Shown: piece by piece, positions 1-64,000 of the stretch | Numbering within the stretch: the stretch's first letter is position 1 | Layout of the letters: the number at the start of each line of letters is the position of its first letter | The notes under the pieces: generated by a model | The model's database searches: none | The model's input: only the letters and a program-made list of their open reading frames with translations | What the model was told of the DNA's origin: nothing | Position numbers and translations under genes: made by a program | Origin: Patescibacteria group bacterium | GTDB taxonomy: Bacteria > Patescibacteriota > Gracilibacteria > UBA1369 > PNNO01 | Assembly: GCA_042568575.1 (NCBI GenBank) | Contig: JBHPIO010000002.1 | Span: forward strand, 1 to 64,000 | Length of the DNA stretch: 64,000 nucleotides | Direction: 5' to 3'

Positions 1-197
1 TTAATTAATGTTATTTTGCATGATTTTTTTGTTAATTTCCCACTTTTTAGTATAAAATTCTTTATTAATGTTTTTTTTGTATTTTTAAAATACCAAAATC
101 CACTAGATTCTTTTGTTCCTATTTCTATATCTTTAAAGGAATCTTCTCCAACAACAAAACTAGTTAAATCAAAATTTGGTTGAAACATTATCATCAT
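1..197 (-). CDS. 5' part of a hypothetical protein running off the window edge (MMIMFQPNFDLTSFVVGED...)
   Basis: ATG at 197, 6 nt after the RM gene stop; frame open to position 1. Confidence 0.5.
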   Translation of the reverse strand, partial: MMIMFQPNFDLTSFVVGEDSFKDIEIGTKESSGFWYFKNTKKTLIKNFILKSGKLTKKSCKITLI

Positions 198-203
198 TAA
201 AAA

Positions 204-3200
204 TTAAATTACCTCATCAATTTCCTCCATAATCCTTTCCGTCTCACTCAAAGCCACTATCATCTGCTGATAATGCTCAATATCTTCAACGGACAGCTCT
301 CGGTCACGACGATCTTTTAGCCATTTTTGCGTAGGTTGATAGCCGCCGATGTAGAAATTCCATGCTGCCTCAGGAGCTTTGCCAAAATACTGAGTCTCAT
401 TGATGTAAACTTTGCTGTTTTCATACTTTGGATACTTCTTTTCTACTTTATTAGTGCCGCTTTCCGGGAAAGTTGTAATGAAATTATTCACTTTTGGTGA
501 TTCCAAGAGGTGTAGCTCACGAAGCTTTCGTCCCAGTTTAACCAACTTTCTAAAAACCTTTTTATCTTTCGGATAAGGCACGCGCGGGAAATCAATCTTC
601 AAAAACTCCTTATACTTCTCACGATAACCCGGGCTATGAAGGACAGCATAAATATAGTCGAGGATGTCTTCGGGCTCAAAATGGGTATCTTTTGTTTGTA
701 CCCTTGGCGGAGTTTCTAAATCTCCTAATTCTTTAACTGAATTTTCTAATATGCTTAAAGAAAAAGTTAAATGAAGACTATCTTCAATCTTTCTAATAAC
801 CTCATCATTTAAGTTTGGCGTTTTAGTCCCGTCTTCGTGGTAAAGATAGAGTGGAAATAATTGTTCTGCTCCTTGCATACCTGGACAAGACCAAAAACGT
901 CTATCAATTATCGCATCAGAAAGAAAGCACATTGCCGAATTCAGCTCAGACATACCACGTTTAGCAACAAAACCAATATTTTCTTTTTCTACAAGATGTT
1001 GCATAACTTTGTGTCGAGGTCGCCACAAAACTCCTTGTGACATATCAGTATAAATCGTGTATCGACTATCAAATGGACGATAGTTAATCTTTGTAATTTG
1101 ATAATTTTTTCTTTTTAAGTCATCAACTACTTGAGTTACTTTTTCTGATTTTAAATTATATTCATTCGACAATTCCTCATTTTCTTTTTCTTGAAAATCT
1201 GATAACACCCTTTTAATTTTATTTCGATTAAATTGAATGACAGTTGCATCTTTTGCTGTTTCAACCCCAGATGAATAAATACCAAATATTTCATTCACGC
1301 CAAACCCCTCCTCGTACTCTTTCTGTCCCCCAAAGTCCTTTGGCACAAAGAAATAATAAGGTTCAGGTGCTTTCACCTTCTCCCACTTAACAGTTTCAAA
1401 AGACTTTTCATCAAGCTTCTCATACTTTTCTTTCTGCTTCCCGAATAATTCTGAATGATACACCTTCGCCAAACCTTTACCCTCTCCCGTTTTTACAAAC
1501 AAATTAATAGAAACACCTTGCATAATATTAAATACATTCTCATCTTTTCCTCCGTCTGGGGCAGTTTCCTTTTTCTTTACATTTCCATGTAAGTCCATCA
1601 CATAAATCTCATCAAAAGTTTCTATTAAATGCTTTCGCATTTGCCTGTGCGTAACTCCATCAATAAAAGAATTATTAGTAATCATCGCCACTATTCCAAA
1701 ACCTGTTTTTTCTATCTGATTCTCTGCAAAACGAATAAATTTAATATAATCATCATCTAAATTAATCTTCCTCTCATTCAAATTTTCTTTATAAACTTTT
1801 ATCAAATTCTGAATACTCTCACCTTTATTCGATGAACTTACCGAATACGGCGGATTCCCCAGCACAACCATTATCGGCAGCTCTGATTTAATGTGAGAAG
1901 CTTTATGAGACTCCTCAGTTAACCACTGGCTCATAAATAAATTAGGAACCTCATGCACACTTTCTTCCAAACTATTAGTCAGCCAAACCGAAAGCCTTTC
2001 ATCACCTTCGTATCCTAGCTCTTTAAGTGTCACTCCCAGCTTTAAATGCGCCATGGTGTAACTTGCCATCATTAGCTCAAACCCATGCAAGCGTGGCAAT
2101 AAATGATTTTCAACATACTTTGGCCACATTCCTTCTTGCCCTTTAAAAGACTTATGAATTTCTAAAATCACATCATTAAGAAAAGTTCCTGTACCCGCAG
2201 CAGGATCAAGCACCTGCACTTTGTGAATTTGGTCGCTAGTTCTCTTTATACCATCTTTTGTACGCCCATCCTCAGCCTGAATTTTAAATTTATGATCAAT
2301 TTTGCTTGTATCAGCAAGTCCTTTTGGTAAATTAAACTTGGTCTTTAAAAGCTGATCTACAGAACGAACAATAAAAGACACAACAGGCTCAGGTGTATAG
2401 TAAACTCCTCGACTTTTACGAAGTCCTTTATCATATTCCGCTAGAAAAGTTTCATAAAAATGCAAAACAGGATCTTTTTGCTTTTTCACAAATTCCTTAT
2501 GCATTAATTCATAAACATTTGTACTTAAATATGCATCAACCAAGCTATCTACCAACCATGCAATTTTAGGATCATAATCGGTTCCTGCGACATGACCAAA
2601 AAACTTTTTAAGCAAAGGATTCGACTTTGGAAGCAAATCTTGCGCCTCATGTCTTGAAAAAGTAGGCAAAGTAGAATCAAAATAACGAGCAACGAAAAGC
2701 CCATAAACCAAAGTTTGAGCATACATATCAGCAAAATCACTTTCTGAAAGATCATGAATTAAAACTTCCTTAAAAGTTTCGTATTGTTTATGGATGTCAG
2801 AATCAGGATTCTCGGTTAACGAGGCCAAGGCATTATCTCTCAAAATTTGCCCCTTATTTGCCATGATTTTTGCTAATTTTTTAGCTGAACGAATCGTCCG
2901 ATGAGAAGGTGTAATGTAATCACAAATAAGATTCGCAAATCTTTCGAAATTCTTTTCAATAGGATTGATATCACGATCAATTTTCTCTGCTATGGAAATG
3001 CTAACTAACTCGCCTTCTTCATTAAGTATCTCGAAATCAAAATAATTTGTAAGCAAAATACGACCAAAAGCATCAACATAACGCTTGGCTTGTTTTTGAA
3101 CATCCTTATGAGAAATATCCACAGTAACATCCTTACATTCAGCGTAAGCAATAGGTGTATCTCCTTTCTTAAACAAAAAATCCGGTGCATTCCCACCTGT

Positions 3201-3359
3201 ATATGCCGGTTCATTGATAACTTGAACATCAGGCTTTAAATTTTCGATAAGTTTTTGAAAAGCGGGGCGGTATGCATGTTCACGAGCATCACCGGATTTA
3301 AGGACTTCATTAATTTCTTGAATATAATCTTGAACAATTTCTTTGCTTTTGTCTGTCAT
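204..3359 (-). CDS. Type IIG/ISP-like fused restriction endonuclease-N6-adenine methyltransferase with C-terminal specificity domain
   Basis: N-terminal PD-(D/E)xK-like PDF...AECK; YYTP, DPAAGTG and NPPY motifs; C-terminal DFPRVP...IGGYQ..KWLKDR; no helicase motifs. Confidence 0.85.
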   Translation of the reverse strand: MTDKSKEIVQDYIQEINEVLKSGDAREHAYRPAFQKLIENLKPDVQVINEPAYTGGNAPDFLFKKGDTPIAYAECKDVTVDISHKDVQKQAKRYVDAFGRILLTNYFDFEILNEEGELVSISIAEKIDRDINPIEKNFERFANLICDYITPSHRTIRSAKKLAKIMANKGQILRDNALASLTENPDSDIHKQYETFKEVLIHDLSESDFADMYAQTLVYGLFVARYFDSTLPTFSRHEAQDLLPKSNPLLKKFFGHVAGTDYDPKIAWLVDSLVDAYLSTNVYELMHKEFVKKQKDPVLHFYETFLAEYDKGLRKSRGVYYTPEPVVSFIVRSVDQLLKTKFNLPKGLADTSKIDHKFKIQAEDGRTKDGIKRTSDQIHKVQVLDPAAGTGTFLNDVILEIHKSFKGQEGMWPKYVENHLLPRLHGFELMMASYTMAHLKLGVTLKELGYEGDERLSVWLTNSLEESVHEVPNLFMSQWLTEESHKASHIKSELPIMVVLGNPPYSVSSSNKGESIQNLIKVYKENLNERKINLDDDYIKFIRFAENQIEKTGFGIVAMITNNSFIDGVTHRQMRKHLIETFDEIYVMDLHGNVKKKETAPDGGKDENVFNIMQGVSINLFVKTGEGKGLAKVYHSELFGKQKEKYEKLDEKSFETVKWEKVKAPEPYYFFVPKDFGGQKEYEEGFGVNEIFGIYSSGVETAKDATVIQFNRNKIKRVLSDFQEKENEELSNEYNLKSEKVTQVVDDLKRKNYQITKINYRPFDSRYTIYTDMSQGVLWRPRHKVMQHLVEKENIGFVAKRGMSELNSAMCFLSDAIIDRRFWSCPGMQGAEQLFPLYLYHEDGTKTPNLNDEVIRKIEDSLHLTFSLSILENSVKELGDLETPPRVQTKDTHFEPEDILDYIYAVLHSPGYREKYKEFLKIDFPRVPYPKDKKVFRKLVKLGRKLRELHLLESPKVNNFITTFPESGTNKVEKKYPKYENSKVYINETQYFGKAPEAAWNFYIGGYQPTQKWLKDRRDRELSVEDIEHYQQMIVALSETERIMEEIDEVI

Positions 3360-3526
3360 AAATATGTATTAAAACCCTTTAAATTTATAGCATAATCCCT
3401 CTTTAAAAACAAAAAAGGAGATCCTGTCTCCCTAGCTTGCTCCCCAATATCTTTAATGTTAAATTGAAATCAGTAATTCCTATTAGAAACTGGAGGGGAA
3501 TTTTCATCAAAAAATGAATCATAATT

Positions 3527-4522
3527 ATGAAATTTCAATTCAAAAAACAGGTTTTATTTACTGGTGCTGGTTTCACAAAAAATTTTGGCGGTTTCCTTGT
3601 AGAAGATATGTGGCAAGAAATTTTTAATGAAATGTCCGATTATCCAAAAATTAGAGAGATACTACTCAAGAATCATCCTAATTATGAGCGTGTTTATAAT
3701 CATGTTCTCCGGAAAAATTTACAGGATTTCAAAGACAATGAAAAGGAAGCCTTCAAAAAATCCATTAAAAATGCCTATCGAAAATTGGATAAGATCGTTT
3801 GTGAAAATTTTGTTGGAGGATACAAAAAACATAACATCTCTGTTCCAGAACTAATACGCTTTGCAGGTTCTTTTGCAGGCAGCAATAATGGACAACGTGG
3901 CGTTCTTCTTACGCTAAATCAAGATCTTTTTTTTGAAAGATTTTGTGGGTACAAATCCCCAATGCAAGGGCAATTTTCCGCAAAATTGCATCAAGATGCA
4001 GCAGAATTACAAAACACAGACTTTGAAATAATGCCAAAACATGATGAATTAAAAGAAAAAATAGAAAAATATATTGATGATTTTTTTCATACAGATGGCG
4101 ATTTTTTCCTTTTTAAGTTGCATGGTTCATATGGTTGGCTATCTTCAGACGAGAGTGATCTCATGGTCTTAGGAGAAGAGAAAGAGAAAGATATAGAAAA
4201 AGAACCTTTATTGAAATGGTATAACGATATGTTCAAAGAAATAATGTTTAGGGATGATGTGGAAATGCTAATTATAGGCTATAGTTTCAATGATCCACAC
4301 ATCAATAACATATTTTCTGAAGCCATAAACAAATATGGACTTAAATTTTGTTTAATTTCACCTTCACCAAAAAATCAGTTGGATAAAATTCAAGAAAATG
4401 GACTTGAAAAGGGGTTATATAAAATATTCAAAAAGTCTCTTGCTGATATTTTCCCATATAATCAAACTAGTACCACTGTTGAATTGGAAGAGATTTTAGA
4501 AATCTTTCCATCTGCTAGGTAA
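3527..4522 (+). CDS. SIR2-like domain protein (possible defence NADase)
   Basis: FTGAGF, TLNQD, KLHGS, IIGYSFNDPHIN motifs. Confidence 0.8.
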   Translation: MKFQFKKQVLFTGAGFTKNFGGFLVEDMWQEIFNEMSDYPKIREILLKNHPNYERVYNHVLRKNLQDFKDNEKEAFKKSIKNAYRKLDKIVCENFVGGYKKHNISVPELIRFAGSFAGSNNGQRGVLLTLNQDLFFERFCGYKSPMQGQFSAKLHQDAAELQNTDFEIMPKHDELKEKIEKYIDDFFHTDGDFFLFKLHGSYGWLSSDESDLMVLGEEKEKDIEKEPLLKWYNDMFKEIMFRDDVEMLIIGYSFNDPHINNIFSEAINKYGLKFCLISPSPKNQLDKIQENGLEKGLYKIFKKSLADIFPYNQTSTTVELEEILEIFPSAR

Positions 4523-4567
4523 TAAAGCCTACGTAAAGTTTACTCCGTATCTACTTACACTCCCCCC

Positions 4568-5062
4568 ATGCCCCACTACATAATCCTCCGCGGACCTCTC
4601 GGCTGCGGTAAAACAACAATCGCGCAGAAACTGAGCAAGAAACTCGGCAATGCTATTGTCGTCCATATTGATGATGTGCTTAAGGAACATGATCTCGATC
4701 GCGTCAGTGAGACAATTGGGTGTATTCCTCCTGAAAATTTTGTGAAAGCACAGGAAATCGTGCTGCCTGAAGTGAAAGAAGCATTAGATTTGGGCAAGAT
4801 TGTGATTTTTGATGCGTGTTTCTATCATAAGGAGGCCATAGAGCATCTAACAGACAGTCTTCCCTTCTCTCATTACATATTTACTTTAAAGGCACCAATA
4901 GATGTATGCATCACGCGTGATAAGAATCGCGCACATTCATATGGCGAAGGTGCGGCTCGTGCGGTCTATAATCTGGTTTCGAAATTTGATTACGGGGTGA
5001 ATGTGGATATTTCTGGCACGGTTGATGAGGCGGTGGAGTCTATTATGGCGAATTTGCCATAA
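4568..5062 (+). CDS. P-loop nucleotide-kinase-like (AAA_33-type) protein
   Basis: Walker A GPLGCGKT; lid motif CITRDKNR. Confidence 0.75.
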   Translation: MPHYIILRGPLGCGKTTIAQKLSKKLGNAIVVHIDDVLKEHDLDRVSETIGCIPPENFVKAQEIVLPEVKEALDLGKIVIFDACFYHKEAIEHLTDSLPFSHYIFTLKAPIDVCITRDKNRAHSYGEGAARAVYNLVSKFDYGVNVDISGTVDEAVESIMANLP

Positions 5063-5136
5063 ATAAATTTTTTAACAAAAACTTTACTCAAATTTTACAT
5101 AGGCTTGATATGTTTCAAGTCTAAATTTTTAACATA

Positions 5137-5174
5137 TTGACTTTGTAGCTATATTTTAATATAATGTAGCTACA
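5137..5174 (+). promoter_or_regulatory. sigma70 promoter of the hicA-antitoxin operon with two operator palindromes
   Basis: TTGACT(5137)-17 nt-TATAAT(5160); TGTAGCTATA 5144-5153 and perfect palindrome TGTAGCTACA 5165-5174. Confidence 0.75.
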
Positions 5175-5187
5175 GTCTGATTTATTC

Positions 5188-5429
5188 ATGACTAAAATTG
5201 AAAAGACCGTACAACAATTCATTAATCGCCCTACATCGCTGCGCTATGGTGAAATTGAGAAAGTGCTTAAATACTTTGGATTTGAGATGATTATGGCAAA
5301 AGGCAGTCACAAAAAGTTTAAACACGCTCTTCCCTGGCAACTGATTTAGTAATTCCTGTTCATAATAACGACTGTAAAGACTTCTATAAAATTCAGGCTA
5401 CAAAAATTGTTAAAAAGCTTATCAGATGA
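5188..5429 (+). pseudogene. hicA: HicA-family mRNA interferase toxin, frameshifted near 5330
   Basis: MTKIEK...LKYFGFEMIMAKGSHKKFKH stops at TAG 5347; the shifted frame continues LATDLVIPVHNNDCKDFY...KKLIR to TGA 5427-5429, overlapping the next ATG. Confidence 0.8.
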
Positions 5430-5746
5430 AAAATATCAACCACTACATCACTATCAACAATAAAAAATATTGCTATACCTTAAAACCTGCAAAAAAGAAC
5501 ATTACTTTCGTTGAATGCGAAGCTGCTAATATAAAACAGGAGTTTTTAAACGAAGACATACCTGAATTACTTATTGATTTGCCAGATTTAATATTGGCGG
5601 AAAAGAAGTATAAAAAACAGCAATCGGAGCTGATCAGATTTAGAGTGAGTCCGGATGATAAGAAGCTGATTGAACAAAAAGCGGTTAAAAAAGGTTATTC
5701 TTCGGTGTCAGGTTATTTAAGGGATTTAGCGATTAAGGGTGTTTAA
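5426..5746 (+). CDS. Putative antitoxin (HicB-like) with C-terminal ribbon-helix-helix domain
   Basis: ATGA overlap with hicA; C-terminal IRFRVSPDDKKLIEQKA...SVSGYLRDLA RHH pattern. Confidence 0.65.
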   Translation: MKNINHYITINNKKYCYTLKPAKKNITFVECEAANIKQEFLNEDIPELLIDLPDLILAEKKYKKQQSELIRFRVSPDDKKLIEQKAVKKGYSSVSGYLRDLAIKGV

Positions 5747-5755
5747 AATGCCCAC

Positions 5756-5783
5756 TTGACATTTCTTGTATTTATAGTACAAT
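5756..5783 (+). promoter_or_regulatory. sigma70-type promoter of high-GC gene 1
   Basis: TTGACA-16 nt-TACAAT. Confidence 0.55.
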
Positions 5784-5979
5784 AATCCTCTGCTTGAATA
5801 ATTCGGTCTTATCTCTTTTTGGTAAGGATCGCCGGCTTGTCCGGTAATAATTATTTAGGTAATGTAATTTGAAAGTTAGTAATTTTAAGTTGTAAGCGTG
5901 TGTTTTGGTATTAAAAATTGATATCAGGGCAAACGCTTGCAACACCAATTCAGAACAATGCCAAAAGGAGGCAATTTCC

Positions 5980-6534
5980 ATGAAACGCATCAACCTTTTC
6001 CTTTCGTGCGTCATGCTGCTCTCGCTCACCGGCTGCGAGGACAACTATCAGCCCATGCCCAAGAGTACCATTCCGGTGCTCTTCCACATCCAGACCTGTA
6101 ATGTCTACCATTGGGTGTGGGAGAACGACATCGGCGATGATTACGAGGACTGCATGGATGATCCGCCGGTCAGTGGCGGTCAGTGTGGGGCTGACAGGGA
6201 CGAGATGAGGGCTATTGCCACGGATGCCTGGGAGGACTGTCTCATCCAGCTTCCCTACGTCGCCTATGAGTGCGTCGAGCAACTCCAGCCGTTCAGCAAA
6301 ACGCACGACTCCGACGGTGACGGCATATCGGACAATCACGAGTATGAGGGTGGTACGAACCCGTGCGAACCCTGCTCGTTCGGTGGGACGCCTGGCGAGA
6401 ACTGCGACGGGGACCTGAACCACGACCGTGATGTCCGCAATAACGCGGATGACACCCACCCCCTCTGCGGGCAGATGTATGACGGGGAATGGATCCCTAA
6501 CCCGGAGGCCATCAACGGCAATCCCTGCGCCTAG
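5980..6534 (+). CDS. High-GC Cys/Asp-rich lipoprotein with a DxDxDG (thrombospondin type 3-like) Ca-binding motif
   Basis: SD AAGGAGG 5965-5971 before ATG 5980; lipobox LSLTGC; DSDGDGISDNHE; about 60% GC in sampled lines. Confidence 0.7.
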   Translation: MKRINLFLSCVMLLSLTGCEDNYQPMPKSTIPVLFHIQTCNVYHWVWENDIGDDYEDCMDDPPVSGGQCGADRDEMRAIATDAWEDCLIQLPYVAYECVEQLQPFSKTHDSDGDGISDNHEYEGGTNPCEPCSFGGTPGENCDGDLNHDRDVRNNADDTHPLCGQMYDGEWIPNPEAINGNPCA

Positions 6535-6604
6535 CTACTTCCGCTTCCTCCTGCCTGCTTCCTTCCTTTCTGGCTCACAAAATTACTAACCTTCTCACCT
6601 TTTC

Positions 6605-6639
6605 AGGGGCGGTCTTGTATCGCCCCTCCAGCCTTTTTT
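6605..6639 (+). terminator. Intrinsic terminator-like hairpin after high-GC gene 1
   Basis: AGGGGCG/CGCCCCT stem, T-run at 6634-6639. Confidence 0.55.
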
Positions 6640-6654
6640 GCTATAATCAAACCA

Positions 6655-7290
6655 ATGAACAACATTCACCCTACCAAGTCGCAACTTCTCGACTTTTGGA
6701 AAGAGACTTTTAACTTTTCCGAGAGGATTCTTGCGGCATTTAAAAAGGTTCCCAGGGAGGATTTTGTTGGGGAAGGTGAGAAGGATCTTGCATATGCCGA
6801 TGTGCCTCTTCCGACTGCCGAGGGGCAGACTATTTCACAGCCGAGCACGGTGATGATGATGCTTGATCTTCTTGAAATTCAACCCGATGATCGAATCCTG
6901 GAAATAGGTTGTGGAAGCGGATATAATGCGGCGCTCATGTCCGTTATCGCAAAAAAAGGCCAGGTTACAACATGTGATATTTTCGAGTCTCTAACTGAAA
7001 AAGCGACATCGAATCTTCGCGACTATAAAAATATTGAAGTAATTTCGGATGATGGATTTAAAGTTGCAAAGGAAAAAGGGCCTTTTGATAAGGTCGTTTT
7101 AACAGCGGCCATAAAGGAGATCCCGGATGTACTGATAGACAACTTAAATGATAACGGAATTATCCTTGCGCCTGTCGGAGATATATTTATCCAGATAATG
7201 ATCCGACTTCGTAAGTCGGGTGGCAAAATTAAAAAAGATGAACACGGCGAATTTATGTTTGTTCCTATTCAGGGGGAGTATGGATTCTAA
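6655..7290 (+). CDS. pcm: Protein-L-isoaspartate O-methyltransferase
   Basis: VPREDF, AYAD.PL, GQTISQP, LEIGCGSGY, FVP motifs. Confidence 0.9.
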   Translation: MNNIHPTKSQLLDFWKETFNFSERILAAFKKVPREDFVGEGEKDLAYADVPLPTAEGQTISQPSTVMMMLDLLEIQPDDRILEIGCGSGYNAALMSVIAKKGQVTTCDIFESLTEKATSNLRDYKNIEVISDDGFKVAKEKGPFDKVVLTAAIKEIPDVLIDNLNDNGIILAPVGDIFIQIMIRLRKSGGKIKKDEHGEFMFVPIQGEYGF

Positions 7291-7670
7291 GCACTAGCCA
7301 CATAAAGCATAACTCCGACACCAAGTATAACGAACAAAGCTCCTCCAGCAGCTAAAAACACTATTACCCTTTTTTGATCCGCGTTCATTTTTTGCCCAGC
7401 TTGATTTAGTTTTTTCTTTTTCTGGGAAGCAATTATTGGGATTATTAAAGCTGGCCAAATAGCTATAAATGGAATGAATGATGTGTCGCTGCCTATACCG
7501 TCAAAGCCGGGCTTGTCGCCAAAAATCATGTATACCATTATTCCAACTCCTAAAGTGAAGACTAATATTCCAATGATTATTTTTATTTTAAAATTCTTTC
7601 CAGTTGGCTTTTTCTTCTCAATATCTTCAAGTGGACCTGAATATCTGTGCGGATCTATATTGCTGTTCAT
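7287..7670 (-). CDS. Membrane protein (3 TM)
   Basis: Three hydrophobic segments. Confidence 0.6.
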   Translation of the reverse strand: MNSNIDPHRYSGPLEDIEKKKPTGKNFKIKIIIGILVFTLGVGIMVYMIFGDKPGFDGIGSDTSFIPFIAIWPALIIPIIASQKKKKLNQAGQKMNADQKRVIVFLAAGGALFVILGVGVMLYVASA

Positions 7671-7744
7671 GGGAGAATGATTAGTGCTTGCTTACATTTA
7701 ATCGTATACTAGTGGGGAAAGCAAATTTGTAATCTACTTTTATC

Positions 7745-8113
7745 ATGAAAAAAATCGCAACAATAACACTCGCTCTATCTTTCCTTCTCCTTTCTGGCTG
7801 CCTTTCCCAGGAGCTTTCCACTTCAGACGACATTGTTAAAGGCAACACGGTAAGAATAAAAGGTCAACTTTCACGAATTCCATCTCAGCATATGATTAAT
7901 ATCCCGGATGGATATGAGCATGTGGATTATTTTGATTTTAACGATGGTGATCAAATTGTTTTTTACGCAAACGAGCTCGTAAGTTGTAATAAAGATGACA
8001 TTATTTTGACAGGAGAAATTATTGAGATTGAAGGGACGTCAAAACGTCCAGATTCAGATGAGCCGTTCACTGAACTCCAACTTCTGGTTGAGAAGTTTGA
8101 ATGCGATAATTAG
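7745..8113 (+). CDS. Lipoprotein of unknown function
   Basis: Lipobox LLSGC. Confidence 0.7.
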   Translation: MKKIATITLALSFLLLSGCLSQELSTSDDIVKGNTVRIKGQLSRIPSQHMINIPDGYEHVDYFDFNDGDQIVFYANELVSCNKDDIILTGEIIEIEGTSKRPDSDEPFTELQLLVEKFECDN

Positions 8114-8117
8114 GCGA

Positions 8118-8777
8118 CTAGTGCCGCATTCCTATTGTTACCTTTACGCCGTCTTCAGTTTTATAAACTGTGTAAGCTGCATTGATGTTTTTTCTTCCAA
8201 ACAGTTTGTCGCTGATCCAAATGTGTCCGTCATAGGTAAGAAGTGCATTGTGCCCTAAATGAGCTATTATTCTGCCACTAGTTAATACATCTCCTTCTTC
8301 GATTTCTATGTATTTTCCACGCAAAGCTTGAGGGACATCTAAGTCTTCGAAAATAATGTCATCAACACGTTTTCCTGATAAAGCTGCCTTAAAACGTGCA
8401 TCTAGAACGGCTGGATCGGTCCTTTCATCTAAAAAATCTGAGACAGGTCTTTCTGGAAGAGTTTTCACATATTGCATGAGTGCTTCAACCTTTTTGCCGA
8501 CTCCCATATAATCATCTTTTCGCCTAAGCTTTTGGCATTCATCGGTTGTTTCTAAACCTACCCACTCAATAAGTTGAAGCAAATCTTCGTTAGTTTGAAA
8601 GTTAAGTGCGACAACCTGAAAAGCCGAATCTAGTTTCACACTTTCTTCCTCAAGAACTAATCGCGCGAATTCAACTAGTGATTCACATATCCAAAAACGA
8701 TCGTCTCGACTATAATTTTCCAGGATAGCCTGTAAATATTCAGGAATTTGTGTGGGTTCGTTGTCTACTGTGCTCAT
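8118..8777 (-). CDS. Hypothetical protein
   Basis: 219-aa ORF with its own TTGACT-16-TATAAT promoter (about 8804-8831, minus strand). Confidence 0.65.
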   Translation of the reverse strand: MSTVDNEPTQIPEYLQAILENYSRDDRFWICESLVEFARLVLEEESVKLDSAFQVVALNFQTNEDLLQLIEWVGLETTDECQKLRRKDDYMGVGKKVEALMQYVKTLPERPVSDFLDERTDPAVLDARFKAALSGKRVDDIIFEDLDVPQALRGKYIEIEEGDVLTSGRIIAHLGHNALLTYDGHIWISDKLFGRKNINAAYTVYKTEDGVKVTIGMRH

Positions 8778-8886
8778 AATTAAAATGTTAGTTCAAGATT
8801 GGCATTATACTGACGAACCCTTGAAAGTCAAATTTTGTTCATGGGTATAAGTAGGCTATTATGTTGATCGAAATTTAACCTAAATC

Positions 8887-9801
8887 ATGCGCGTTAGAAG
8901 CAAAGAGACAACCGGAGAGATTTTTATGATGATATCGGCCGCGTTGCATGGATTTTTCCCTCTGCTTGCTAATACCGGCGTTAATTATCTTCCGCCTGTG
9001 TTTTTTGCGGGAATGAGTGTTTTGCTTTCATCTGTTTTGTTCTTTATTTTCCTGATTTATACGGGAAATTTTCGCAAAATTTTTAACAAGAAAGCGCTTC
9101 CCTATATTTTAGGAGTTACGGTGCTTGTTGTTATTATTCCTTCGATTCTTATTTTCATTGGGACGAGTATGACGTCAGGTGTGAACACAGCGATTTTGCT
9201 TCAAACCGAGGTTCTGTTTACTTTTATTGTTTTTGGACTCTTTTTTAAGGAAAAAATCACGACGAAAAAACTCCTTGGTGGCCTTGCTATTATTGGTGGT
9301 GCTACAATAATTCTCTATAATGGCTCGTTTTCGCTTAATTGGGGTGATTTTATGATTATCCTTGCGACTTTTTTCTATCCTTTTGGAAATAGATGTGCCA
9401 AAAAAGCCCTGGAAATTGTGCCATCGAGCGTTATTCTGTTTGTTCGTTCGTTGATTGGCGGAACCTTCCTAGTTGTTATTAGTTTATTATTCGAAAAACA
9501 TATTGGATTTGGAGGGGATTCAATGCTAATTCCGGTTCTTTTTGTTCTTGCGAATGGATTCCTCATTATGTTCCTTTCCAAGATTGTTACTTACGAGGCA
9601 TTTAAGCGAATTGACGTTACAAAAGCGATTGCACTTGTTATGTCTGAGCCGGCATTCGCCTTAATCTTCCTGATGATTTTTCTTCAACAGTTCCCGAATT
9701 TATATCAGGTTATCGGACTTATTATTATTATGATTGGAGTCGGCTTTGTTGTTTTCAAAAAGCGCAAGGCAAAGGATCTAGAAGGAATTGCCGTGGATTA
9801 A
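8887..9801 (+). CDS. DMT/EamA family transporter
   Basis: About 10 TM helices in two repeats; FFKEKIT motif. Confidence 0.85.
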   Translation: MRVRSKETTGEIFMMISAALHGFFPLLANTGVNYLPPVFFAGMSVLLSSVLFFIFLIYTGNFRKIFNKKALPYILGVTVLVVIIPSILIFIGTSMTSGVNTAILLQTEVLFTFIVFGLFFKEKITTKKLLGGLAIIGGATIILYNGSFSLNWGDFMIILATFFYPFGNRCAKKALEIVPSSVILFVRSLIGGTFLVVISLLFEKHIGFGGDSMLIPVLFVLANGFLIMFLSKIVTYEAFKRIDVTKAIALVMSEPAFALIFLMIFLQQFPNLYQVIGLIIIMIGVGFVVFKKRKAKDLEGIAVD

Positions 9802-9828
9802 AAAAAGAGAGCCCCAAGCGAGCTCTCT
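9800..9828 (-). terminator. Intrinsic terminator ending the sigma/A2M/lipoprotein unit
   Basis: AGAGAGC/GCTCTCT stem followed by a T-run on the minus strand. Confidence 0.7.
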
Positions 9829-9849
9829 CCTTAATCAAACCTAACTAAT

Positions 9850-10473
9850 TTAGTTAAACGTAAGACTTTCAACTATTTTGTCAGTCATTTCGATTCGTTT
9901 TTTCTGAGAATCCGAAAGCTCCATCTTGAGCAATTCAGTCCCCGGATCTTCATATATTGCGTAATCTTCTTTTGCAAAGAGGTTTACGGCGAACGCAGCT
10001 TCAGGCCACTCTTCGTTTGGTGTCTCTATGAAATATGTATTTTGAAATCCAAGATCACCCATTTTTGTAACTTCGAGATATGAAGTCACACCTTCTTTCA
10101 TTTGCGTGCAGTCTTTAACATATTCAACAAGGTCTGCTTCGTCACAGGCATTTCTTAATGAAAATCCTGGCTCCTGCCTCTCAAGAAGTCGCGCGAAGTA
10201 ATCCGAACGTTCAAGAGTAAATAAAACGGTTGGGATAAGGAAATCTCTTTCTTCGTCATATTCTCCTATGTGGATTCTAAGAAGTTCTTCTTCCTCGTCG
10301 TATACTTTGATGTCGTACTTTGCGGGATAATCGAACCCAAACCCGATTTCATCGTTAGTGTATTGGGTTAGTTCGCCAGTGTCCTGCGGTGCGGTTTCGG
10401 TTGGCTCGGCGCATCCATGAAGTCCAAGGACTGCCATAAATGTTACGATGCCAACTAAGATTATTTTTTTCAT
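9850..10473 (-). CDS. Lipoprotein, PsbP-like pattern
   Basis: Lipobox LHGC; YTNDEIGFGFDYP motif. Confidence 0.7.
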   Translation of the reverse strand: MKKIILVGIVTFMAVLGLHGCAEPTETAPQDTGELTQYTNDEIGFGFDYPAKYDIKVYDEEEELLRIHIGEYDEERDFLIPTVLFTLERSDYFARLLERQEPGFSLRNACDEADLVEYVKDCTQMKEGVTSYLEVTKMGDLGFQNTYFIETPNEEWPEAAFAVNLFAKEDYAIYEDPGTELLKMELSDSQKKRIEMTDKIVESLTFN

Positions 10474-10484
10474 ATTATTGAGAA

Positions 10485-11072
10485 TTATTCAGCTGGAGCT
10501 GATGGGTAGTTTGAAGGGTCTTCGTCAGGATGAACTCCGCCTCCGCCTTCGATCTGAGGTTCGTCGTCTTCTTCTCCAAACATTTGGTTCATACAATTAT
10601 CAAATGATGCTTCTCCTTCTTCGACTTTATCTTCCGGGATTACGTAGTTAGTTAATCCAACTTCGGTGTTGTCCAGGTCGAGAAAGAAAACATTGTCTGC
10701 TTGTGTTTTCGATGACCAAACATTCCAACATGGGCCAGGTGAATTATCTACACCAGTTCTCCATACAATAAGTTGTTTTTCTTCCAGACCTAAAAGGTAC
10801 AACATATCTATGTTTGGGTTTTCAAGCGTAAACAGAACTTCTCCGTCTTTAACAGATGTAATAGTCCCGTCTTGTGTGTTGTATTTATAATCTAGGGTTT
10901 CCACGATTTCTCTTTTCTGAGACACAGAAGTCTCATTTGTTGGCGCCGTTTCTTCCATAGAAGTATCTTCGCCTGGAGTAGTTGCGTCCTGGGTTGGTTC
11001 TGATGAACCACATCCAGAGAGTCCTAGTATTGCGAGAATGCTAATCATTCCTGCGATTGCGAGCTTTTTCAT
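10485..11072 (-). CDS. Acidic lipoprotein
   Basis: Start MKKLAIAG at 11072; lipobox LSGC; signal peptide resembles that of 9850-10473. Confidence 0.7.
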   Translation of the reverse strand: MKKLAIAGMISILAILGLSGCGSSEPTQDATTPGEDTSMEETAPTNETSVSQKREIVETLDYKYNTQDGTITSVKDGEVLFTLENPNIDMLYLLGLEEKQLIVWRTGVDNSPGPCWNVWSSKTQADNVFFLDLDNTEVGLTNYVIPEDKVEEGEASFDNCMNQMFGEEDDEPQIEGGGGVHPDEDPSNYPSAPAE

Positions 11073-11104
11073 TGTTTTGAGGGTTAAAATTATATGCTCT
11101 GTTA

Positions 11105-11136
11105 TCAATAACACTTAAATTCTAGAAAGTTGCGGT
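11105..11136 (-). promoter_or_regulatory. Putative ECF sigma promoter, copy 2
   Basis: ACCGCAACTT-N12-GTGTTATTGA; both boxes and spacer length identical to 17220-17251. Confidence 0.75.
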
Positions 11137-11147
11137 AATCGCGACGG

Positions 11148-14100
11148 TTATCTTTCGATAGTAATTTTATCGCCCGATGTGATGTTTGCAACTTCTGGGA
11201 ATAGGAAGCTTTCGATTTTTGCCGGATCGGCATAGAAAGTTCCCGGGTGAATTACTGTGGCGTAGTAAGTTCTGTACGGCTTACTGTTCTCACCATTAAA
11301 CCAGTAGAAGTATACTTCTTGATTATGAATGTTATACGGGCTTGCGTTTCCATAATAGCTACCAAAGACCTTAGGGGCTGTTAGCAATTTTAGACCGCTA
11401 GGCATAATGTCCGTAATTAAGTAAGAAGTATCTTTGTCACCCTGAAGGGCAAGTGTGATTTTTACAATATCACCTTCCTGGTATGTTGAATCATCACGAC
11501 TTAAGTTTGTGTAAGATCTAGAAATATTTACGCTGCTGTCTGTCTCGAAGTTTTCAGGGGCAATTGGTTCTTCGTAGTAAATAACTGCTCCAAGATCTCC
11601 CTTAACATCGGTTAGACTTATTCCTTTCATCTTGCTTGCAAGGACTTTATGAGTACCACAAGGCTTAAGTGTGATCTGTTCTTCTGAGTTTCCAGGACGA
11701 ACTGTAAAGCTAACTTCGTCAGGGCTTGCGTATTCAATCGCGTTCTTAATATATCCAATTTCATACAGATTGAGAATGTCGTCTTTTATACCGTGTCTTT
11801 CAACATAAATGTATAGTTCAATTGCGTCATCTTTTTCGCCAAGACCTGCAGCAAGGATTGCTCCAAGCGCTGTTTCGTAAGCGTTGTCGTCTGCCAATTC
11901 ATCAGAGACTTTATTGTAGATCTTTCGTGCTTCTCCGTGATCTCCAAGGCTTTCGAATGCAAGTGCGATATATAATTTTTCTGTAAGAGTTAGAGTCTCG
12001 TCGTCCTTAATTATTTGAAGACTGTTAAGAACCGGTTCGTTCATGTTAGCCAGACCAAGCATCGCAAGAATTACTTCTTCAAAATTTGCATCTGGATTGT
12101 TATAGAAAGAGTTGAAGTATTTCTTGAGCTCTCTAGTGTTGTATCTTTCAGGATTTGGATCGACTGTTGTGATTAATGCTGAAAGTCTTAAATCAGATGA
12201 AGAGTATGGAATAAGGCTTAATCCACCATCTACCTGTTGATAGTTTGTGATTTCAAAGTCACGTCTCTGCGCATACTCAACTTCGAAGTGTTCTGCAAGA
12301 ATTTCTCGCGATATCACCTCGGAAAGTCTTTGATCAATACGTTCACCTTCAGTGAAGTAAAGCCATAATAAGTTCTGATAATGCCTTGTTAATCCGGTAT
12401 CCATGAAGTAAATTTCTGCGAATCCTTCTTCTGGAAGGTCGAATACTGTTGTTTCGTCTACAGAAGGGATTAGTTCAAGGACATCGTGCTTTAGACGAGA
12501 ACCTTTAACTTCCATTGGGAGCGAAATTGCGTCTTTCTTAGATCCTGCTTTTGCATCGATTTGGATATCGTGAGTTCCAAGTTTTAGCTCTGGAAGTTCA
12601 TAATATGATCCTGTAAATGCAGTTCCAGTTATTGTGTCTGACTTTTCTACTCCAAGCGATGTTGCTGTAAGGTTGAAGTCAACTTCGTCGTCCTTAGAAA
12701 GCGCGTTTCCGAATGCTCTAAATTTAAGGATTGGATTATCTTTAATTGAGTATTCCTTGTTCATCACAAGGTCAGCGAACATTGGCAGTGTAACTTTAAC
12801 TGATCCAATTCCAACACCTGCTCTTAAATCTTGAGTATCAATGGCTTTTGCCACAACCCTCCAAGAAGTGATGTTGTCTGGAACTTGGAATGTTACGCTT
12901 CCTTTACCGTTTGATCCTGTTGTGATTGTTTCAAATAGGGCTGTGTCTTCGAAGTCGTTTCGTACGCCGTCTCCGCCTTTATCGTTATGAACGTAGAAGT
13001 TGTTGGCAATGTATGTGTGCTGATCTTTAACTTCGAAGTTATATACCCAAGTTGGTTTATTAACTTTTTTGATCGATGTAACTTTCACATTGTTGCCTTC
13101 TTTTGTCGTTAGATAGTCCCCAATTCTAACGTTTCCTGCAACGTCCCACATGTTGTTAACAAACAGCACATGCTCTCTTGTAACTTCGAGACTGTCGTTA
13201 ATTACGAGGTATTCATTAACATAATGCGAAATTGTGCTGGTAACTTCCGATGCAACTAGTTCATTAGAAAATGCGTGTTTTCTGGTTAAAATGTAGTCAC
13301 CTTTCGCAACTTCCTCGATTGATTTGTATGTTCCGTCTGACATTAGAATTTGTGTACCGGCAGTGAAACATCCACCTGCTTCTGCTCCTGTTTCCAGGTT
13401 TGCGGTGTCTAAAGGATTTGTATGAGTTACGTATCTTTGAATGATACCGTCAGTTTCGCGTGAATATAATTGCTCAATCGGATCCTGAATTCTGTTGTAG
13501 ATAAGTTTGTAATATGCCTCATCAACAAGATTCATATTAATTTTTGTAGCAACTGGGTTTCCGTCTTTATCTTTTACAGTAACGTTTAGTGTTACTTTCT
13601 CTCCCGGTTCGTATGAATCCTTATTAGTTTCCAATTCAACATCCAAACCTTTCAACTCTTTATTATAAGAAACCGAAGTGCTGAAAGTTGTACGATACAT
13701 TTTTCCATCAAACCATACTCCCTGAAGATATATGTTTGGAACATCTTCTTTTTCGAATTTGAATGTATAGTATGGAGATTCCTTTACAACGTGTTCATGA
13801 AGTCCGTTTTGAAGCTGCATGAATAGGAATTGTCCTCCAACATCTACGCTTAAAGGTGTGTCGCTTTGTGTGAATGCTGTTTCAACAGATTCTCCAACAT
13901 CGAAATAATGTTCACCATCATCGTTGTTTAGGATTTTCATTGAATAATAATCTCTACCTCGAGAACTTTCAGATCCGTAAATATAAAGGTTGTCTTCAGC
14001 AAGTCCTCCGTCGTCGTCGTACGTTTCAAACTTAACTGTGTAGTATTTAGATGGATCCATTTCGAATTCATAGTGAGCTACTCCATCGTCATCTGTCACA

Positions 14101-16583
14101 ACGTCAAATGTTCCGTATTCGTTGCTTGCCTGCCTGTAATCATAATCTTTTACAACTTTTTTATTGATGAAATCGTAGTGCTCGCCAGTTTCGATTTTAT
14201 TCCACCATTTTTCCGTAATTATTCCCTTAACTTTTCTGTTGCCTGCAATGTCTCCAATGTGATTTCTATAAGAGTATGATCCTTCATTCTCATTAATCTT
14301 GGTAAGGTCGATCCAGTTAGTCTGGATGTCCATGTATGCAGTGTTGTCTTTAACTTCTTTCTTTGCGTCCACGTCTATGTGCGATCTGTATACTGCAATG
14401 CTTACGGATCCGTAAATGTCAGATGATTCTCCTTTGGTTGGATAGAAAGAGAAGTATTTAGTATCGACCTCATAGTTTGCTGCGGCCTTTTGTGTGTAAA
14501 CTGCCTTTCCATTTTCATCTGTTACGAGAGCAGTTCCATCTGAATCTCCGTAATTAAGTTCTACATAAGGTACAGGAGTGCCGTCAAAGAAATGCGTATC
14601 GATATCGATTTTGATTTCTTCTCCCGAGAACATTGCTCTCTTGTTTGGAGTTACTTCAATATCATAAGTTGGCTTTGTATAAGCGCGAACGTTAATTGCT
14701 TTGCTGCCTATAGTTTTTTCTCCGTCGTAAATTGCGATTACATAACTACCCGGAAGCATTTCTTCAAAGTCGTATGATCCTGAGAATGTGCCGTCTGCTT
14801 CTGCTTCGAAACTAAGATCGGAAACAAAGGCATCTGGAGCGAATCCAAGATATCCTCCCCATCCTTTATATAGCTTCATGTTCATGTCTTCTATCTGGCT
14901 GCCGTCTTTAGGGTCAACAAATCCCCAGAAACGCATTTTGTCGTTTGGAAGATACATCGGCCTGTCAGTGTCGAATGCATACCAATAACTTTTCTGTGTC
15001 TCGCGTGACACAACTTGAGTAACAATACTTTTGCCGTCTGCAGCTGTGATTTTAATGGTATTTTGTGAGTGATTTTCTTGAGGGAAGTCGAATCTTGCAA
15101 CACCATTGTTATCTGTCTTTGTGGAAATACTTTCACCTATAACTTCAACAGTTGCGTTTGTAGCAGGTTTTTCTGCTGAAAGATCATGTGTCCATACAAT
15201 TGCGTCTGTGGCTGTTGCAGAAATGAATGCCGAAAGGTCAGTCATTTGAACTAGTGCCTGATCCATATCATCGTCAGTATTTACCTTGAAGAGGTAATAC
15301 CCGTCAGATAATTCTGCCGAAGGCATGTGGATGTATTGTCTCCAATCTTCTTCGCCAATTTCCGCTTCAAAAGTTGCGATTTTCTCTAAGTCAGAAATTT
15401 TATAGTCGTATTGGCTTCTAGTTAAACTTGCCCAGTAAGGGATATTTTCTCTTTCTTCCAACGCTTCGATGTATTTATCTACATCACTGAATTTGTATAC
15501 TTCAACATCAACTGTTGGAGCTTTTGGTTCAGGAATTTCAATTTCTATTGGATTTCCCTCTTCATCAAATTCAAGTTCTGCTTCTGGGATTTCAACAAAT
15601 ACCGGAGTGTCATCAAGATTTGTATAAACAGTCATTGCAAGCGGTTGAGCTGAACTTACTTCGTAGTAATCTTTCGAGAAACTGAAGTATTTTGACGATG
15701 TAGGCGCAGGTCCTTCCGCAGTTTCGAACTGAACTGTGTAGTCTTCGAGTAATGTTTGATCACTTTTTAGAAGTGGAAGTCCGGCTTTTAAAGTAACTGT
15801 ATAGATAGTAGCCGGATCAAGTCCTCCTTGTGGAACAAAACTCACTGTTCTTTGGTGGTGTTCGAATGTTCCCTGAACTTCAGGAGAAATTTCGAAGTAT
15901 TGGAACATGTGTTCAACGTCTAATTGTTCGTGGCTGAATGTGAATTCGATACCTGAGTTTGTTGGTATACCACTGGTTTTGTCAGCCGGAAGGCTTCCGG
16001 TGACTTTAAAAGTATCTTTTACTTGATACGCCCAGCTGTATCCTTTAGGTCCTTCGTCTGTTTCACTTACTATCACAAAGTTATATATGGCGTTTGGTTC
16101 GAGACCGTTTGCTGGCTGCACTTTGTATTTGCCTTCTTCTATCTTGGTGACATTAAGATCCGTATCAGGGGTTACTTTAATATTCGCTTCAACTGCTGCT
16201 GCATCAAGGTCTTCCGACGCTATTAATGTGAATGAAGTGTCTGATTCGATTCCGCTTGAGTCCTGATTATCGGCTGTCATTTCAAAATGTGCGCTTACTG
16301 TTGGAGGTCCCGAGATGAACCCGCTTTGCAGAAGGTTCTGCAGATTTGGTCCAAATACGATTGCTACTATAACGAGCACCGCGACTACGCTTGCCCATGC
16401 AATCTTTTTCGGCATAAAGAGTGAGGCGAAAAAGTTACCTCCAGATTTAGCCTTCTTTGATTTGGCAGGAGCTTTTTCCAGTCCAGTTTTCTGCTGGATA
16501 TATTTCCAGAGATACTCCTTGCTCTTTTTGACCGGAGCTTTATCGACCTTACGGTCTTTAAAGTCGTTGTTTAGTATATTCAT
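11148..16583 (-). CDS. Membrane-anchored alpha-2-macroglobulin family protein: short cytoplasmic N-terminus, TM, Ig-like (Big_5-like) domains, MG domains, Hint insert
   Basis: TDRPMYLP (MG2), YTKPTYDI, NKDSYEPGEKV, RNDFEDTA...VPDNITSWRV, C-terminal ITDIMPSG...Y.ATVIHPGTF; TM at about residues 62-78. Confidence 0.9.
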   Translation of the reverse strand: MNILNNDFKDRKVDKAPVKKSKEYLWKYIQQKTGLEKAPAKSKKAKSGGNFFASLFMPKKIAWASVVAVLVIVAIVFGPNLQNLLQSGFISGPPTVSAHFEMTADNQDSSGIESDTSFTLIASEDLDAAAVEANIKVTPDTDLNVTKIEEGKYKVQPANGLEPNAIYNFVIVSETDEGPKGYSWAYQVKDTFKVTGSLPADKTSGIPTNSGIEFTFSHEQLDVEHMFQYFEISPEVQGTFEHHQRTVSFVPQGGLDPATIYTVTLKAGLPLLKSDQTLLEDYTVQFETAEGPAPTSSKYFSFSKDYYEVSSAQPLAMTVYTNLDDTPVFVEIPEAELEFDEEGNPIEIEIPEPKAPTVDVEVYKFSDVDKYIEALEERENIPYWASLTRSQYDYKISDLEKIATFEAEIGEEDWRQYIHMPSAELSDGYYLFKVNTDDDMDQALVQMTDLSAFISATATDAIVWTHDLSAEKPATNATVEVIGESISTKTDNNGVARFDFPQENHSQNTIKITAADGKSIVTQVVSRETQKSYWYAFDTDRPMYLPNDKMRFWGFVDPKDGSQIEDMNMKLYKGWGGYLGFAPDAFVSDLSFEAEADGTFSGSYDFEEMLPGSYVIAIYDGEKTIGSKAINVRAYTKPTYDIEVTPNKRAMFSGEEIKIDIDTHFFDGTPVPYVELNYGDSDGTALVTDENGKAVYTQKAAANYEVDTKYFSFYPTKGESSDIYGSVSIAVYRSHIDVDAKKEVKDNTAYMDIQTNWIDLTKINENEGSYSYRNHIGDIAGNRKVKGIITEKWWNKIETGEHYDFINKKVVKDYDYRQASNEYGTFDVVTDDDGVAHYEFEMDPSKYYTVKFETYDDDGGLAEDNLYIYGSESSRGRDYYSMKILNNDDGEHYFDVGESVETAFTQSDTPLSVDVGGQFLFMQLQNGLHEHVVKESPYYTFKFEKEDVPNIYLQGVWFDGKMYRTTFSTSVSYNKELKGLDVELETNKDSYEPGEKVTLNVTVKDKDGNPVATKINMNLVDEAYYKLIYNRIQDPIEQLYSRETDGIIQRYVTHTNPLDTANLETGAEAGGCFTAGTQILMSDGTYKSIEEVAKGDYILTRKHAFSNELVASEVTSTISHYVNEYLVINDSLEVTREHVLFVNNMWDVAGNVRIGDYLTTKEGNNVKVTSIKKVNKPTWVYNFEVKDQHTYIANNFYVHNDKGGDGVRNDFEDTALFETITTGSNGKGSVTFQVPDNITSWRVVAKAIDTQDLRAGVGIGSVKVTLPMFADLVMNKEYSIKDNPILKFRAFGNALSKDDEVDFNLTATSLGVEKSDTITGTAFTGSYYELPELKLGTHDIQIDAKAGSKKDAISLPMEVKGSRLKHDVLELIPSVDETTVFDLPEEGFAEIYFMDTGLTRHYQNLLWLYFTEGERIDQRLSEVISREILAEHFEVEYAQRRDFEITNYQQVDGGLSLIPYSSSDLRLSALITTVDPNPERYNTRELKKYFNSFYNNPDANFEEVILAMLGLANMNEPVLNSLQIIKDDETLTLTEKLYIALAFESLGDHGEARKIYNKVSDELADDNAYETALGAILAAGLGEKDDAIELYIYVERHGIKDDILNLYEIGYIKNAIEYASPDEVSFTVRPGNSEEQITLKPCGTHKVLASKMKGISLTDVKGDLGAVIYYEEPIAPENFETDSSVNISRSYTNLSRDDSTYQEGDIVKITLALQGDKDTSYLITDIMPSGLKLLTAPKVFGSYYGNASPYNIHNQEVYFYWFNGENSKPYRTYYATVIHPGTFYADPAKIESFLFPEVANITSGDKITIER
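12984..13370 (-). other. Hint / bacterial intein-like (BIL) domain, 129 aa (residues 1072-1200), inside the A2M
   Basis: CFTAGT start, TREH block B, VYNFEV block F, YVHN end; +1 residue Asp; no homing endonuclease. Confidence 0.9.
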
Positions 16584-16585
16584 GA

Positions 16586-17164
16586 TTATATAGAGTTAGT
16601 TGCTAATAATTGTCTTAAATTGGTGAGCGCTCTATGCATCATTGATTTGACCGCGCTTTCGGATCTTTTAATAACTTCGCCAATTTCTTTATGTGAAAAG
16701 CCTTCGAAATAATGAAGACTAACTATGTTTTGATATTTTGGATTTAAAGTTCCCACTGCGTCGCTTAGCTTAGAAAGGTCTTCGTCTCCGAACATTGATT
16801 TATCAAGTGCTTCCATTTCTTCCTTTGCGTTTGTCTGAAGTTGTTTCAGTCCCTGCATTTCTTCTGTAAGCGGTGCTATTTTCGGATTTCTACGATGATT
16901 TTTTAATGCGTTGATGGCAATCCGATAGAGCCATACTTTTATCGAAACGCCGGTCCACTTAAATTTGTGAAGGCTTTCGAATGCTTTAATAAATGTTTCG
17001 GCAGTGAGGTCGTATGCGACTTCACTGGACATGGTCCTTTTCACCAAATACTTGAATATCATTTCGTAGTAATGATTGTATACCTTTTCAAATACAGCTT
17101 TGTCTGATTTGAAATCTTCAAGTATCTGCTGCTGGACCTCTGGTGAAAGGTCACTGTGTTTCAT
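16586..17164 (-). CDS. ECF (sigma-70 group 4) RNA polymerase sigma factor
   Basis: AYDLTAETFIKAF, WLYRIAIN (region 2); SHKEIGEVI..SESAVKSMMHRA (region 4). Confidence 0.92.
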   Translation of the reverse strand: MKHSDLSPEVQQQILEDFKSDKAVFEKVYNHYYEMIFKYLVKRTMSSEVAYDLTAETFIKAFESLHKFKWTGVSIKVWLYRIAINALKNHRRNPKIAPLTEEMQGLKQLQTNAKEEMEALDKSMFGDEDLSKLSDAVGTLNPKYQNIVSLHYFEGFSHKEIGEVIKRSESAVKSMMHRALTNLRQLLATNSI

Positions 17165-17219
17165 AGATATGAGGGATTATTATAATCAAGTGTAAGTTTG
17201 CACTATATGTGCTTCACTT

Positions 17220-17251
17220 TCAATAACACATGGATAAAAATAAGTTGCGGT
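17220..17251 (-). promoter_or_regulatory. Putative autoregulatory ECF sigma promoter, copy 1
   Basis: ACCGCAACTT-N12-GTGTTATTGA, 55 nt upstream of the sigma start. Confidence 0.75.
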
Positions 17252-17290
17252 TTTTATTTATGAGTGCACCGTAAAAAAGCGTTTATTTTG

Positions 17291-17323
17291 AAAAAGCCCG
17301 ACCATGAAATCAGAGGGTCGGGC
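17291..17323 (-). terminator. Intrinsic terminator of the MYXO-CTERM gene
   Basis: GCCCGACC/GGTCGGGC stem plus TTTTT. Confidence 0.75.
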
Positions 17324-17377
17324 AGGATTGGTTTTGGTTGAACGCCTAGTGCGCCCTACGTGTAGCGCGTGATGCGT

Positions 17378-19462
17378 CTACTGCGACTTGCGTCGCCGCA
17401 GGAGCAGAAGGCCAATGCAACCGATGATGAGGAACAGTGGACCGGTGGGTCCGCTGTCCTGGTTGGAAGAGCAGCCGCAGCCGCTCTTAGGTTCTTTGGT
17501 GCAGTTCGTGGTGTCGAACTGGCACTGGTTGGAGCAAGTGAGAGTGCCATCATCGAAGTCGTGATCAGCGCAGGTGTTGTTATTGAGCGCTGCGCCATCG
17601 CATTGCTCGCCGTCGTCGACAATTCCGTTGCCACAGACGTTGGACTCGGTTTCGCATGAACTGCTGCAGCCGTCACTGTCGGCGAGGTTGCCGTCGTCGC
17701 ACTCTTCTCCGTCGTCGATGGTTCCGTTTCCGCAGTTCAGCGTGCAGCCGGAAGTGTCGAAGCCGCACGATTGGTCGCAGGCGAGGTCGCCGTCGTCGTA
17801 GCCTTGATTCTGGCACGTTGCGTTGCCGAAAGCTTGCATGTCACACTCTTCGTTCGGACCGTTGATGATGCCATCACCGCAGCGGTAGCACTGCGATGCG
17901 TCGAGTTGGCAGGATGCGTCGCAGGCGAGGGTACCACCGTCGAAATTGAGAGATTCGCAGGTGTTGGTTCCCAGATCGCTGGCGTCGCACATCTCGCTGG
18001 CCTGGTTGAGAATGCCGTCACCGCAGGAAGCGTCGAAGCATCCAGAGGTGTCGACGGTGCAATCGGAGTTGCAGGTGAGGTCGCCGAAGGCGTGGCCGAA
18101 ATCGCTGCAGGTTTGGGTGCCGAAGTCGAGATTGTCGCACTCATCCGTGCCGTTCATGATGTCGTCACCGCAGATGAAGTAGTGACACCCGGAGGTGTCA
18201 ATCGTGCAGCTGCCGGTGCAGGTGAGCGTCCCGTAATCGAAGTTCAGTGATTCGCAGGTCGCGCTCCCGAAGGCTGGGCCATCGCATAGCTCGGTGCCGT
18301 CGATGGTGTTGTTGCCGCACATGTGGCAGCCAGCGGTGTCGAACGCGCAGAAGGCGTCGCAGGCGAGGGGTCCACCCACGAAACTGTGGTTGGTGCAGTC
18401 CTGGTTGTTCAGGTCGCTGCCGTCACACAGCTCTGTGCCGTTCTTGATGCCGTCGCCGCAGATGGGCTGGGGCGACATGTACTTGATCGTCCATACCTCC
18501 TCCGTGGTCACGGCCTGGCTGTCCTTGGTGAATGCGTTGTTGCCGTCATACCGCCAAAGGCCGATGTCCGGGGCTCCTCCTCCGATGGCCATTACGATAT
18601 TGTTCTGGCTGATCGCGATTCCTCGGGAATCTGTGAGCATTCTTGTCATGAACGAACCGGGGTTGCTAATCGGAATGAAGTAGACCTCGTCCCCGTTTCC
18701 TGCGGATGAGGCCACGACGTAGCTGGAATTGATATCCATGTCATCTATGGGTAGCGGCAGGAACTGCCACACACTGATGTTCGTGCTGTTGGGCGGGTTT
18801 CCACTCGAATAGGCGTGAGTGCCCGAGTAGTAGAACGTTCCGTTGTCGTCGTACAGCATTGCGTAGGGCTGTTCCGTCACCGTGAGCCCGATGTTCGGGT
18901 AGTGGACCACGGCCTCGGTAGCGATGTTGATTGATGCGACACCGCCGTCGAGCTTGTTGAGCACCCAGATGTGAGTAGCTGTCCTGGTGATTCCCAAGAA
19001 GCCGGTTCGTCCCATGTCGATTGCGACGTAGTCGGTGCAGTCCAGCGCGACTTTGGATACGAAGGTTGCGGCTTGATGAGTGCTGTAGGCGTAGGTTTCC
19101 GCTACGAGCCCCCGGTCGCCGACCTGACCAGCGTTATAGTCGCAACTGGTCGCGTCTGCGGTAAGGTCGTATATCAGCAGATGGGTGCTGTTCTGGCGGG
19201 TAGTGATGAGATGTCCCTCCGCTCCGGAGGTGATCCCGGGCCCGCTTCCCAGCACTGGGCCGATGTCTGCGTAGGGCAGTCCGTCTTCGTCGAGCAGCAG
19301 CACGGACGTGGGAGTGGTGGCAATGAAGCAGCCGTTGTCGGCAGCTTGTTGGGTTGTGGCCATGGCTTTCGGGGCATAGAGCCCCAGAGCCAGAACCGCG
19401 AGGGTGATTGCGATTGCACGTTTCTGCATGCGTTTCTCCTTGTCTCCTCTGTCAATGAACAT
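17378..19462 (-). CDS. High-GC secreted protein: beta-rich N-domain, myxobacterial Cys-rich repeats, MYXO-CTERM sorting signal
   Basis: Signal peptide from ATG 19429 (SD AAGGAG); CGDGI...E.CD repeats; C-terminal SGCGCS-linker-TM-RRRK. Confidence 0.85.
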   Translation of the reverse strand: MFIDRGDKEKRMQKRAIAITLAVLALGLYAPKAMATTQQAADNGCFIATTPTSVLLLDEDGLPYADIGPVLGSGPGITSGAEGHLITTRQNSTHLLIYDLTADATSCDYNAGQVGDRGLVAETYAYSTHQAATFVSKVALDCTDYVAIDMGRTGFLGITRTATHIWVLNKLDGGVASINIATEAVVHYPNIGLTVTEQPYAMLYDDNGTFYYSGTHAYSSGNPPNSTNISVWQFLPLPIDDMDINSSYVVASSAGNGDEVYFIPISNPGSFMTRMLTDSRGIAISQNNIVMAIGGGAPDIGLWRYDGNNAFTKDSQAVTTEEVWTIKYMSPQPICGDGIKNGTELCDGSDLNNQDCTNHSFVGGPLACDAFCAFDTAGCHMCGNNTIDGTELCDGPAFGSATCESLNFDYGTLTCTGSCTIDTSGCHYFICGDDIMNGTDECDNLDFGTQTCSDFGHAFGDLTCNSDCTVDTSGCFDASCGDGILNQASEMCDASDLGTNTCESLNFDGGTLACDASCQLDASQCYRCGDGIINGPNEECDMQAFGNATCQNQGYDDGDLACDQSCGFDTSGCTLNCGNGTIDDGEECDDGNLADSDGCSSSCETESNVCGNGIVDDGEQCDGAALNNNTCADHDFDDGTLTCSNQCQFDTTNCTKEPKSGCGCSSNQDSGPTGPLFLIIGCIGLLLLRRRKSQ
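17500..18462 (-). repeat. About seven tandem Cys-rich protein repeats (mostly about 48 aa)
   Basis: CG(D/N)G...E.CD...C......G.L.C...C..DTSGC units. Confidence 0.8.
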
Positions 19463-19571
19463 TGGTTTTCTCCAAATTCGAACCTTCTACTATCGGCAAT
19501 AGCATGCATTTGCTCCATTTGCAGATAAAAGAAGGCTTAAATTAAGTACCAAGGATATCTAATTTGCCACA

Positions 19572-19605
19572 AAACTAGCCAATTTGTCAATTAGTTGGCT
19601 AGTTT
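19572..19605 (-). terminator. 11-bp inverted repeat; terminator of the M16 gene overlapping a TTGACA box
   Basis: AAACTAGCCAA/TTGGCTAGTTT; the loop reads TTGACA on the minus strand. Confidence 0.6.
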
Positions 19606-19624
19606 AAACAGATTGCGAGTGAAT

Positions 19625-20887
19625 TTACCCAAGCAGTTTCTCAAACTGTCCCTTATTATCGTAAGGTCCAATAACGGCAACTCTCATGTTCTCGGGCTTC
19701 AACAAATCTTGTGCAACTCTTTGGATGTCTTCTACTGTAACTGCGTCTAGTTCTTTCATAATTTCTTCAGGACGCATGATCTCGCCGTGAAGGAGTTCGT
19801 ATTTACCCATCAAATGAGCAATTTCTTCGCTATCTTCTAGACGCAAAACCATTTTTCCTTTCATGAAGTTTTTCGCTTTCTCAAGCTCTTCTGGACTAAC
19901 TTTCTCTTTCCTGATTTTTTCGTATTCAGCAAGAATCGCGCTAATTGCTTCATCGATTCGTTTAACTTGTACGCCGGCTCCGGTTGATAAAATTCCTGTA
20001 TCAACAAAATTATCTGTAGCAGTTCGAATGTAATAACAAAGCCCCCTTGCTTCTCTAACAGAAAGGAACATTCGTGAGCTCATATTTCCGCCAAGAATTA
20101 TTCCGAGCAGTTTTTCTGCCCAGTGATCAATGTGTGTCTCTCTATAAGAAGGTACACCTACGATAACATGCGCTTGTTCTGTGCTTTTTTCATGAAGATA
20201 AACCAGGTCGCCACCTTCATGAGGTTCCAAACCTTTAAAATCGAAAGCCTTTTTATCGTTGCTAAATGCAAAATATTTTTGAGTAAGATCAGCAGCAGTC
20301 TTGTCATCAATGTCTCCCGCCAAAGTCAAAACGATATTATCCGGTGAGTAAAGATCCTTCTTATAGTTCACAAATTGTTCGTGAGTTACAGACTGAATGA
20401 ACTCGGGAGTTCCAATTTGATCCCATCCAAGAGGTTGATCTCCAAAAACAAGTCGCTCAAAATCCCATCCAATTTGATACATCGGGGTGTCTTGATACAT
20501 ATTGTATTCCTCCATAATTACGCCTCGTTCTTTGTCGATTTCTTTTGTGTCGAACTTTGCGTGAAGCAGCATGTCGGATAAAACATCCATTGCACGTTCA
20601 ACGTGATCTGAAGAAACTTTTACGTAATATCCCGCATATTCTTTTCCTGTGAAAGCATTGAAATCTCCACCGATTCCATCGATTGCTTCGGAAACTTCAC
20701 GAGTATTTTTGTACTTTTCGGCTCCTTTAAAGAACATATGTTCGAGAAAGTGCGAAATCCCGTTGATTCCTTTAGTTTCGTAACGCGAGCCTGCTCCGGC
20801 GAGTATTAAAACGGTGACAGCCTTGGTGCTTTTGAGATTCTCTGTTATAAGGCGAAGGCCACTTGGAAGTATGTCTTTCTTATGCAT
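19625..20887 (-). CDS. M16 family (pitrilysin/insulinase-like) zinc peptidase
   Basis: HFLEH inverted zinc motif, NAFT, SSRMF..VRE.RGL.Y; start probably MHKKD at 20887. Confidence 0.93.
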   Translation of the reverse strand: MHKKDILPSGLRLITENLKSTKAVTVLILAGAGSRYETKGINGISHFLEHMFFKGAEKYKNTREVSEAIDGIGGDFNAFTGKEYAGYYVKVSSDHVERAMDVLSDMLLHAKFDTKEIDKERGVIMEEYNMYQDTPMYQIGWDFERLVFGDQPLGWDQIGTPEFIQSVTHEQFVNYKKDLYSPDNIVLTLAGDIDDKTAADLTQKYFAFSNDKKAFDFKGLEPHEGGDLVYLHEKSTEQAHVIVGVPSYRETHIDHWAEKLLGIILGGNMSSRMFLSVREARGLCYYIRTATDNFVDTGILSTGAGVQVKRIDEAISAILAEYEKIRKEKVSPEELEKAKNFMKGKMVLRLEDSEEIAHLMGKYELLHGEIMRPEEIMKELDAVTVEDIQRVAQDLLKPENMRVAVIGPYDNKGQFEKLLG

Positions 20888-20953
20888 AAAACTTAAGTTA
20901 ATTTCTTTTATCAAAATTAACATACCTTCCGTGAATCGTCATGCCAATAGTGA

Positions 20954-20982
20954 TTGACGTATCCTTGTGAATATGCTTTAAT
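20954..20982 (+). promoter_or_regulatory. sigma70-type promoter of high-GC gene 3
   Basis: TTGACG-17 nt-TTTAAT with a TGn extension. Confidence 0.55.
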
Positions 20983-21091
20983 TACTCTCCAGGTAGCAAG
21001 CCACAGGCCTATTTGTATTTGATGGGCGCTGCGGCTGCCCTTTTACATGATAGGCCGATAGGGAAAAATTTAGTCACAAGGAGTGATTGCG

Positions 21092-21838
21092 ATGAACGAG
21101 GATGACCTCAGAGAAAAAACCGCGTTGGTGAAAGTACAGAAAGGAAGGTCAGAGATGAAGAGGAATCCGTTGATGATAGTGGCTGCTGTGCTAGCGTTTG
21201 TGCTTAGCTTCGGTGCCGGAGTGATGCTAAGGCCACGAATCATTCCTCCGCCAACCGCCAACTGCAAGCGCAAGTGCCAGACTGCCATCGCGCAGGCCAA
21301 GAAGGCGCTGCCGCCCCCGCCGAAGTGCAAGGAGTGCAAGAAGTGTGTCGTGAAGAAGCTGCCCTCGAAGAAGCTCACGAAGCTCGAGAAGGAGGCGTTC
21401 GGTCTTCTGCACGTGTGGCGTCAGTGGTGCGAGAACAAGGCTCGTAAAGAGTTCGTCAACCAGAGCATGTGCCTTCGCTGGACCAAGCTCGGGAATGCCT
21501 ACCTCAAGGCGGACATTCTGGATGAAAAGAAGCTGAGGCGCAGATGCATCGCCATGGTCATTTACGACCAACTCGGCAACAGGATCTGCAGTCAGAAGAA
21601 GCTGGGCATGGACGAGGCTTCGAAGACTCAGATCAGAAGTGAGCTTTCCTCGCTATACAGCAACCGGAAAGGCAACATCGCCGCGATTAAGCGGGCCAAC
21701 CTGCGCCGCATCAAGGCCGGCAAGAAACCGGTCAAGATCCCCGAGCTCAGGAAGTGCTACTCGGTTAAGTTCAGGAAAGGCAAAGTGAAAATGCTCAAGT
21801 GGGTCTGGGACTTCCAGCGTCCCAAGTCCACCAGGTAG
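21092..21838 (+). CDS. High-GC, Lys/Cys-rich membrane-anchored or secreted orphan protein
   Basis: SD AAGGAG before ATG 21092; second SD-like site and ATG at 21155 followed by a hydrophobic anchor; Lys mostly AAG. Confidence 0.7.
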   Translation: MNEDDLREKTALVKVQKGRSEMKRNPLMIVAAVLAFVLSFGAGVMLRPRIIPPPTANCKRKCQTAIAQAKKALPPPPKCKECKKCVVKKLPSKKLTKLEKEAFGLLHVWRQWCENKARKEFVNQSMCLRWTKLGNAYLKADILDEKKLRRRCIAMVIYDQLGNRICSQKKLGMDEASKTQIRSELSSLYSNRKGNIAAIKRANLRRIKAGKKPVKIPELRKCYSVKFRKGKVKMLKWVWDFQRPKSTR

Positions 21839-22065
21839 AACATCGCCTCCATCCTTCATCCACTCTCTCCCCAGGCCACCAAACCCCTTCGGCCTATTTC
21901 TCTCCAAAAAGCATAAATAAGAGCACGGGTGTCTACTCAAAACATCCGCTATCCCAATTTGTATGCAAACCGCACTGCGTTGCCGTATAGCAACCCAAAT
22001 TTGACATACTTAGCGGCACCTTATTTCGCTTAGCTCGCAAAATCACTGACGGTTGTTGAGACGCG

Positions 22066-22096
22066 AGGCACACACCTTCCCACACGCCTTTTTTTT
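22066..22096 (+). terminator. Hairpin plus T8 ending the long 3' UTR of high-GC gene 3
   Basis: AGGC/GCCT stem, C-rich loop, eight T. Confidence 0.45.
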
Positions 22097-22133
22097 CTGT
22101 AATATAGTAACCCGCAACCAGTTAACTGAATTT

Positions 22134-24413
22134 ATGCGATCTTCCAGGCCAAGAAGAACAACAAATCGTTCCGCACACGCAATAAATCCCGTTACTTTAC
22201 TAATGGCGCTTATTGCAATAGTTACAGTTGTTATTGTTGGGAGGCTTTTTTATCTTCAAATTATTAAGCACGGATTTTACCAGGAGGCTGCGGCTCGTGA
22301 GCATCTTGGATATACCGAGCTTCCGGCAAAACGTGGAGAAATTCTTGTTAAAGATTACACAACAGGAAGCACTTATACTGTTGCTTCAAATACAACATTG
22401 GATCTGGTTTACGCCGATCCAAAACTCATCACAAACAAAACACTAGTTGCTACAACTCTTTCGGATATCCTTTTTAACCTTGAAACAGAACGCGAAAAAG
22501 ACAACAACCGAATCATAGAAGAGCGTCGTGAATTTAAACGAACAGGAAATATGGAGGCATACGATCGCGTAACAGCCCTCTCAAATGAAGAATTAAAGGA
22601 AGCTTATTATCATGAAATCTTGAGAAAAATCAGTCGTGATACAAGGGAAGAAATTCTTCTTTCAGATGACCTTCCGCAGGAGTTTTTAGATTCTATTTCA
22701 GCGAAAAATATTGATGGTATTGAGGTGAATAGAACTAGCTTGTATGGATACCCGCAAAAGATCTACAATAAGCGGAAAACAGCACAGGAGCTTAGTGATT
22801 ATTTGCAGATTCCGTGGCCGCGTTTAGAGCAAATTTTGATTGGTGAAAATCGCTACGAAATTATTGCCAAAAAAATCGATCCTGAAGTTTCACGGACTTT
22901 GCGAGAAACAATTCAACAAGATAAAGAACAAAACCCAGATGCACCAAATTATCCAGGAATTGGATTCACCGAAGAGTATTATCGATTTTATCCAGAGAGC
23001 ACACTTGCCTCTAATCTTCTCGGATTTGTGGATAAGAAAGGTAGTGGTCAGTATGGAATTGAAGAAAGTTTTGATAAACAGATGCGCGGGAAGAAAGGTG
23101 TATTTAAAGCGCAGATGGATACGTTTGGACGTCAAATTACGGTAGGAGAAAGTGTGATTCAACCTGCGGTGAATGGTCAGGATATCGTTCTTACTATAGA
23201 TAGAACAATCCAACTTGAAGTTGAACGGATTTTGAAAGCCGGTGTTGAAAGATACAACGCGAATAGTGGGCAGGTTACTATTATTGATCCAAAAACATCG
23301 AAGATAATTGCGATGGCTCATTATCCAACCTTCAATCCAAACACTTTCGGTGATGCTTTTGCTAAAGTTGATGTTGATTTTACACCTGAAGAAGTTGAGA
23401 GTTTATGGCCGATTGAAGAGAGTGATACACATTTTTACTTTTATAGAAATTTTGATACAGACGATAAATTTGAGGTGTTTAAAGATGTTGAAGAAGGTAA
23501 GGAACCGGTATATCAACGATATGCAAACTGGTATGGTGCGGAGGTTTATCAAAACAAAATTGTTTCTTCCATTTACGAACCGGGATCGGTATTTAAATCT
23601 GTTGCGATGGTGTCTGCTATTGATGATGGAGACGTAACTCCAGATCATACTTTTTACGAATCAGGTCCAGTTGAGGTAGACGAATATGAGATTCACAACT
23701 CAACAGACGAGTATCGTGGAAGGCAAACGATGACAAATGTATTGGAGCAATCTTCGAACGTTGGAATGGTCTACGTAGCAAAGAAAATTGGACGAAATCT
23801 TTTTTATAATTATATGCTTCGATTTGGCTTTGACGAGCGGACAGGAATCGAATTTGAAAACGAAAACTCTGGACATATTGAATACTTTACAGGTTGGGCG
23901 GACAGTGAACTTGTGACGCACGCGTTTGGACAGGGTATTGCCGTAACGCCACTCCAGATGGCAAATGCGTACGCTGTTCTCGCAAACAAAGGAGTTCTAA
24001 TGCAGCCATATATTGTGGAAGAAGTTCATGAGGCAAATGGTAAAATTACAACAACCGAGCCAGTTGCGATTCGTCAGGCGATTTCTGAAGATTCTGCAAA
24101 TAAAATTACTGCAATGCTTGTGAGTGCGGTTGAAAATGGAGTAGCAAATAGAGCGCAAGTAGATGGACATTACATAGCTGGGAAAACAGGAACATCACAG
24201 ACTTATAAATGGGGTCAGCCTCTTAAAGGAGCAGGAACAACCATAACTTCTTTTGCAGGATATGGGCCGATTGATGATCCAAAATTTGTGATTCTTGTAA
24301 AGCTAGATCGCCCTCGTACAAGCGAATGGGGGTCTGAAACAGCAGCTCCAATTTTTAAAGATATTGCGACATTCCTTTTCGGTTACTATAATGTGCCGCC
24401 AGATAAATATTAA
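22134..24413 (+). CDS. ftsI: Class B penicillin-binding protein (FtsI/PBP2 family)
   Basis: RG.I, RFYP, G..GIE; SVFK (SxxK), SSN (SxN), KTG; ATG 22134 is the likely start. Confidence 0.88.
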   Translation: MRSSRPRRTTNRSAHAINPVTLLMALIAIVTVVIVGRLFYLQIIKHGFYQEAAAREHLGYTELPAKRGEILVKDYTTGSTYTVASNTTLDLVYADPKLITNKTLVATTLSDILFNLETEREKDNNRIIEERREFKRTGNMEAYDRVTALSNEELKEAYYHEILRKISRDTREEILLSDDLPQEFLDSISAKNIDGIEVNRTSLYGYPQKIYNKRKTAQELSDYLQIPWPRLEQILIGENRYEIIAKKIDPEVSRTLRETIQQDKEQNPDAPNYPGIGFTEEYYRFYPESTLASNLLGFVDKKGSGQYGIEESFDKQMRGKKGVFKAQMDTFGRQITVGESVIQPAVNGQDIVLTIDRTIQLEVERILKAGVERYNANSGQVTIIDPKTSKIIAMAHYPTFNPNTFGDAFAKVDVDFTPEEVESLWPIEESDTHFYFYRNFDTDDKFEVFKDVEEGKEPVYQRYANWYGAEVYQNKIVSSIYEPGSVFKSVAMVSAIDDGDVTPDHTFYESGPVEVDEYEIHNSTDEYRGRQTMTNVLEQSSNVGMVYVAKKIGRNLFYNYMLRFGFDERTGIEFENENSGHIEYFTGWADSELVTHAFGQGIAVTPLQMANAYAVLANKGVLMQPYIVEEVHEANGKITTTEPVAIRQAISEDSANKITAMLVSAVENGVANRAQVDGHYIAGKTGTSQTYKWGQPLKGAGTTITSFAGYGPIDDPKFVILVKLDRPRTSEWGSETAAPIFKDIATFLFGYYNVPPDKY

Positions 24414-24422
24414 TCAATACTT

Positions 24423-26006
24423 ATGTTTAAATTACGAATTTCTTTCATCATATTAACGTTAATTTTTTCGACATCAGTCGTTCACGCCCAAGCAAAAGAG
24501 TACAATGTTTCCGCGTGGCTGCCGTCGTGGGATATTGAAGAAGCAACCGAGTCGTTCAAGAATAATACGGAGACGATAAACACGATCAGTCCTTTTTGGT
24601 ATCATGTAAACGCTGATGGAACTCTTGAGCCGCCGAAAGGTGGTGAGATTCAGGAGATCATTCAGGTTGCGAAAGATAACAACATTTTGATTGTTCCAAC
24701 GATTAGTAATTCGTTTGATGGTGAAAAAGTGAGCGGGCTTTTTAACGATCCGGATCTGAAAAAATCAAGCATTCAAAATATCGTAAATAAAGTTCGTGAA
24801 TTTGATTATGATGGAATTGATATCGACTACGAAGGACTTAAAAGCGAAGACAAAGATGCGTTTACAGCTTATATAAAGGCTTTGCGCGAAGAGCTTAATA
24901 AGTATGATAAGAAGTTAACAATAGCGATTCAGGCAAAATCATATCCCGATTTGGCAAAATATGGAGATAGGGGGCAGGATTGGGCCGAGCTCAGCAAATA
25001 TGTGGATGAGTTTCGAATTATGACATACGATTACGGATGGAAAGGAAGTATTCCGCGTCCTGTAGGGCCGGATTATTGGGTGGAGGATGTTATTGAATAT
25101 GCTGTTGATCATGTGCCTAAAGAGAAAATTTACATTGGAATCGCATTTTATGGGTACGGTTGGTCGGATGATTTCTTTTCGAGCTATACATATGACACAA
25201 TTAAGCTGATTTTGAGTAAATATGGTGTGGATTTTCAGTATGATCCAAAACAGCACACAAATAGACTCTTTTATGTGAGTGAATTTGATACGCGAGACCC
25301 TGTTCAGCCACATGAGGTGTGGTTTGAAAATCACATTAGCATAGAGCCAAAACTGGATTTGGTTAAAGAACACGATCTTGGTGGAATTGCAATTTGGAGA
25401 CTTGGAAAAGAGGATCCAAAAAACTGGAGAGTAATTAGGAGAGTTTTGAAAAATAGCCCGATTGGGGATCCTTTATATTTTAAAGATGTTCTTCCGAGCG
25501 ATGATTATTTCTCGGAAATAACCAGACTTGCTGATCTTGGTATTGTTAAGGGCTATGATGGTGTTAATTTTGCACCGAATAACAAGGTGAATCGGGCAGA
25601 AATTCTGAAAATGTCTCTTAATAGTTTTGCTCAGGACATTTCCGGATACATTTTTGCAGATATCGCGCTCGAAGGGTTTGAAAATCCATTTAAGGATATT
25701 TTTGATGGAGAATGGTACTTCCCATACGTTCAAACTGCTGTTGATCTTGGCATAATTGAAGGATATCCGGATGGAAGCTTTAAACCAAATCAGACAATCG
25801 TACGCGTGGAAGCTTTAAAGTTGGCTTTGGAAAGCGCGGGAATTGACGTTGGAGTTATCCCGATTGGCGAGGATTGGTACCTGCCATATAAGTCGTGGGC
25901 GCTTCAAAATGGAGTGTATGTAAGTGCTGGTTTTGTACCCGAAGAAGAGATCACTCGCGGTGAGGCTGCGTACATCATTGCCAAAGTCATAGAAGCTGTG
26001 GAGTAG
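24423..26006 (+). CDS. Secreted GH18 glycosyl hydrolase with C-terminal SLH domains
   Basis: DGIDIDYE catalytic motif, MTYD, GIAIWRLG; FKDV...G..GY...F.PN..VNRAE SLH repeats. Confidence 0.88.
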   Translation: MFKLRISFIILTLIFSTSVVHAQAKEYNVSAWLPSWDIEEATESFKNNTETINTISPFWYHVNADGTLEPPKGGEIQEIIQVAKDNNILIVPTISNSFDGEKVSGLFNDPDLKKSSIQNIVNKVREFDYDGIDIDYEGLKSEDKDAFTAYIKALREELNKYDKKLTIAIQAKSYPDLAKYGDRGQDWAELSKYVDEFRIMTYDYGWKGSIPRPVGPDYWVEDVIEYAVDHVPKEKIYIGIAFYGYGWSDDFFSSYTYDTIKLILSKYGVDFQYDPKQHTNRLFYVSEFDTRDPVQPHEVWFENHISIEPKLDLVKEHDLGGIAIWRLGKEDPKNWRVIRRVLKNSPIGDPLYFKDVLPSDDYFSEITRLADLGIVKGYDGVNFAPNNKVNRAEILKMSLNSFAQDISGYIFADIALEGFENPFKDIFDGEWYFPYVQTAVDLGIIEGYPDGSFKPNQTIVRVEALKLALESAGIDVGVIPIGEDWYLPYKSWALQNGVYVSAGFVPEEEITRGEAAYIIAKVIEAVE

Positions 26007-26031
26007 ACTTGAAATTTCACTCCTGGAGGTG

Positions 26032-26060
26032 TTGCTTTAAGGGCGTTTTTGATGTATAAT
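26032..26060 (+). promoter_or_regulatory. sigma70 promoter of the Lys-rich protein cluster
   Basis: TTGCTT-17 nt-TATAAT. Confidence 0.6.
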
Positions 26061-26089
26061 TATCTAATGTAAAACAAACAAAAATAAAA

Positions 26090-28183
26090 ATGCAAAATTC
26101 TCATAAAAACCCAAATTTTTTCTATTCGAAATTTGTCTATTACGAAAGATTAGAGCCAATAATTGACAAGGCTTTAGCGCATCTTGATACGGTTGAAAGA
26201 GCTGCAAAGAATACTGAAGCAAAGCTACATACAGACAAGTTGCTTGAAAAAATGAAATTGAAAGCAAAGGAAGCTCAAAAAAAGGGAAGAAAAGAAGAGG
26301 TGAAAAAAATCAAACTTCTGAGGAAGTACGTATATTTGAACAATCCCAAAAAAAGCATTAAAACTCCTAAAGTTTCGCCTAAGGATTCAGTATTGTACAG
26401 AATTGGTAACCGTAAGGATGCTCGTGAGGCTCATATGATGTTTGCCATTATTGAGAAATACTGGGGAATTGATAAAGCAATAGAGGTTCACAAAAAGTTT
26501 TGGGACGGGAATGAATACAAATTATGGTATTTATACGAATGGTTTACGGAAAATAGAGCAGGTAAAAAAATTGGATTTTATTACAGTACAAATATAAAAA
26601 AATATAGTTGGGTGAAAGCTAGAAGTACGAAGCTTAAAATGGATGACCCGTGGAATCATGAAGCGAGACCTGGAGATAGCCCATTTGTTAAAGGAAAACG
26701 ACATTCGGGAATGTATTATAATAGAAAATTCGAAGTTACCGGATGGTGGACTGTAGATAGCAATGGTGATGATGAATTTACATACTCTTTAACGTTAAAG
26801 GGCGCTATTAAAAAGATTTATCAAGAGCTGGTTAAAGACCCAGGTGATAGTGGTTTTGATTCTTCAAAATTATCTATGAAAGGCGGGAAGACGGTTTCGC
26901 CTTATGGTGAAGAAATTGTGAAAACTTTAAAAAATAGCAGGGTAGAAGGAGAATTATATGATAGAGACAGAAAGGTTCGTTTATTTAAATATTTCCATAA
27001 CCATCCAAAGAAAAGGCACCATGATAAATGGGCGACTTTAGAGAATTCAAAAGAGGCTGGAAGAATGGTTGCTGTTTTAGGTCAGAGTTGGGAAAATTAT
27101 TTGCTGCGTTATTCTCCAAAGGATAAGAAAATCTATGTTGTTAGCATTCAAGGGAGATTGTCATCTCCTGATTGGGGGTATATCGATATAAAAGAGAACA
27201 AATACAAAAAAGGATCTTGGATGGTTGGAGGATATAACCGTAAAACAAATGATCTTGAATTTTTTAAGAAAGAGATTATAGATAAGATGTCACCGAGTCA
27301 GGTTAATGCTGAGCTTGGGAAAATTGAGCAAAAGAATGCACCAATCGTTAAGGGAAAAGAGATAATTAAAACAAAAGATGCTTGTGCTGAAATTTTAAAG
27401 AATAAAAGCGTTTACAAGGTTAAAGCATATTTTGCTTATGATCAAAATGAGAAAGCTTTCTTTACTCCACTTAAAGCTGCCCTTTTAACTTGGGTGAAAG
27501 CAAATGTTCCTAAAGCTGCAAAAGATGAAAAGGTTGCAAGCAAACTTGTTGAAGTTCGAATGGCTAAAGTTCGGACTGATTTTGCTGCAGCAAGAACTGC
27601 AAATGGTGTCCTAGACAATGCATTAAACAGTAAGCCAAAAACGAAAGTTAAGGTAGAGTTTGCCGAAAACGATTTGTTAAAGCTCGACTTTCATAATACA
27701 AGTTTGGCAGGACGTGCGACACAAAAGTATCAAAAAGTTCTTAAAGCAAAAGCTGAACAAGCTAAAAAAGCAGCAAAGACATTGAAAGAAAAAGGTTTCA
27801 TAGGACAAATAAAACGAGGGCTCGACAAGTTTTTTGCTAGTATGGGTGGGGTCTTCGGGAAATTTGGTAAATACATCACAGGACATTTGGCTTCAATGCT
27901 GGGAGGAATGTTTGATCCTGCGACTCTTGCTAAACTTCCTCTAATTGGAGGATTTATAGGAGGTAGTCTCGCTGTAGTTGGACTAGCAAAAATGCGAAAA
28001 AAAGACTTTGAAAAGCTTACTAAAGGCAAAACAAAACATAAATTCAAAAAAGGATATACGATGGCGGAAAGAGAATATGATCTTGGAAGCGGAAAGATTA
28101 TTCTTCCGGATCGGAAAGTAGTAAAAGGAAAAATTAAAAAAGGCTTCAAGATTCCAAAAGGATCGGAGTGGAGAGCCGCTTAA
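26090..28183 (+). CDS. Large Lys-rich hypothetical protein, paralog A
   Basis: 697-aa ORF; shares motifs with 28216-30498. Confidence 0.8.
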   Translation: MQNSHKNPNFFYSKFVYYERLEPIIDKALAHLDTVERAAKNTEAKLHTDKLLEKMKLKAKEAQKKGRKEEVKKIKLLRKYVYLNNPKKSIKTPKVSPKDSVLYRIGNRKDAREAHMMFAIIEKYWGIDKAIEVHKKFWDGNEYKLWYLYEWFTENRAGKKIGFYYSTNIKKYSWVKARSTKLKMDDPWNHEARPGDSPFVKGKRHSGMYYNRKFEVTGWWTVDSNGDDEFTYSLTLKGAIKKIYQELVKDPGDSGFDSSKLSMKGGKTVSPYGEEIVKTLKNSRVEGELYDRDRKVRLFKYFHNHPKKRHHDKWATLENSKEAGRMVAVLGQSWENYLLRYSPKDKKIYVVSIQGRLSSPDWGYIDIKENKYKKGSWMVGGYNRKTNDLEFFKKEIIDKMSPSQVNAELGKIEQKNAPIVKGKEIIKTKDACAEILKNKSVYKVKAYFAYDQNEKAFFTPLKAALLTWVKANVPKAAKDEKVASKLVEVRMAKVRTDFAAARTANGVLDNALNSKPKTKVKVEFAENDLLKLDFHNTSLAGRATQKYQKVLKAKAEQAKKAAKTLKEKGFIGQIKRGLDKFFASMGGVFGKFGKYITGHLASMLGGMFDPATLAKLPLIGGFIGGSLAVVGLAKMRKKDFEKLTKGKTKHKFKKGYTMAEREYDLGSGKIILPDRKVVKGKIKKGFKIPKGSEWRAA

Positions 28184-28215
28184 ATTGTCAATTATTTACT
28201 TAAAATAAAAACAAA

Positions 28216-30498
28216 ATGGAGAAAAATAATGTAAATTTTCTTTTCTATTCTAAGCCGGTTTGGTTTAGTGGAATTTCTGGACTCGAAATACAAAAACTTC
28301 GAGGAGCAAACGAAACGCTTCGCGAGAAGGCGCGTCTAACAATGCGAAAAGCATTGCTTGGATCTTTTATTAAGCAACGAGGAAAGCTGAAAAGATGGCA
28401 ATTCTCTGATGCTGTAAGAGAAAAACTATACACACACTGGGTAAATGATAAAGCTGAAGTTAAGCCGGATGATCCAAAATATTTAGCTATGCTTGAACTT
28501 AAAGACCCATATCACAAAAAAGCTTATTATGTTTTATTGGCCGTTCTGGAAAAGTTGCACGGTAGAAAAAAAGCTTTGAAAATATTTGTTGATTCATATG
28601 ATCCAAAATCTAGAACTTTCAACTTGTACCAGATTAGAAAGTATTTTTCTAAAGAGAAAGTTGGTAATGAATTTGGATTTTATTATGGGACTAGAAAGGT
28701 TAACTGGAAGGTTTATTTAAACTATCGTGAAGCTTTGAAATTGTATTACAACGTCAATGCTAAGATGGAATTAAAAAATAATGGGTGGACCCTTAGTAGC
28801 GGTAGTTTTACTGAAAACTATTATATAGAGAAAGTACATAGAGTTACAGGTTGGTGGAAGGTAAACAGTTATCGAGGAAATGTAAACGAAATTGTTGGTA
28901 ACACTAAATCATGGAGATGGGGATCTTCATCTGGAACTAGTCTGCTAAATGAATTAAGAAAGACAGAAAATGGAGATATGTATGTTAGTCCAAAAGGTAA
29001 ATTTACTTTATTGGATGCAATCTCAAATATTAAAAAGCAAAAATATAGAGAATGGAGTCTTGAAAAAGATAGAGAAGAAGAAATTTTTAAGATGCTAGAT
29101 AAATTTTCGAGAGAATCAGTGAACTATGGACTTCGATATGCAAAAGGTCAGATATATAAATATTTGACTAGAGAAGCACCAAAAAATACATGGTTTGTTT
29201 TCCCAAAAGAGAAAATAGGGCTTATGAATCGTGTTTTTGGACGTGGTGTTGGTAACTATAAATATAGAGTTACTGCTAATAAGCTTTATTTTATCGCAAT
29301 TACGGGCACAAAATTTGATCCTCAGTATGGAATTGGGGGATATATTGAATTGAAGAATAAAAAGGTAGGCAAATGGACTGGTTGCAATCCTTTACATACA
29401 GAAAATTTTGCACGCACTTTACGAAAAGATGTTTTAAAGCCTATGACTTTAGCACAGGTAAAGTCCGAACTTAAAAGGGCAGAAGCAAGAGAATTTGCTA
29501 AGTCTTTACCTGTTGGTAAACTAGATAAAGATAGAGCTTTAGCTATTACAAAAGGAATGTGTTCACAATTATTAGATAAATTACATGTAAAACGAGTTTT
29601 CAGTTACAAATTAAGAGACAAAAAGCTTTATGCACCTATGGGGAAAGAGTTAAAAGCTCATATTAAGAAAGTATTCCCATCGTTTTCAGAAGCTAGGGTT
29701 AGTGAACTTGTAAAGTTTAGAATTACAAGGCTTAAGTCTGACTTTGATCATGCCGTAAATGACAACAAGCCTTTACAATTAACAGTTTCAAGTAAACCCA
29801 AAACACGGATAAAAATTGAAATTAATGAAGAAGATGTAATGAAAGTTGATTTCTTAAGCGAAACTGCAAAAAAATACGCAGAGCGAAAGTATGAAAGAAA
29901 ACTTAAAGCTGATGAAAAAGCTAAGAAAACAGAGAAGACCCAAGGACTTCTTGGTAAAATTAAGAACAAAATCCAAGGCTTTGTTGAAAAATTTCTTGAA
30001 AAAACGAAGCTTGGAAAGTATGCAAAAGTTGTTGCAGGATTTATTACCAATGCAATTTCAAGTTTCTTAAACCTTGGTTCACTTGTAAAAGACTGGGTTG
30101 GAGGTAAGTATAAATGGATTGCAGGTGCACTTGGAGGCGGTGGAGTAATGGCTGGACTTAAGCTTAAAGGAAAACGTCTTACTAAAGCAAAGCTTGAAAA
30201 GCTAACGAAAAATAAATCCAAATATATTTTTGCAAAGAACTATAAAGTTTCAAGCCGAATTGATCTTGGACGAGGAAGCATAGTGATTAAAGACGGAAAG
30301 GATTTTATCCCAGTTGAGGGAATGCAAATTCGAGTTAATGGTGGTGCTGTTGAAAAAGCTAAAAAACCTAAAACTCATGGATTCTTAGGAATATCACTTG
30401 GCGGTGGAGGAAACGACTATAAAGGTAAAAAAATTGAAATAGTTAAATTTCTCCCTAAAGGTTTCAAAATCAAAAAAGGTTCTATTTGGAGCAAATAA
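28216..30498 (+). CDS. Large Lys-rich hypothetical protein, paralog B
   Basis: 760-aa ORF; GFYY, VTGWW, SKPKT and KGFKI.KGS.W shared with paralog A. Confidence 0.8.
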   Translation: MEKNNVNFLFYSKPVWFSGISGLEIQKLRGANETLREKARLTMRKALLGSFIKQRGKLKRWQFSDAVREKLYTHWVNDKAEVKPDDPKYLAMLELKDPYHKKAYYVLLAVLEKLHGRKKALKIFVDSYDPKSRTFNLYQIRKYFSKEKVGNEFGFYYGTRKVNWKVYLNYREALKLYYNVNAKMELKNNGWTLSSGSFTENYYIEKVHRVTGWWKVNSYRGNVNEIVGNTKSWRWGSSSGTSLLNELRKTENGDMYVSPKGKFTLLDAISNIKKQKYREWSLEKDREEEIFKMLDKFSRESVNYGLRYAKGQIYKYLTREAPKNTWFVFPKEKIGLMNRVFGRGVGNYKYRVTANKLYFIAITGTKFDPQYGIGGYIELKNKKVGKWTGCNPLHTENFARTLRKDVLKPMTLAQVKSELKRAEAREFAKSLPVGKLDKDRALAITKGMCSQLLDKLHVKRVFSYKLRDKKLYAPMGKELKAHIKKVFPSFSEARVSELVKFRITRLKSDFDHAVNDNKPLQLTVSSKPKTRIKIEINEEDVMKVDFLSETAKKYAERKYERKLKADEKAKKTEKTQGLLGKIKNKIQGFVEKFLEKTKLGKYAKVVAGFITNAISSFLNLGSLVKDWVGGKYKWIAGALGGGGVMAGLKLKGKRLTKAKLEKLTKNKSKYIFAKNYKVSSRIDLGRGSIVIKDGKDFIPVEGMQIRVNGGAVEKAKKPKTHGFLGISLGGGGNDYKGKKIEIVKFLPKGFKIKKGSIWSK

Positions 30499-30544
30499 TC
30501 CATTTAGGCTCATTTATATATTTAAATAAATAACAAAATACATT

Positions 30545-33500
30545 ATGGCAGGATCAGCAAAACTCAAATCAAAACCAAAATCGCTCGTTTCCAAAAAGCT
30601 GGAAAAGGCGAAAGGTGCTGTTAAAGACAAAATACACGGTGCCCGCGTTGAGATAAGCATCAATAGGCTTTCACGAAAAGTGCTTGCGAAGCTTTCTCGC
30701 CAAGAGCGTAAAAAAGAACTCAAAAGGCTTCAAGAAGAGCTTCAAGGGCTTGGAGGATACGAAAAAGATGAACTTCTTGATAAAGTTCGTGCAAAGACAA
30801 AGCGTGAACTAGCTGTCTACAAAGCGCAAATGGCGGAAACGGTAAAAGAAAAACGACTTGAAGACTTTATGCTGGAATTGAATGACATTTTTGTGGCTAC
30901 CGAAGAAAATGCACTTGAAGGTTTTGCGGCAAGAACTGCGGAGCAAGTGCGACGTGAAGAACTTTTTTACGCGACTTTAAATACTTATGTTGGTAAAGAG
31001 TCAAACAAGAAATTCTTGAAAGCATATTTAAAGAGCCCAATGGTGCAAAAGCTTCTAAGTGGTTTAAAAGCGTTAGATGAAGATACGGCTAAGAAAATTA
31101 ACGATGCTGCAGAAGAAGGAGATTATAAAAAATTAAGAGCATTACTTCTAGAGGCTTCTGATGGGGAACTAAGTGCTGAGCACGTTGATAAAGTGTTCGG
31201 ATCTGCACCTTATTTTAAAGATTCAATGAAACCTGTTACAGGTTATAAGATAGTTGATTGGGTTATTAATAGTGTTAAATCATTTAAGTATTTAGGATAC
31301 GGATTTGTTATGCGTGCAGCAAAGAATGATGCTGAAGTCCCATTCTTTATTATTATGCAAACCGCGAATATAACACTACATCGTTTGCGTCAAATTGATG
31401 ACACTTTTCAAAGCAATTTGAATTTTATTACTTCAAAGCAAAAGCAAGGTTTGCATGATCAGAAACGACTTGGATTTATTGATGCAATTCATAAACTAAG
31501 AATGGCGCTTGATGATAAAATTAATAAACCTGGAAAAGATGGTAAAACTTTGCAAGAGAAGTTTGATGAAAATCTTGATCTTTATATGGAGTCTTTACGT
31601 AAAGACAAAAGGCTTGATGAGCAGTCTATTGCTTATATTAAAGCACATGCTGAGATTGGGAATCTTCGCCTGGAGCAAATGTATGAACTTGTTTATGGTG
31701 ATGAGAAAAAACGTGATCGCGTTGTGACTCGTATTTTCTCACGTATTCCAACAGCGGTACGTTTCTATAGAAGGGTTATGCAGAGTCCTGAACTTGCTAA
31801 AACACTTCAAAAATACCATTGGGAACGTCTTAAAACCAGAAGTGCTCGAAAATTTAGAAGGGCAGCTAAGGGATGGGGGCTTGAAGATGTCCGTAGCAAA
31901 GGTGATGCTTTATACAAGCAAGTTGAAACTTTTAGTCCATATGGAGAATCATCTGCAGGTAGCAAAAGTGAACGAGTAAGAGGCGAAGTTCTAAAAGAGC
32001 ATGATGATATTCTTAAAAAATACTATGTTCTTGTGAATAGAACTTCAAAAGTTCTTACTGCAAATGCACAGAAAATACTTGCTGCAGGTGGGGCTTTGGA
32101 GCAATTTAGAAAAAACTATGATCTGAAAGCACCAATTGATTGGCAGAAATCTCCATTTCTTTCGGACGATACTTTGGAAGCTTTATTTCCAGGTAAAAAA
32201 GCACATCAAATTAGAACGAATAGAGGCTTGACTGGGAACAAGCTTGTTCAAGCTTATACAGAAAGACTTGTTGAGCTACGATCGTTGCAAGATACAACAA
32301 GAGCTTATTTCTCAGGAATGGCTAGAGATATAGAAAAACGTGTAGCTGAGCCTATTACAAGTAGATGGGGAGACAAAATGGAAAGACTTGGAAGAGCAGA
32401 ATCAGACAGAGCAATACGTGAAGGTATTGAGGAAATCAAAACACAGACAAGTCCGTGGAAAAGGAAAGTGCGAATTGGTGGGAAACTTCTTCTTCCTGGA
32501 ATATTGTTAGCTTTTGAAACAAACGCATTAATGACAGGAAAGGCTAAACCTTATGAATTCGTTTGGAATGGTGTTGAAATGGTTGGAGGATTTTGTCCTG
32601 GTATTGGTACAGTTCTAGATGGGAAGGCGTGTATAACTGGAAGATCTCTTGCAGGAAGAAAGTTAAGTTGGAAGGAACGACTAGTGTCCGGAGTTTTTTG
32701 TGTGGTTGGTGCTGTAGCCGACGCATTAACACTTGTGGGAGGAGTTGGACTTGGTCTTCGTGCCGGTGTCGGATTCCTTAAAGGTGGAAGAAAGGCAATG
32801 CAAGCAGGAAAAACAATGAAAGCTATGCGTCAGGCTGGTATGGCAAGAAAATCTCAATCTTATCTTGCAAGAGCTGGTATGTGGATTGGTGGAAGGTTTA
32901 ACAGGGCGGCTCGTTTGGAAGCTGCAACATCTTCTCGTATTACTGCTAATGCATACGATCAGGCTCGACTTATGAGTAAATACAAAATTGATGACCTTGC
33001 TCATGCAGAGAAAGAATTAGCTTCTACGAGAGGTTATTTGGATGCTGCAAAAAGGGCTGATCTGGATAAGCTAAGGACTCTAATGAAATCAAGTGAGAAA
33101 TACGGATATGATTACATGAATGCTTTACGTGGACCTCTTCAAGGAATTCTTAAGGCTCCTTCAAAAATTGGAGCGGTTGGAAGAACGTGGTTGCGTGTTA
33201 AATCTGCATTCCATAAAGTGAAAGAGACTTTAATGGCATTGAAGATAGATCCAAAAATTATTAATCAGTATGAAAAAACATTTGATAAAATTAGAGCTCT
33301 TGAATCTAGGCGGGCGCAGGCTGTGGAAGAACTTGCTGGTCTTGCTAACAAAGGAAGATACTTTGATAAAGGAGAATCTGTAGCAAGAGCTGGAGCTGTC
33401 TCAACAAAAGTTGAAAAACTGGAAGATCTTAAAATTCAGCAAAAAACTTTGGCAAGATCAAGAAAAGCATCTTTAAAAGTAGGAGATGCAACTAGGAAAA

Positions 33501-34210
33501 AATATAAAGCTGTTCCAGAAGTTCAGGACTTGTTGGATAAGGCCAAAGAAGGTGGAAAGATAACAAGAACTGAAATAGCTCAGGCAGTAAAACAAGCACG
33601 CAAACACAGAAAATATAAAAGTCTTACAGTTAAGGAACTTACCGATGCTGTTGATCATTATAAGGGTGCTAGCGCGTCTTTAGGTAAACTGAAGAAACTT
33701 AAACAGCAAAGAAAAACTGGTTTTGGTGAGGCTGTTCAAGCAGAAGGAAATACAAGGCAGATTATGAAGAAGCAAAAAGAAGTTGGAGATATCAACAGAC
33801 AAATTGCTACTTTGCACAATGAACGCTTTATCATGCAGACAGAGATGATGTATAAAGCTGAGCGTGCAATGGATGTTGCCAATCAATGGAGGCAGGCTGT
33901 TCGTTTTCTTCAATATGGTCTTGTTGCCGGTGGTATTGCATTCCTTACAAGCATGGCTCCAGATAAAGCAGTTCAAACTGGTACTAAAGTTATTAAAAAA
34001 ACAGGTAAGACTGTTTACAAGGTTGGTAAGAAAGTATTCTGGGATGAACATGGTGGAAAACCTCCAATGGACAAAATGATCGAAGACAGATTAAAGAAAG
34101 GAAAAAGATCGCTTAAAATAAAGAAACTGAAAAAGAAGGTACTTGGGAAGAAAAAGGCAAGTCCAGATGCACTTAAGGATGACACAGGAGGTCAAGCAAA
34201 ACACGATTAA
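30545..34210 (+). CDS. Large basic helical protein with a pre-toxin TG (PT-TG)-like segment
   Basis: GFCPGIGTVLDGKACITGRSLAGRKLSWKER plus hydrophobic Gly-rich helices at about 32550-32780. Confidence 0.7.
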   Translation: MAGSAKLKSKPKSLVSKKLEKAKGAVKDKIHGARVEISINRLSRKVLAKLSRQERKKELKRLQEELQGLGGYEKDELLDKVRAKTKRELAVYKAQMAETVKEKRLEDFMLELNDIFVATEENALEGFAARTAEQVRREELFYATLNTYVGKESNKKFLKAYLKSPMVQKLLSGLKALDEDTAKKINDAAEEGDYKKLRALLLEASDGELSAEHVDKVFGSAPYFKDSMKPVTGYKIVDWVINSVKSFKYLGYGFVMRAAKNDAEVPFFIIMQTANITLHRLRQIDDTFQSNLNFITSKQKQGLHDQKRLGFIDAIHKLRMALDDKINKPGKDGKTLQEKFDENLDLYMESLRKDKRLDEQSIAYIKAHAEIGNLRLEQMYELVYGDEKKRDRVVTRIFSRIPTAVRFYRRVMQSPELAKTLQKYHWERLKTRSARKFRRAAKGWGLEDVRSKGDALYKQVETFSPYGESSAGSKSERVRGEVLKEHDDILKKYYVLVNRTSKVLTANAQKILAAGGALEQFRKNYDLKAPIDWQKSPFLSDDTLEALFPGKKAHQIRTNRGLTGNKLVQAYTERLVELRSLQDTTRAYFSGMARDIEKRVAEPITSRWGDKMERLGRAESDRAIREGIEEIKTQTSPWKRKVRIGGKLLLPGILLAFETNALMTGKAKPYEFVWNGVEMVGGFCPGIGTVLDGKACITGRSLAGRKLSWKERLVSGVFCVVGAVADALTLVGGVGLGLRAGVGFLKGGRKAMQAGKTMKAMRQAGMARKSQSYLARAGMWIGGRFNRAARLEAATSSRITANAYDQARLMSKYKIDDLAHAEKELASTRGYLDAAKRADLDKLRTLMKSSEKYGYDYMNALRGPLQGILKAPSKIGAVGRTWLRVKSAFHKVKETLMALKIDPKIINQYEKTFDKIRALESRRAQAVEELAGLANKGRYFDKGESVARAGAVSTKVEKLEDLKIQQKTLARSRKASLKVGDATRKKYKAVPEVQDLLDKAKEGGKITRTEIAQAVKQARKHRKYKSLTVKELTDAVDHYKGASASLGKLKKLKQQRKTGFGEAVQAEGNTRQIMKKQKEVGDINRQIATLHNERFIMQTEMMYKAERAMDVANQWRQAVRFLQYGLVAGGIAFLTSMAPDKAVQTGTKVIKKTGKTVYKVGKKVFWDEHGGKPPMDKMIEDRLKKGKRSLKIKKLKKKVLGKKKASPDALKDDTGGQAKHD

Positions 34211-34236
34211 TCTTTATATAATTAATACACATAACT

Positions 34237-34449
34237 ATGTTTACAAAAATTTTCTTTCTCGTTCTTGTTCGCATCTTTGAATTAATAGTACTTGTTGTTA
34301 CAAGTCTATGGATGTGGAATAACTTCCCAGAAGGTATCAAGCTATGGACTATACTTGGTTTCATCTTTGCATACTTTGTATATCTGGCAGTTACTTTCTC
34401 GAACGACTATAGAGAGATTAGATATGGTGAAGGTGAGCCAATGATGTAG
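34237..34449 (+). CDS. Small 2-TM membrane protein
   Basis: 70 aa, two hydrophobic helices, last gene before the terminator. Confidence 0.65.
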   Translation: MFTKIFFLVLVRIFELIVLVVTSLWMWNNFPEGIKLWTILGFIFAYFVYLAVTFSNDYREIRYGEGEPMM

Positions 34450-34488
34450 CAACCCTCTCGCTTAAATCGATTTTTAATTGCGAACTTT

Positions 34489-34525
34489 AAGTCCATCCCG
34501 TAAACTTACGGATGGACTTTTTTTA
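34489..34525 (+). terminator. Intrinsic terminator
   Basis: AAGTCCATC-C-CGTAA/TTACG-GATGGACTT stem followed by a T-run. Confidence 0.8.
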
Positions 34526-34547
34526 TATCAATAACTACTAACATATT

Positions 34548-35027
34548 ATGAACTTTGATGGAGTTAACGAGAAAACACTCGTACTTGTGAAACCGGACGC
34601 GATTCAACGCGGTCTTATTGGTCAAATTATTGGGCGTTTCGAGAGAAAAGGCCTTAAAATGGTTGGTATCAAAATGATGAGTCTTAATGATGAACTTCTA
34701 ACAGAGCATTATTCACACCTTGCGGATAAACCTTTCTTCCCAAGTTTAGCGAACTTTATGAAAAGCTCACCGGTTGTAGCTATGTGCTACGAAGGTCTTG
34801 AGGTTGTTCAGGCGGTTCGTCTTCTATGTGGAATTACGAAATCACGAGAAGCTGAAGCAGGGTCAATTCGTGGAGATCTAGCGATGAGTGTTTCATGTAA
34901 TGTAGTTCATGCGTCGGATTCTGTTGATAACGCTAAAAAAGAAGTTGAAAGATTTTTCAAATCAGAGGAGCTTCATGAGTATCAGAAGTCTGATTATGAA
35001 CACGTTTATGCTGAAGATGAAAAATAA
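34548..35027 (+). CDS. ndk: Nucleoside-diphosphate kinase
   Basis: KPDA.QRGL.G.II.RFE, GSIRGD, NVVHASDS. Confidence 0.96.
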   Translation: MNFDGVNEKTLVLVKPDAIQRGLIGQIIGRFERKGLKMVGIKMMSLNDELLTEHYSHLADKPFFPSLANFMKSSPVVAMCYEGLEVVQAVRLLCGITKSREAEAGSIRGDLAMSVSCNVVHASDSVDNAKKEVERFFKSEELHEYQKSDYEHVYAEDEK

Positions 35028-35030
35028 TAT

Positions 35031-35834
35031 ATGTTCGTTTACTTAAACGGAAAAATCGTCTCAAAAAAAGACGCAAACATTTCGGTTTGCGATAATGGTT
35101 TCCTATACGGTGATGCGATTTTCGAAACAATGCGCACAGTTAATGGAAAGTTGTGGTTGTTGAATGAACATCTAAAACGATTAAGGCAGTCGGCGCGTAT
35201 TCTCGGCATTCGTGTGCCTTTGACGAATGCGCAGCTTACTAATCTAATAAGTCGTCTTCAGAAAAAGAATGGCCATAAAGAATCGAGGATTAGGATTACT
35301 ATTTCTCGTGGTTGCAATGGATTTGATTTCACAACATGTAAAAAGCCAACATTCCTAATAGAAGTAAACAAATTAAAGCTCCCTCCGCGTAAAATTTATA
35401 TCGAAGGCGTTTCGGCGATTACCTATAAAATCGAAAGACCGATTCCTGAGTTTAAATCAAACAGCATGCTTCCTTCGATTATGGCGATAAGAGAAGCGAA
35501 AAAGAAAAAGGCGTTTGAAGCTTTTATGATCGATCGTAATGGAAATGTGACAGAAGGCAGCACAAGCAACGTCTTTATCGTGAAAAAAGGAAAAATAATC
35601 ACACCGAAAGATGGGATTCTTAAAGGAACGGTTCGAAACTTCATCATGAAAAAAACGGCAACAAAAGAGGTGAACATTTCATTAAAAAAACTCCACGGAG
35701 CAGATGAAGTTTTCTTAACAAGTTCGATAAAAAGCGCTGTACCGGTAGTGAAAATAGACGGGAAGAAAATCGGAACCGGCAAAGTCGGACCGGTAACAAA
35801 AAGTATCATTAACTTACTTAAAGAATGCAGATAG
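35031..35834 (+). CDS. pabC: Aminotransferase class IV, probably aminodeoxychorismate lyase
   Basis: GFLYGDAIFET, EGSTSN, L.GT.R, DEVFLTSS; overlaps folP. Confidence 0.7.
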   Translation: MFVYLNGKIVSKKDANISVCDNGFLYGDAIFETMRTVNGKLWLLNEHLKRLRQSARILGIRVPLTNAQLTNLISRLQKKNGHKESRIRITISRGCNGFDFTTCKKPTFLIEVNKLKLPPRKIYIEGVSAITYKIERPIPEFKSNSMLPSIMAIREAKKKKAFEAFMIDRNGNVTEGSTSNVFIVKKGKIITPKDGILKGTVRNFIMKKTATKEVNISLKKLHGADEVFLTSSIKSAVPVVKIDGKKIGTGKVGPVTKSIINLLKECR

Positions 35835-36637
35835 ATAAGCCACTCGTAATGGGGATTCTCAACGTAACGCCAGATTCGTTTTCGGATGGTGGAAAGTTTA
35901 ATTTGGAAGATCAGGCGGTTAAGCGTTTTGAGGAAATGATTGAAGAAGGTGCGGATATTATCGATATCGGGGGTGAGTCGACCGGCCCTGGTTCGCAGGA
36001 TGTCTCGCTTAAAGAGGAGCTTGAGCGCGTGATTCCGATTCTTCAAAGAGTGCGCAAGATTTCGGATGTATGGATTTCTGTTGATACTTATAAAGCCAAG
36101 GTTGCAAAGCAGGCGCTTGATGCGGGTGCAAACATGATCAATGACGTACTTGCCTTTCGTGGCGATGCAAGAATGCTTGATGTCGTTAAAGAAAGTGATG
36201 TGCCTATTGTTTTAATGTACTCAAAGGATCCAACGGGGCGCACGACTGGTAAAGAAAAAAATTATGAAGACGTCGTTGAGCATATAAAGATTTTTCTGGA
36301 GGAACGAATTAAACTAGCGGAACAAAATGGAATAAAAAAAGAACGAATCATTGTTGATCCAGGACAGGGAGCGTTTGTAAGTAGCGATCCAAAATATAGC
36401 CTTCAAATTCTCGACCGCCTACAGGAGTTTAAAACCCTGGGCGTTCCAATCTTAATAGGATCTTCACGCAAATCTGTGGTTGGCCAAACACTAAATCTTC
36501 CGTTGCATCAACGTTTAGAAGGTTCGCTTGCTTGCGCTGCAGTAGCAGTAATGAATGGGGCATCAATAATCCGCGCGCATGACGTTAAAGAAACGCGGCG
36601 GTTAATTGATATGGTTGATGCTATTGGGAAGAGTTAA
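35825..36637 (+). CDS. folP: Dihydropteroate synthase
   Basis: MGILNVTPDSFSDGG, DIGGEST.PG, SRKS, IRAHDV. Confidence 0.95.
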   Translation: MQIDKPLVMGILNVTPDSFSDGGKFNLEDQAVKRFEEMIEEGADIIDIGGESTGPGSQDVSLKEELERVIPILQRVRKISDVWISVDTYKAKVAKQALDAGANMINDVLAFRGDARMLDVVKESDVPIVLMYSKDPTGRTTGKEKNYEDVVEHIKIFLEERIKLAEQNGIKKERIIVDPGQGAFVSSDPKYSLQILDRLQEFKTLGVPILIGSSRKSVVGQTLNLPLHQRLEGSLACAAVAVMNGASIIRAHDVKETRRLIDMVDAIGKS

Positions 36638-36921
36638 GTATTTCGCCCTTCTTGTCGAGCAATTAATATATCTTCTGGACTTGGAAAAAGGCCTTGTTCT
36701 TCCATTCTTTCGAATAGGCTTGTGGGAACTCCTTGTTCTACTGCTAAGGATTTTTGAATAAGCTATATTCGTCTCTTGAGTCAAATTCTTCAGCCATATT
36801 TAGGTTTATTATTAATACAAGAGTATATTCTAACGAATTACTTGCTTTTGTCAACCCCTATTGTTAGAATGGCTTCTTCTGGATAAGTTTGATAAAATCA
36901 ACGTGCCTTAATTGCTTTAAA

Positions 36922-37269
36922 ATGCTTGTTACCAAAAAATTCAAATTCGATGCTGCTCACTTTCTCACTAACTATCATGGGAAGTGTGAAAAACTGCATG
37001 GCCATACGTATAAACTGCAGGTTACTGTTGAAGGTGATGTGAAAGAAGACGGCATGGTTATGGATTTTGTTGAACTTAAAAAGATCGTGAATGAGCGTGT
37101 TATCAGCAAGCTTGATCATAGTTCGCTTAACGATACTATTGAGAATCCTTCGGCGGAAAATATTGCTATTTGGATTTGGAATCGACTTAAAGATATTTCT
37201 GAGGCGAAACTGTATGAAGTGAAGGTTTGGGAAACTGCTACGTCTTTTGTTACTTATCGTGGAGAATAA
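36922..37269 (+). CDS. queD: 6-pyruvoyl/6-carboxy-tetrahydropterin synthase (QueD/PTPS), CExxHGH type
   Basis: FDAAH, CEKLHGH, LDH..LN, PSAEN, VWET; start MLVTK at 36922. Confidence 0.9.
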   Translation: MLVTKKFKFDAAHFLTNYHGKCEKLHGHTYKLQVTVEGDVKEDGMVMDFVELKKIVNERVISKLDHSSLNDTIENPSAENIAIWIWNRLKDISEAKLYEVKVWETATSFVTYRGE

Positions 37270-37815
37270 ATGAAGGAAATCGAACGCAAAATTTTTGATA
37301 TCAATCCGCAGGAAGTTGCTCAGAAACTTCTTGATCTTGGCGCGGAAAAAACTTTCTCTGGTCTTGTGAAAGTTCGTTATTTTGATACCGTTGATTCTAA
37401 AATCAGAAATCAGGGTGATCTTCTTCGTGTCCGCCAGTTTGAAGGTGCTCATGTGGAAGTCGTTTATAAGACCAATAAGCAAATCGAAGACGGATGCAAA
37501 ATTTATGATGAATACACTCTTAAAGGCGAGTCATTCGAGGACGCTACAAAGCTTTTTGAAAATCTTGGTTTTGCAGTTTGTTGTACATATGAAAAAACTC
37601 GAACCATTTTCAAACTAGAAAATGCAGAAGTTGTGATTGATGAGTATCCTAAAATGGATCCGTTTGTTGAAGTTGAAGCAGGTGATGCGAAAACGATCGA
37701 TGAAATCGTTAGTCGGCTTGGTTTAACAGAGAACGAAAGTTCATGTGAGACGATTAACGAACTTATTAAACGGAAATATCCTGATTTAGATCTTAATAAT
37801 CTGACGTTTGAGTAA
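37270..37815 (+). CDS. CYTH domain protein (triphosphate tunnel metalloenzyme)
   Basis: EIERK N-terminal motif, YFD, LRVR, EK.R, EVE. Confidence 0.85.
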   Translation: MKEIERKIFDINPQEVAQKLLDLGAEKTFSGLVKVRYFDTVDSKIRNQGDLLRVRQFEGAHVEVVYKTNKQIEDGCKIYDEYTLKGESFEDATKLFENLGFAVCCTYEKTRTIFKLENAEVVIDEYPKMDPFVEVEAGDAKTIDEIVSRLGLTENESSCETINELIKRKYPDLDLNNLTFE

Positions 37816-38296
37816 AACAGCATATCTGTCGCTTGGATCGAATATTGGAAGACGGTCGTCTAATCTAAAAAAAGCCCTTAAGCTCATTGAGGAGTGTGGA
37901 ATCGTCGTATCAAAAAAATCGAAATTTTACGAAACCGTGGCCGTATCGAAAATTAAACAAAGGAATTTTGTGAACATGTGTGTGGAAATCAAAACAACTG
38001 TCTCTCCGCAGAAACTCCTCCAAATTTGCCAAATGATCGAACGTGAAATGGGCCGAGACAGGAAGTCACCAAAAAAGGAAGGCTATGAAAAACCGCGAAT
38101 TATAGACATCGACATCATTATTTACGAAAAAGAAAAAATCAATCAGCGAAATTTGAAAGTTCCACATCCGAAAATGCACGAGAGACGTTTTGTTTTAGAG
38201 CCTTTAAATGAGATTGCACCGCACTTAGTGCATCCCGTGCAACAGAAAACAATCAAGCAACTATTGAATGCACTGCAAAGTACCAGTATATTCTAG
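37808..38296 (+). CDS. folK: 6-hydroxymethyl-dihydropterin pyrophosphokinase
   Basis: LSLGSN, PRIIDIDI, VPHP.M.ER.FVL.PL. Confidence 0.95.
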   Translation: MSKTAYLSLGSNIGRRSSNLKKALKLIEECGIVVSKKSKFYETVAVSKIKQRNFVNMCVEIKTTVSPQKLLQICQMIEREMGRDRKSPKKEGYEKPRIIDIDIIIYEKEKINQRNLKVPHPKMHERRFVLEPLNEIAPHLVHPVQQKTIKQLLNALQSTSIF

Positions 38297-38298
38297 CC

Positions 38299-39144
38299 AT
38301 GAGAGATCCACAGAAACTTCACAACAAGGCGACACAGCTTCGCATAGACTGCTTGAAATGCATACATAAAGCGGCTTCTGGCCATACAGGAGGCAGCCTT
38401 TCTGCAATGGATATTTTGACTGCGCTTTATTACGGAGAGATTCATGGTAAGCCAATTATGAAATACGATCCGCATAAACCAGGATGGGAAGGTCAGGATT
38501 ATTTTATTATGTCGAAAGGACATGCTGCTCCTGCGCTTTACACAGTCCTTGCTGATCTTGGATTTTTTGATAAAAGCGAGTTGGATTATTTACGGCAGGT
38601 TAACGCTATGCTTCAGGGTCATCCTATTTTAAAAATTCCGGGAGTAACGATGACGACAGGTTCACTTGGACAGGGTTTTGCTGCTGCTCACGGTCTTGCG
38701 CTTGCTCTTAAAATGGATCGCGCGAAGAATCGGGTGTTTACCTTGCTTGGAGACGGAGAGCTTCAGGAGGGGATTGTATGGGAGACAGCGATGTCGGCTG
38801 CGCACTTTAAGTCAGACAATTTAATTGCATTTGTTGATAATAACGAACTTCAGATTGATGGTTTTACGAGAAGCATTATGAACGTTGAACCGATCACGGA
38901 TAAATTTGAGAGTTTTGGATGGAAGGTTATTCCTGTTAAAAACGGGCATGATTTTGAAGAGATTCTTGATGCGATTGATCGCGCACTTATAACTACCCGC
39001 AAACCTACTGCTATTGTTTGTAGCACTATTAAAGGAAAGGGTGTCACTTTTGCTGAAAGGAACGGAAGTTATCATGGTGTTGCTTTGAGTAAGGAAGAGA
39101 TGGAGGAAGCAATCCCGGCACTAGAAAGGCAAATTAAAGAATAA
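38299..39144 (+). CDS. tkt: Transketolase, N-terminal (TPP-binding) subunit
   Basis: SGHTGGS, SKGH, GSLGQG, GDGELQEG. Confidence 0.93.
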   Translation: MRDPQKLHNKATQLRIDCLKCIHKAASGHTGGSLSAMDILTALYYGEIHGKPIMKYDPHKPGWEGQDYFIMSKGHAAPALYTVLADLGFFDKSELDYLRQVNAMLQGHPILKIPGVTMTTGSLGQGFAAAHGLALALKMDRAKNRVFTLLGDGELQEGIVWETAMSAAHFKSDNLIAFVDNNELQIDGFTRSIMNVEPITDKFESFGWKVIPVKNGHDFEEILDAIDRALITTRKPTAIVCSTIKGKGVTFAERNGSYHGVALSKEEMEEAIPALERQIKE

Positions 39145-39153
39145 GCCAATCTT

Positions 39154-39633
39154 ATGAAAGAATTTTTTACATTCATTTTCAGTTTCTGGTTGATGTCTCC
39201 GTTTACTATTTCCGGAGAGTCTATGGAGCCGATGCTTTCACACGATGATGTTATTATGATTGAAAATTACGCATACGTTGATGAAAGCCCTGAGCGTTAC
39301 GATGTGATTGTTTTTGAAGGAACTGACGAACCTGGCAAACATTTTGTGAAAAGAATTATTGGTTTGCCTGGTGAAACTATCACTATGAAGGAGGATGTTG
39401 TTTATATTGAAGAGGATGGAGAGCTCATCGAGCTTGACGAACCTTATATATGGCGCAATAAAAATGAAGTTTATTCATTACGGAAAATTGATGGCACATC
39501 TTATCAGGTTCCGGGTGGAAAATACTTTGTTTTAGGCGATAACAGGGATTCCAGCTATGACTCCAGGACGTGGAAAGACCCGTTTATTCCAAAAGAAAAT
39601 ATTGAAGGAAAGTACAGTTATACGCTATTCTAA
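39154..39633 (+). CDS. lepB: Signal peptidase I
   Basis: SMEP, VKRIIGLPG, GDNR..S.DSR. Confidence 0.9.
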   Translation: MKEFFTFIFSFWLMSPFTISGESMEPMLSHDDVIMIENYAYVDESPERYDVIVFEGTDEPGKHFVKRIIGLPGETITMKEDVVYIEEDGELIELDEPYIWRNKNEVYSLRKIDGTSYQVPGGKYFVLGDNRDSSYDSRTWKDPFIPKENIEGKYSYTLF

Positions 39634-39659
39634 TCTCCTAACTTTTTAACGATTAATAT

Positions 39660-40118
39660 ATGAAACTTACAAATACGCTTCTTATCGGGGTACTTTTGAT
39701 TGCGATGTTTGCTTTAACAGGTTGTTTTAGCTTTAATGATGGCACAAAAGAGCTGGTCCTAAATACGTCTGATGGCGTTCACACTTACACAGTTGAGATC
39801 GCTGATTCTACAGAAGAACGCAAACAAGGATTACAGGAAAGAGAAAAACTGGAAGAGAATACTGGTATGTTTTTTGTATACGAAGAGCCAAATCCAAAAA
39901 TGGCTTTCTGGATGCCTAATATGAAGATTTCTCTTGATATGATTTTCTTCGACAAAGACATGAAGGTTGTGGATTATTTTCAGGAAGTTCCTCCATGCGA
40001 ATCTGAATCATGTGCTCATTACACTCCGAAAGTTGTTTCTCAATATGTTCTTGAAGTAAATGCAGGAACTGTTGATGAAATCGGATTGGATATTGGTGAT
40101 GTTGGGGAGCTTAAGTAG
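39660..40118 (+). CDS. DUF192 family lipoprotein
   Basis: VEIAD..ER..GL..R, GMFF, FWM.NM...LDMIF, VLEVNAG. Confidence 0.88.
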   Translation: MKLTNTLLIGVLLIAMFALTGCFSFNDGTKELVLNTSDGVHTYTVEIADSTEERKQGLQEREKLEENTGMFFVYEEPNPKMAFWMPNMKISLDMIFFDKDMKVVDYFQEVPPCESESCAHYTPKVVSQYVLEVNAGTVDEIGLDIGDVGELK

Positions 40119-40161
40119 AGGGTATCTTGCCTCTAGCCGAAAATAATGATAATAGTGAGTT

Positions 40162-41121
40162 ATGCATTTTGATACGAATGAAAAGATAGCGACCAGGGTT
40201 GCGTTTGGTGAAGCGATTGCCAAGTTTGGTGGTCGTCATAAAAACGTTGCAGTTTTAGATGCCGATCTTGCTGGATCTCTTAAGACTGGGAAATTTTCGA
40301 ATCTTTATCCGGATCGTCATTTTAATTTTGGAATCGCAGAAGCAAATATGGTGAATGCTGCTGCGGGTATGGCGCTGCGTGGAAAAGTTCCTTTTGCATG
40401 TTCGTTTGCGGTGTTTGTAACAGGACGTCCGTGGGAACATATTCGAAACAGCATTTGTTATCCAAATTTGAATGTGAAAATTGTTGGATCGCACGCGGGA
40501 GTTTTGACAGGTGAAGATGGTGCGACACATCAGGCGCTGGAAGATATAGCTATAATGAGAGCGATTCCAAATATGAAGGTTATTTGTCCTGCTGATGCGG
40601 TTGAAACATATCTGGCGATTGAAGAGATTATTAAAGATTTTGGGCCGACTTATATTAGACTCGGGCGTGCTGGCGTTCCAGTTATTTACGGAAAGGATCA
40701 TAAATTTAGAATTGGCTTTGGAGATATGCTGACTTTTGGTGAAGATATTGCGTTGATTGCTACTGGCACGATGGTTTCTATGTGTCTTGAAGCAGCAAAA
40801 ATGCTTGAACAACAGGATGGAATCCGAGTTATGGTGGTGAACATTTCAACAATCAAACCAATCGACGAAAAACTTGTAATAGATGCGGCAAGTAAAACCA
40901 AAATGGTTGTAACTGCGGAGGATCATAATATTACTGGAGGTCTTGGAAGTGCTGTTATGGAAGTCCTTTCAGAGCATCATCCAAAGAAAGTTCACAGAAT
41001 CGGAATGGATCGATTTGGAGAATCTGGAAAACCTTCCGACTTATACAAAAAATTCGGCCTGGATGCACAGGGCGTATATGAAAATGTTCTAGCGCAATGG
41101 AAAAATCAAATGAAAGACTAG
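40162..41121 (+). CDS. tkt: Transketolase, C-terminal subunit
   Basis: DADL..S, GIAEANM, GEDGATHQ, EDH...GGLGS. Confidence 0.93.
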   Translation: MHFDTNEKIATRVAFGEAIAKFGGRHKNVAVLDADLAGSLKTGKFSNLYPDRHFNFGIAEANMVNAAAGMALRGKVPFACSFAVFVTGRPWEHIRNSICYPNLNVKIVGSHAGVLTGEDGATHQALEDIAIMRAIPNMKVICPADAVETYLAIEEIIKDFGPTYIRLGRAGVPVIYGKDHKFRIGFGDMLTFGEDIALIATGTMVSMCLEAAKMLEQQDGIRVMVVNISTIKPIDEKLVIDAASKTKMVVTAEDHNITGGLGSAVMEVLSEHHPKKVHRIGMDRFGESGKPSDLYKKFGLDAQGVYENVLAQWKNQMKD

Positions 41122-41663
41122 TCTAGTTCTGCTGGATGTTTAATAATAATGCTTGGCTTTTTTTTGCCAATGGCGTCATTAACAACAACAGAAATTGTTT
41201 TCCTTACTTCGTTAACTTCCGGGTTGTTTGCGATTGGGAGGCTGTTTAAATCGTGGCATGGATCATATTTACATAGAAATTCTGCATACGAAACTCTTAT
41301 TTCTTTTCCACGATTCACAATACTTTTTAGTAGAACTCCTTCGCTATTGGCATCTTCTTTGGCAACGGCAAAAACTTCTCTCGAGCGTCTATCTTGAACC
41401 CATGGAATTCTTTGTATACGCTCAACAAAAGCCTTGTTTTTGGTTGGATCAAACAGTTTAAAGGCAAGATTTAATGCGGTAAAGTTATAAGGATTTATTT
41501 CTCCAGTTTCAACATCCTTTACGTCCACACCTTCATCATCAATACAAGTTATAACAAATAACCGCCCCTTCGTATCCTCCAAAATAGGAGTCTGCTTAGG
41601 AGTTTGCCACTGCAATGCTTCTATAACTGATGATCCCGAATTGTCAGAGCCTTCTTCAAACAT
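41118..41663 (-). CDS. Hypothetical protein
   Basis: 181-aa ORF, native-like codon usage. Confidence 0.6.
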   Translation of the reverse strand: MFEEGSDNSGSSVIEALQWQTPKQTPILEDTKGRLFVITCIDDEGVDVKDVETGEINPYNFTALNLAFKLFDPTKNKAFVERIQRIPWVQDRRSREVFAVAKEDANSEGVLLKSIVNRGKEIRVSYAEFLCKYDPCHDLNSLPIANNPEVNEVRKTISVVVNDAIGKKKPSIIIKHPAELD

Positions 41664-41665
41664 AT

Positions 41666-42040
41666 TTATTGGGAGTAGTTAAATATTTGATCAGGGTATC
41701 TTTCAACAATTCTACTGGTAACTTGATCAAGTGCTGCTCGCTTTGCTTGTTGCCTGATAAAGTTCTGTACTGCTTTATGGAAATCATAAATAGGCATGCT
41801 CGATTCTCTTCCTTGTGAATCCCTAAGGTATATTTGTTCGTGAGTTCCACCAAATGCAACAATACCTCGTGCTTCAAGCATTTCTGCGGCAGGACCTTCT
41901 AATTTAAGTTGTGGTTTTTCAGTTCGCTTTGGCCCAACTGCTTTACTTACTATCCTGGATAGCGACTGCCCTTCTGGAAGCCTTACAGGTTTAGTTCTTA
42001 AGTTTATTTGCCCTAATGGATCATATTCGTTTGGACGCAT
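41666..42040 (-). CDS. Hypothetical protein
   Basis: 124-aa ORF; TTGACA box upstream at about 42100 (minus). Confidence 0.6.
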   Translation of the reverse strand: MRPNEYDPLGQINLRTKPVRLPEGQSLSRIVSKAVGPKRTEKPQLKLEGPAAEMLEARGIVAFGGTHEQIYLRDSQGRESSMPIYDFHKAVQNFIRQQAKRAALDQVTSRIVERYPDQIFNYSQ

Positions 42041-42181
42041 AGTTAATTGAGTTAAAAATTAATACGAGTGATTAATTTAACCTAATTTCGCCAATATGTC
42101 AACCCGTTTTTAGAGAGATTCGATTACGAACATCCGTTGCACTCTCTATAATAAAACTACTAAACTTCACTAATTGTTACT

Positions 42182-43129
42182 ATGGCACATCATCCTTTAA
42201 AAGTTTTTACAGGGACATCTCACCCAAAACTGGCAGAAGAGATTGCGAAAAACTTGAAGATTAAGCTTTCGCCAATGCACATTTCTCGTTTTGCTTGTGG
42301 GGAAATTTACGCAAAGCCGGGAGTGACTGTTCGTGGATGCGATATCTTTCTTGTTCAAACAGCGACTCAAAATGTTAACGAAGATTTGATGGAACTTTTT
42401 GTGATGCTGGATGCATTCAAAAGGTCGTTTGCGAACAACATCCATGTGGTAATGCCTCATTATGGATATGCAAGGCAAGATCGTGTTGCAACTCCTCGTG
42501 AACCGATTTCAGCAAAGCTTATGGCTGACTTAATTTCGACTGCAGGTGCGGATCATCTTATTACTTTGTCTCTGCATTCAGACCAAGAGCAGGGATTCTT
42601 TGACTTCCCGGTAGACAATCTTTACACAAAAAAATTCTTTTCAGATTATTTCAAAAAGAAAAAGCTTAAAGATCTTGTGGTTGTTTCTCCTGATGCGGGA
42701 GGTGCAAAAGAGGCGAAAAAATTTGCGGACATGTTAGGAGCTGAACTTGCGATTATCCATAAGGCAAGGCCGAAAGCAAATGTTTCCGAAGTTATTCACC
42801 TCGTGGGTGATGTTGAAAATAAGACATGTATTATTTACGACGACATGATCGATACAGGAGGATCTGTATGCAATGCGGCAAAGTCTTTAAGGGCGCATAA
42901 GGCGAAAAAAGATATTTACCTTGCTGCCACTCATCCAGTTTTCTCTAATCCGGCAGCGGAAAGACTTGCCAAGATTGGATTCAAGGAAGTTGTTGTAACA
43001 AATTCAATTCCGGTGCCGAAAGAAAAACAGTTCAAAGGTCTTAAAGTGTTATCGGTGGCGCCATTAATGGCAAAAATCATCAAAAATGTTTACTCGGCAA
43101 AATCTGTATCAACTGTATTTACTCCTTAA
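42182..43129 (+). CDS. prs: Ribose-phosphate pyrophosphokinase
   Basis: YARQDR, VVSPDAGG, DDMIDTGGS. Confidence 0.96.
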   Translation: MAHHPLKVFTGTSHPKLAEEIAKNLKIKLSPMHISRFACGEIYAKPGVTVRGCDIFLVQTATQNVNEDLMELFVMLDAFKRSFANNIHVVMPHYGYARQDRVATPREPISAKLMADLISTAGADHLITLSLHSDQEQGFFDFPVDNLYTKKFFSDYFKKKKLKDLVVVSPDAGGAKEAKKFADMLGAELAIIHKARPKANVSEVIHLVGDVENKTCIIYDDMIDTGGSVCNAAKSLRAHKAKKDIYLAATHPVFSNPAAERLAKIGFKEVVVTNSIPVPKEKQFKGLKVLSVAPLMAKIIKNVYSAKSVSTVFTP

Positions 43130-43142
43130 TCTAAAGTAATTC

Positions 43143-43577
43143 ATGGAAATTTATATCGGATCTGATCACGCAGGCTACAAATTAAAGCAGGCAGTAAAAA
43201 AACATCTTGAAGAAAGAGAGGTAAAAGTAACTGATCTTGGTTCTTTTAATGGTGAAGAGTCGGTGGATTATCCTGACATCGCGCGGGAGGTTGTGGAAAA
43301 AGTTTTAGAATATCCTGGAACATTTGGAATTATGATTTGTGGAACTGGTCAAGGTAGCGCGATGATGGCAAATCGTCATAAAGGAATTCGGGCCGCTTTG
43401 TGTACAAGCGAAGAATTAGCTGAAATGGCTAAAAGGCATAATCATGCAAACATGCTTTGTCTTGGGGAAAGAACTACGGAAGAGGGTCTTGCTCTTAAGA
43501 TCGTAGATAAATTCTTGGACACACCTGTTGATCCAGATGAAAGACACAAAAGACGTGTTGATAAATTTGACACATAA
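43143..43577 (+). CDS. rpiB: Ribose-5-phosphate isomerase B
   Basis: GSDHAG, DYPD, CGTGQG, RH.RRV. Confidence 0.95.
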   Translation: MEIYIGSDHAGYKLKQAVKKHLEEREVKVTDLGSFNGEESVDYPDIAREVVEKVLEYPGTFGIMICGTGQGSAMMANRHKGIRAALCTSEELAEMAKRHNHANMLCLGERTTEEGLALKIVDKFLDTPVDPDERHKRRVDKFDT

Positions 43578-43580
43578 ACT

Positions 43581-44207
43581 ATGGAAATTAAAGTAGCACC
43601 ATCAATTCTATCTGCCGATTTTGGTAGGTTAAACGAGGATATTGCCACTGTGGATGAATATTGCGATTACATTCATGTTGATGTGATGGACGGTCACTTT
43701 GTGCCCAACTTAACTTTTGGTGCACCGGTTGCTAAATACATTAAAAGCAAAAAGCCTTTGGATGTTCATTTGATGATTGAAAATCCTGAAAAATATATTG
43801 AGGATTTTGCGAAAGCGGGAACGGATGTATTAACCGTACATTACGAAGCCGCGCATGATTTGGATGGAACGCTTGCGGAAATCAAAAAACACGGGATGAA
43901 GGCTGGGGCTTCAATTAAACCTGCAACTCCTGTTGAAGTTTTGGATCCATATTTAAAAGATCTTGATTGGGTGCTGATTATGTCTGTTGAGCCAGGATTT
44001 GGAGGGCAATCATTTATGCCAAATGCTCTTGGGAAAATTAGCTGGCTTCGCGAACAAGCTCCAGGTTTGGACATCGCAGTCGATGGAGGAATTACCGATA
44101 AAACAGGGAAAGAGTGCGTTGACGCGGGTGCGAACATTCTAATCGCCGGTTCTTACATTTTTAAGGCAGATGATAGAATCGCTGCAATTAAAAGTTTGAA
44201 AGGTTAA
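43581..44207 (+). CDS. rpe: Ribulose-phosphate 3-epimerase
   Basis: PSILSADF, HVDVMDGHFVPN, MSV.PGFGGQ, VDGG. Confidence 0.96.
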   Translation: MEIKVAPSILSADFGRLNEDIATVDEYCDYIHVDVMDGHFVPNLTFGAPVAKYIKSKKPLDVHLMIENPEKYIEDFAKAGTDVLTVHYEAAHDLDGTLAEIKKHGMKAGASIKPATPVEVLDPYLKDLDWVLIMSVEPGFGGQSFMPNALGKISWLREQAPGLDIAVDGGITDKTGKECVDAGANILIAGSYIFKADDRIAAIKSLKG

Positions 44208-45004
44208 CTTTCGTGAGCCTTCTTAATTAGCTCAAGAAGTTTTTCGTGCAGTTTTGCATTGCTTGAAACGATAGATTTAACCGGGATTTTTGTAAGATCA
44301 AGCGGTTTGTTCTCGTCGTCAGTAACTTTTCCGCCGGCCTCTTCAACAATTAAAGATCCCGCAGCAACATCCCACGGCTTCAAACTAAATTCCCAAAAAG
44401 CATCGAACCTTCCGCATGCAACGTAAGCAAGATCAATCGCTGCAGAGCCAAGTCGTCTTAATAAATATCCTTCTTTAATTAGGTGATCAAAAACAATAAG
44501 GTTTTCTTCAACTAACTTTTTGTCAGGTGCAAAACCCGTTGCCATCAATGTCATCTCTTTTCCTTCGGCATCAGTTACGTGAATAGGTTCTCCGTTTAAA
44601 TAAGCTCCTTTTCCTTTCTCGGCCACAAAAAGTTCATCTATATACGGGTTATAAACAACACCAACTTGCACTTCGTTTTTTACAACAAGCGCAATTGAAA
44701 CTGAAAAAATCGGAAGTCTGTGTTTAAAATTAGTTGTTCCATCAAGCGGATCAATAATCCACCAGTAATCGCTATCATGAAGATGCTCGCCCGACTCCTC
44801 CGCAAGAATTGAATGCTCGGGATATTTCGCGGTAATACTATCTATAATCAGCTTTTCTGCCGCTTTATCTGCCTCTGTGGCAATGTCGTTATAGCCTTTG
44901 CGTTCAACTTCGAGAGTTTCTTTGTGAAAATATTCCATCAGGACTGCTCCGGCATTTTTTGCCATTTCGATTGCGTGATTTGTGAACTCTGAAAATTCCG
45001 TCAT
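44204..45004 (-). CDS. suhB: Inositol monophosphatase family protein
   Basis: WIIDPLDGTTNF, RRLGSAA, WDVAAG. Confidence 0.9.
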   Translation of the reverse strand: MTEFSEFTNHAIEMAKNAGAVLMEYFHKETLEVERKGYNDIATEADKAAEKLIIDSITAKYPEHSILAEESGEHLHDSDYWWIIDPLDGTTNFKHRLPIFSVSIALVVKNEVQVGVVYNPYIDELFVAEKGKGAYLNGEPIHVTDAEGKEMTLMATGFAPDKKLVEENLIVFDHLIKEGYLLRRLGSAAIDLAYVACGRFDAFWEFSLKPWDVAAGSLIVEEAGGKVTDDENKPLDLTKIPVKSIVSSNAKLHEKLLELIKKAHES

Positions 45005-45076
45005 AAATTTAAAATTAATATTTTTCTAAAATCATCATATATAAAGTGGAATAAAATTGCGAAAACAAATAGAATC

Positions 45077-45592
45077 ATGGTAATGAAAAATAAGATCAAT
45101 AGTATTGTTTATGTCTCGGCTGGAATACTAATTGGAGCACCTGTATTACTTTTTTTGTGGATCTCTTCAAGTTATCCTCTTGTAGAGGAGGTTGTTGTGA
45201 ACGATGTAGTTGGCGAGATGGCTGCGCCTCTTATTCTATTGGTTTGGTTTTTAGTTATTCAGAAGTTATCAGCGAATCTAAAAATATATCTTCCTTTTAT
45301 CGTGGGCCTGATTTTGTTTTTATTGGGTGCTGTTGTGGATGTTTTGGATGAAATATATCAAATAGGTGATGCTCCTATTCTTCCTCAAGTTGAAAATGTT
45401 GGGATACCGTTTGGGCTTGCTTTTGCGAGCCTTGGGCTTTATTTTTGGGCGAATGAGCTAAAGCAAACCGCCAAAGAATTAACGACTAATAAAAAGAACT
45501 TAGCTAAAAAGAATGCTGAGCTAAAGGAGACAATGGAAGATTTATATGAGTTAAAAACAAATATGGAAAAAGATATTCAGGACTTGGATTAA
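45077..45592 (+). CDS. Membrane protein (4 TM) with C-terminal coiled coil
   Basis: Hydrophobic helices then a heptad-like tail; resembles a sensor input module without an output domain. Confidence 0.6.
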   Translation: MVMKNKINSIVYVSAGILIGAPVLLFLWISSSYPLVEEVVVNDVVGEMAAPLILLVWFLVIQKLSANLKIYLPFIVGLILFLLGAVVDVLDEIYQIGDAPILPQVENVGIPFGLAFASLGLYFWANELKQTAKELTTNKKNLAKKNAELKETMEDLYELKTNMEKDIQDLD

Positions 45593-45661
45593 AAAAAACT
45601 TGCCAAAACAGAAAGTTTCTTATACAATCAAATCCATGTTTCGCAACTTTACAAGAATGCT

Positions 45662-48028
45662 ATGAAGAGAAATCTTGTTTTCTTACTTATCTTTGCCTTT
45701 GCCATTATTGGCAGTTCGTTCGCAGTATCGCGTGATCAAGTTAAAAGTAAAATTAAGTTGCCCCCTCAGGAGCACATAGAACAAGAAGCCGAAGATACAT
45801 CGGAGCCAGCTCGGATTCCGGTTCTTGAATATCATAATTTTAATGATGAAGAAGGTCGATGGACTCGCACTCCAGACAATTTTTATGGAGATCTGCAGTG
45901 GCTTTACAATAACAATTATCGTCCGGTAACTGTTGAGCAATTCCTTAAAATGGAATTCCAAATGGAGCCCGGTATGAAGCCTTTTTTAATGACGTTTGAC
46001 GATGCCAGTGAGAATCAATTTAGATATCTTGAAGATGGAACGATTGATCCAAATTCAGCGATTGGAGTAATGAATAGATTTATAGAAGAGCATCCTGATT
46101 TTGGGACGTCTGCAACGTTTTTTGTTCTTCCTTATAGTTTTGGGCAGGCAGATTTGATAGATGAAAAATTAAAGTACTTAGTTCGAACCGAACGTGAAAT
46201 AGGCAATCATACATTTGGGCATGAAGATCTTGAAAATTATGATGGAGAGACTATTCAATGGACTCTCGCGAGTCAGGAAAAATACGTTCAGGAACAGCTC
46301 GGCGAGTCGTATCAGGTTCGTGCGCTGGCTTATCCTTTAGGTCATTATCCAGATGGCGATTTGTTTGAATATATAAAAAGTGGTGAATCAGAAGGTCACT
46401 CGTATGAAATTGATGCAGCATTTTTAGTTGGATCTCATCCGACCTTGCTTCCAGATAATGCGGACTTTGAACCACATAGAATTCCTCGAATCCAAGCGTT
46501 TGATGATGAGTGGGGGCGTTGGTTTAACAGAGCTCCGGGAGAAACTGCAAAAAGCGAGGAAGTACCTAACTTTAGGCCTTACAGAGTGGATAAAAAGCAC
46601 TCGGTAGGAGTGCAAGAAGTTCCCGATCTTGATGGGACTTTGAAACCTTCCGAGGAGGTTTATGAAGAAACAGAAGAAATTGCTGAAGTTGTGGCTGATG
46701 AGGTTGTCGAAGAGATTACAGAGGAACCAGCTCCAGAAGAGCCAAAATTCCCATACGAAACCTGCAAACCATCAGACTACGAATTGTCTCCAAATGGAAA
46801 AGTATTTTGGACGTGGGCAAAGAACAAAACGAAGATGATCCAATTAAACCCAATTCCAGCGGAACTTAAACCGCGAGATGGCAAATTCTATTACACAATC
46901 ACAGGCGAGGAAGGGTCTATTTCTGAAAAATTCCTTTCATACTCTCGTCATTATAGAATGTCGAAATTTAAAGACGCGATTTTAGAAGCAAATCCGGAAA
47001 GCGATTTTGAAGCTGAAGAAGAAATTATAATTCCTGATATTCCGCTATTATTAGTGAATAGGCCAATTCATTCAAAGGATCCGTGGGGAATTTATCTTAC
47101 TGGATATTCTGCGACTTCAGATGAAGGTCCGCGGCTTGTTCAACAATTAAAAGATCGTGGTGGAAATCTAATAATCTTTGATGTTAAGGAAATTGACGGT
47201 TATGTTTTTTATCCATCGGAGGTTCCAATGGTTGCGGAAACAGGTGCAGATGCACATACCGTGATTCCTGATTTGGATAATTTTGTTCGATACTGGCATG
47301 AACAGGATATTTATCTGGCAGCACGTATTGTTATTTTTAAAGATATAAACTTGGCGCGTTCGCGTCCTGATTTGGCAATTCAAAACCAATATGGAGCGCC
47401 GTGGGAAAACCGTGAAGGATCTGTTTGGGTAGATCCGTCTCAGCCAGAAACTCAGCAGTATATTTTGGATTTGGTTGATGAGATTGCACAGTCAGGTGTT
47501 GATGAAATTCAGTTCGACTACATAAGGTTCCCGACTCTCGGGCCTGTTGAAGACACTAGATATAATTTTGATGAAGCAAATGTCGAGAAATATGAAGTTA
47601 TCCGAAATTTTGTGGCAAGAGTTCACGATCAATTACGCCCATACGATACAAAACTTTCTTTGGATGTTTATGGCGTGATTGCATGGAATGATGGGTATGA
47701 CGCACGTTCTACCGGTCAAAGAATGGAATGTCTTGGTCCTTATATCGACGTAGTTTATCCAATGGTATATCCATCACACTTTGGTCCTGGATTTGCGGGA
47801 TACGACAACCCTGGCGATCATCCGTACTACTTTGTTGCGGAAAGCGTTAGATTATTTAGACACTATTTACAAGGTACCAATACGGACATACGTCCATGGC
47901 TTCAGGCCTTCGCTTGGCGTGTAAGTGATTACGGTCCATGGTATATTGATGAACAGGTGAAAGGTGCAAGTGACGAAGGAGTTTATGAATATGCTCTTTG
48001 GAACGCCGGTAACCGATATTTCGACTAA
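45662..48028 (+). CDS. Secreted polysaccharide deacetylase fused to a DUF4015-like putative glycoside hydrolase
   Basis: LEYH, TFDD, GNHT..H, AYP.G; C-terminal ARIV.FKD, DEIQFDYIRFP, PMVYPSH, RPWLQAF. Confidence 0.82.
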   Translation: MKRNLVFLLIFAFAIIGSSFAVSRDQVKSKIKLPPQEHIEQEAEDTSEPARIPVLEYHNFNDEEGRWTRTPDNFYGDLQWLYNNNYRPVTVEQFLKMEFQMEPGMKPFLMTFDDASENQFRYLEDGTIDPNSAIGVMNRFIEEHPDFGTSATFFVLPYSFGQADLIDEKLKYLVRTEREIGNHTFGHEDLENYDGETIQWTLASQEKYVQEQLGESYQVRALAYPLGHYPDGDLFEYIKSGESEGHSYEIDAAFLVGSHPTLLPDNADFEPHRIPRIQAFDDEWGRWFNRAPGETAKSEEVPNFRPYRVDKKHSVGVQEVPDLDGTLKPSEEVYEETEEIAEVVADEVVEEITEEPAPEEPKFPYETCKPSDYELSPNGKVFWTWAKNKTKMIQLNPIPAELKPRDGKFYYTITGEEGSISEKFLSYSRHYRMSKFKDAILEANPESDFEAEEEIIIPDIPLLLVNRPIHSKDPWGIYLTGYSATSDEGPRLVQQLKDRGGNLIIFDVKEIDGYVFYPSEVPMVAETGADAHTVIPDLDNFVRYWHEQDIYLAARIVIFKDINLARSRPDLAIQNQYGAPWENREGSVWVDPSQPETQQYILDLVDEIAQSGVDEIQFDYIRFPTLGPVEDTRYNFDEANVEKYEVIRNFVARVHDQLRPYDTKLSLDVYGVIAWNDGYDARSTGQRMECLGPYIDVVYPMVYPSHFGPGFAGYDNPGDHPYYFVAESVRLFRHYLQGTNTDIRPWLQAFAWRVSDYGPWYIDEQVKGASDEGVYEYALWNAGNRYFD

Positions 48029-48636
48029 TACTTCCTTCTCTTATTAAGCACGTCAATGTATTCGTTGTGCGCTTCTATGAACTGGATGTATGAACCCTGA
48101 AGGGTTTCTTTTAAAGCTGGAAGGTTTATTGGTTCTGGTTCAGTTGGTGGTTCTTCTGCGACTACTTCTTCCCCTTCAACCGCAATTTGTTCTTCAGGTA
48201 CGACTTCTTCTGGAGGGGCATATGCCTTGATAATTTCAGCTGCACTATTAATCCAAGAAACAAGCGCGGGTCTGTAGGTTTCAAAATATTCAGTTTGAAT
48301 TGCTTCTTGCTCACTTTCGAAAACGCTATTTTGCATTAGAGAATCAAGAAGGTCGTTCTCTCTTTTAATTTGTTCGAACTTTTGATTGAAAGGTCCCAAA
48401 TCTCCTCCATCTTCAAATGCACCGATAGTCGCTTGAGTATCCATCATTAAATTTCCCAAACCGTGCGTGTATTCAACAATATCGTTATGAAGATCCATTT
48501 CGTACGAAGAAAGATGAGTAGGGCCGATAAGTTGAGATTTGCCTTCAGTAAAGTCAAAAACACCATACACGAAAAGAATGCCCAAAATTATGGTCGCTCC
48601 TGTGATGCTGCTGCTGTAAATAAGAAATTTCTTCAT
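48025..48636 (-). CDS. Membrane-anchored hypothetical protein
   Basis: N-terminal TM, acidic Pro-rich linker. Confidence 0.65.
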   Translation of the reverse strand: MKKFLIYSSSITGATIILGILFVYGVFDFTEGKSQLIGPTHLSSYEMDLHNDIVEYTHGLGNLMMDTQATIGAFEDGGDLGPFNQKFEQIKRENDLLDSLMQNSVFESEQEAIQTEYFETYRPALVSWINSAAEIIKAYAPPEEVVPEEQIAVEGEEVVAEEPPTEPEPINLPALKETLQGSYIQFIEAHNEYIDVLNKRRKY

Positions 48637-48726
48637 AGTACCCGTAGTATGCTAGATTTTGCTGTCCATTGCAAAACTTTTCATTTCTGGTAGAATATTC
48701 AGGCTATATTTAAGGCAAAAACGCCT

Positions 48727-50700
48727 ATGTCCGACCAAAAATTTAGACTAGTTTCAGATTTCAAACCAACGGGTGATCAGCCTAGGGCTATTGAAGAACT
48801 TGTGAAAGGGATCAATTCGGGCAAAGTTCACCAGGTGCTTCTTGGCGCTACTGGAACAGGAAAAACGTTTGTTATGTCGAACGTAATTGAACAAATTCAG
48901 AGACCTGCGCTTGTGCTTGCTCATAATAAAACTTTAACAGCTCAACTTTGCAGTGAGTTCCAGGAGTTTTTTCCGGATAACGCGGTGAGTTATTTCGTTT
49001 CATATTACGATTACTATCAACCGGAGGCGTATCTTCCGAGTACGGATACTTATATCGAAAAAGATTCGTCGATTAATGAAGAAATTAACAAATATAGGCA
49101 TGCGGCGACAATGAATCTTCTTACAAGAAAAGATGTGCTAGTTGTGGCTTCTGTATCTTGTATTTACGGCCTTGGTTCTGTTGAAGGATATGGAGATGTT
49201 GCGGTTGAACTCAAAACAGGAGAGTCGTATAAGCGTGATAAAATGCTCCGTCATCTAACGGACATTCAATATACCAGGTCGCAACTTGAATTCCGTCGTG
49301 GAATGTTCCATGTAATTGGCGATACTGTTGAGGTGTATCCACCATCGGGCGATACAATTTATCGTCTGGAATTTTTTGGAGATGAACTTGAGAGGATTTC
49401 GGAAGCGGATGCGTTTACCGGGGAAGAACTTAGTGAGCATGAAAGTGTGAAAATATTTCCGGCGAAGCATGACGTAACAACTCAGGAACGTATTCAGAAA
49501 GCGGTTGGGATGATTCAGGGTGATTTGAAGGTGCGATATGATCAATTAAAGAAAATGGGGAAAATTGTTGAAGCTCAGCGTCTTAAAACACGAACAGAAT
49601 ATGATATTGAAATGCTTCTTGAAACCGGATACTGCAGTGGAATAGAAAATTATACTCGCTATTTGAATCTTCGTGAGCCTGGTGAGCAGCCGGCAACGCT
49701 TATGGATTATTTTCCTGATGATTTTGTGCTGTTTGTTGATGAAGCACATATGACAATTCCGCAAATTGGTGCGATGCATAATGGAAATCTTTCGCGTAAG
49801 CAGACTTTGGTGGAACATGGCTTTAGAATGCCATCCGCGCTTGATAATCGTCCTTTGAAATTTGAGGAATTTGAAGATCATATTCGCAAGGCGGTTTATG
49901 TTTCGGCGACTCCTGGAAAGTATGAAATGGCTAAGGTGAAAAATAAAGTTGTGGAGCAGGTGATTCGTCCAACTGGACTTGTGGATCCGATAGTTGAAGT
50001 ACGTCCGATTAAAGGTCAGATAGATAATTTGCTTGGTGAAATCAGAACTCGAATTAAGGCGAAGGAAAGGGTGTTGATAACTACTTTAACAAAGCGTTCG
50101 TCCGAGGAATTTACTGATTATCTTGCGGAGCAGGGAATTAAAGTGCGATATCTTCATTCAGAAGTTGATACACTTGATAGAATTGAGATTTTGCGTGATC
50201 TTCGGCTTGGTAAATTTGATGTGCTTGTTGGAATTAATCTATTGCGAGAAGGATTGGACCTTCCGGAAGTTTCATTTATTGCCATTATGGATGCGGATAA
50301 ACAAGGATTTCTTCGCTCGACTCCTGCGCTTATTCAAACGATTGGACGTTGCGCGCGTAATGTAAATGGTTTTGTGGTTATGTACGCGGATAAAATAACA
50401 GATGCTATGAAGGGTGCGCTTGGTGAGACGGAGCGTCGTCGAAAAATTCAAATTGCTTATAACAAAAAACACGGCATTACACCGGAAACAATCAAAAAAG
50501 AAGTTAAGGATATTACTTTGCATATGAAAAAGACTGAAGAAAGGCATTATGATGCGAAAAAGATACCAAAAGATGAAATGAAGCATCTTCTTAAAACCCT
50601 CGGAGCACAAATGGATCTGGCTTCTCAGAATCTTGAATTTGAGAAAGCCGCAGAACTTAGGGATGAAATCGACATGCTTCGAGAAGAATTTGGTTTGTAA
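48727..50700 (+). CDS. uvrB: Excinuclease ABC subunit B
   Basis: [32 protein letters not shown]-terminal UVR domain. Confidence 0.98.
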
Positions 50701-50703
50701 CTG

Positions 50704-50874
50704 AACGTGAAGTGCGAAAGTATATCTGTAACGAATCCGGATCGATCCGGAAGTCATTCCCGGACCAGTCCGGAATTAATAAAATTTTAATTAAAATTGT
50801 TGTATAGATATGTTCCGCCCCAGGGCGGATTCGCCTTGTATCCTGATTATATTCTGGCTCTCGCAATTCACGTT
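50704..50874. repeat. 171-nt nested palindromic element (MITE/REP-like or structured RNA)
   Basis: 15/17 terminal inverted repeat enclosing several internal palindromes. Confidence 0.6.
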
Positions 50875-50883
50875 AACCGACTA

Positions 50884-50911
50884 TTGACAAACTCCCTGTA
50901 ACCGTTATAAT
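50884..50911 (+). promoter_or_regulatory. sigma70 promoter
   Basis: TTGACA-16 nt-TATAAT. Confidence 0.65.
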
Positions 50912-50932
50912 ACTAGCCTTAAATCTTTCCCT

Positions 50933-51646
50933 ATGGGCTTACCTATGGACAGAGAAGCTGGCTCGTCTTTTCCACTTTCAACTCAAGTTGAGGGAACCGT
51001 TGCGGCTGAACAAGAGAAACGAATACTGGATATTCTAGGAAGTCTTAGTGCGATTTTTGCGAAGGTGAAGGAGTATTATGCTGTTGAGGCAAAAGAAGAA
51101 GAGGCACGTCAACTTGCAGAGGAAATTGATAGAATGGTGAGTGAATTAATTACTTCATTTGATGCGGGTCAATTTTCTTTGTTGACTGAAGAAGAAAGAG
51201 ATTCTATCGATGCACTAAGAGCAGGGAATAGGGAAATAAATGCAATCGGGACCTATGTAGAAACTTTAGTTGATTTATATAGTTCAATTGGCACACGGGA
51301 TGACGTTATTGGGCTCATAGATTTGCAGAGTAATGACAGGTTTGCCTTACAAAGAGCTTTTCTCGTAAAATTTTTAGCGGCGATTCAGGAATTTAAAAAT
51401 GATCAAACGGTTGATAATCTAATAAGAGTTATGTCGCTTGTAAAAGCATATGAGCGAATGCAGATTAAAGAGAGCATAGAGCAAAATGGAGCCAAAAGGC
51501 ATTGTGAAAGGTTCAGGGGATTTTTCAATGGGAATGTAATGACTTGTTTAAGGGCGAATGGAGCTTTCCAAGACGATGTTTTAGATAAAATATATGAAGG
51601 AGCAAACAGTTTGCTTGGAACATTGAAGGCAACTATTCAAGCATAG
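50933..51646 (+). CDS. Hypothetical helical protein
   Basis: 237-aa ORF after a strong promoter. Confidence 0.65.
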   Translation: MGLPMDREAGSSFPLSTQVEGTVAAEQEKRILDILGSLSAIFAKVKEYYAVEAKEEEARQLAEEIDRMVSELITSFDAGQFSLLTEEERDSIDALRAGNREINAIGTYVETLVDLYSSIGTRDDVIGLIDLQSNDRFALQRAFLVKFLAAIQEFKNDQTVDNLIRVMSLVKAYERMQIKESIEQNGAKRHCERFRGFFNGNVMTCLRANGAFQDDVLDKIYEGANSLLGTLKATIQA

Positions 51647-51719
51647 CCAAAATCGGCCTTTAAGTGTTTACCAGAGGGCTTATTTGTGCTATAATAGTAA
51701 GATTTTTTAATGTATTTGT

Positions 51720-52733
51720 ATGAATTCTGACTCATTATCAGACGAGGAATTAGATCAGTTGAGAAGTATTTGGGAGAAACCTTTGGAAAATGTGCCGCAG
51801 GCTCCACAAGAAGCTTCTGCTAAAATTGCTGAATCTATTAGTATAGATGTAAAAAAAGCATCAAATATTAGTATTCCTGAAAAAAGAGAGGATCAACTTG
51901 AATCGTTAAGTGCAATTAGTGAGGCTTTTATTCGTATTGTGGAAAATTCAAATAATCTTGAAGGATGTAAACAATCTGTGCAGAATTTTGAAGAAATTGT
52001 GAATGACCAGCAAACCATAAAAAGACTCGGAGACAAAGTGAGAACTGTTCTGAATTTTATTGTGACAAGATCAAATCAACTTATTAAAGATGTAGAAGAG
52101 GGAAAAGAAGGCGCTTTTGAAGCCTTTGAACTATTTATAAAAGGTAGAATGAGGGATGACCAAAGTGTAGAAGAACAAAGTAGAATTGGGGATATACAAA
52201 TAGGACTGGATGGTGTAATAAAACAAAAAACTAAGGTGGAAGATAAAATGTCAGGAGAGATGCGCATGCCTCCTGATCCCACCCCTCTGGAAATAAAAAC
52301 TTTAGAAGCACTTTTGAACGGACTCAGGATTCCTTATAGCCCGATTGACGTTATAAAGATATTTAAAGAAGAAGATCAGCAAGAAACATTCGAGCTCGCT
52401 TTTAGAAACGAAGAGGAAGAACTCGATAAAGAGATGATGAGCGGTTTATTACGTTCGAAGGCAATTTTAAGAAAATGCAAAGAAGAAGGTGCAGATCCAG
52501 AAGTTGAAAAGGACGTGGAAGAAGAAGTTGGGTATTGGAAAAATATGACTGAGTTAGATTTTTTCCCTGGAGAAAGGCGTAAAAAACTTAAAGAGTATTA
52601 TCGTTTTAAAAACATGCTAAGAAATTTCGATATGGTTAAAAATGGAGAAGTCCCATATGACGAAATGCTCGAATTATACAGAAAACTAAAACCAAAATCT
52701 AAAAGAAAAAATGATGACGAAGCTAACGCCTAA
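51720..52733 (+). CDS. Hypothetical acidic helical protein
   Basis: 337-aa ORF overlapping the GGDEF gene start. Confidence 0.7.
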   Translation: MNSDSLSDEELDQLRSIWEKPLENVPQAPQEASAKIAESISIDVKKASNISIPEKREDQLESLSAISEAFIRIVENSNNLEGCKQSVQNFEEIVNDQQTIKRLGDKVRTVLNFIVTRSNQLIKDVEEGKEGAFEAFELFIKGRMRDDQSVEEQSRIGDIQIGLDGVIKQKTKVEDKMSGEMRMPPDPTPLEIKTLEALLNGLRIPYSPIDVIKIFKEEDQQETFELAFRNEEEELDKEMMSGLLRSKAILRKCKEEGADPEVEKDVEEEVGYWKNMTELDFFPGERRKKLKEYYRFKNMLRNFDMVKNGEVPYDEMLELYRKLKPKSKRKNDDEANA

Positions 52734-53622
52734 ACAAATAGAAACTATTGCAGTAGAAACAGTTGCGCACAGAGTGGAGAGAATTCCTGGCTGGCAAATT
52801 GAAGAAGAAAAAGCCTTGCGAGGCGATATTCTTGATAGAGTGCATGCAAGAGTGGAGACGGTTATGGCTGTTGAAAATATGACTCCTGCAGAGAGGGCTG
52901 CTTATGTAATCGAAATGGAGGATAGGTATGAAGAAATGAAAGAGCTTATAAAAATTCTTCTAATTGATCCGCTAACAGGGCTTAATGTGAGGAGGTATTA
53001 TGAAGAAACCCTTCCAAGGGTTATCGAAGAAAATCATCCTGAGATTTCAATGCTTATGGTTGATGTTGATTATTTTAAAAACATTAATGATGCTTATGGG
53101 CATGCAGCAGGGGATTTTGTTTTGAGAGAGCTTGGAAAAATTGTTAATAATTTTTTTAGAAAGCGTGATATTAAAGCACGTTATGGTGGAGAAGAGATCG
53201 CTGTTGTTTTGCCAGGCTGTAATCTGAAAATCGCACATGAAAAAGCAGAAGAATTGCGTCACATTATAGAGCAACATGAATTTGTTTTTCATCCTCATGG
53301 AGGAATGCCATTTACTATAGAACCAATTACTGTGAGTATTGGTGTGGGTGAACTTACTTCTGATGAAGAAGGCGCAACTGACGAGAAAAAAGTGAGATTG
53401 GCAAAAAGAGCAGATGCATTAGTTTACGCAGCAAAAGATCTTGGGCGAAATCGTGTTGCCGCACAAGATGGTTTTGATATGACGGATCTTTACGCAAGAC
53501 AAGAAGAGGCAGCAAGAAAAAAGAAAGAAGGCGAAATTCTACCAACCACCACCACCGCCACCCCCGAAGCCGCCGCCGGAGAATCCACCGGAGAATCCGC
53601 TTCCTCCACTCCAAGCACTTGA
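52711..53622 (+). CDS. Diguanylate cyclase (GGDEF domain)
   Basis: DPLTGL, DVDYFK.IND.YGH..GD, RKRD I-site, ARYGGEE, AK..GRN. Confidence 0.9.
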   Translation: MMTKLTPKQIETIAVETVAHRVERIPGWQIEEEKALRGDILDRVHARVETVMAVENMTPAERAAYVIEMEDRYEEMKELIKILLIDPLTGLNVRRYYEETLPRVIEENHPEISMLMVDVDYFKNINDAYGHAAGDFVLRELGKIVNNFFRKRDIKARYGGEEIAVVLPGCNLKIAHEKAEELRHIIEQHEFVFHPHGGMPFTIEPITVSIGVGELTSDEEGATDEKKVRLAKRADALVYAAKDLGRNRVAAQDGFDMTDLYARQEEAARKKKEGEILPTTTTATPEAAAGESTGESASSTPST

Positions 53623-55284
53623 TCCGCCCGAACTTCGTGGTGAAGACGCGAATGCTGTATTGGCATGCGTGTTGAAGTTGTTCAATCTGTTGATGAGGTA
53701 GTATGTGTCGAAGCCGTCCATGTTGCTTCCCTCAAACCAGTCTGGTGGTTTTTTGTAGATGTCTTTGAATGCGGACGCCCATTTTTCTCCAAGTCCAAGC
53801 ACTATTGCGTATGGCAATAATCTTTCGAAGAAAATATTCTTTTCTGATTGGAACTTTATGCGGTCTCTTTCTGCTGTTCTTATGTATTCCTCAAGTCCTT
53901 TAATTTCATAAAATGCCTTTGCCCCTTTTATAGTTTTGCGCGGCATGAAATTCGAGAAAATTACAAATAGAATTCCCGAAGCTATAATCGAAATGGTGAA
54001 AGTAATTCCAAGAAGCATGGCTATAAGTCCCATTGCAAAGAATGGTCCGACTGTGAAGAACAAGCCGATTCCAAGATAAGTCCATCTTACATTGTCGGGA
54101 TTATGTACAAAGAATCCGTCCGAAACCAGATTGTTGTAGATCTTCTTTTTAATATTTGGAAGACGCTTGTAAAACTTATATTTAAGATCAGATATTTTCG
54201 TTTTAGTAGCGCTTGCAAAAACTGCATCAAGGATTTCTATTTCATGACTTTTTATTCCTTGAGCTTCTTTATATGGCTTTAGTATTTCAAGTTCGTAGTC
54301 TGTTTCATCAAAGAATATCAACTTCTTAGCCTTAATTTCGCGAATTTTTATGAAGCCTTTTACAGCGTAATCAATAATTACTGTTGAGATGTCGTGAACA
54401 TCGACTTTCTCATCAATAATTGTCCCGACTTCTGTTGGAGTGAGATCTTTTGGTGCTTTATAACGTGGGATAATAGTGTCAGCTGTTTTTGGGTCGCGTC
54501 CTGTAAACCACCATTTGAAAAACAAAAAGAAGAACACAGCTATAGGAATTAGCAACGTCCAGTTATCAAAAATGAACCACATAACTTTTTGCAGCAATGA
54601 AGCTTCTTTAATGATTTCTTTTGGAAAACCGGCAACAATTGTAAATCCTTCGTTTGGCTGAAAAATGGTGTCAGATTTGTATGTGAATGTATTTTCATCG
54701 CTAACTGTAGCTTGGCATCCTGTCTCGTCTGAGCCGTAGTATCCTGTGAAACATGCAGCTTTCATATCTTCTTTATTGGCATTTTCAGGAAGATGCACTG
54801 TAAGCGTGCTCGACATAACAGGGACCTGCCAGTCTGTAAAAGCATTCCAGTAAAGCTCGTCGTGCTCGTCAAAATAACCCATCGCTCGATCAATTTCGTA
54901 TTCAAGAACGTACGTGGTGACTTCGTTTAGCCAAATATCTGCATCGCCGATTTTAATATTAATAACATCCGAAAATAGTTCTTTATCGACACCGGCAATA
55001 GGATGAGAATCACCATTCTCGTCTGTTACGCCGATTAGTTTAAATCGTAAATTAAAAGGATTCCCATAAGAATCCGTATAGCTTACTGGTATTGTTCTAT
55101 AAATTCCATGGTGCTCTTCGTTGGTAAAGTCGGCAACAACAGTTTCTGTTATGTGAAGTTTACCTGATTCTAAAATCTCGATATCTTGGTCGAAACGATC
55201 GATTTCCCATTCTTGAAATCCATATGCAAAGGCGGTTGGTGCCGCAAGTACAACAAAAAAGAATGAGAGAAGAAGTTTTTTCAT
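53539..55284 (-). CDS. DUF2207 family membrane protein
   Basis: ITET......HGIYR.IP, ELYWN, FERLLPYA..LG, Gly-rich GGGGGGW end. Confidence 0.9.
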   Translation of the reverse strand: MKKLLLSFFFVVLAAPTAFAYGFQEWEIDRFDQDIEILESGKLHITETVVADFTNEEHHGIYRTIPVSYTDSYGNPFNLRFKLIGVTDENGDSHPIAGVDKELFSDVINIKIGDADIWLNEVTTYVLEYEIDRAMGYFDEHDELYWNAFTDWQVPVMSSTLTVHLPENANKEDMKAACFTGYYGSDETGCQATVSDENTFTYKSDTIFQPNEGFTIVAGFPKEIIKEASLLQKVMWFIFDNWTLLIPIAVFFFLFFKWWFTGRDPKTADTIIPRYKAPKDLTPTEVGTIIDEKVDVHDISTVIIDYAVKGFIKIREIKAKKLIFFDETDYELEILKPYKEAQGIKSHEIEILDAVFASATKTKISDLKYKFYKRLPNIKKKIYNNLVSDGFFVHNPDNVRWTYLGIGLFFTVGPFFAMGLIAMLLGITFTISIIASGILFVIFSNFMPRKTIKGAKAFYEIKGLEEYIRTAERDRIKFQSEKNIFFERLLPYAIVLGLGEKWASAFKDIYKKPPDWFEGSNMDGFDTYYLINRLNNFNTHANTAFASSPRSSGGSSAWSGGSGFSGGFSGGGFGGGGGGGW

Positions 55285-55294
55285 GGGAATGTTT

Positions 55295-56002
55295 TTATGA
55301 TTTTGGTTCTTCCTTGTCCTCAGCAGGTTCTTCAGGAACTTCTGGCGCAGGAGGAGCTTCTTCAGCTTTTGGTTCTTCCGCAGGTTTTTCAGGAGCTGGT
55401 TCAGGTGCTTCTGGCGCAGGAGCAGCAGCTTCAGGCTTTTTTTCTTCTTCAGAAAAACTAACTTTTACGTTCTTTCGTTCGTCGTCTTCAATTTCAAAGA
55501 ATTGACGATCTTTAAATCCGAGCATTCCCGCGATAATGTTGTTTGGAAAAACTTGTAGCTTCGTATTAAAGTCACGAACAGTACCATTGTAGTACCTTCT
55601 AGACATTTGAATGTGTTCTTCAATTTCTCTTAAAGTTGCTTGTAAATCCATAAAGTTTTGATTTGCCTTTAACTCAGGATAGTTTTCCGCAACAGCGAAT
55701 AACGACTTTAAAGTCGAGGTTAACATGTTTTCAGCTTTTGCCTTTTCTTCAGGTGTATTTGCCTGCATTGCCATGCTTCTTGCTTGAGTAACTTTTTCGA
55801 ATGTTCCCGATTCATGCTTCGCATATCCCTTTACAGTTTCAACCATATTTGGGATGAGGTCGTATCTTCGTTTCAGTTGAGTGTCGATGTCTGACCATCC
55901 TTCATCAACTTTATTTTTAAGGACGATGAGTGAGTTGTAGACTGTTATAGCAAAAAGAGCGACAACCGCCACAATGGCTAAGATCACGTATAAAGCAGTC
56001 AT
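55295..56002 (-). CDS. lemA: LemA family protein with Pro/Glu-rich tail
   Basis: QLKRRYDLIPN, ENYPELKA, RRYYN, FP.N. Confidence 0.93.
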   Translation of the reverse strand: MTALYVILAIVAVVALFAITVYNSLIVLKNKVDEGWSDIDTQLKRRYDLIPNMVETVKGYAKHESGTFEKVTQARSMAMQANTPEEKAKAENMLTSTLKSLFAVAENYPELKANQNFMDLQATLREIEEHIQMSRRYYNGTVRDFNTKLQVFPNNIIAGMLGFKDRQFFEIEDDERKNVKVSFSEEEKKPEAAAPAPEAPEPAPEKPAEEPKAEEAPPAPEVPEEPAEDKEEPKS

Positions 56003-56078
56003 AAAATTAGGTTAAGATTAACTGGGCTTATTGTACGCAAAATGAACTTTTTTTGCCAGGGAAAAAGGCTTACCTGCT

Positions 56079-58475
56079 TTAACGGTTGGTTTTAAGGCGG
56101 GCTTCTAATTTTCTTAGAAGCTCAACCGGCCTGAAAGGTTTTTGAATATATGCCTCGTTATCTTTTTTAACGATTTCGTTTACACTTGAATGTCCTCGGG
56201 GATAGCCTGACATGTAAATAACATCTGGATCAGTTTTAGTTTTTTCCTTAATTTCTTTTATCATTTCCGGACCACTCATCTTGGGCATAACGATATCTGT
56301 TAGGATGCAGTCGATTTTTTCATTTTTCGCTTTTGTAATTGCGTCATCAACATTTGCAGCATCAATTACTGTATACCCTGCCATCTCAAGCGTTTTGCAT
56401 AGCAGTTCTTTAACAATATCTTCGTCTTCAACAACCATAATTGTTGCATCATTACGTTGATTTTCTATAGATGTTTGATATTTTACTTCTTGAATTTCTT
56501 CTTCTTCGTTAGCCAATGGGAAATAGATTTTAAACGTTGCTCCTTTGCCTACCTTGCTTTCAACGTGAATATCACCACCACTTTGTTTAACTATTCCGTA
56601 TGACGTAGCAAGTCCAAGTCCTGTTCCTTTGTCTGGAGCTTTGGTAGTGAAAAATGGCTCAAAAATTCTATTCATTGTTTTATCGTCCATTCCTTCTCCT
56701 GTATCTGAAATTTCCAGCATTACATAACTTCCTTCTTCAAGACCATTAGTTTTTGGCATGTAAAACTTCTTTTCAAATTCAACATTACTTGTTTTTATTG
56801 TGATAGTTCCTCCGTTTGGCATTGCATCACGGGCATTCCCAGCAAGATTCATAATTACCTGTTGAAGCTGTCCCGGATCCACTTTGATGTTTTTCTGTTC
56901 TGCTTTAGGAATAAATTTTATTTCAATTGTTTCTTCAACCATTCTTTCGAGTATGTTGAAATATTCATTTATGAATTTGTTGATATCCAGAACCTTTGGT
57001 TGGAGAACTTGTTTTCGACTAAATGCCAGAAGCTGCTTGATAAGATGGGCTGCTTTTTCCGATGAATTAAAAATGGTTTCTAGATCATGATATAAAGGGC
57101 TTTTCGGATCAAGCTTCATTTTTGCAAGCTGACTACTCCCCATTATTATTGTGAGAATATTGTTGAAATCATGCGCGATTCCTCCTGCCAAAGTTCCAAT
57201 AGCTTCCATTTTTGCGGCTTGATTTAATTGTTCTTCAAGGATTTTCTTTTCTTCCTCGGCAACTTTTTGTTTCGTGATATCAATTGCCATTTCATAACGC
57301 ACTTTTTTCCCATTTGGCCATGCAATGGCTCTGTCTAAACATTTATACCATTTCTTGTTTTTCTTGTTTTGAGATTCCCAAATATATGTTTTTCCCAAAT
57401 TTTTTCCAAAAATTTTATTATTTGTACAAAAAGTACAGGGCGTATTTTTACCATGAAAAGCTTCATAACATTTTTGTCCCACAACAGCTCCAAAAGCATC
57501 TTCTGTTGCCTTGTTAACATAAAGCAATTCGTGAGTATCCGGATCGGCAACATAAATTGTCTCATCAATACTGTTGTACATGGTTCTAAATTGGATACGT
57601 TCTTTTACCAGGGAAATTGTTGTTCCTATGGTTGAAGCAATGATTTCCAATAAATGTATATCTTCATCCCTCCAGGTGCGTTCGTTTACGCAATCATCAA
57701 AGCCAATAAACCCCCAGATTTTATCTCCTACTTTAATAGGGAGGAGTGCAATGGAGCGGATGTCCTGAGCTTCCAGTATTTCTCTATCTTCTTTTGCCAT
57801 TTTTCGAACAACTCCCGAGAAAATTTTATTATTTAAAATACTGTTTCGTACATTTTTTGAGAGAGCATTGAGTGATAGATTTTGTAATACAGGATTATCT
57901 ATTTCCGGTTTTATCCCTTCAGCAACAGATTCTCTAAATTGACTCATGAAATATTTTTTTTTATTGTCTTCATAGATTTTAAAAATATAAGCTCTGCTTA
58001 CATTTGCCACTTTTACCAATTTATCAAGAATTTCTTGAAACGCTTCAGATGGACGTTCCGCTTTTACAAGGCTGTTGATACAACTATTTGCAGTCTTCTC
58101 ATATCTCAGTCTTTCCTGAAGAGCATCTTCTGAATTTTTCCGTTTGGTTACATTTTGGAATTGAGCTACGTATCCGCACAATTCTTTTGAATCATTTTCA
58201 TAAATCGGAGTGATTGTCATATCAAGAAAAATTTCCCCTTTTTTAATAGATGATGCAGTTGAATATTTTTTACGTTTTCCAAATTCAAAAGGTATCAGCG
58301 ATTTTATGGATTTTCCTTTTTTAAGGTCTGTTTTTTGTTTTTTGTTAAGTAAATATGGATCTTCGAATACATCAAATCCTTTAATAGAAGAGTCATTTTG
58401 GAGTCCAAATATTTCAGTACACACTTTGTTTGCTTCAAAGAGTTTGCCTTCTTTATCAAAAATCACAATCCCCAA
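56079..58475 (-). CDS. Hybrid sensor histidine kinase (PAS-GAF-PAS-HisKA-HATPase-REC); true start uncertain
   Basis: LAGGIAHDFNNIL, NARDAM, DTG.GM, FEPFFTTK, GTGLGL, receiver D..MP and KP. Confidence 0.9.
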   Translation of the reverse strand: MGIVIFDKEGKLFEANKVCTEIFGLQNDSSIKGFDVFEDPYLLNKKQKTDLKKGKSIKSLIPFEFGKRKKYSTASSIKKGEIFLDMTITPIYENDSKELCGYVAQFQNVTKRKNSEDALQERLRYEKTANSCINSLVKAERPSEAFQEILDKLVKVANVSRAYIFKIYEDNKKKYFMSQFRESVAEGIKPEIDNPVLQNLSLNALSKNVRNSILNNKIFSGVVRKMAKEDREILEAQDIRSIALLPIKVGDKIWGFIGFDDCVNERTWRDEDIHLLEIIASTIGTTISLVKERIQFRTMYNSIDETIYVADPDTHELLYVNKATEDAFGAVVGQKCYEAFHGKNTPCTFCTNNKIFGKNLGKTYIWESQNKKNKKWYKCLDRAIAWPNGKKVRYEMAIDITKQKVAEEEKKILEEQLNQAAKMEAIGTLAGGIAHDFNNILTIIMGSSQLAKMKLDPKSPLYHDLETIFNSSEKAAHLIKQLLAFSRKQVLQPKVLDINKFINEYFNILERMVEETIEIKFIPKAEQKNIKVDPGQLQQVIMNLAGNARDAMPNGGTITIKTSNVEFEKKFYMPKTNGLEEGSYVMLEISDTGEGMDDKTMNRIFEPFFTTKAPDKGTGLGLATSYGIVKQSGGDIHVESKVGKGATFKIYFPLANEEEEIQEVKYQTSIENQRNDATIMVVEDEDIVKELLCKTLEMAGYTVIDAANVDDAITKAKNEKIDCILTDIVMPKMSGPEMIKEIKEKTKTDPDVIYMSGYPRGHSSVNEIVKKDNEAYIQKPFRPVELLRKLEARLKTNR

Positions 58476-58630
58476 AGGAGAGTCTGCAAAGATTTTTTGG
58501 CATAACGGTTTCCGCTTTTTATGATCCGCTCCATTAATAGTTTGGGAGATTAAGGGCAGCCGAAGTATATATGAAAAAAACTATGAAAAGAATGGAACTA
58601 AGTCATAAATTCATAACTGTGCACCATCTT

Positions 58631-59317
58631 TTACCATATCCCTGGAATGAGTCTATACCTCACCTTTTTTGTATACTCTTTGTATCCTTCAAGTTCTTTT
58701 TGCAAAGTTTTGTCCTCAAGGGCAGTGCGAATGATAAGTGCGATGACCCATAAAACGGCAGGAATAAGTGACCATAGTGATCCAAGGATAATCGCTGAGC
58801 TTGGAGCGATAAGAAAAGCTCCAATGTATCCTGGATGTCTCACAAATTGATATGGCCCGTTTTGAATTACTTTTTGCCCACGATCCTTTTGAATTCTTAC
58901 TACACTGGAGAAAAAATTGTTAGTCCACATTGCCCATAAAATAATTACATACCCTACAGCATGAGTGATGTAGCCCATAATATAAATGGAAGTTGGAATC
59001 TCGGGTGAAAGCATGAATCTTCCACCGTCTAGAGGTCCTAGAATTAGAATTCCAAAATAAAATAGTATGTTAAAAGCAAAAAAAACTTTATCCCATGATT
59101 TCATTCCTGGCCCCGGCTTCATTCGTTCTTTAAGAAGATCTCTTTTGTCTCTAAATAAAATGAGAATAACAAATGCTGCTGTCATGCCGATTCCAAAAAA
59201 TACCCACCCTTGCCAGTAATCAAAGCGTCCAGCAAGCAGGAAAATAAGGACGAAAAAGGACGTCATTTTAAGAATTCCGCTCACAGCAAACTTAAGCATA
59301 TCTGATTTTTTACTCAT
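58631..59317 (-). CDS. Isoprenylcysteine carboxylmethyltransferase (ICMT/PEMT) family protein
   Basis: N.FFS..VRIQ, GPY..VRHPGY, R..LED..L..EL.GY. Confidence 0.88.
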   Translation of the reverse strand: MSKKSDMLKFAVSGILKMTSFFVLIFLLAGRFDYWQGWVFFGIGMTAAFVILILFRDKRDLLKERMKPGPGMKSWDKVFFAFNILFYFGILILGPLDGGRFMLSPEIPTSIYIMGYITHAVGYVIILWAMWTNNFFSSVVRIQKDRGQKVIQNGPYQFVRHPGYIGAFLIAPSSAIILGSLWSLIPAVLWVIALIIRTALEDKTLQKELEGYKEYTKKVRYRLIPGIW

Positions 59318-59700
59318 ATTTTAAATTGTTTAAATGTTTTAATAATATCAGGATATCCATACCACGGAATTCCTTCCCACAAAGAGAAGCTTACCGAATA
59401 GTCTGACACATTGATTTGCATCACAGGTGAGCCAAAAGTTTCTCCATCTTCATCTACTTTTACAATAAAAACGTTAGTTACGTCAGAATTTTCCGGATCT
59501 GCGTTTTCGTTTACGTCGTGGCCTGATGGATAATTAAAGGAGAATCCGTTTTCGCTGGTGTATGTCTGCCATTTTGGCGCTTCGGTGTCGACTTTTTTAT
59601 CCGAATCTTGTAACAAGAAAGATGTTCCAGCTCCCGTAATGGCAGCTGTAGTAATCACTAGGAGAGGAACTGCCCAAAAATGTACATATTTATGTTTCAT
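59314..59700 (-). CDS. Membrane-anchored hypothetical protein, PsbP-like motif
   Basis: N-terminal TM; WQTYT...GFSFNYP. Confidence 0.6.
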   Translation of the reverse strand: MKHKYVHFWAVPLLVITTAAITGAGTSFLLQDSDKKVDTEAPKWQTYTSENGFSFNYPSGHDVNENADPENSDVTNVFIVKVDEDGETFGSPVMQINVSDYSVSFSLWEGIPWYGYPDIIKTFKQFKI

Positions 59701-59705
59701 AATTT

Positions 59706-59942
59706 CTAAAATTTATAGAGATAAATCGCTAAAGCAGAGTGATAAATCACCGAAATAAAGAAAATCCACCAGAGATAACAGTGAATTGCGTAGAACTTTT
59801 TGAACCATTTGGATTTGAAGAGCCAGTTAAAGATTTTCGGTCCAGAGATACATCTGCAGCTAAAAAAGATTAAAACAACAAGCACAATATTAGTAATGCC
59901 GAGATAGTAGATCATCTTCGAAGAGAAGAGAAAGTCGAGCAT
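59706..59942 (-). CDS. Small membrane protein
   Basis: 2 TM; FSCRC, H..LW...H pattern. Confidence 0.6.
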   Translation of the reverse strand: MLDFLFSSKMIYYLGITNIVLVVLIFFSCRCISGPKIFNWLFKSKWFKKFYAIHCYLWWIFFISVIYHSALAIYLYKF

Positions 59943-59943
59943 G

Positions 59944-60108
59944 TTAGTTTTTTGCTAAAAGAGAGATTAGGACTGCAAGTGCGAAACCTGTTCCAAGTGC
60001 GATAAGAACACCTGCAACTAAATTTGAAGTAATCATTCCTACTCCAGCTCCAATTAGGACTGCAGCAATTAATAGCATTACGATAGACCATTCTTTTTTG
60101 TGACTCAT
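59944..60108 (-). CDS. Small 2-TM protein (54 aa, not in the ORF track)
   Basis: MSHKKEWSIVMLLIAAVLIGAGVG...LLAKN; packed between neighbours. Confidence 0.55.
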   Translation of the reverse strand: MSHKKEWSIVMLLIAAVLIGAGVGMITSNLVAGVLIALGTGFALAVLISLLAKN

Positions 60109-60147
60109 GTTGGAAGAATTATTGAATACACTGTTAGTATTATAAGG

Positions 60148-60261
60148 CTAACCGTGAACTAATTCCAACAATTTAACGATTCTGCCTTTATCCATCTCTT
60201 TCAAAGAGCCGATTTGAGGAGATTTTTGTTTCTCAATATATTCGTCGACTTTTTTATCCAT
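60148..60261 (-). pseudogene. Possible internally deleted DUF1801/YdhG-like remnant (37 aa)
   Basis: MDKKVDEYIEKQKSPQ start joined directly to a SLKEMD..RIVKLL C-terminal-like end. Confidence 0.4.
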
Positions 60262-60270
60262 TTGAAAGGG

Positions 60271-60657
60271 TTATTTTCGATTCGAAGACATAATAAATAG
60301 CACTCCGGGAACAGCAATTATTACCAACAAAATATAAGGAACTACAAACCTGGTGTCTTCTGTGATTGGCCAATGAATGAGAAGTATGGGTAGAGTTGCT
60401 AAACAGAACAGGAGGTTGATGCTCCCACCGATTTTCTCTTTGCGCCACGCGATTACCAGCCCGACAACCGCAATAAGCATGAATAATGGCGGCAGATTTT
60501 CAATAAAAGGATAGTCTTCAACCGCATATGGATCTGCTTTCCCCGTTGTTATCCAACTTACTAAATGTCCAACGAGTATTAATAAACCGTATAGAATAAC
60601 AGGGCCACTCCAAATTCGTGCAATCTTGCGTGTTAGTTTTTTAGACTTGTTTTGCAT
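60271..60657 (-). CDS. Membrane protein (4 TM)
   Basis: ARIWS...IAWRKEKIGG pattern; start probably MQNK. Confidence 0.65.
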   Translation of the reverse strand: MQNKSKKLTRKIARIWSGPVILYGLLILVGHLVSWITTGKADPYAVEDYPFIENLPPLFMLIAVVGLVIAWRKEKIGGSINLLFCLATLPILLIHWPITEDTRFVVPYILLVIIAVPGVLFIMSSNRK

Positions 60658-60661
60658 ACCT

Positions 60662-61171
60662 CTATTTTTGAAATATAGATGTAAATCTTGCTTCACTCAT
60701 AACTTTAACTACTTCTTCAGGAGTGAAAACTTTACCGTTAATGCAAACGTAAACGCCAGGGGATAAATCTTCAGATTTTGCTACAGCATAACCAAGACTA
60801 AAAGGCCCATCAGATGGCGAAAATCCATTTATTGGAATTGCTGATGCGGTCAAAATAACAGTCTGGTCGTCTCTTTCCAGGTTTGCTTTGAGGTAGCGAG
60901 CGGTATCCGGCATCGTGTAAGTTCCGTGAGTAATAATTATTTTTGTGTGCTTGCTATCTTCGACAGCTTTTAAAATATCTTTTAGATCATCTGGTAAAAT
61001 GTCACGACTATCTTTCATGCAAACTTCAGTAAACTCACTTTTGCAGTGAAGCTTTAAACTTTCGACAAATCTTGGAATAATCGATTTTTCATTTGGTACT
61101 GCAGTGTCCTTACTCGTATCATAATATGAGTCAATTGTTCCACCAGTAATAATAAAATGAATTGTTTCCAT
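60662..61171 (-). CDS. Short asparaginase/glutaminase N-terminal domain protein
   Basis: TGGTI, KDS, ITHGT.TM, VILT; no C-terminal domain. Confidence 0.85.
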   Translation of the reverse strand: METIHFIITGGTIDSYYDTSKDTAVPNEKSIIPRFVESLKLHCKSEFTEVCMKDSRDILPDDLKDILKAVEDSKHTKIIITHGTYTMPDTARYLKANLERDDQTVILTASAIPINGFSPSDGPFSLGYAVAKSEDLSPGVYVCINGKVFTPEEVVKVMSEARFTSIFQK

Positions 61172-61219
61172 TAATGAGTTTGTTAAAGCGAGTCAATAAT
61201 ACCATATTGATATGAATTT

Positions 61220-61417
61220 TTAGACAGGGTTTTCTGGGGATTCTCCATCCAACACTTCTGTAATTCGAGCACGGGGACTTCTATCTTGAAGTGATGTGCC
61301 TAAATATACTCTTCTTATCCAATCTCTATCTATCCAGTTTCCTAATGGTTTGGTTCTCGCCCCTTCTGCGTGTTGAGTTTGCTCACCTACTCTTTCCGTT
61401 TGTCCCTCAGTTGTCAT
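61220..61417 (-). CDS. Small hypothetical protein
   Basis: MTTEGQTE... 65 aa. Confidence 0.4.
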   Translation of the reverse strand: MTTEGQTERVGEQTQHAEGARTKPLGNWIDRDWIRRVYLGTSLQDRSPRARITEVLDGESPENPV

Positions 61418-61491
61418 AATGTATGATTGTAATTGAATGCCTCCATACAATAATAACATATAAACTTTTTTTGTTAAGTAATAAAGATTTT

Positions 61492-62091
61492 ATGAAAGCT
61501 ATATTAGTAATTTTGATTGCCACATTGATGGTTGTTTCGGGCTGCTCTTTTAATAATTCGTCTGAGCAAACTAGGCAAATAGTTGAAGTTGATTCGTATG
61601 CTTCTTGCCTTAAGGTAGAGCTTCGTGACATTGAAGAAAATCCAATTCTCGTTCCAGATGAAATAACAGAATCATTTGATTGCGTTACTGGTGCGGCTTC
61701 CTTGTCGCCGAATAGTGAATACCTGATTTATGATTATGAGGAGGATTTGAAGCTGTATGATTTTGATTCGGAAAATATAGAAATTTTAACTTCATTTAAG
61801 GATTCGTTAGAGGGAATTAGTTGTATTTGGAATGATGTGGGTACGGAAGTTGCTTGTGTGGCCGTGAATCAAGAAGAATATGATGGTGCGACGAAAATTT
61901 TTATATTTGAAATTGAGGAGGGTGAACTTGTTGAAAAGCAAGGGTTTGCGCAAACTCACGAAACGATGGTTGATTTTATATGTGGAGCTTCATGTTATCC
62001 CGGAGATTTTTGGTTTGAGGGTGGAAATATTTTGAAATACAGAGGTCACAATATGATTGCGCCGGACGAGGTGTTTGAAATTGAGTATTAA
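61492..62091 (+). CDS. Acidic lipoprotein with TolB/PD40-like beta repeats
   Basis: MKAIL...VSGC lipobox; LSPNSEYLIY. Confidence 0.7.
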   Translation: MKAILVILIATLMVVSGCSFNNSSEQTRQIVEVDSYASCLKVELRDIEENPILVPDEITESFDCVTGAASLSPNSEYLIYDYEEDLKLYDFDSENIEILTSFKDSLEGISCIWNDVGTEVACVAVNQEEYDGATKIFIFEIEEGELVEKQGFAQTHETMVDFICGASCYPGDFWFEGGNILKYRGHNMIAPDEVFEIEY

Positions 62092-62145
62092 AATGTGAGG
62101 CGTCTAAAGGATAGAGGTGGCAGGCATGAAAGAGACAAGGGGAGG

Positions 62146-62568
62146 CTATCTTTTTTCACCACACTTTAAACATGAATTTCTATGGACACAAAGTAATTCC
62201 CCGCATTTGAGACATTTCCATCTTTCTTGTTCGGCTTTAACAAATTTTCTGATTCCCGATTTTTTAATGTTCTCCAAATTTTCAAGCATACTCATTCCAT
62301 ATTTAGTTCGGTATCTCTTATCAAGATTTTTAAGCCTTGTGCACGGATATTTGTCGCATTTATCTGAGCAAAACTTCATTTTCTTTTCCTTCAGAACTTT
62401 GCAATGTTTTATAATGCATTTTCTACAATACTCTGGTTTTTTCTCACTCATAGCTCTGCATCCGGGACATTTATTTTTATCTCTAAGATAACCGATGCAT
62501 GTCCCACAATTCATTCCGCAAGGAGCAATCAGTTTAGGAGTAATTGTAGATTTTGTGTTCATATTCAT
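62146..62568 (-). CDS. DUF3795 family Cys-rich protein
   Basis: APCGMNC..C, CPGC, C.IK.C, FC..C..YPC. Confidence 0.82.
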   Translation of the reverse strand: MNMNTKSTITPKLIAPCGMNCGTCIGYLRDKNKCPGCRAMSEKKPEYCRKCIIKHCKVLKEKKMKFCSDKCDKYPCTRLKNLDKRYRTKYGMSMLENLENIKKSGIRKFVKAEQERWKCLKCGELLCVHRNSCLKCGEKR

Positions 62569-62904
62569 TGATAAGACTCATCAAAGTAGTATATATGCGC
62601 AGTTCAAAGAGTGTTAAATGGAGGGACTGGAAGAGCCTAACACCTTTAAGAACATTGAGCCCTGCTTTTTTAATTGTATCAATAATAGTTTCTCTTCGTA
62701 GGCCTACTGCTTCAACTATAACCGCTTTCCTTTTAGTATTTTCTAACAAAACCTCAATTGCTTTTGTTTCAATAGTGCACTCACTCATATATTCTCATTA
62801 AACTTGCAAAACTTGCAGTTAATTTAGTTATTTCAGGTGCTGGACTTTCAGAATCAACAATAACAGTTTCAATTGGCATGATTTAAATTTTATTGATATG
62901 TAAC

Positions 62905-63945
62905 TTAAAGTTTTTCAGCTTCTACAATGCAGTAAAATGGTTCGATATCAAGTTTTTCACCGAACTGGATATATTCTGTCATTTTTAATCCACATTTTTT
63001 TAAAAATGATTCAGCTGCTGCTTTGGGATCATTTGACATATCTATACCAAATTTCGCAGGCTCTCCCATTTTTTCTATTATACTCATAAATCTTTTAGCT
63101 TCTTTTGAATATTCACCTTCTGCGAATGCTTTGGAATAAAAGTCTTGAGCGATGATACTCCCATCTACACATAAATCAGCCATTTCCCTAAGATTTTCTT
63201 TGACAATATCAGCTTCTAAATATAAAGAAACGCTTTGCCAAAGGAACAAAGTCTTTTTTGTTTTGTCAAAACCAGCTTCTACTAGTTTATCAACCCAGGA
63301 TTCGTTTGCGTAATCAACTGGGATATAGGTGATCCAATCGTGCTCAATTCTTGCTTTTTTCATTGTTTCAACTTTAACGTTTAGTGTGTTAGCCTGGTCG
63401 AGTTCAAAAACCTTCACTTTTTTTCCTTTTGTAAAGTGCAAAGCTATTAGATCAAAGCCAGCTCCAGGAAGGACAATCTGCTCCATTTCATCAACATATT
63501 TTTCCATTATCTTGTCAAACATGAGCACTCGAATACCAGCAGTGGAATCTCCGGTCTCTTTACCTCGTTCAACTAGTTTTCCAAGCAGAGCAGGGAAACC
63601 GGTTAACCTCACTGAAATGATAAGAGCTCCCAGAATCGACCACATACCAAAATGTGATTCACATGGAAACTTTTTTATAAACGCAACAGAAAGAGGATCC
63701 GGTCTGGTATTAAAATAATGCATCATCCACCTATATTGAAGCGCTTTAATTGCCGAGAAGGAGACACCCAGTTTCTTGCTTTTCCTCATTTCCTTGTAAA
63801 TTGCTACTATTATTCCAATAATAGCAAAAGGAATGAAGATTATTTGAATCGATATATAAAGGATGATTTGAAAAAGCTTTATTAAGAAACGTAATATTCT
63901 GGGAAGCTGTTTCTTTTTGTTACCTATCGTTAGATTCTCCTTCAT
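62905..63945 (-). CDS. Class I SAM-dependent methyltransferase (LCM-like)
   Basis: R...FD, QIV..GAGFD, FELD, K, PVD, V..YL. Confidence 0.85.
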   Translation of the reverse strand: MKENLTIGNKKKQLPRILRFLIKLFQIILYISIQIIFIPFAIIGIIVAIYKEMRKSKKLGVSFSAIKALQYRWMMHYFNTRPDPLSVAFIKKFPCESHFGMWSILGALIISVRLTGFPALLGKLVERGKETGDSTAGIRVLMFDKIMEKYVDEMEQIVLPGAGFDLIALHFTKGKKVKVFELDQANTLNVKVETMKKARIEHDWITYIPVDYANESWVDKLVEAGFDKTKKTLFLWQSVSLYLEADIVKENLREMADLCVDGSIIAQDFYSKAFAEGEYSKEAKRFMSIIEKMGEPAKFGIDMSNDPKAAAESFLKKCGLKMTEYIQFGEKLDIEPFYCIVEAEKL

Positions 63946-64000
63946 TTGTATAGTATGTTATGCTTTCTTGCCACGGATGGTAAGAAAACAGCAATAAATA

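Follow-up and report, generated by a model that had tools for sequence, protein, structure and literature searches.

Why should an AT-rich bacterial genome, whose ordinary genes lack Shine-Dalgarno (SD) sequences, carry single genes that are GC-rich and led by strong SDs? The question is raised by three genes in a 64,000-nucleotide stretch of DNA from a Patescibacteria group bacterium (GCA_042568575.1 JBHPIO010000002.1:1-64000; the window). The original prediction, made from this sequence alone, offered two answers: repeated capture of single genes from a GC-rich, Myxococcota-like partner, or genes transcribed here and tuned for the ribosomes of a host. The organism comes from a bacterial family allied to Candidatus Peribacteria, whose members are small and AT-rich, and its genome (G000) is an 82%-complete draft of 31 contigs, 1.2 Mb and 38% GC.

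Three GC-rich cassettes in an AT-rich genome

All three genes proved to be real outliers, with 56-59% GC and third-position GC (GC3) of 0.76-0.80, against a median GC3 of 0.30 across 1101 crude longest-ORF calls in the genome. Genome-wide GC windows have a mean of 0.383 (sd 0.049, 99th percentile 0.573), and 300-nt windows at the cassettes reach 0.58-0.61 (6001-6600), 0.54-0.61 (17251-19500) and 0.52-0.58 (21001-21900), compared with 0.35-0.45 around them. The GC-rich composition is limited to the coding part, the leaders within cassettes being only 35-37% GC. The strong SD that had been predicted ahead of each cassette can be read in the sequence in all three cases.

Cassette 1 lies on the + strand, where a promoter-like site (TTGACA-16-TACAAT, 5756..5783, 11 of 12 consensus matches) with a -10 of the TAGTAYAAT type, as in native genes, precedes an AT-rich leader (5784..5964, GC 0.35) and the SD AAGGAGG (5965..5971), with the ATG 8 nt downstream. 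The coding sequence (5980..6534, GC 0.587, GC3 0.77) encodes a 184-aa protein with 12 Cys and TSP3-like calcium-binding repeats, which is classed as a lipoprotein from a pattern match only: a signal peptide with an LTGC lipobox and Cys at +1, MKRINLFLSCVMLLSLTGC. The C/T-rich 3' UTR (6535..6640) contains CCTCC motifs, then a hairpin, GGGGCG...CGCCCC (6606-6627), and a T-run. An ortholog-like copy in the relative G006 is 49-51% identical, has GC3 of 0.85 and is laid out alike. Next to cassette 1 are a NikA-like gene and a defence cluster (restriction/SIR2), and the whole region is a variable one of defence and mobility genes; in a correction to the original prediction, this cassette is therefore not placed between plain housekeeping genes.

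Cassette 2, on the - strand, forms a block (17253..19637) with no counterpart in the sister species G001, where a blastn comparison with G000 shows 93 nt at this position. Its promoter-like site (19562..19590) pairs a TTGACA box with a weak -10 (9 of 12 positions match the consensus), and a tandem SD, GAGGAG and AAGGAG (19436..19448), stands ahead of the ATG at 19429. The coding sequence (17378..19429, GC 0.593, GC3 0.76) specifies 683 aa with 46 Cys, arranged as a signal peptide, a beta-propeller, DUF4215/cysteine-rich repeats, a C-terminal Cys motif, a membrane helix and RRRK, and is followed by a terminator-like hairpin, CCCGACC...GGTCGGG, with a T-run (17291..17322). The hairpins of cassettes 1 and 2 were seen by eye, and a strict terminator scan called neither. 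The DUF4215 / cysteine-rich acidic repeat profiles PF13948 and TIGR02232 both matched cassette 2 above their curated cut-offs (42.5 bits against 27 and 38.1 against 20.8).

The cassette 3 block, comprising SD, coding sequence and 3' UTR (21060..21908, + strand), is likewise absent from G001, where 37 nt are found. It carries the SDs AAGGAG (21078-21083) and AAAGGAAGGT (21140-21149), a coding sequence for 227 aa (21155..21838, GC 0.561, GC3 0.80) and a C-rich 3' UTR (21839..21908) with a small hairpin, GGCC...GGCC (21873-21895), that is also present in G003. The protein has 10 Cys, an N-terminal membrane or signal segment and a lysine-rich composition, and belongs to no known family. A TTGAC promoter box had been assigned to every cassette, and cassettes 1 and 2 do have a promoter-like site of this kind; the box upstream of cassette 3 (TTGACG-17-TTTAAT, 20954..20982, + strand) falls outside the GC-rich insert, in native DNA that G001 also has, and probably drives the penicillin-binding protein 2 (PBP2) operon. 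The boundaries of cassette 1 are as predicted, whereas the proposed starts of cassettes 2 and 3 (19462 and 21092) now rank as upstream alternatives to main starts at 19429 and 21155. The two in-frame, SD-led starts reported for two cassettes are present in these two, and in both the signal peptide starts at the downstream one.

Strong Shine-Dalgarno sequences go together with GC-rich codons

Across the genome, GC-rich genes are led by SDs and native genes are not. Of the native ORFs in G000 (GC3<0.40, n=771), 10% have an SD of at least 5 nt close to a start, compared with 11% in an internal control; among high-GC3 ORFs (GC3 of at least 0.55, n=22) the figures are 73% and 18%, and for SDs of at least 6 nt they are 64% and 0%. 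Over the genome-wide counts, high-GC3 genes span 73-80%, against 10-18% in controls. The complete, single-contig genome G006 gives 7% against 10% for native ORFs (n=932) and 75% against 19% for high-GC3 ORFs (n=16). Genes of two kinds are thus present, an SD accompanies high GC3, and the GC-rich kind is found again in relatives. The GC-rich, SD-led class numbers about 25 genes in G000, about 2% of the total, and the remaining 98%, ribosomal proteins and EF-Tu included, are AT-rich and SD-free with short, G-poor leaders. The lack of an SD is plain in the ribosomal-protein operon, and because EF-Tu (GC3 0.19) and the ribosomal-protein genes (GC3 0.21-0.37) are all AT-rich and SD-free, the GC-rich class does not represent classical codon optimisation. 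The organism's own 16S rRNA nevertheless keeps a canonical anti-SD (3' end ...GGATCACCTCCTTTCT).

The class is distinctive in other respects. Its third positions prefer C (A.12, C.44, G.28, T.17), and its start regions fold strongly, with a mean of -13.1 against -5.9 kcal/mol per 70 nt. Among the 23 high-GC genes picked by eye as real out of 70 ORFs, a crude signal-peptide pattern occurs in 13 and a lipobox in 6, compared with 199 and 30 of 911 native ORFs; cytoplasmic enzymes and a transporter also belong to the class.

Vertical inheritance and turnover of class members

The history of the class can be followed best in a gene for an M23 peptidase, a GC-rich member that is syntenic and occurs in 12 of the 13 genomes of the family. 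The genus groups in its tree are those that a flanking native gene also yields, and these data indicate that M23 is inherited vertically. Across 10 genomes its GC3 ranges from 0.37 to 0.82, against 0.23-0.47 in the flanks, and exceeds both flanks in nine, with G002 (0.37) overlapping. GC at first and second positions is constant, so the shift is at third positions only, and four-fold-site identity of 0.26-0.47 means that these sites are saturated. The SD is kept in all 10 genomes, including those in which GC3 has fallen to 0.37 (G002) and 0.44 (G009), so the link between SD and GC3 is not obligatory and decay occurs. Polarised substitutions lean from GC to AT (25 against 7 in G000, 16 against 7 in G001), a count that saturated outgroups make unreliable. 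The pattern repeats in two further families of the order, both with the SD, where GC3 is 0.77 against 0.45-0.57 and 0.48 against 0.22-0.29. From this one well-sampled gene and four thinner pairs we infer that selection holds GC3 high.

The cassettes themselves show both persistence and turnover. An orthologous cassette 3 block (GC3 0.57) occupies the same site in G003, which belongs to another genus, and the non-coding flanks are common to G000. Cassette 3 is ancestral at its site, and of six genomes compared four have lost it. Full-length homologs of cassette 2 in six relatives form GC-rich islands within AT-rich DNA, and in this family the SD is found in 6/6 GC-rich copies and is missing from the one AT-rich copy. 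Among the genomes searched, only this bacterial family has the N-terminal domain of cassette 2, which is itself one of several paralogous surface proteins restricted to the family and sits at a variable spot. Orthologs in relatives thus stay GC-rich despite their divergence; the check put forward with the original prediction comes out positive, and it speaks against ordinary recent horizontal transfer.

What maintains the GC-rich class

We give an even chance to the explanation that the cassettes belong to a conserved, SD-dependent, GC-rich expression class that is enriched in exported proteins, is read by the organism's own ribosomes and has accessory members that are often gained and lost. 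Its members would share a strong SD, G/C-ending codons with C preferred, a strongly folded start and, usually, a lipoprotein or surface-anchored product. Selection on the mRNA or its decoding, not the residue of recent transfer, would maintain the GC-rich make-up. The organism's own ribosomes would read these messengers by SD/anti-SD pairing, because the folded starts would block the SD-independent route of native genes. The cell would thereby gain a means of controlling surface and accessory proteins apart from the rest, with individual cassettes dispensable and subject to turnover.

A possible but less favoured account is serial capture from GC-rich donors, most plausibly GC-rich Peribacteria-type relatives (~58-60% GC) or other unsampled GC-rich bacteria, with slow AT decay afterwards and SDs kept or selected since GC-rich messengers need them. 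The absence of the cassette 2 and 3 blocks from G001, which is of the same genus, fits this account, as does the lack of a counterpart in G006 for most G000 high-GC genes. Some class members are clearly of foreign origin, such as a fatty-acid oxidation enzyme (FadB) operon that, among 41 genomes searched, occurs only in G000. In their third-position mix the class and GC-rich Peribacteria loci are much alike, AT-rich versions occur in G002 as decay predicts, and the island GC of 55-59% matches both G041 (56-60%) and the value of 58.5% given in the available text on Ca. Peribacter riflensis (PMC4736985). Against this, no close donor emerges: the best FadB match among 5.8 billion proteins is 51% identical, a database search with cassette 3 returned itself alone, and for the cassette 2 propeller 1.84 billion representatives yielded no more than 23 related clusters, with 0/31 occurrences in the genomes surrounding GC-rich G041, a relative. 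SDs are not enriched in G041 (13% against 19%, 265 ORFs), so they would not arrive with typical donor genes. M23 is vertical yet GC3-rich in most genomes, and the ancestral position of cassette 3, together with the AT-rich leaders inside cassettes, weighs against repeated fresh capture of single genes. The Myxococcota-like donor of the original prediction finds no support, as the similarity of cassette 2 to Myxococcota is limited to the cysteine-repeat part, its N-terminal domain is family-restricted, and the one Myxococcota locus sampled (GC3 ~0.9) has a third-position mix unlike that of the class.

It is improbable that the class marks recombination hot spots, such as surface genes under diversifying selection, in which GC-biased repair of imported alleles lifts GC and speeds divergence. 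Many members are indeed variable surface proteins, and the class evolves faster than native genes (between G000 and G001, M23 is 76% identical against 83-93%), but the GC-rich stretch runs from SD or start codon to terminator between AT-rich neighbours and leaders, limits that conversion tracts would ignore; the M23 shift is moreover confined to third positions, and the SD is left unexplained. The second idea of the original prediction, that the genes are tuned for a GC-rich host's ribosomes, we regard as very improbable: the occurrence in a single genome of two separate combinations of translation signal and codon style, and a bS21 (PF01165) not found in this 82%-complete genome, would suit it, but no route of mRNA export is known or was seen, the 16S anti-SD is kept, the products bear ordinary signal peptides and lipoboxes alongside a native CPBP protease, and the class contains cytoplasmic enzymes and a transporter. 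The chance that the islands are assembly or binning chimeras of a 31-contig draft is negligible, since each is flanked on both sides, on one contig, by native genes syntenic in relatives and the pattern recurs in independent assemblies, including single-contig G006.

Comparison with known systems

Compositional genomic islands are generally products of horizontal transfer followed by amelioration. The class resembles them in its atypical GC and codon use, patchiness among relatives and accessory functions, and cassettes 2 and 3 combine atypical composition with absence from the closest relative. It differs in that no near donor was found, in an atypical make-up that does not extend beyond the coding sequence and is accompanied by an SD, and in orthologs that are GC-rich past synonymous saturation, with only G002 and partly G009 having drifted. 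In the flanks read, no integrase, tRNA site or direct repeats came to notice, nor any mobility genes or flanking repeats beside cassettes 2 and 3; cassette 1 has the NikA-like gene next to it.

Another parallel is offered by Bacteroidia, which, in the portions of the literature drawn on here, have SD-blind ribosomes, with bS21, bS18 and bS6 hiding the anti-SD, and translate very few SD-led genes, one or two regulatory cases (rpsU, prfB), via specialised ribosomes (PMC7797042, PMC9976891, PMC13000453, PMC13000457). Here too native genes are SD-free though the 16S keeps its anti-SD, and a small strong-SD gene set implies, as in Bacteroidia, a separate initiation route. Unlike in Bacteroidia, bS21 was not found in this 82%-complete genome, and the SD set of ~25 genes is mostly exported and also GC3-rich. 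Peregrinibacteria often lack bS21, according to part of one study (PMC9297842).

The C-terminus of cassette 2 recalls MYXO-CTERM surface proteins, which are linked with CPBP-type myxosortases in the sections available of two reports (10.1101/2023.06.07.544157; PMC11980579). It reads ...SGCGCSS..., then LFLIIGCIGLLLL, then RRRK, and this three-part layout of Cys motif (GCGCS), membrane helix and Arg-rich cluster is kept in 7/7 aligned homologs. The match to the MYXO-CTERM profile TIGR03901 reaches 18.0 bits (E 0.0027), below the cut-off of 20. The genome encodes one CPBP (PF02517) protein (C1:4501-5292, native composition), which could process this candidate sorting signal. Unlike in MYXO-CTERM systems, no BamA was found in G000, and an outer membrane may be absent. 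The N-terminal domain is modelled as a beta-propeller (pLDDT 80.5, pTM 0.83; TM 0.74 to 1l0q), with a predicted fold like those of surface-layer YVTN beta-propellers, BtuG-type surface lipoproteins and the LDL-receptor propeller plus EGF, the last also sharing the order of propeller, then small disulfide-rich repeats; at 7-15% sequence identity, the likeness is in fold alone. Ca. Peribacter riflensis, of the same broad group, is described in the accessible part of its report as having a 1.25-Mb, uniformly 58.5% GC genome and large exported cysteine-rich proteins that are weakly like a Myxococcus cysteine-rich repeat and vary between strains, with no compositional contrast or link to SDs mentioned in that part (PMC4736985).

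Implications for translation in the lineage

A broader and more tentative proposal, which we rate as doubtful, is that this Peribacteria-like CPR order has two translation channels: an SD-independent, AT-rich bulk and a folded, GC-rich minority opened only by SD/anti-SD pairing. The conserved minority behind folded messengers would consist mostly of surface and secreted proteins. If true, two channels would explain why the lineage retains an anti-SD for which its ordinary genes have no use, and surface proteins could be switched on as a block, for example at host contact.

Three GC-rich islands and their products

The GC islands described in the original prediction are real: GC in 300-nt windows rises to 0.58-0.61, 0.54-0.61 and 0.52-0.58 over cassettes 1 (5980-6534, forward strand), 2 (17378-19429, reverse strand) and 3 (21155-21838, forward strand), against 0.35-0.45 nearby and a genome-wide 99th percentile of 0.573. 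Their GC3 values are 0.77, 0.76 and 0.80, the median being 0.30 over 1101 crude open reading frame (ORF) calls in the source genome, G000, a draft assembly of 1,203,139 bases in 31 contigs (38.3% GC, 82% complete) whose contig 12 begins with the 64-kb window. All three products are predicted from sequence to be exported and cysteine-rich, as had been proposed: each has a signal or membrane segment at its N terminus, and cysteine makes up 4.4-6.7% of its residues. Cassette 1 encodes a predicted lipoprotein of 184 aa (lipobox LTGC) with weak TSP3-type calcium-binding repeats that fall under the Pfam cut-off. Cassette 2 encodes a 683-aa predicted surface protein, in which an N-terminal signal peptide is followed by a domain of ~290 aa modelled as a beta-propeller (pLDDT 80.5, pTM 0.83); the top fold matches of this model are surface-layer and surface-lipoprotein propellers. 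C-terminal of the propeller lie DUF4215/cysteine-rich repeats with scores exceeding the family cut-offs, and the tail is laid out like MYXO-CTERM but scores 18.0, short of the cut-off of 20. The lysine-rich, 227-aa product of cassette 3 belongs to no family; it matched only itself among 5.8 billion proteins, and a protein atlas likewise gave no usable match.

We infer that the organism belongs to the candidate phyla radiation (CPR), as an AT-rich relative of Peribacteria. The M16 peptidase of the window is 54% identical to that of G041, a GC-rich relative (1.1 Mb), and only 28-29% identical to those of two Myxococcota-type genomes, and among 80 loci with the cysteine repeats of cassette 2, 2 are labelled as from an uncultured Candidatus Peribacteria bacterium, one of them belonging to G041. 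Neither BamA nor bS21 was matched in G000, which is weak evidence because the genome is incomplete; the available text of PMC9297842 describes bS21 as often absent from Peregrinibacteria. A search for ATP/ADP translocases was uninformative, as control genomes likewise gave no match, an Rfam scan of the window returned no family above threshold, and UvrB matched only generic clusters in the protein atlas. ARAGORN calls over the whole of G000 include one tRNA-Gly with anticodon ACC, which is uncommon among bacteria.

A genome-wide class of SD-led, GC3-rich genes

The contrast between Shine-Dalgarno (SD)-led, GC-rich genes and an SD-poor, AT-rich native majority extends well beyond the three cassettes: it holds genome-wide in G000 and recurs in G006, a complete, single-contig genome of another genus (1,374,545 bases, 35.5% GC, median GC3 0.25). 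G000 has 31 ORFs with GC3 of at least 0.55, and G006 has 24 such ORFs of at least 100 aa. SD statistics were computed by thresholds only, without hand picking, a site counting as near a start when it preceded a candidate start within the first 50 codons, with codons 80-130 as internal control. In G000, an SD of at least 5 nt stands near the start in 73% of ORFs with GC3 of at least 0.55 (n = 22; internal control 18%) and 10% of native ORFs with GC3 below 0.40 (n = 771; control 11%); the corresponding values in G006 are 75% (n = 16; control 19%) and 7% (n = 932; control 10%). When the SD must be at least 6 nt long, the share in the G000 class is 64%, against 0% in the control, and a separate binning of 20 high-GC3 ORFs gives 80% against 10%. 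The organism's own 16S rRNA ends in GGATCACCTCCTTTCT, a canonical anti-SD.

Codon third positions in the class (A.12, C.44, G.28, T.17) favour C, against A.34, C.13, G.16, T.37 in native genes, and start regions fold more stably (-13.1 versus -5.9 kcal/mol per 70 nt; 19 versus 251 genes). In native genes a TAGTAYAAT -10 box lies 26-55 nt upstream of the start, and several cassettes have this native-type box together with TTGACA. Of 70 G000 ORFs with GC3 of at least 0.45, 23 were accepted by eye as real genes, leaving out ORFs that lay over rRNA genes, were shorter than 100 aa, had GC3 of 0.45-0.55 or seemed out of frame from their position pattern or translation. By crude patterns, 13 of these 23 are signal-peptide-like (199 of 911 native genes) and 6 have a lipobox (30 of 911); cytoplasmic enzymes and one transporter are also members. 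Three stretches with GC as high as 0.63, in which a crude ORF caller found no convincing ORF (contig 1, 152301-153350; contig 6, 1001-1800; contig 7, 8451-11400), could be RNA genes or additional class members.

Classical codon optimisation is ruled out, since the genes for EF-Tu (GC3 0.19) and ribosomal proteins (0.21-0.37) are the most AT-rich, with G-poor, AT-rich leaders that have no SD; the GC-rich codon style is therefore not the common signature of strong expression here.

Borders and surroundings of the cassettes

The genes for alpha-2-macroglobulin, an ECF sigma factor, an M16 peptidase and penicillin-binding protein 2 (PBP2) form a backbone that is syntenic in five relatives, and native proteins of G000 and the same-genus sister species G001 are 84-93% identical. 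Comparison with G001 delimits a block of 17253-19637 for cassette 2 and one of 21060-21908 for cassette 3, where G001 has 93 and 37 nt, respectively. Apart from the coding sequence, the cassette 3 block contains only the SD and a C-rich 3' UTR; the TTGACG box originally taken for its promoter sits in native DNA common to G001, upstream of PBP2, and a terminator-like hairpin in the PBP2 operon leader (21024-21040, forward strand), directly ahead of the block, also occurs in G001. The cassette 2 block has its own AT-rich promoter-like site, a leader (GC 0.37) and a terminator-like hairpin, and the leader of cassette 1 is 35% GC. The GC-rich composition thus sets in at the SD or start codon rather than at the head of the transcription unit. 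Cassette 3 is flanked on both sides by a 9-nt inverted repeat, ATAGGCCGA / TCGGCCTAT (21051-21059 and 21891-21899), and its ortholog in G003, a member of another genus, has a comparable AGGCCGA ... CGGCCT pair; such repeats could reflect pairing of the messenger ends, or chance.

Immediately upstream of cassette 1 lies a defence/mobility cluster (204-5746) encoding a Type IIG restriction-methylase (204-3359), a SIR2-domain protein (3527-4522), a small P-loop kinase-like protein (4568-5062) and a NikA-like protein (5426-5746); downstream is a PCMT gene (6655-7290) with no match in G001. The alpha-2-macroglobulin-like protein (11148-16583, reverse strand; 1811 aa) has a HINT/intein-like segment at residues ~1067-1200, separating the bait-region and A2M domains, and its orthologs in relatives are of comparable length.

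Persistence of the class across genera

The original prediction proposed asking whether orthologs stay GC-rich despite divergence, and most do. The cassette 1 copy in G006 is 49-51% identical with GC3 of 0.85, has the layout seen in G000 (TTGACT-17-TACAAT, SD, lipobox, hairpin) and has the ortholog of the adjoining NikA-like gene 3.5 kb away. The cassette 3 homolog in G003 (31-34% identical, GC3 0.57) occupies the same site between M16 and PBP2 and shares the SD context AAAGGAAGGT, the upstream AGGCCGA motif and a 3' GGCC hairpin; cassette 3 is therefore ancestral. It is absent from four of the six genomes compared (G001, G005, G006 and G008). Cassette 2 has matches in all 12 family genomes searched, and its full-length homologs in six relatives (G001, G005, G006, G008, G010 and G011; 30-41% identity) are in every case SD-led and in GC-rich islands within AT-rich DNA; the homolog in G002 has GC3 of 0.25 and no SD.

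The strongest evidence of persistence comes from an M23/Golvesin_C peptidase gene outside the window (contig 6, 9874-10887), which was found in 12 of 13 family genomes and is syntenic. Its tree has the same genus groups as that of a flanking native gene, and the same branching within genus g3, and its branches are two- to threefold longer. A strong SD precedes each of the 10 full-length orthologs; GC1 (0.42-0.50) and GC2 (0.38-0.43) are steady while GC3 ranges over 0.37-0.82, exceeding both flanking genes (0.23-0.47) in 9 of 10 genomes, barely so in G009, and overlapping them in G002. Between orthologs, identity at four-fold sites is down to a saturated 26-47%, against 42-77% in native genes of G000 and G001. 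Over divergence on this scale a neutral remnant of an old transfer could not remain so GC-rich, and the codon style of at least one gene inherited vertically has persisted across genera. Polarised substitution counts for M23 were discounted, the outgroups being saturated. Directly 5' of its SD is a hairpin (contig 6, ~9830-9873; locus L206, ~1457-1500) kept in all 10 orthologs, with both sides of the stem changed when compared by eye (GCGCG/CGCGC, GCACG/CGTGC, GTGC/GCAC), which may be a regulatory or stabilising element.

The pattern seen for M23 recurs in two other families of the order (GC3 0.77 versus 0.45-0.57, and 0.48 versus 0.22-0.29), each time with an SD; matches came from 8 of 61 genomes in total. 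The observation is confirmed across the genome and the family, and probably extends to the order.

Transfer as an alternative explanation

Serial transfer from GC-rich relatives or other donors could account for the class, although we consider this rather unlikely. In its favour, G006 has matches for only about one-third of the listed G000 high-GC ORFs, as against 661 native pairs at a median identity of 64%. Two GC-rich fatty-acid oxidation-type operons (contig 31, 24319-29211; contig 4, 19078-21470), surprising in a genome so reduced, encode FadB-like, thiolase, enoyl-CoA hydratase and zinc dehydrogenase enzymes; the FadB operon occurs in G000 alone among 41 genomes searched, and the best outside match of FadB is 51% identical. 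Third positions of GC-rich Peribacteria, taken at two loci (A.13-.14, C.38-.40, G.28-.32, T.16), match the class mix, and the accessible portion of PMC4736985 describes Ca. Peribacter riflensis as 58.5% GC with comparable cysteine-rich exported proteins. However, in the GC-rich G041 the SD is not enriched (13% versus 19%; 265 ORFs in 400 kb), and the SDs were therefore not simply brought in with donor genes.

The Myxococcota-like donor first suggested is not supported: third positions at one sampled Myxococcota locus (.04,.54,.36,.05) are unlike the class, and Myxococcota likeness to cassette 2 is limited to its repeat part. When the whole cassette 2 protein was used as the genome-collection query, matches were driven by the cysteine-repeat pattern; none of the 80 loci kept begins below query residue 141, and 79 begin at 223 or later. 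The propeller found only 23 clusters at E ≤ 1e-10 among 1.84 billion representatives and had no match in 31 genomes around G041, and viral contigs gave two weak matches to the repeat part only. We conclude that the cassettes are mostly not recent captures, and that some class members, such as the FadB operon, probably entered by transfer. Four-fold-site GC of native genes is higher in G001 (locus L019) than in G000 (window 8887-26006) in 7 of 8 pairs (for example, 0.40 versus 0.20 and 0.46 versus 0.26), and background composition is therefore drifting inside the genus. A relic of a GC-rich ancestor is ruled out, as the class evolves faster, not slower, than native genes.

Implications

The best reading is a conserved, SD-dependent and GC3-rich expression class, to which we give an even chance. 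Its SD-led messengers would be translated by the cell's own ribosomes, and its accessory members would be gained and lost quickly. A literature search over article text, and so short of supplementary lists such as that of cysteine-rich genes in PMC4736985, found no description of an SD-led, GC-rich gene class for such bacteria. The finding bears on why the anti-SD persists in lineages whose genes are without SD sites. As far as the available portions of the reports go, its retention in Bacteroidia has so far been tied to one or two regulatory genes (PMC7797042, PMC9976891, PMC13000453, PMC13000457). Unlike Bacteroidia, the present lineage apparently has no bS21, has ~25 SD-led genes per genome, and uses in this set a codon style opposite to that of the remaining genome. 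If selection holds the pattern in place, it would amount to a second expression route, under separate control, serving the cell surface of a bacterium that is uncultured and probably depends on a host; it would also call for caution in compositional screens that regard all such genes as recent transfers, and the combination of SD and GC3 would offer a simple filter for likely interaction proteins of these organisms.

Follow-up and report, generated by a model that had tools for sequence, protein, structure and literature searches.

In bacteria, one of the main ways to signal across the membrane is the pairing of an ECF sigma factor with an anti-sigma factor, in which the anti-sigma ectodomain sets what is sensed. 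ECF partners with a single-pass layout are mostly inhibitors. The locus described here resembles RseA/RsiW-type anti-sigma systems in several respects: a gene lies immediately 3' of an ECF sigma gene and is coupled to it, its product combines a small N-terminal cytoplasmic part with one transmembrane helix and a large extracytoplasmic sensor, and it comes with an autoregulated promoter (here predicted) and a site-2 protease family protein encoded in the genome. It is unlike them in that the cytoplasmic tail gave no match to any known family of anti-sigma domains and the sensor is a 1700-residue alpha-2-macroglobulin (A2M) body. RsgI and FecR/FoxR-type regulators carry an extracytoplasmic self-cleaving element, as the present protein is also predicted to do. 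According to PMC10328401, self-cleavage of RsgI from Clostridium thermocellum is required before intramembrane proteolysis, and FecR-type regulators are also reported to self-cleave (PMC12036975, PMC11637429). Their element is a juxtamembrane Asn-Pro or Gly-Thr site, whereas that of the present protein is formed by a Hint/BIL domain in the A2M bait loop, some 1000 residues away from the membrane, and is evolutionarily independent of the sigma link.

The ectodomain and its Hint domain can likewise be set beside described proteins. A pairing with pbpC is known for bacterial A2M genes; this partner is absent from the neighbourhood studied here. Like type I (ECAM/YfhM, Salmonella A2M) and type II (MagD) proteins, the present A2M has an MG array, a bait-region domain, a CUB/TED-like core and a C-terminal MG domain; like type II, which has no thioester in the classification of PMC5764988, it lacks the thioester. 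It differs from bacterial A2Ms in that an N-terminal cytoplasmic tail and transmembrane helix replace the lipoprotein anchor, in having a Hint domain in the bait region, and in distribution (types I and II in Gram-negatives, the present family in Patescibacteria, Bacillota and Chloroflexota). Where MagD is encoded in the six-gene mag operon, this A2M has a sigma gene on one side and two genes for lipoproteins on the other. A-type BIL domains, whose definition in PMC7765530 includes a place in the variable region of secreted proteins, cleave but cannot ligate their flanks according to the same text. The Hint domain shares with them the fold, Cys1, TxxH, a C-terminal His-Asn and the lack of a +1 nucleophile, and with Tetrahymena BIL2 (BUBL locus) the Gly-Gly before Cys1; it differs in its host protein, an A2M, and in its site, the bait loop. 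Conjugation of a ubiquitin-like domain to lysines is a feature described for BIL2 (PMC8616854). A literature search found no paper on an A2M sensor coupled to an ECF sigma or anti-sigma factor, the supplementary context tables of ECF groups, which may list such neighbours, lying outside the search. It also found no relevant paper on an A2M with a Hint domain or intein, or on an A2M in Patescibacteria.

The window, the whole 64,000-nt stretch that we analysed, comes from a Patescibacteria group bacterium (GCA_042568575.1, contig JBHPIO010000002.1, positions 1 to 64,000). We consider it fairly probable that it holds an ECF sigma/anti-sigma module in which a membrane-anchored A2M-like protein without a thioester serves as the anti-sigma factor, by a mechanism that we infer; this is probably a new type of anti-sigma sensor. 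All features of the module lie on the minus strand. A 192-aa ECF sigma factor (16586..17164) is followed by an A2M-like ORF of 1811 aa (11148-16583, from the ORF call and its translation), and the TAA stop of the first is separated by 2 nt from the ATG of the second; the two genes are translationally coupled. Two lipoprotein genes come next, each ORF having a translated lipoprotein-type signal peptide with its Cys. Lipoprotein 1 (10485..11072, likely start ATG at 11072, signal peptide ending in LSGC) and lipoprotein 2 (9850..10473, ending in LHGC) matched no family in a Pfam search. Homologs of lipoprotein 2 lie 3' of the A2M gene in relatives' loci L007, L012, L014, L015 and L032. Lipoprotein 2 is also a paralog of another regulon lipoprotein. 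A terminator-like hairpin with a T-run closes the operon at about 9800..9829; it was read by eye and is absent from the list of a consensus scanner. The preliminary description of this DNA had reported the 2-nt spacing, the two lipoproteins and the terminator, and this layout agrees with it on each, the terminator on the strength of that visual reading.

The sigma factor has only regions 2 and 4 in about 190 aa, as ECF (group 4) sigma-70 factors do, with Pfam matches to Sigma70_r2 (29-93) and Sigma70_r4_2 (132-182) and a score of 88.1 bits against NCBIfam TIGR02937 (sigma70-ECF, cut-off 42.9); its orthologs lie upstream of A2M orthologs. An ECF-type promoter, GCAAC-N16-GTTATTG (extended form AACCGCAACTT-N13-TGTGTTATTG), occupies 17221..17248 and ends 56 nt from the sigma ATG, and the pattern GCAAC-N16/17-GTTATTG was present 5' of the sigma gene in 10/10 orthologous loci inspected. 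Its AAC-containing -35 element and conserved -10 element are those of an ECF promoter, and autoregulation is predicted. An exact second copy (11106..11133) precedes the lipoprotein genes, 33 nt 5' of the lipoprotein 1 start (MKKLAIAG...) and directly upstream of that gene. In its own genome the pattern gave eight matches, against one for the reversed control, and the motif precedes the sigma gene, the pair of lipoprotein genes and five further genes whose products are surface proteins, namely lipoproteins and a protein with an SLH domain. Judging from this conserved promoter at its own and at surface-protein genes, the sigma factor looks active. Beyond the near clade, only L023 and L038 of the more distant sigma-linked loci had the motif; it was absent from the other 28 loci scanned, with L019, L059, L061 and L071 giving loose matches to a relaxed pattern only. 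This confinement indicates that the A2M-linked sigmas do not all share one promoter.

The A2M-like protein is N-in and single-pass, with a full A2M ectodomain. Pfam identified Big_5, bMG3, MG2, A2M_BRD (896-1027), A2M (1214-1272) and bMG10 (1687-1797), giving the MG array, bait-region domain, CUB/TED core and C-terminal MG domain of the A2M superfamily. The bait-region domain (residues 896-1027, 13503..13898, PF07703 at E 7.7e-09) is a confident beta domain in the structural model. The C-terminal 607 residues (1205-1811, 11151..12971), comprising the MG7-CUB-helical (TED-like)-MG8/MG10 half of the body, were modelled with AF2 at pLDDT 88 and pTM 0.77. Foldseek matched this model to native C3, Salmonella A2M and ECAM at E 1e-25 to 1e-27, with TMq of 0.55-0.61 to native A2M, C3 and TEP structures, and PDB profile matches to YfhM, TEP1 and A2M ranged from 7e-20 to 5e-15. 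The confident C-terminal fold and these matches to native structures mean that the full A2M body first seen in the translation holds. A canonical thioester A2M is ruled out, since the protein has no C.EQ motif and only two Cys in total; the motif occurred in only 3/105 related long ORFs. It is also not a type I bacterial A2M (ECAM-like), since besides CxEQ it lacks a lipobox and has instead a tail of 60 residues followed by a transmembrane helix.

That tail (residues 1-60, 16404..16583) is the candidate sigma-binding segment, based on its composition, its conservation and the way it tracks the sigma gene. It is net basic (16 K/R and 5 D/E), and the segment behind it (residues ~61-79, 16347..16403) is the only one in the whole protein with a 19-residue Kyte-Doolittle mean of at least 1.6, in agreement with the roughly 60 basic cytoplasmic residues and one helix noted earlier. 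Across 12 orthologs D14, K20, S21, K22, Y24 and W26 are conserved, within and around a core KSKxYLWxYI at residues ~20-29. Aligned with one another, sigma-linked tails of distant clades show two helices and then a basic linker before the transmembrane helix, and the tail of the window's clade has one short conserved helix only. No anti-sigma domain family was found in the A2M-like protein by Pfam or NCBIfam, and the tails of this protein and nine other sigma-linked orthologs gave only chance-level Pfam matches up to E 5; a known anti-sigma family such as zf-HC2 or RskA was therefore rejected for the tail, as no curated model in either collection matched it. Language-model neighbours fell in the DUF4179, RsgI_M, DUF3600 and DUF5667 clusters (0.77-0.83), which serves as a lead only. 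Word-index searches returned 15 proteins for the window's tail, all A2M with PT-HINT and uninformatively named, and two proteins without names for a Bacillota tail. A conserved A-x-A motif on the outer side, some 20 residues from the membrane, considered as a signal-peptidase or site-1 cleavage site, was dropped as uninformative (28/40 sigma-linked and 20/45 unlinked orthologs; absent from the window's protein).

A tail that matches no anti-sigma family and that, in the window's clade, has little length or structure would suit an alternative arrangement in which the A2M is only the first target of the sigma factor, a co-transcribed surface protease trap whose basic tail is a mere membrane anchor, and the sigma is controlled otherwise. 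We weighed this against a survey of 85 usable unique loci from Patescibacteria, Bacillota, Chloroflexota and Actinomycetota, for which 80 of at least 557 relatives found were kept and loci were partly picked through the Hint pattern. An ECF sigma gene lay directly 5' of the A2M gene in 40/85 loci from four phyla, with gaps of -62 to +46 nt plus one of 164, and in 21/25 orthologs of related genomes; recurrence in 40/85 loci shows that the adjacency did not arise by chance. Many Patescibacteria have kept the pair, as have some Bacillota, and the 45/85 orthologs without an adjacent sigma are a further point for the target-only arrangement. A tail of at least 40 aa was present in 39/40 sigma-linked loci versus 7/45 without sigma, and those seven tails have low-complexity sequence or belong to a different type. 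Shorter tails occurred in one locus with sigma and 38 without, and a role as anchor leaves unexplained why linked proteins have the longer tails when a plain signal-anchor serves in 38/45 unlinked ones. It also leaves unexplained the joint change of tail and sigma: of nine independent tree contrasts on supported branches, an average of 7.2 had the tail following the sigma and 0.0 had it opposing the sigma (median p 0.016).

A profile built from the sigma-linked tails of other clades pointed the same way. Run against 2976 ORFs of the window's own genome, it placed the window's A2M among the top three; the other two were proteins directly 3' of two other ECF sigma genes. The match to the window's A2M is weak (E 8e-4) and comes partly from the linker and transmembrane helix. 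That the profile picks partners of other ECF sigmas is not accounted for if the A2M is a target only. The operon also offers no other anti-sigma candidate, given the 2-nt gap and lipoproteins without a cytoplasmic part. We thus regard the target-only arrangement as unlikely. The A2M-like protein adjoins and is co-inherited with the sigma gene and has the N-in single-pass topology of an anti-sigma factor. The preliminary description had proposed that it is the anti-sigma factor and sensor, and had raised the prospect that homologs with this N-terminus might not be linked to ECF genes. The latter is not borne out, and the proposal itself is partly supported, by adjacency, tail-sigma co-occurrence, tree contrasts and the tail profile; no match to a known anti-sigma family came with these. 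The same linkage data also serve a reading in which the tail is a positive regulator, needed for sigma activity like the FecR N-terminus, since they show functional coupling and not its sign; the point against it is an indirect one, the inhibitory role of most ECF partners of this layout, and we judge it very unlikely.

Within the bait region we found a domain that the preliminary description did not contain. Hint families (PT-HINT, Hint, Intein_splicing) matched residues 1072-1200 (12984..13370). Compared with Hint-less orthologs, whose junction at this point reads GGKGG-GGDG, these residues are an exact insertion of 129 aa, and the residue that follows them is Asp. The structural model gave a confident Hint fold between two disordered Gly-rich linkers, and the best PDB matches by both sequence and structure were the BIL domains 6y75 and 2lwy, the latter (C. 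thermocellum) at 33% identity. G1070, G1071, C1072, T1135, H1138, H1199 and N1200 were invariant in 20 orthologs. Among 61 distinct inserts, Cys1 and the HN pair were each present in 61/61, Gly-Gly preceded Cys1 in 57/61, and the +1 residue was D in 28, E in 21, Q in 5, A in 4, N in 2 and S in 1, hence nucleophilic in 1/61. A canonical intein (classes 1-3) is ruled out for the window's copy, as its +1 residue is not Cys, Ser or Thr, and the domain has the features of an A-type BIL, including its position in a variable region. By its residues the Hint/BIL domain is catalytically intact.

Hint and sigma were found together in 31 of the 85 loci, Hint only in 17, sigma only in 9 and neither in 28, counts to be read with the partial choice of loci through the Hint pattern. 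On the tree there was no association between them (sign test p about 1), and this independence means that the Hint domain cannot be a general mechanism of sigma release. At least six changes of Hint state on the tree would also be compatible with a functionally silent Hint, which splices out, restores an ordinary Gly-rich bait loop and leaves a mature protein like the Hint-less orthologs. That the closest solved relatives, 2lwy included, are BIL domains favours such silence, as splicing without a +1 nucleophile is possible for some A-type BIL domains, and so does the Gly-rich junction shared with Hint-less orthologs. On the other side stand the inability of A-type BILs to ligate their flanks, the lack of a homing endonuclease, and the use of one site in a variable loop with all catalytic residues kept in 61/61 copies from many candidate phyla. 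A single site with full catalytic retention fits a kept function better than a parasite, although retention cannot tell splicing from cleavage. On balance a silent Hint appears doubtful to us.

Under our preferred reading, the basic 60-residue tail with its KSKxYLWxYI helix would keep the sigma factor at the membrane until an extracellular event at the A2M ectodomain turns the membrane stub into a substrate for intramembrane proteolysis. The genome has two Peptidase_M50 (site-2 protease family) loci. The preliminary description had placed the trigger in cleavage of the bait region; this needs revising, because that region appears to hold a Hint/BIL of self-processing type. The likeliest trigger would be proteolysis of exposed linkers together with the large conformational change typical of A2Ms. 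The freed sigma would boost its own operon, producing more trap, and raise envelope proteins as well. The Hint domain would self-process the ectodomain, most likely at Gly1071|Cys1072 and/or Asn1200|Asp1201, a step that goes with the A2M lineage rather than with the sigma link. Such cleavage could give a two-chain, cleavage-primed form, in analogy to autoproteolytic anti-sigma factors.

A bolder variant, which we consider quite unlikely, would make the Hint domain a replacement for the missing thioester. An N-to-S acyl shift at the invariant Gly-Gly|Cys1072 would create a thioester in the backbone halfway along the bait loop, and an attacking protease or other amine nucleophile would become joined covalently to the membrane-anchored N-fragment, much as BIL2 links a Gly-Gly C-terminus to lysines. 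Shedding of the C-fragment would then license intramembrane proteolysis and release the sigma factor. If true, a single protein would both trap proteases covalently and sense them across the membrane.

Whatever its chemistry, the placement of a Hint/BIL domain with intact catalytic residues at a fixed site in the bait loop of an A2M that lacks the thioester is a new architecture for both protein families, and it offers a concrete, testable case for the natural role of BIL domains. Thanks to its predicted promoter and small regulon, the system can easily be probed by reporter in a heterologous host. If the proposed module is real, the A2M ectodomain would come ready-made for sensing extracellular proteases, with more trap and new surface proteins as its output. 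It would operate in Patescibacteria, organisms whose regulators are very few and which rely on contact with other cells, and also in some Bacillota.

All genes of the sigma-A2M (alpha-2-macroglobulin) operon lie on the minus strand of the window, and their arrangement is as the preliminary description had it. A 192-aa ECF sigma factor (16586-17164), which has regions 2 and 4 only and scores above the NCBIfam ECF superfamily cut-off, is followed after a 2-nt gap by the 1811-aa A2M-like protein P0002 (11148-16583). Next come two ORFs resembling lipoprotein genes, one at 10485-11114 (its start probably at 11072) and one at 9850-10473, and the operon ends in a hairpin plus T-run (~9800-9829). The source genome comprises 1.2 Mb on 31 contigs, and its nearest public relatives carry the labels Patescibacteria and Candidatus Peregrinibacteria. 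The two lipoproteins (P0003 and P0004) are 27% identical, and the lipoproteins of the regulon are paralogous; an ‘FGF.YP’-like segment of the window pair (9850-11072) recurs in a contig 1 lipoprotein of the same genome (locus L116, 1558-2235), and none of the three matched a Pfam family. On the other side of the operon, separated from it by a further hairpin with a T-run noted by eye (~17291-17322, minus strand), lies a 694-aa ORF with a DUF4215 Cys-rich repeat (17378-19462, minus strand; Pfam 7.8e-11), around which GC is ~0.54 versus 0.35-0.41 across most of the window.

P0002 starts with a cytoplasmic tail of 60 residues (16 K/R versus 5 D/E), followed by its sole hydrophobic segment (residues ~61-79), which agrees with the basic cytoplasmic part and single TM helix proposed earlier. 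Pfam assigned the domains Big_5, bMG3, MG2, A2M_BRD (896-1027), A2M (1214-1272) and bMG10, and a profile of 20 orthologs matched E. coli YfhM, insect TEP1 and human A2M in the PDB (7e-20 to 5e-15). An AlphaFold2 model of residues 1205-1811 (pLDDT 88, pTM 0.77), laid out as beta domains, a ~12-helix bundle and a terminal beta domain, resembles native C3, Salmonella A2M, ECAM (whose partner is pbpC), A2ML1 and TEP1 (E 1e-22 to 1e-27, TMq 0.55-0.61). On this evidence the description of a full A2M body was correct. The CxEQ thioester motif is absent from the whole P0002 sequence, which has two Cys in all (one being Cys1 of the Hint domain described below), and occurs in just 3 of 105 related long ORFs. 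Two orthologs of the window family carry a CxEQ sequence (CVEQ at residue 1300 of L029, CTEQ at residue 1432 of L090), L029 combining it with the Hint insert. The same order also contains a second, longer A2M paralog family, represented by L035 (genome G029, contig 28) and others, with matches of 2100-2230 aa in genomes G004, G010, G013, G019, G021, G031 and G055; L035 carries CTEQ, and the part of its locus covered showed no neighbouring sigma.

We then evaluated how far the link to a sigma factor is conserved. The A2M had a match in 42 of 61 genomes (60 related genomes and the source genome), and the N-terminus could be seen in 25 orthologs, of which 21 have an ECF sigma as their immediate upstream, same-strand neighbour. 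In the other four (L025, L028, L030 and L031), the upstream genes are unrelated and the hydrophobic segment begins within ~10 residues of the N-terminus. In L024, one of the 21, the sigma (6794-7371, minus strand) is broken up into overlapping frames of 115 and 97 aa, owing to a frameshift or else to misassembly. A one-genome-per-species scan gave at least 557 relatives, of which we kept 80, from many Patescibacteria lineages, Bacillota, Chloroflexota and Actinomycetota; we suspect that relatives labelled Pseudomonadota are mislabelled bins. Deduplication left 97 loci; in 85 of them the N-terminus was complete and the upstream flank measured 650 nt or more. Some start codons are uncertain; overlap with the sigma gene was deducted from tail lengths. 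An ECF sigma lay directly upstream in 40 of the 85 loci, and 39 of these 40 had a tail of at least 40 aa (the other, L017, has 36 aa). Conversely, 39 of the 46 long-tailed loci had a sigma upstream, in support of a link between tail and sigma; the seven without one have tails that are low-complexity or of a different type, and 38 loci had neither sigma nor long tail. The gap from sigma stop to A2M start ranged from -62 to +46 nt, with one at 164. Bacillota have a linked sigma in 4 of 18 loci and Hint in 0 of 18. On a FastTree tree of the A2M bodies of all 85 loci, built without the tail and Hint columns, the minimum number of changes was 13 for sigma linkage, 17 for the tail and 6 for Hint. 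Because kin are not independent, we quote a test on independent pairs: in nine supported pairs differing in sigma linkage, the tail agreed in 7.2, opposed in 0.0 and was equal in 1.8 (means; median p 0.016).

In the 12 sequences of the window clade, the conserved core of the tail (D14, K20, S21, K22, Y24, W26; KSKxYLWxYI) leads into a Lys-rich linker of variable sequence and then into the TM helix. An alignment of 30 sigma-linked tails from outside this clade, some of them from Bacillota, shows two helices (L..L..L...L, a Pro turn, then F+..L+..L) that end in a basic linker and TM helix. A profile of these 30 tails, with the window clade left out, was searched against the 2976 ORFs of at least 60 aa in the source genome. 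The first-ranked hit was a contig 2 protein whose gene immediately follows another ECF sigma (E 8e-4), the second was the window A2M (E 8e-4, a weak match spanning helix, linker and TM), and the third was a contig 23 protein in the same position behind a third ECF sigma (E 0.21). Both of these sigma-partner pairs (contig 2, locus L004, 1480-2058 and 2051-3337; contig 23, locus L003, 1468-2049 and 2104-3330) have single-pass partners of ~410-430 aa whose N-tails match the profile weakly; the multi-pass protein downstream of a fourth sigma (L005) does not match it. No curated anti-sigma family matched P0002 in Pfam or NCBIfam, or 10 sigma-linked tails in Pfam at E up to 5, and the Atlas neighbours, the DUF4179, RsgI_M, DUF3600 and DUF5667 clusters (score 0.77-0.83), are a lead only. 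Though weak in score, the profile hits suggest that these proteins share an anti-sigma N-terminal module, as yet uncurated, whose sensor domains can be exchanged. A different cytoplasmic module, with a repeated ‘GW..(D/E)(V/I)’, forms the N-termini of L052, L064 and L090, which have no adjoining sigma where the flank sufficed. Irrespective of sigma linkage, A-x-A (often as AYAQD) immediately precedes the first beta strand in 48 of 85 orthologs, 10-30 residues from the outer end of the TM; the window protein has VSAHF there.

P0002 also contains a Hint domain overlooked earlier (residues 1072-1200; PT-HINT 2.6e-11, also Hint, Intein_splicing and Vint in Pfam). By comparison with Hint-less orthologs (...GGKGG-GGDG...), it is a precise insert in a Gly-rich loop (...GG|C...HN|DKGG...), placed past the bait-region model of Pfam and ahead of the A2M model that comes next. 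In a model of residues 885-1325 (pLDDT 78), a confident Hint fold sits between two disordered linkers (1048-1069 and 1202-1213), and from these flanks and the Pfam model boundaries we infer that the insertion spot is the bait loop. Seven positions (G1070, G1071, C1072, T1135, H1138, H1199, N1200) do not vary among 20 orthologs whose mean column identity is 39%. All 61 distinct Hint copies (128-130 aa) have Cys1, a terminal His-Asn and a Gly before Cys1, with a Gly-Gly pair in 57. Intein splicing hands the thioester to the first C-extein residue (PMC8616854). As the +1 residues here are mostly D or E (D 28, E 21, Q 5, A 4, N 2, S 1), a canonical intein was ruled out, the nucleophilic S occurring in one copy of 61. 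The best PDB matches of the model are the Tetrahymena BIL2 domain (6y75; E 1e-10, TMt 0.81) and the bacterial intein-like domain of C. thermocellum (2lwy; 33% identity, TMt 0.83), and a sequence profile search also points to both. Most likely, the Hint domain self-processes the bait loop, which could end in splicing, in cleavage, or in the Gly-Gly C-terminus being passed to a nucleophile, as happens with BIL2 (PMC8616854).

Upstream of the sigma gene, AACCGCAACTT-N13-(T)GTGTTATTG was present in all 10 orthologs inspected. The core pattern (GCAAC-N16/17-GTTATTG) had eight sites in the source genome versus one for the reversed control; seven of the eight fit the extended consensus, and a correctly stranded start codon lies 29-56 nt beyond their end. 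Targets were the sigma gene, the first window lipoprotein (site 11106-11133), lipoprotein genes on contigs 1, 2 and 23, a short ORF on contig 23, and a 489-aa SLH-domain protein on contig 31 (Pfam 1.9e-20). Five related genomes had 21 sites versus four control matches. Sixteen sites had a stricter form: five before the sigma gene, four before SLH-like proteins (by eye), six before signal-peptide or lipoprotein ORFs, and one with an unclear target. Given these target genes, the regulon is, as predicted from its promoters, small and composed of surface proteins, and the sigma operon looks autoregulated.

The preliminary description proposed P0002 as an anti-sigma sensor whose bait cleavage releases the sigma. 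In the most likely mechanism, the tail would sequester the sigma at the membrane, and an event in the ectodomain would lead to intramembrane proteolysis and sigma release; two loci of the source genome match the site-2 protease family (Peptidase_M50). The released sigma would then induce its own operon and surface proteins. The most economical guess for the triggering event is a protease signal, because A2Ms trap proteases and change shape on bait cleavage, and because type II bacterial A2Ms trap them without a thioester (PMC5764988). A cleavage-primed sensor has precedent in the RsgI anti-sigma factors, which require autoproteolysis before intramembrane cleavage (PMC10328401). The Hint domain is not tied to the sigma link: among the 85 loci, nine sigma-linked ones lack Hint and 17 Hint-bearing ones lack a sigma, frequencies biased by a locus set retrieved partly via the Hint pattern, and the tree contrasts gave no Hint-sigma association. 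Being uncoupled from the sigma link, Hint is thus to be read as a property of the A2M lineage, joined here with a putative sigma-binding tail.

Follow-up and report, generated by a model that had tools for sequence, protein, structure and literature searches.

To our knowledge, every protein of the A2M family, those of complement included, is triggered by an outside protease that cuts a single loop. Among bacterial members, the type I proteins (YfhM/ECAM of E. coli, SaA2M of Salmonella) combine a multi-MG, BRD, TED and C-terminal-MG architecture with a membrane tether, and carry a disordered, Gly-rich bait ahead of a conserved Arg segment; ECAM is a lipoprotein whose gene adjoins pbpC, with a CLEQ site and a protease-sensitive bait of roughly 40 residues. 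In complement C3, C4 and C5 a folded extra domain occupies the topological point that concerns us here. Removing this anaphylatoxin domain triggers the conformational change, the cuts being made by furin and convertases, and we take the boundaries of the anaphylatoxin (C5a) domain to lie at the equivalent loop. Bacterial type II proteins (MagD/YfaS type) are family members without a thioester and have mag/yfa-type operon partners; MagD of Pseudomonas still traps protease, according to PMC5764988.

Intein-like domains of the A-type BIL class (2lwy) have the common Hint fold, with Cys1, TxxH, VYN in block F and a terminal His-Asn; they lack a +1 nucleophile and an endonuclease, and their host protein is extracytoplasmic. 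The accessible text of PMC7765530 describes them as undergoing Asn-driven C-terminal cleavage, states that they 'cannot ligate the flanking sequences', and places them in hypervariable regions of non-conserved proteins; others stand ahead of toxin tips. BIL2, from the BUBL1 polyubiquitin-like locus of Tetrahymena thermophila (6y75/6tmm), is a cytoplasmic domain of a eukaryote, with ubiquitin-like domains on either side. It has Gly-Gly before Cys-Phe (the PDB chain of its C1A mutant reads GGAF), and according to PMC8616854 its product is a ubiquitin-like conjugate, with lysine as the proposed acceptor. Self-cleavage is also a property of single-pass anti-sigma factors of the RsgI (C. thermocellum) and FecR/FoxR type, whose extracytoplasmic part cuts itself at small Asn-Pro motifs, in small domains near the membrane; excerpts of PMC10328401 give the self-cleavage of RsgI as essential for intramembrane proteolysis and sigma release.

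Here we describe P0001, an A2M-like protein with a Hint domain in its bait region, encoded in a window of 64,000 nucleotides (the whole stretch of DNA that was analysed) from a Patescibacteria group bacterium. Envelope sensing and host contact are very little understood in this phylum. A literature search on macroglobulins together with Hint, BIL, intein and Patescibacteria, thin on subscription journals, returned no paper describing a Hint, BIL or intein inside a macroglobulin, in agreement with an earlier sequence-only reading of this DNA that knew of no such architecture. On macroglobulins in connection with ECF anti-sigma factors the search gave a single paper, to judge by title and abstract a review about antimicrobial peptides. 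As far as the available text goes, PMC9793634 mentions A2M genes of Gracilibacteria merely as a possible protease defence, and PMC13059738 cites the SaA2M paper and nothing more. The combination of a membrane-anchored A2M, a Hint domain in the bait and a putative inner anti-sigma tail suggests a so far undescribed, self-triggered surface sensor.

The A2M-like host protein

11148..16583, minus strand: A2M-like gene (P0001) carrying the Hint insert (ORF and translation, 1811 aa, open under table 11)
13503..13898, minus strand: A2M bait-region domain (A2M_BRD), residues 896-1027 (Pfam; aligns to ECAM 854-921)
12768..12944, minus strand: Pfam A2M domain, residues 1214-1272, immediately C-terminal of the Hint insert (Pfam)
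11193..11525, minus strand: C-terminal MG domain bMG10, residues 1687-1797 (Pfam)

The Pfam domains of P0001 are Big_5, bMG3, MG2, A2M_BRD, PT-HINT, A2M and bMG10. Because a whole-protein phmmer search of the PDB gave Hint chains only and matched no A2M structure, a family profile was needed to reach the A2M structures; this profile matched E. coli YfhM/ECAM at E 7e-54, and Foldseek placed the P0001 model with 4u48 and 5a42 at E about 1e-43 (4u48 E 1.1e-43), so the host named in the sequence-only reading is indeed an A2M. Across Pfam, profile and model the protein has the layout of the superfamily: an MG ring, a bait-region domain, a TED-like helical domain and a C-terminal MG domain. It is best explained as a membrane protein of type II topology, from a Peregrinibacteria-like member of the Patescibacteria, with an extracytoplasmic part of about 1730 residues that forms a thioester-less A2M. 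Unlike ECAM, it is anchored by an N-terminal transmembrane helix, lacks CxEQ, carries a Hint domain in the bait and is preceded by a sigma factor gene; MagD has neither a Hint domain nor a sigma partner.

A Hint domain of BIL type

12984..13370, minus strand: Hint/BIL domain, residues 1072-1200, 129 aa (Pfam, NCBIfam, phmmer, AlphaFold2, Foldseek)
13368..13370, minus strand: codon of Cys1072 (Hint Cys1), after Gly1070-Gly1071 (sequence and conservation)
13170..13181, minus strand: block B, T1135-R-E-H1138 (TxxH); T1135 and H1138 invariant in 120/120 homologues
12984..12989, minus strand: terminal His1199-Asn1200, invariant in 120/120 homologues

With slashes at the junctions, the insert and its surroundings read ...ETGAEAGG/CFTAGTQILM...EVTREHVLF...TWVYNFEVKDQHTYIANNFYVHN/DKGGDGVRNDFEDTA. 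PT-HINT (PF07591) matches P0001 at E 2.6e-11 and 44.4 bits against a cut-off of 27.7 in Pfam, and at 49.3 bits in a genome-wide scan; five more Hint/intein Pfam models match below their cut-offs, and the NCBIfam model intein_Cterm, with a cut-off of 15.6 bits, is matched at 16.2. The best PDB match is 2lwy, a 'bacterial intein-like domain', at E 6.9e-9 with phmmer and 6.9e-17 when the family profile is run against the PDB. In an AlphaFold2 model of residues 1060-1212 (pLDDT 89.5, pTM 0.83) the insert adopts the Hint fold. By Foldseek the top structural match of this predicted model is Tetrahymena BIL2 (6y75; TMq 0.79, rmsd 2.3 A); the BIL of Clostridium thermocellum, 2lwy, also ranks high, at an rmsd of 1.9 A with TMq 0.75 and TMt 0.83. 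Both BILs come ahead of Hedgehog (TMq 0.71) and of the mini-inteins, whose TMq values run from 0.62 to 0.71. Every element that had been read off the letters is present at 12984-13370: a 129-aa Hint with Cys1, TxxH, VYNFEV and HN, both flanks, a +1 Asp and no endonuclease, for which a length of 129 aa leaves no room. The HMM scan places PT-HINT above its cut-off and matches the A2M domains as well.

As to class, the domain has the Cys1, TxxH, C-terminal His-Asn and nucleophile-free +1 position of A-type BILs. It departs from their habitat in a 'hypervariable region of non-conserved protein', being fixed at one site of a conserved A2M family, inherited with that protein phylum-wide and the best-conserved part of it by sequence identity. 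It departs from a canonical class 1 intein in its +1 residue, which is Asp1201 and not Cys, Ser or Thr. With BIL2, whose setting differs, it shares the Gly-Gly before Cys-Phe and has an invariant Lys beside the C-junction where BIL2 has its proposed lysine acceptor. The Hedgehog Hint site is likewise G/CF.

Position of the insert in the bait region

13371..13442, minus strand: N-side bait linker, residues 1048-1071, predicted disordered, with a Gly-Gly end (AlphaFold2)
12963..12983, minus strand: C-side bait linker D1201-K-G-G-D-G-V1207, then invariant Arg1208 (sequence and conservation)

When the proteins are aligned with ECAM by MAFFT, the columns of the Hint domain are enclosed by ECAM residues 927 and 977; in the comparison of profile and PDB, profile positions 960-1027 align to ECAM 854-921 and position 1201 onward to ECAM 975 onward (the ECAM numbering offset is anchored on Cys1187). 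The accessible part of PMC4498604 reports that the experimentally defined ECAM bait is disordered over Arg923-Leu942 after elastase cleavage and that Arg956, Gly958 and Asn963 bind the C-terminal MG domain after cleavage. The 927-977 interval holds most of that disordered segment together with Arg956/Gly958/Asn963. Model confidence is below pLDDT 50 for N-side residues 1048-1069 (model residues 437-458) and for C-side residues 1202-1207 and 1210-1213, as against block means of 76-92 in the Hint domain, and the N-side linker ranges from 12 to 27 residues among homologues. By the ECAM alignment the Hint domain lies inside the bait, as had been proposed, and the linkers on both sides are low-confidence stretches of the model. 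In phmmer searches the R..F.DTA motif found in a Hint-less relative matches human A2M at residue 732 (the human bait spans precursor residues 690-728) and C5 at residue 768; with the bait region of that relative, C5, CD109 and human A2M were matched and ECAM was not. R1208 is probably the counterpart of ECAM R956, a residue-level match that local GGDG..R similarity only suggests.

A compact domain between two predicted disordered linkers, at the position that the C5 alignment gives to the anaphylatoxin domain of C3/C4/C5, could be an unreactive Hint that acts as a plug or binding domain while proteases cut the linkers beside it. We regard this as highly improbable, as an invariant Cys1, TxxH and His-Asn (120/120), together with Gly-Gly at -2/-1, are hard to explain without chemistry at the junctions. 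Unlike the extra domain of complement, the one in P0001 would bring its own cutting chemistry.

Conservation and distribution

Among 120 homologues, C1072, T1135, H1138, N1182, H1199 and N1200 are invariant, as are G1071, F1073, K1202 and R1208; G1070 is found in 119, and the Hint length is 129 aa in every one. All the residues needed for an N-S acyl shift and Asn cyclisation are thus without exception (120/120), and the domain is BIL-like, as the sequence-only reading had supposed. At +1, 90 of the homologues have D, 19 have E and 7 have Q, while S and N occur twice each; loci L025, L029 and L036 also have a Ser there, and a Lys stands at +1 to +3 in 97/97 distinct Hint loci. Mean pairwise identity over 115 proteins is 0.50 in the Hint domain against 0.36 in the rest, so that by identity no other part of the A2M-like protein is as well conserved. 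Comparison with a same-genus orthologue gives a dN/dS of 0.085 over the whole gene and of 0.045 within the Hint, ratios that indicate purifying selection on the Hint-bearing gene.

The domain is found at the same A2M site in hundreds of Patescibacteria A2Ms and is not sporadic. It is carried by 19 of 24 relatives' loci. Of 474 species-genome loci, the best 80 include 79 with the domain, and the C-part of the remaining one is masked; PF07591 and A2M domains occur together in all 120 matches listed of 288 database hits, and a contiguous flank-Hint-flank match was found in 20 of 401 genomes sampled across the phylum. In a host-only tree, the thioester-less clade has the Hint in 27 of 28 rows. The Hint-less L018 is nested within the Hint clade, which implies that the A2M can work without the domain, and another clade has it in a patchy fashion, in 4 of 8 rows. 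The Hint tree gives the same shallow groups as the host tree; its deep nodes lack resolution, which leaves room for old transfers. The scattered occurrence of a selfish intein, which would have told against the sequence-only reading, is therefore not what we see, the insert being fixed in a large clade.

We considered and rejected a selfish mobile intein: there is no endonuclease, the genome (81.8% complete) has this PT-HINT match only, and GC is gene-like (0.377 in the Hint, 0.399 in the gene).

A rival reading is that of a splicing passenger. The Hint would cut itself out and rejoin the bait, either through the Asp1201 alpha-amine in a peptide bond or through Lys1202 in an isopeptide, yielding an ordinary short Gly-rich bait; it would be an intein-like element fixed long ago, whose integrity is maintained solely because the A2M would be ruined if splicing failed. 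Fixed mini-inteins retain their catalytic residues for just this reason, since splicing failure kills the host protein, and so the invariance of every splicing-type residue (120/120) is by itself no proof of a host function. The plain Gly-rich junction of Hint-less relatives at the insert point, GKGG-GGG, would look the same as the predicted religated ..GG-DKGG.., the clean loss in L018 is what such an element permits, and a +1 Ser in a few lineages (2/120; L025, L029, L036) and the Lys within +1 to +3 in 97/97 loci also count in its favour. Dassa et al. in 2004 and Aranko et al. in 2013 are said to have seen some A-type BILs ligate without a +1 nucleophile. The nearest structural relative, BIL2, forms a Lys isopeptide in the available part of PMC8616854. 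Against it, a best-conserved position (0.50 vs 0.36 mean pairwise identity) is unusual for a passenger, the length never varies in 120 homologues, the 28 main-clade rows hold just one clean loss, there is neither an endonuclease nor a second genomic copy, and A-type BILs are said in the accessible text of PMC7765530 not to ligate. On balance we consider splicing doubtful, though it deserves to be taken seriously.

A candidate trigger inside the bait

The reading that we favour, to which we give roughly even chances, is that the Hint domain autoprocesses the bait of the A2M-like protein. A catalytically competent A-type BIL would sit fixed in the bait loop; after export and folding, an N-S acyl shift at Cys1072 would convert the Gly1071-Cys1072 peptide bond into a thioester, and cyclisation of Asn1200 would break the Asn1200-Asp1201 bond. 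Classical trans-esterification is unavailable because the +1 residue is Asp, and we infer that the most likely net result would be scission of the bait loop, the 14-kDa Hint being either excised or kept on one fragment. Such scission would be the same covalent event as the protease cut in ordinary A2Ms and would free the segment of Arg1208, whose likely counterpart in ECAM, Arg956, binds anew to the C-terminal MG domain once the bait is cut. In this way the Hint would serve as an inbuilt trigger, or as a device for maturation, where C3/C4/C5 hold an anaphylatoxin domain and a chain break. Since a bait that cuts itself constitutively amounts to a trap permanently sprung, this reading needs either gating or a role other than trapping; it also has to accommodate the GKGG-GGG of Hint-less relatives, which resembles the junction that splicing would make.

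If the bait loop does hold its own cutting chemistry, the A2M trigger can be internalised, and A2M research would gain a natural, genetically simple switch for studies of the conformational change. For BIL research, it would be the first example in which a conserved protein has a fixed BIL as its best-conserved module.

The lost thioester and the cysteines

12330..12350, minus strand: degenerate thioester site E1412-G-E-R-I-D-Q1418, replacing GCxEQ (aligns to ECAM ...YPYGCLEQ)

CxEQ is present in none of 115 full-length Hint-bearing homologues, and GCxEQ in none of the best 80 of 474 species-genome loci, as against CxEQ in 3 of 5 Hint-less relatives, a comparison of few sequences that are related to one another. 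At two loci, L019 and L031, the Hint and GCxEQ occur together. The loss invites the idea that an external amine, from an attacking protease or a host-surface Lys, resolves the Gly1071~Cys1072 thioester, so that the membrane-anchored N-fragment becomes tied to its target in place of the lost CxEQ thioester. Covalent attachment through the Cys1 thioester is speculative; its precedent would be BIL2, which, according to PMC8616854, conjugates its N-extein to other proteins at their lysines and needs no ATP to do so, and the Gly-Gly end of the N-extein in 120/120 homologues recalls the ubiquitin-like N-extein of BIL2. L019 and L031 show that the two thioesters are not strictly alternative, the CxEQ contrast comes from that small related set, and an ungated thioester in an exposed loop would hydrolyse; we think such attachment to foreign targets quite unlikely.

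Cys1072 is the only Cys conserved in 115/115, and P0001 has one further Cys. The next commonest, a Cys pair in the loop after residue 701, occurs in 106/115 and is missing from P0001. Redox gating through a Cys1 disulfide, which the sequence-only reading had raised, finds no support here, and we rejected it as a family-wide mechanism.

The CxEQ loss and the sigma/anti-sigma context did not figure in that earlier reading.

A neighbouring ECF sigma factor

16586..17164, minus strand: ECF sigma-70 family gene, 192 aa (Pfam Sigma70_r2, r4_2, r4, Sigma70_ECF)
16398..16583, minus strand: cytoplasmic N-terminus, residues 1-62, proposed anti-sigma segment (motif, complex model)
16350..16403, minus strand: single transmembrane helix, about residues 61-78 (IAWASVVAVLVIVAIVFG; read from sequence, a basic segment precedes)
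17221..17252, minus strand: promoter-like motif AACCGCAAC-N15-TGTTATTG upstream of the sigma gene (conserved)
11108..11135, minus strand: second promoter-like copy, 13 nt past the A2M stop, before a lipoprotein gene (pattern search)

The TAA stop of the sigma gene lies 2 nt ahead of the A2M ATG, in the same orientation, and an ECF sigma gene precedes the A2M gene in 21 of 31 loci with the Hint and in 2 of 5 without it. As read from the sequence, a cytoplasmic segment followed by one transmembrane helix fits the topology of an ECF anti-sigma factor. No Pfam family, the anti-sigma domain (ASD) included, matches residues 1-100 of P0001; a motif, ..RKVDK..KSKEYLWKYIQ.K, is conserved among the N-termini compared, and a complex model of N-terminus and sigma factor scores 0.87, while the best of 3 controls scores 0.02. 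The model supports the view that the N-terminus acts as the anti-sigma domain of the adjacent ECF sigma factor, in which case it would bind the co-transcribed protein in the cytoplasm. RsgI, FecR and FoxR cut near the membrane, whereas the candidate cleavage site of P0001 is a Hint domain about 1000 residues away from it, inside an A2M. The pairing suggests that the A2M scaffold, besides being a shield, acts as a signalling receptor in Patescibacteria.

The most far-reaching combination of these features is a thioester-less A2M that is a self-armed covalent device and doubles as an ECF anti-sigma sensor, passing its Gly-Gly from Cys1072 to a lysine and freeing the sigma factor. We consider this unlikely as a whole. 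The acceptor might be the invariant Lys1202, or a Lys of a foreign protease or host-cell surface protein, a choice argued by analogy with Tetrahymena BIL2 and of low probability, and it is similarly a long shot that bait rupture would be relayed across the membrane, release the sigma factor and activate a small set of genes for envelope lipoproteins as its regulon. If true, bacterial transmembrane signalling would gain a new class, together with an enzyme-free extracellular protein conjugation widespread in episymbiotic Patescibacteria.

The neighbours of the A2M gene are the sigma factor and lipoproteins without a family match. All 8 orthologous upstream regions compared have both blocks of the promoter-like motif unchanged, and a genome-wide search for the pattern gives 8 occurrences, where a reversed control gives 0; the ORF downstream of the second copy has the lipobox LSGC.

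Identity of the inserted domain and its host

The insert and its host protein were read from the translation of the open reading frame, and the protein's domains from Pfam:

11148..16583, reverse strand: open reading frame of the A2M-Hint protein, 1811 aa
13370..12984, reverse strand: Hint domain, residues 1072-1200
Residues 191-288: Big_5
Residues 448-519: bMG3
Same protein: MG2
Residues 896-1027: A2M_BRD
Residues 1085-1194: PT-HINT, 44.4 bits (cut-off 27.7)
Residues 1214-1272: A2M
Residues 1687-1797: bMG10

The translation reads AEAGG, then CFTAGTQ...EVTREH...VYNFEV...FYVHN, then DKGGDGVRNDFEDTA, and the Hint domain in an A2M-like protein that the sequence-only reading described is present, flanks included, at the same coordinates. 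When the whole protein was compared with PDB sequences, the top match was the bacterial intein-like (BIL) domain of Clostridium thermocellum, 2lwy (E 6.9e-9). A structure model of residues 1060-1212 was confident (pLDDT 89.5, pTM 0.83), and in a Foldseek search of the Hint model the nearest structures were Tetrahymena BIL2 (6y75, TMq 0.79) and 2lwy (rmsd 1.9 A), with mini-inteins and Hedgehog behind. Since the Pfam and PDB matches, the model and Foldseek concur, the observation is real, and by sequence and predicted fold the domain groups with the BILs within the Hint superfamily.

Position in the bait loop

The thioester A2M of E. coli (YfhM, here ECAM) was matched by a profile of 27 family members at E 7e-54, profile positions 960-1027 pairing with ECAM chain residues 815-882 and 1201-1808 with 936-1608. 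The cysteine of its GCLEQ motif has chain index 1148 and is Cys1187 in PMC4498604, an offset of +39, so that the ECAM stretch left unaligned by the profile is 922-974. For the part of ECAM concerned, Fyfe et al. (PMC4498604) report that the bait stretch Arg923-Leu942 lacks density after elastase cleavage, and that three residues of the cleaved bait, Arg956, Gly958 and Asn963, bind the C-terminal MG domain. When ECAM, translated from E. coli K-12, was aligned with MAFFT, the Hint columns came to lie between ECAM 927 and 977; in this alignment, ...RFGGDGDELKR956GG... of ECAM resembles DKGGDGVR1208 of the A2M-Hint protein, and R1208 is plausibly the counterpart of R956. In one Hint-less relative, the motif after the insertion point aligns with residue 732 of human A2M and residue 768 of C5, positions just past the human bait and past C5a, respectively. 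An AlphaFold2 model of 1200 residues (pLDDT 82.2) has the linkers 1048-1069 and 1202-1213 among its segments below 50, while the block means within Hint run from 76 to 92, and Foldseek matched this 1200-residue model to Salmonella A2M and ECAM at E about 1e-43. The alignment to ECAM and the low-scoring linkers on both sides thus agree with the earlier proposal of a bait-region insert, and together they place Hint in the bait loop.

Distribution and conservation

We searched 41 genomes (40 relatives and the window's own) and found an A2M match in 32; at the 24 loci read, 19 carry Hint at the same site and the other 5 have a Gly-rich junction there. A protein-database search with residues 900-1300 gave 288 matching proteins (E <=1e-5). 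All 120 of these that were listed combine PF07591 with A2M domains, have a Hint of exactly 129 aa, and keep G1071, C1072, F1073, T1135, H1138, N1182, H1199, N1200, K1202 and R1208 invariant, with D (90), E (19), Q (7), S (2) or N (2) at position +1. Sources named among them are Peregrinibacteria, Gracilibacteria, Uhrbacteria, Magasanikbacteria and Parcubacteria, and one of the automatic names they bear is 'polymorphic toxin-type HINT domain-containing protein'. An even sample of the phylum gave matches in 43 of 401 genomes (E <=1e-5), and when the rows were read by eye, flank, Hint and flank were contiguous in 20 (6 from the window's order, 14 from other classes), one further genome had a contig-end fragment, 19 had only the post-Hint flank of Hint-less A2Ms, and 3 had a Hint-only match. 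At least 474 loci in species-representative genomes encode a relative; among the best 80, Hint is complete by pattern in 79, the C-part of the 80th being masked. Some of these loci (L052, L056, L061, L105 and others) lie on contigs titled Gammaproteobacteria, Pseudomonadales, Flavobacteriales or Nanoarchaeia; the cause may be mislabelled bins or a genuine spread beyond Patescibacteria.

Across 115 full-length proteins no region is better conserved than Hint, whose mean pairwise identity of 0.50 compares with 0.36 over the remainder, and the identities of Hint and host correlate (Pearson 0.68). With a same-genus orthologue as reference, Hint has a dN/dS of 0.045 and the whole gene one of 0.085, rough estimates because dS is near 1. 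Two relatives' loci, L032 (G086) and L033 (G059), have at the same site a divergent, longer Hint of about 140 aa on a very long branch, which retains GGC...VHN; a sigma gene lies upstream of both.

Loss of the thioester

Bacterial A2Ms both with and without a thioester are described in PMC5764988. A host-only tree (FastTree, host columns, 37 rows, rooted on ECAM), in which ECAM and locus L020 form long branches and deep nodes are unsure, falls into two clades. The first has 28 rows, with GCxEQ in none and Hint in 27; its only Hint-less row, L018, is nested inside, and so reflects a loss of Hint. The second, with 8 rows, is mixed: L021, L023 and L024 have GCxEQ and no Hint, L030 and L034 have Hint and no GCxEQ, and L022, whose reading frame runs off the locus, has neither. 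L019 (G026) and L031 (G234) carry Hint in the bait together with an intact GCxEQ, so the two can coexist, and these loci may stand midway between A2Ms of the thioester type and those with Hint only. CxEQ occurs in 0 of the 115 full-length Hint-bearing proteins and GCxEQ in 0 of the 80 best species-genome loci, and the former thioester site reads G[DE]R[LI]DQ. In the large clade Hint is present and the thioester has been lost. A Hint-only tree repeats the shallow host groups, its deeper nodes lacking resolution.

The Hint absence at L018 (G030) is clean, with the junction GGKGG-GGDEGATRK; this locus has no upstream sigma gene and its protein a very short N-terminus.

An adjoining sigma factor and its candidate regulon

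17221-17252, reverse strand: promoter-like site before the sigma-A2M pair (motif pattern)
16586-17164, reverse strand: ECF sigma gene, 192 aa (Sigma70_r2, r4 and ECF models)
16398-16583, reverse strand: cytoplasmic N-terminus of the A2M-Hint protein, residues 1-62, modelled sigma binder
11108-11135, reverse strand: promoter-like site 13 nt past the A2M stop, before a lipoprotein gene (motif pattern)
10485-11114 and 9850-10473, reverse strand: two paralogous lipoproteins directly downstream of A2M (lipobox LSGC and LHGC)

Only 2 nt separate the end of the sigma gene from the A2M start codon; the sequence-only reading, whose anatomy of the A2M-Hint protein stands, had passed over this gene. Of 31 Hint-bearing loci, 21 have a sigma gene immediately upstream (16 by tblastn, 3 more, 2 by Pfam); 6 proved on inspection to have some other gene there, 2 were not judgeable, and at L029 and L034 a tblastn search found none. 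Among Hint-less loci it is upstream in 2 of 5. The Hint-less A2Ms L021/L038 and L022/L040, given as thioester-bearing, follow a sigma gene, so the sigma-A2M pairing is independent of Hint.

The N-terminus has no Pfam match. It consists of about 60 basic residues, among them the conserved ..RKVDK..KSKEYLWKYIQ.K, and leads into a single hydrophobic helix. A complex model of sigma with residues 1-62 scored 0.87, the best of three controls 0.02; of 80 solved complexes 58 attain the mark applied, as do 2 of 110 mismatched pairs, counts that are approximate here because our own alignments were used. Across runs at least 91% of contacts agree and partner pLDDT is at least 63, partner residues 3-35 touching sigma residues 22-63, 96-133 and 152-187. 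The pass may partly mirror known folds, because sigma/anti-sigma complexes have already been solved; the model supports binding of sigma by the A2M N-terminus.

The region upstream of the sigma gene contains a bipartite motif, AACCGCAAC-N15-TGTTATTG, that is unchanged in all 8 orthologous regions, and the pattern drawn from it, of the form CCGCAACTT-N-GTGTTAT, has 8 sites in the genome against 0 for a reversed control. Besides the two in the window there are sites at C1:57263, C2:23038, C23:28753, C23:29011, C28:60205 and C31:30582 (contig:position); four precede three other lipoprotein genes, one precedes an SLH-domain protein, and one is of ambiguous placement. At most sites (lipoprotein, SLH-protein and sigma-A2M genes) the motif stands 30-60 nt ahead of the gene, making these genes a candidate ECF regulon. 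The genome has 6 sigma-70 region-2 matches and M50 site-2 protease homologues. The most economical reading of these patterns and the complex model is that the A2M-Hint protein would serve as anti-sigma factor in an autoregulated ECF system that controls envelope proteins.

Possible fates of the Hint thioester

The residues needed for an N-S acyl shift at Gly1071-Cys1072 and for cyclisation of Asn1200, the two reactions proposed for Hint, are all invariant, and the classical trans-esterification residue is missing from its C-junction. If the resulting thioester were hydrolysed, the bait would be cut. We rank this putative scission first, giving it about an even chance, because it requires nothing beyond the invariant residues, because the same covalent event, as described in PMC4498604, activates ECAM and untethers its Arg956 segment, because strong Hint conservation argues for a host function, and because self-cleaving anti-sigma factors have a precedent in RsgI (as presented in PMC10328401). 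Against it, a constitutive cut would leave the trap sprung for good, so that scission requires a gated reaction or a protein that has given up trapping. Hint is about 1000 residues away from the membrane, a distance that any putative relay from bait rupture to the sigma factor would have to span.

The thioester might instead be attacked by an amine of the same chain (the alpha-amine of Asp1201 once freed, or Lys1202 through its epsilon-amine) or by a foreign amine. Simple hydrolysis leaves unaccounted for both the Gly-Gly at -2/-1, reported throughout the 120 listed homologues, and the Lys present between +1 and +3 at all 97 distinct Hint loci, which keeps the lysine routes alive. In the C. 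thermocellum BIL the freed alpha-amine of the +1 residue is reported to make such an attack. The account of A-type BILs in one review (PMC7765530), Asn-dependent cleavage with no ligation, speaks against the ligation fates. For BIL2, the depositors of its structure describe in PMC8616854 an isopeptide to lysine, ATP-independent conjugation to other proteins of an N-extein ending in Gly-Gly, and a block-B histidine switched by Zn.

Known components and neighbouring genes

The kinds of component, namely BIL/Hint domains, bacterial A2Ms and ECF sigma/anti-sigma pairs, are already known, and Hint-A2M proteins are in public databases under automatic domain labels; a literature search, with most subscription journals and supplements outside it, found no published description of Hint in an A2M bait. 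What is new is a BIL fixed in the A2M bait loop as the best-conserved module of its protein, the coincidence of this fixation with thioester loss in a large clade, and an A2M that apparently forms the extracytoplasmic portion of an anti-sigma factor.

Other genes around the locus are:

6655-7290, forward strand: Protein-L-isoaspartate O-methyltransferase
17378-19462, reverse strand: 694-aa protein upstream of the sigma gene (DUF4215 match)
19625-20923, reverse strand: M16 (insulinase-type) peptidase
22053-24413, forward strand: class B penicillin-binding protein
24423-26006, forward strand: GH18 chitinase-like protein with S-layer homology domains

The paralogous lipoproteins are about 27% identical to each other and match no Pfam family; the second (9850-10473) is conserved in several relatives' loci. 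Internal repeats of the DUF4215 protein are 40-48% identical to each other. With the A2M, the peptidase, the penicillin-binding protein and the GH18 protein make this an envelope-related neighbourhood. The methyltransferase is a repair enzyme for succinimide-derived isoaspartate, and its presence in the window with an Asn-cyclising Hint is assumed to be coincidence. At 204-5062, a 1051-aa restriction-modification enzyme of Type ISP has a SIR2_2-domain protein and a small AAA protein as neighbours, a grouping that resembles a defence islet.
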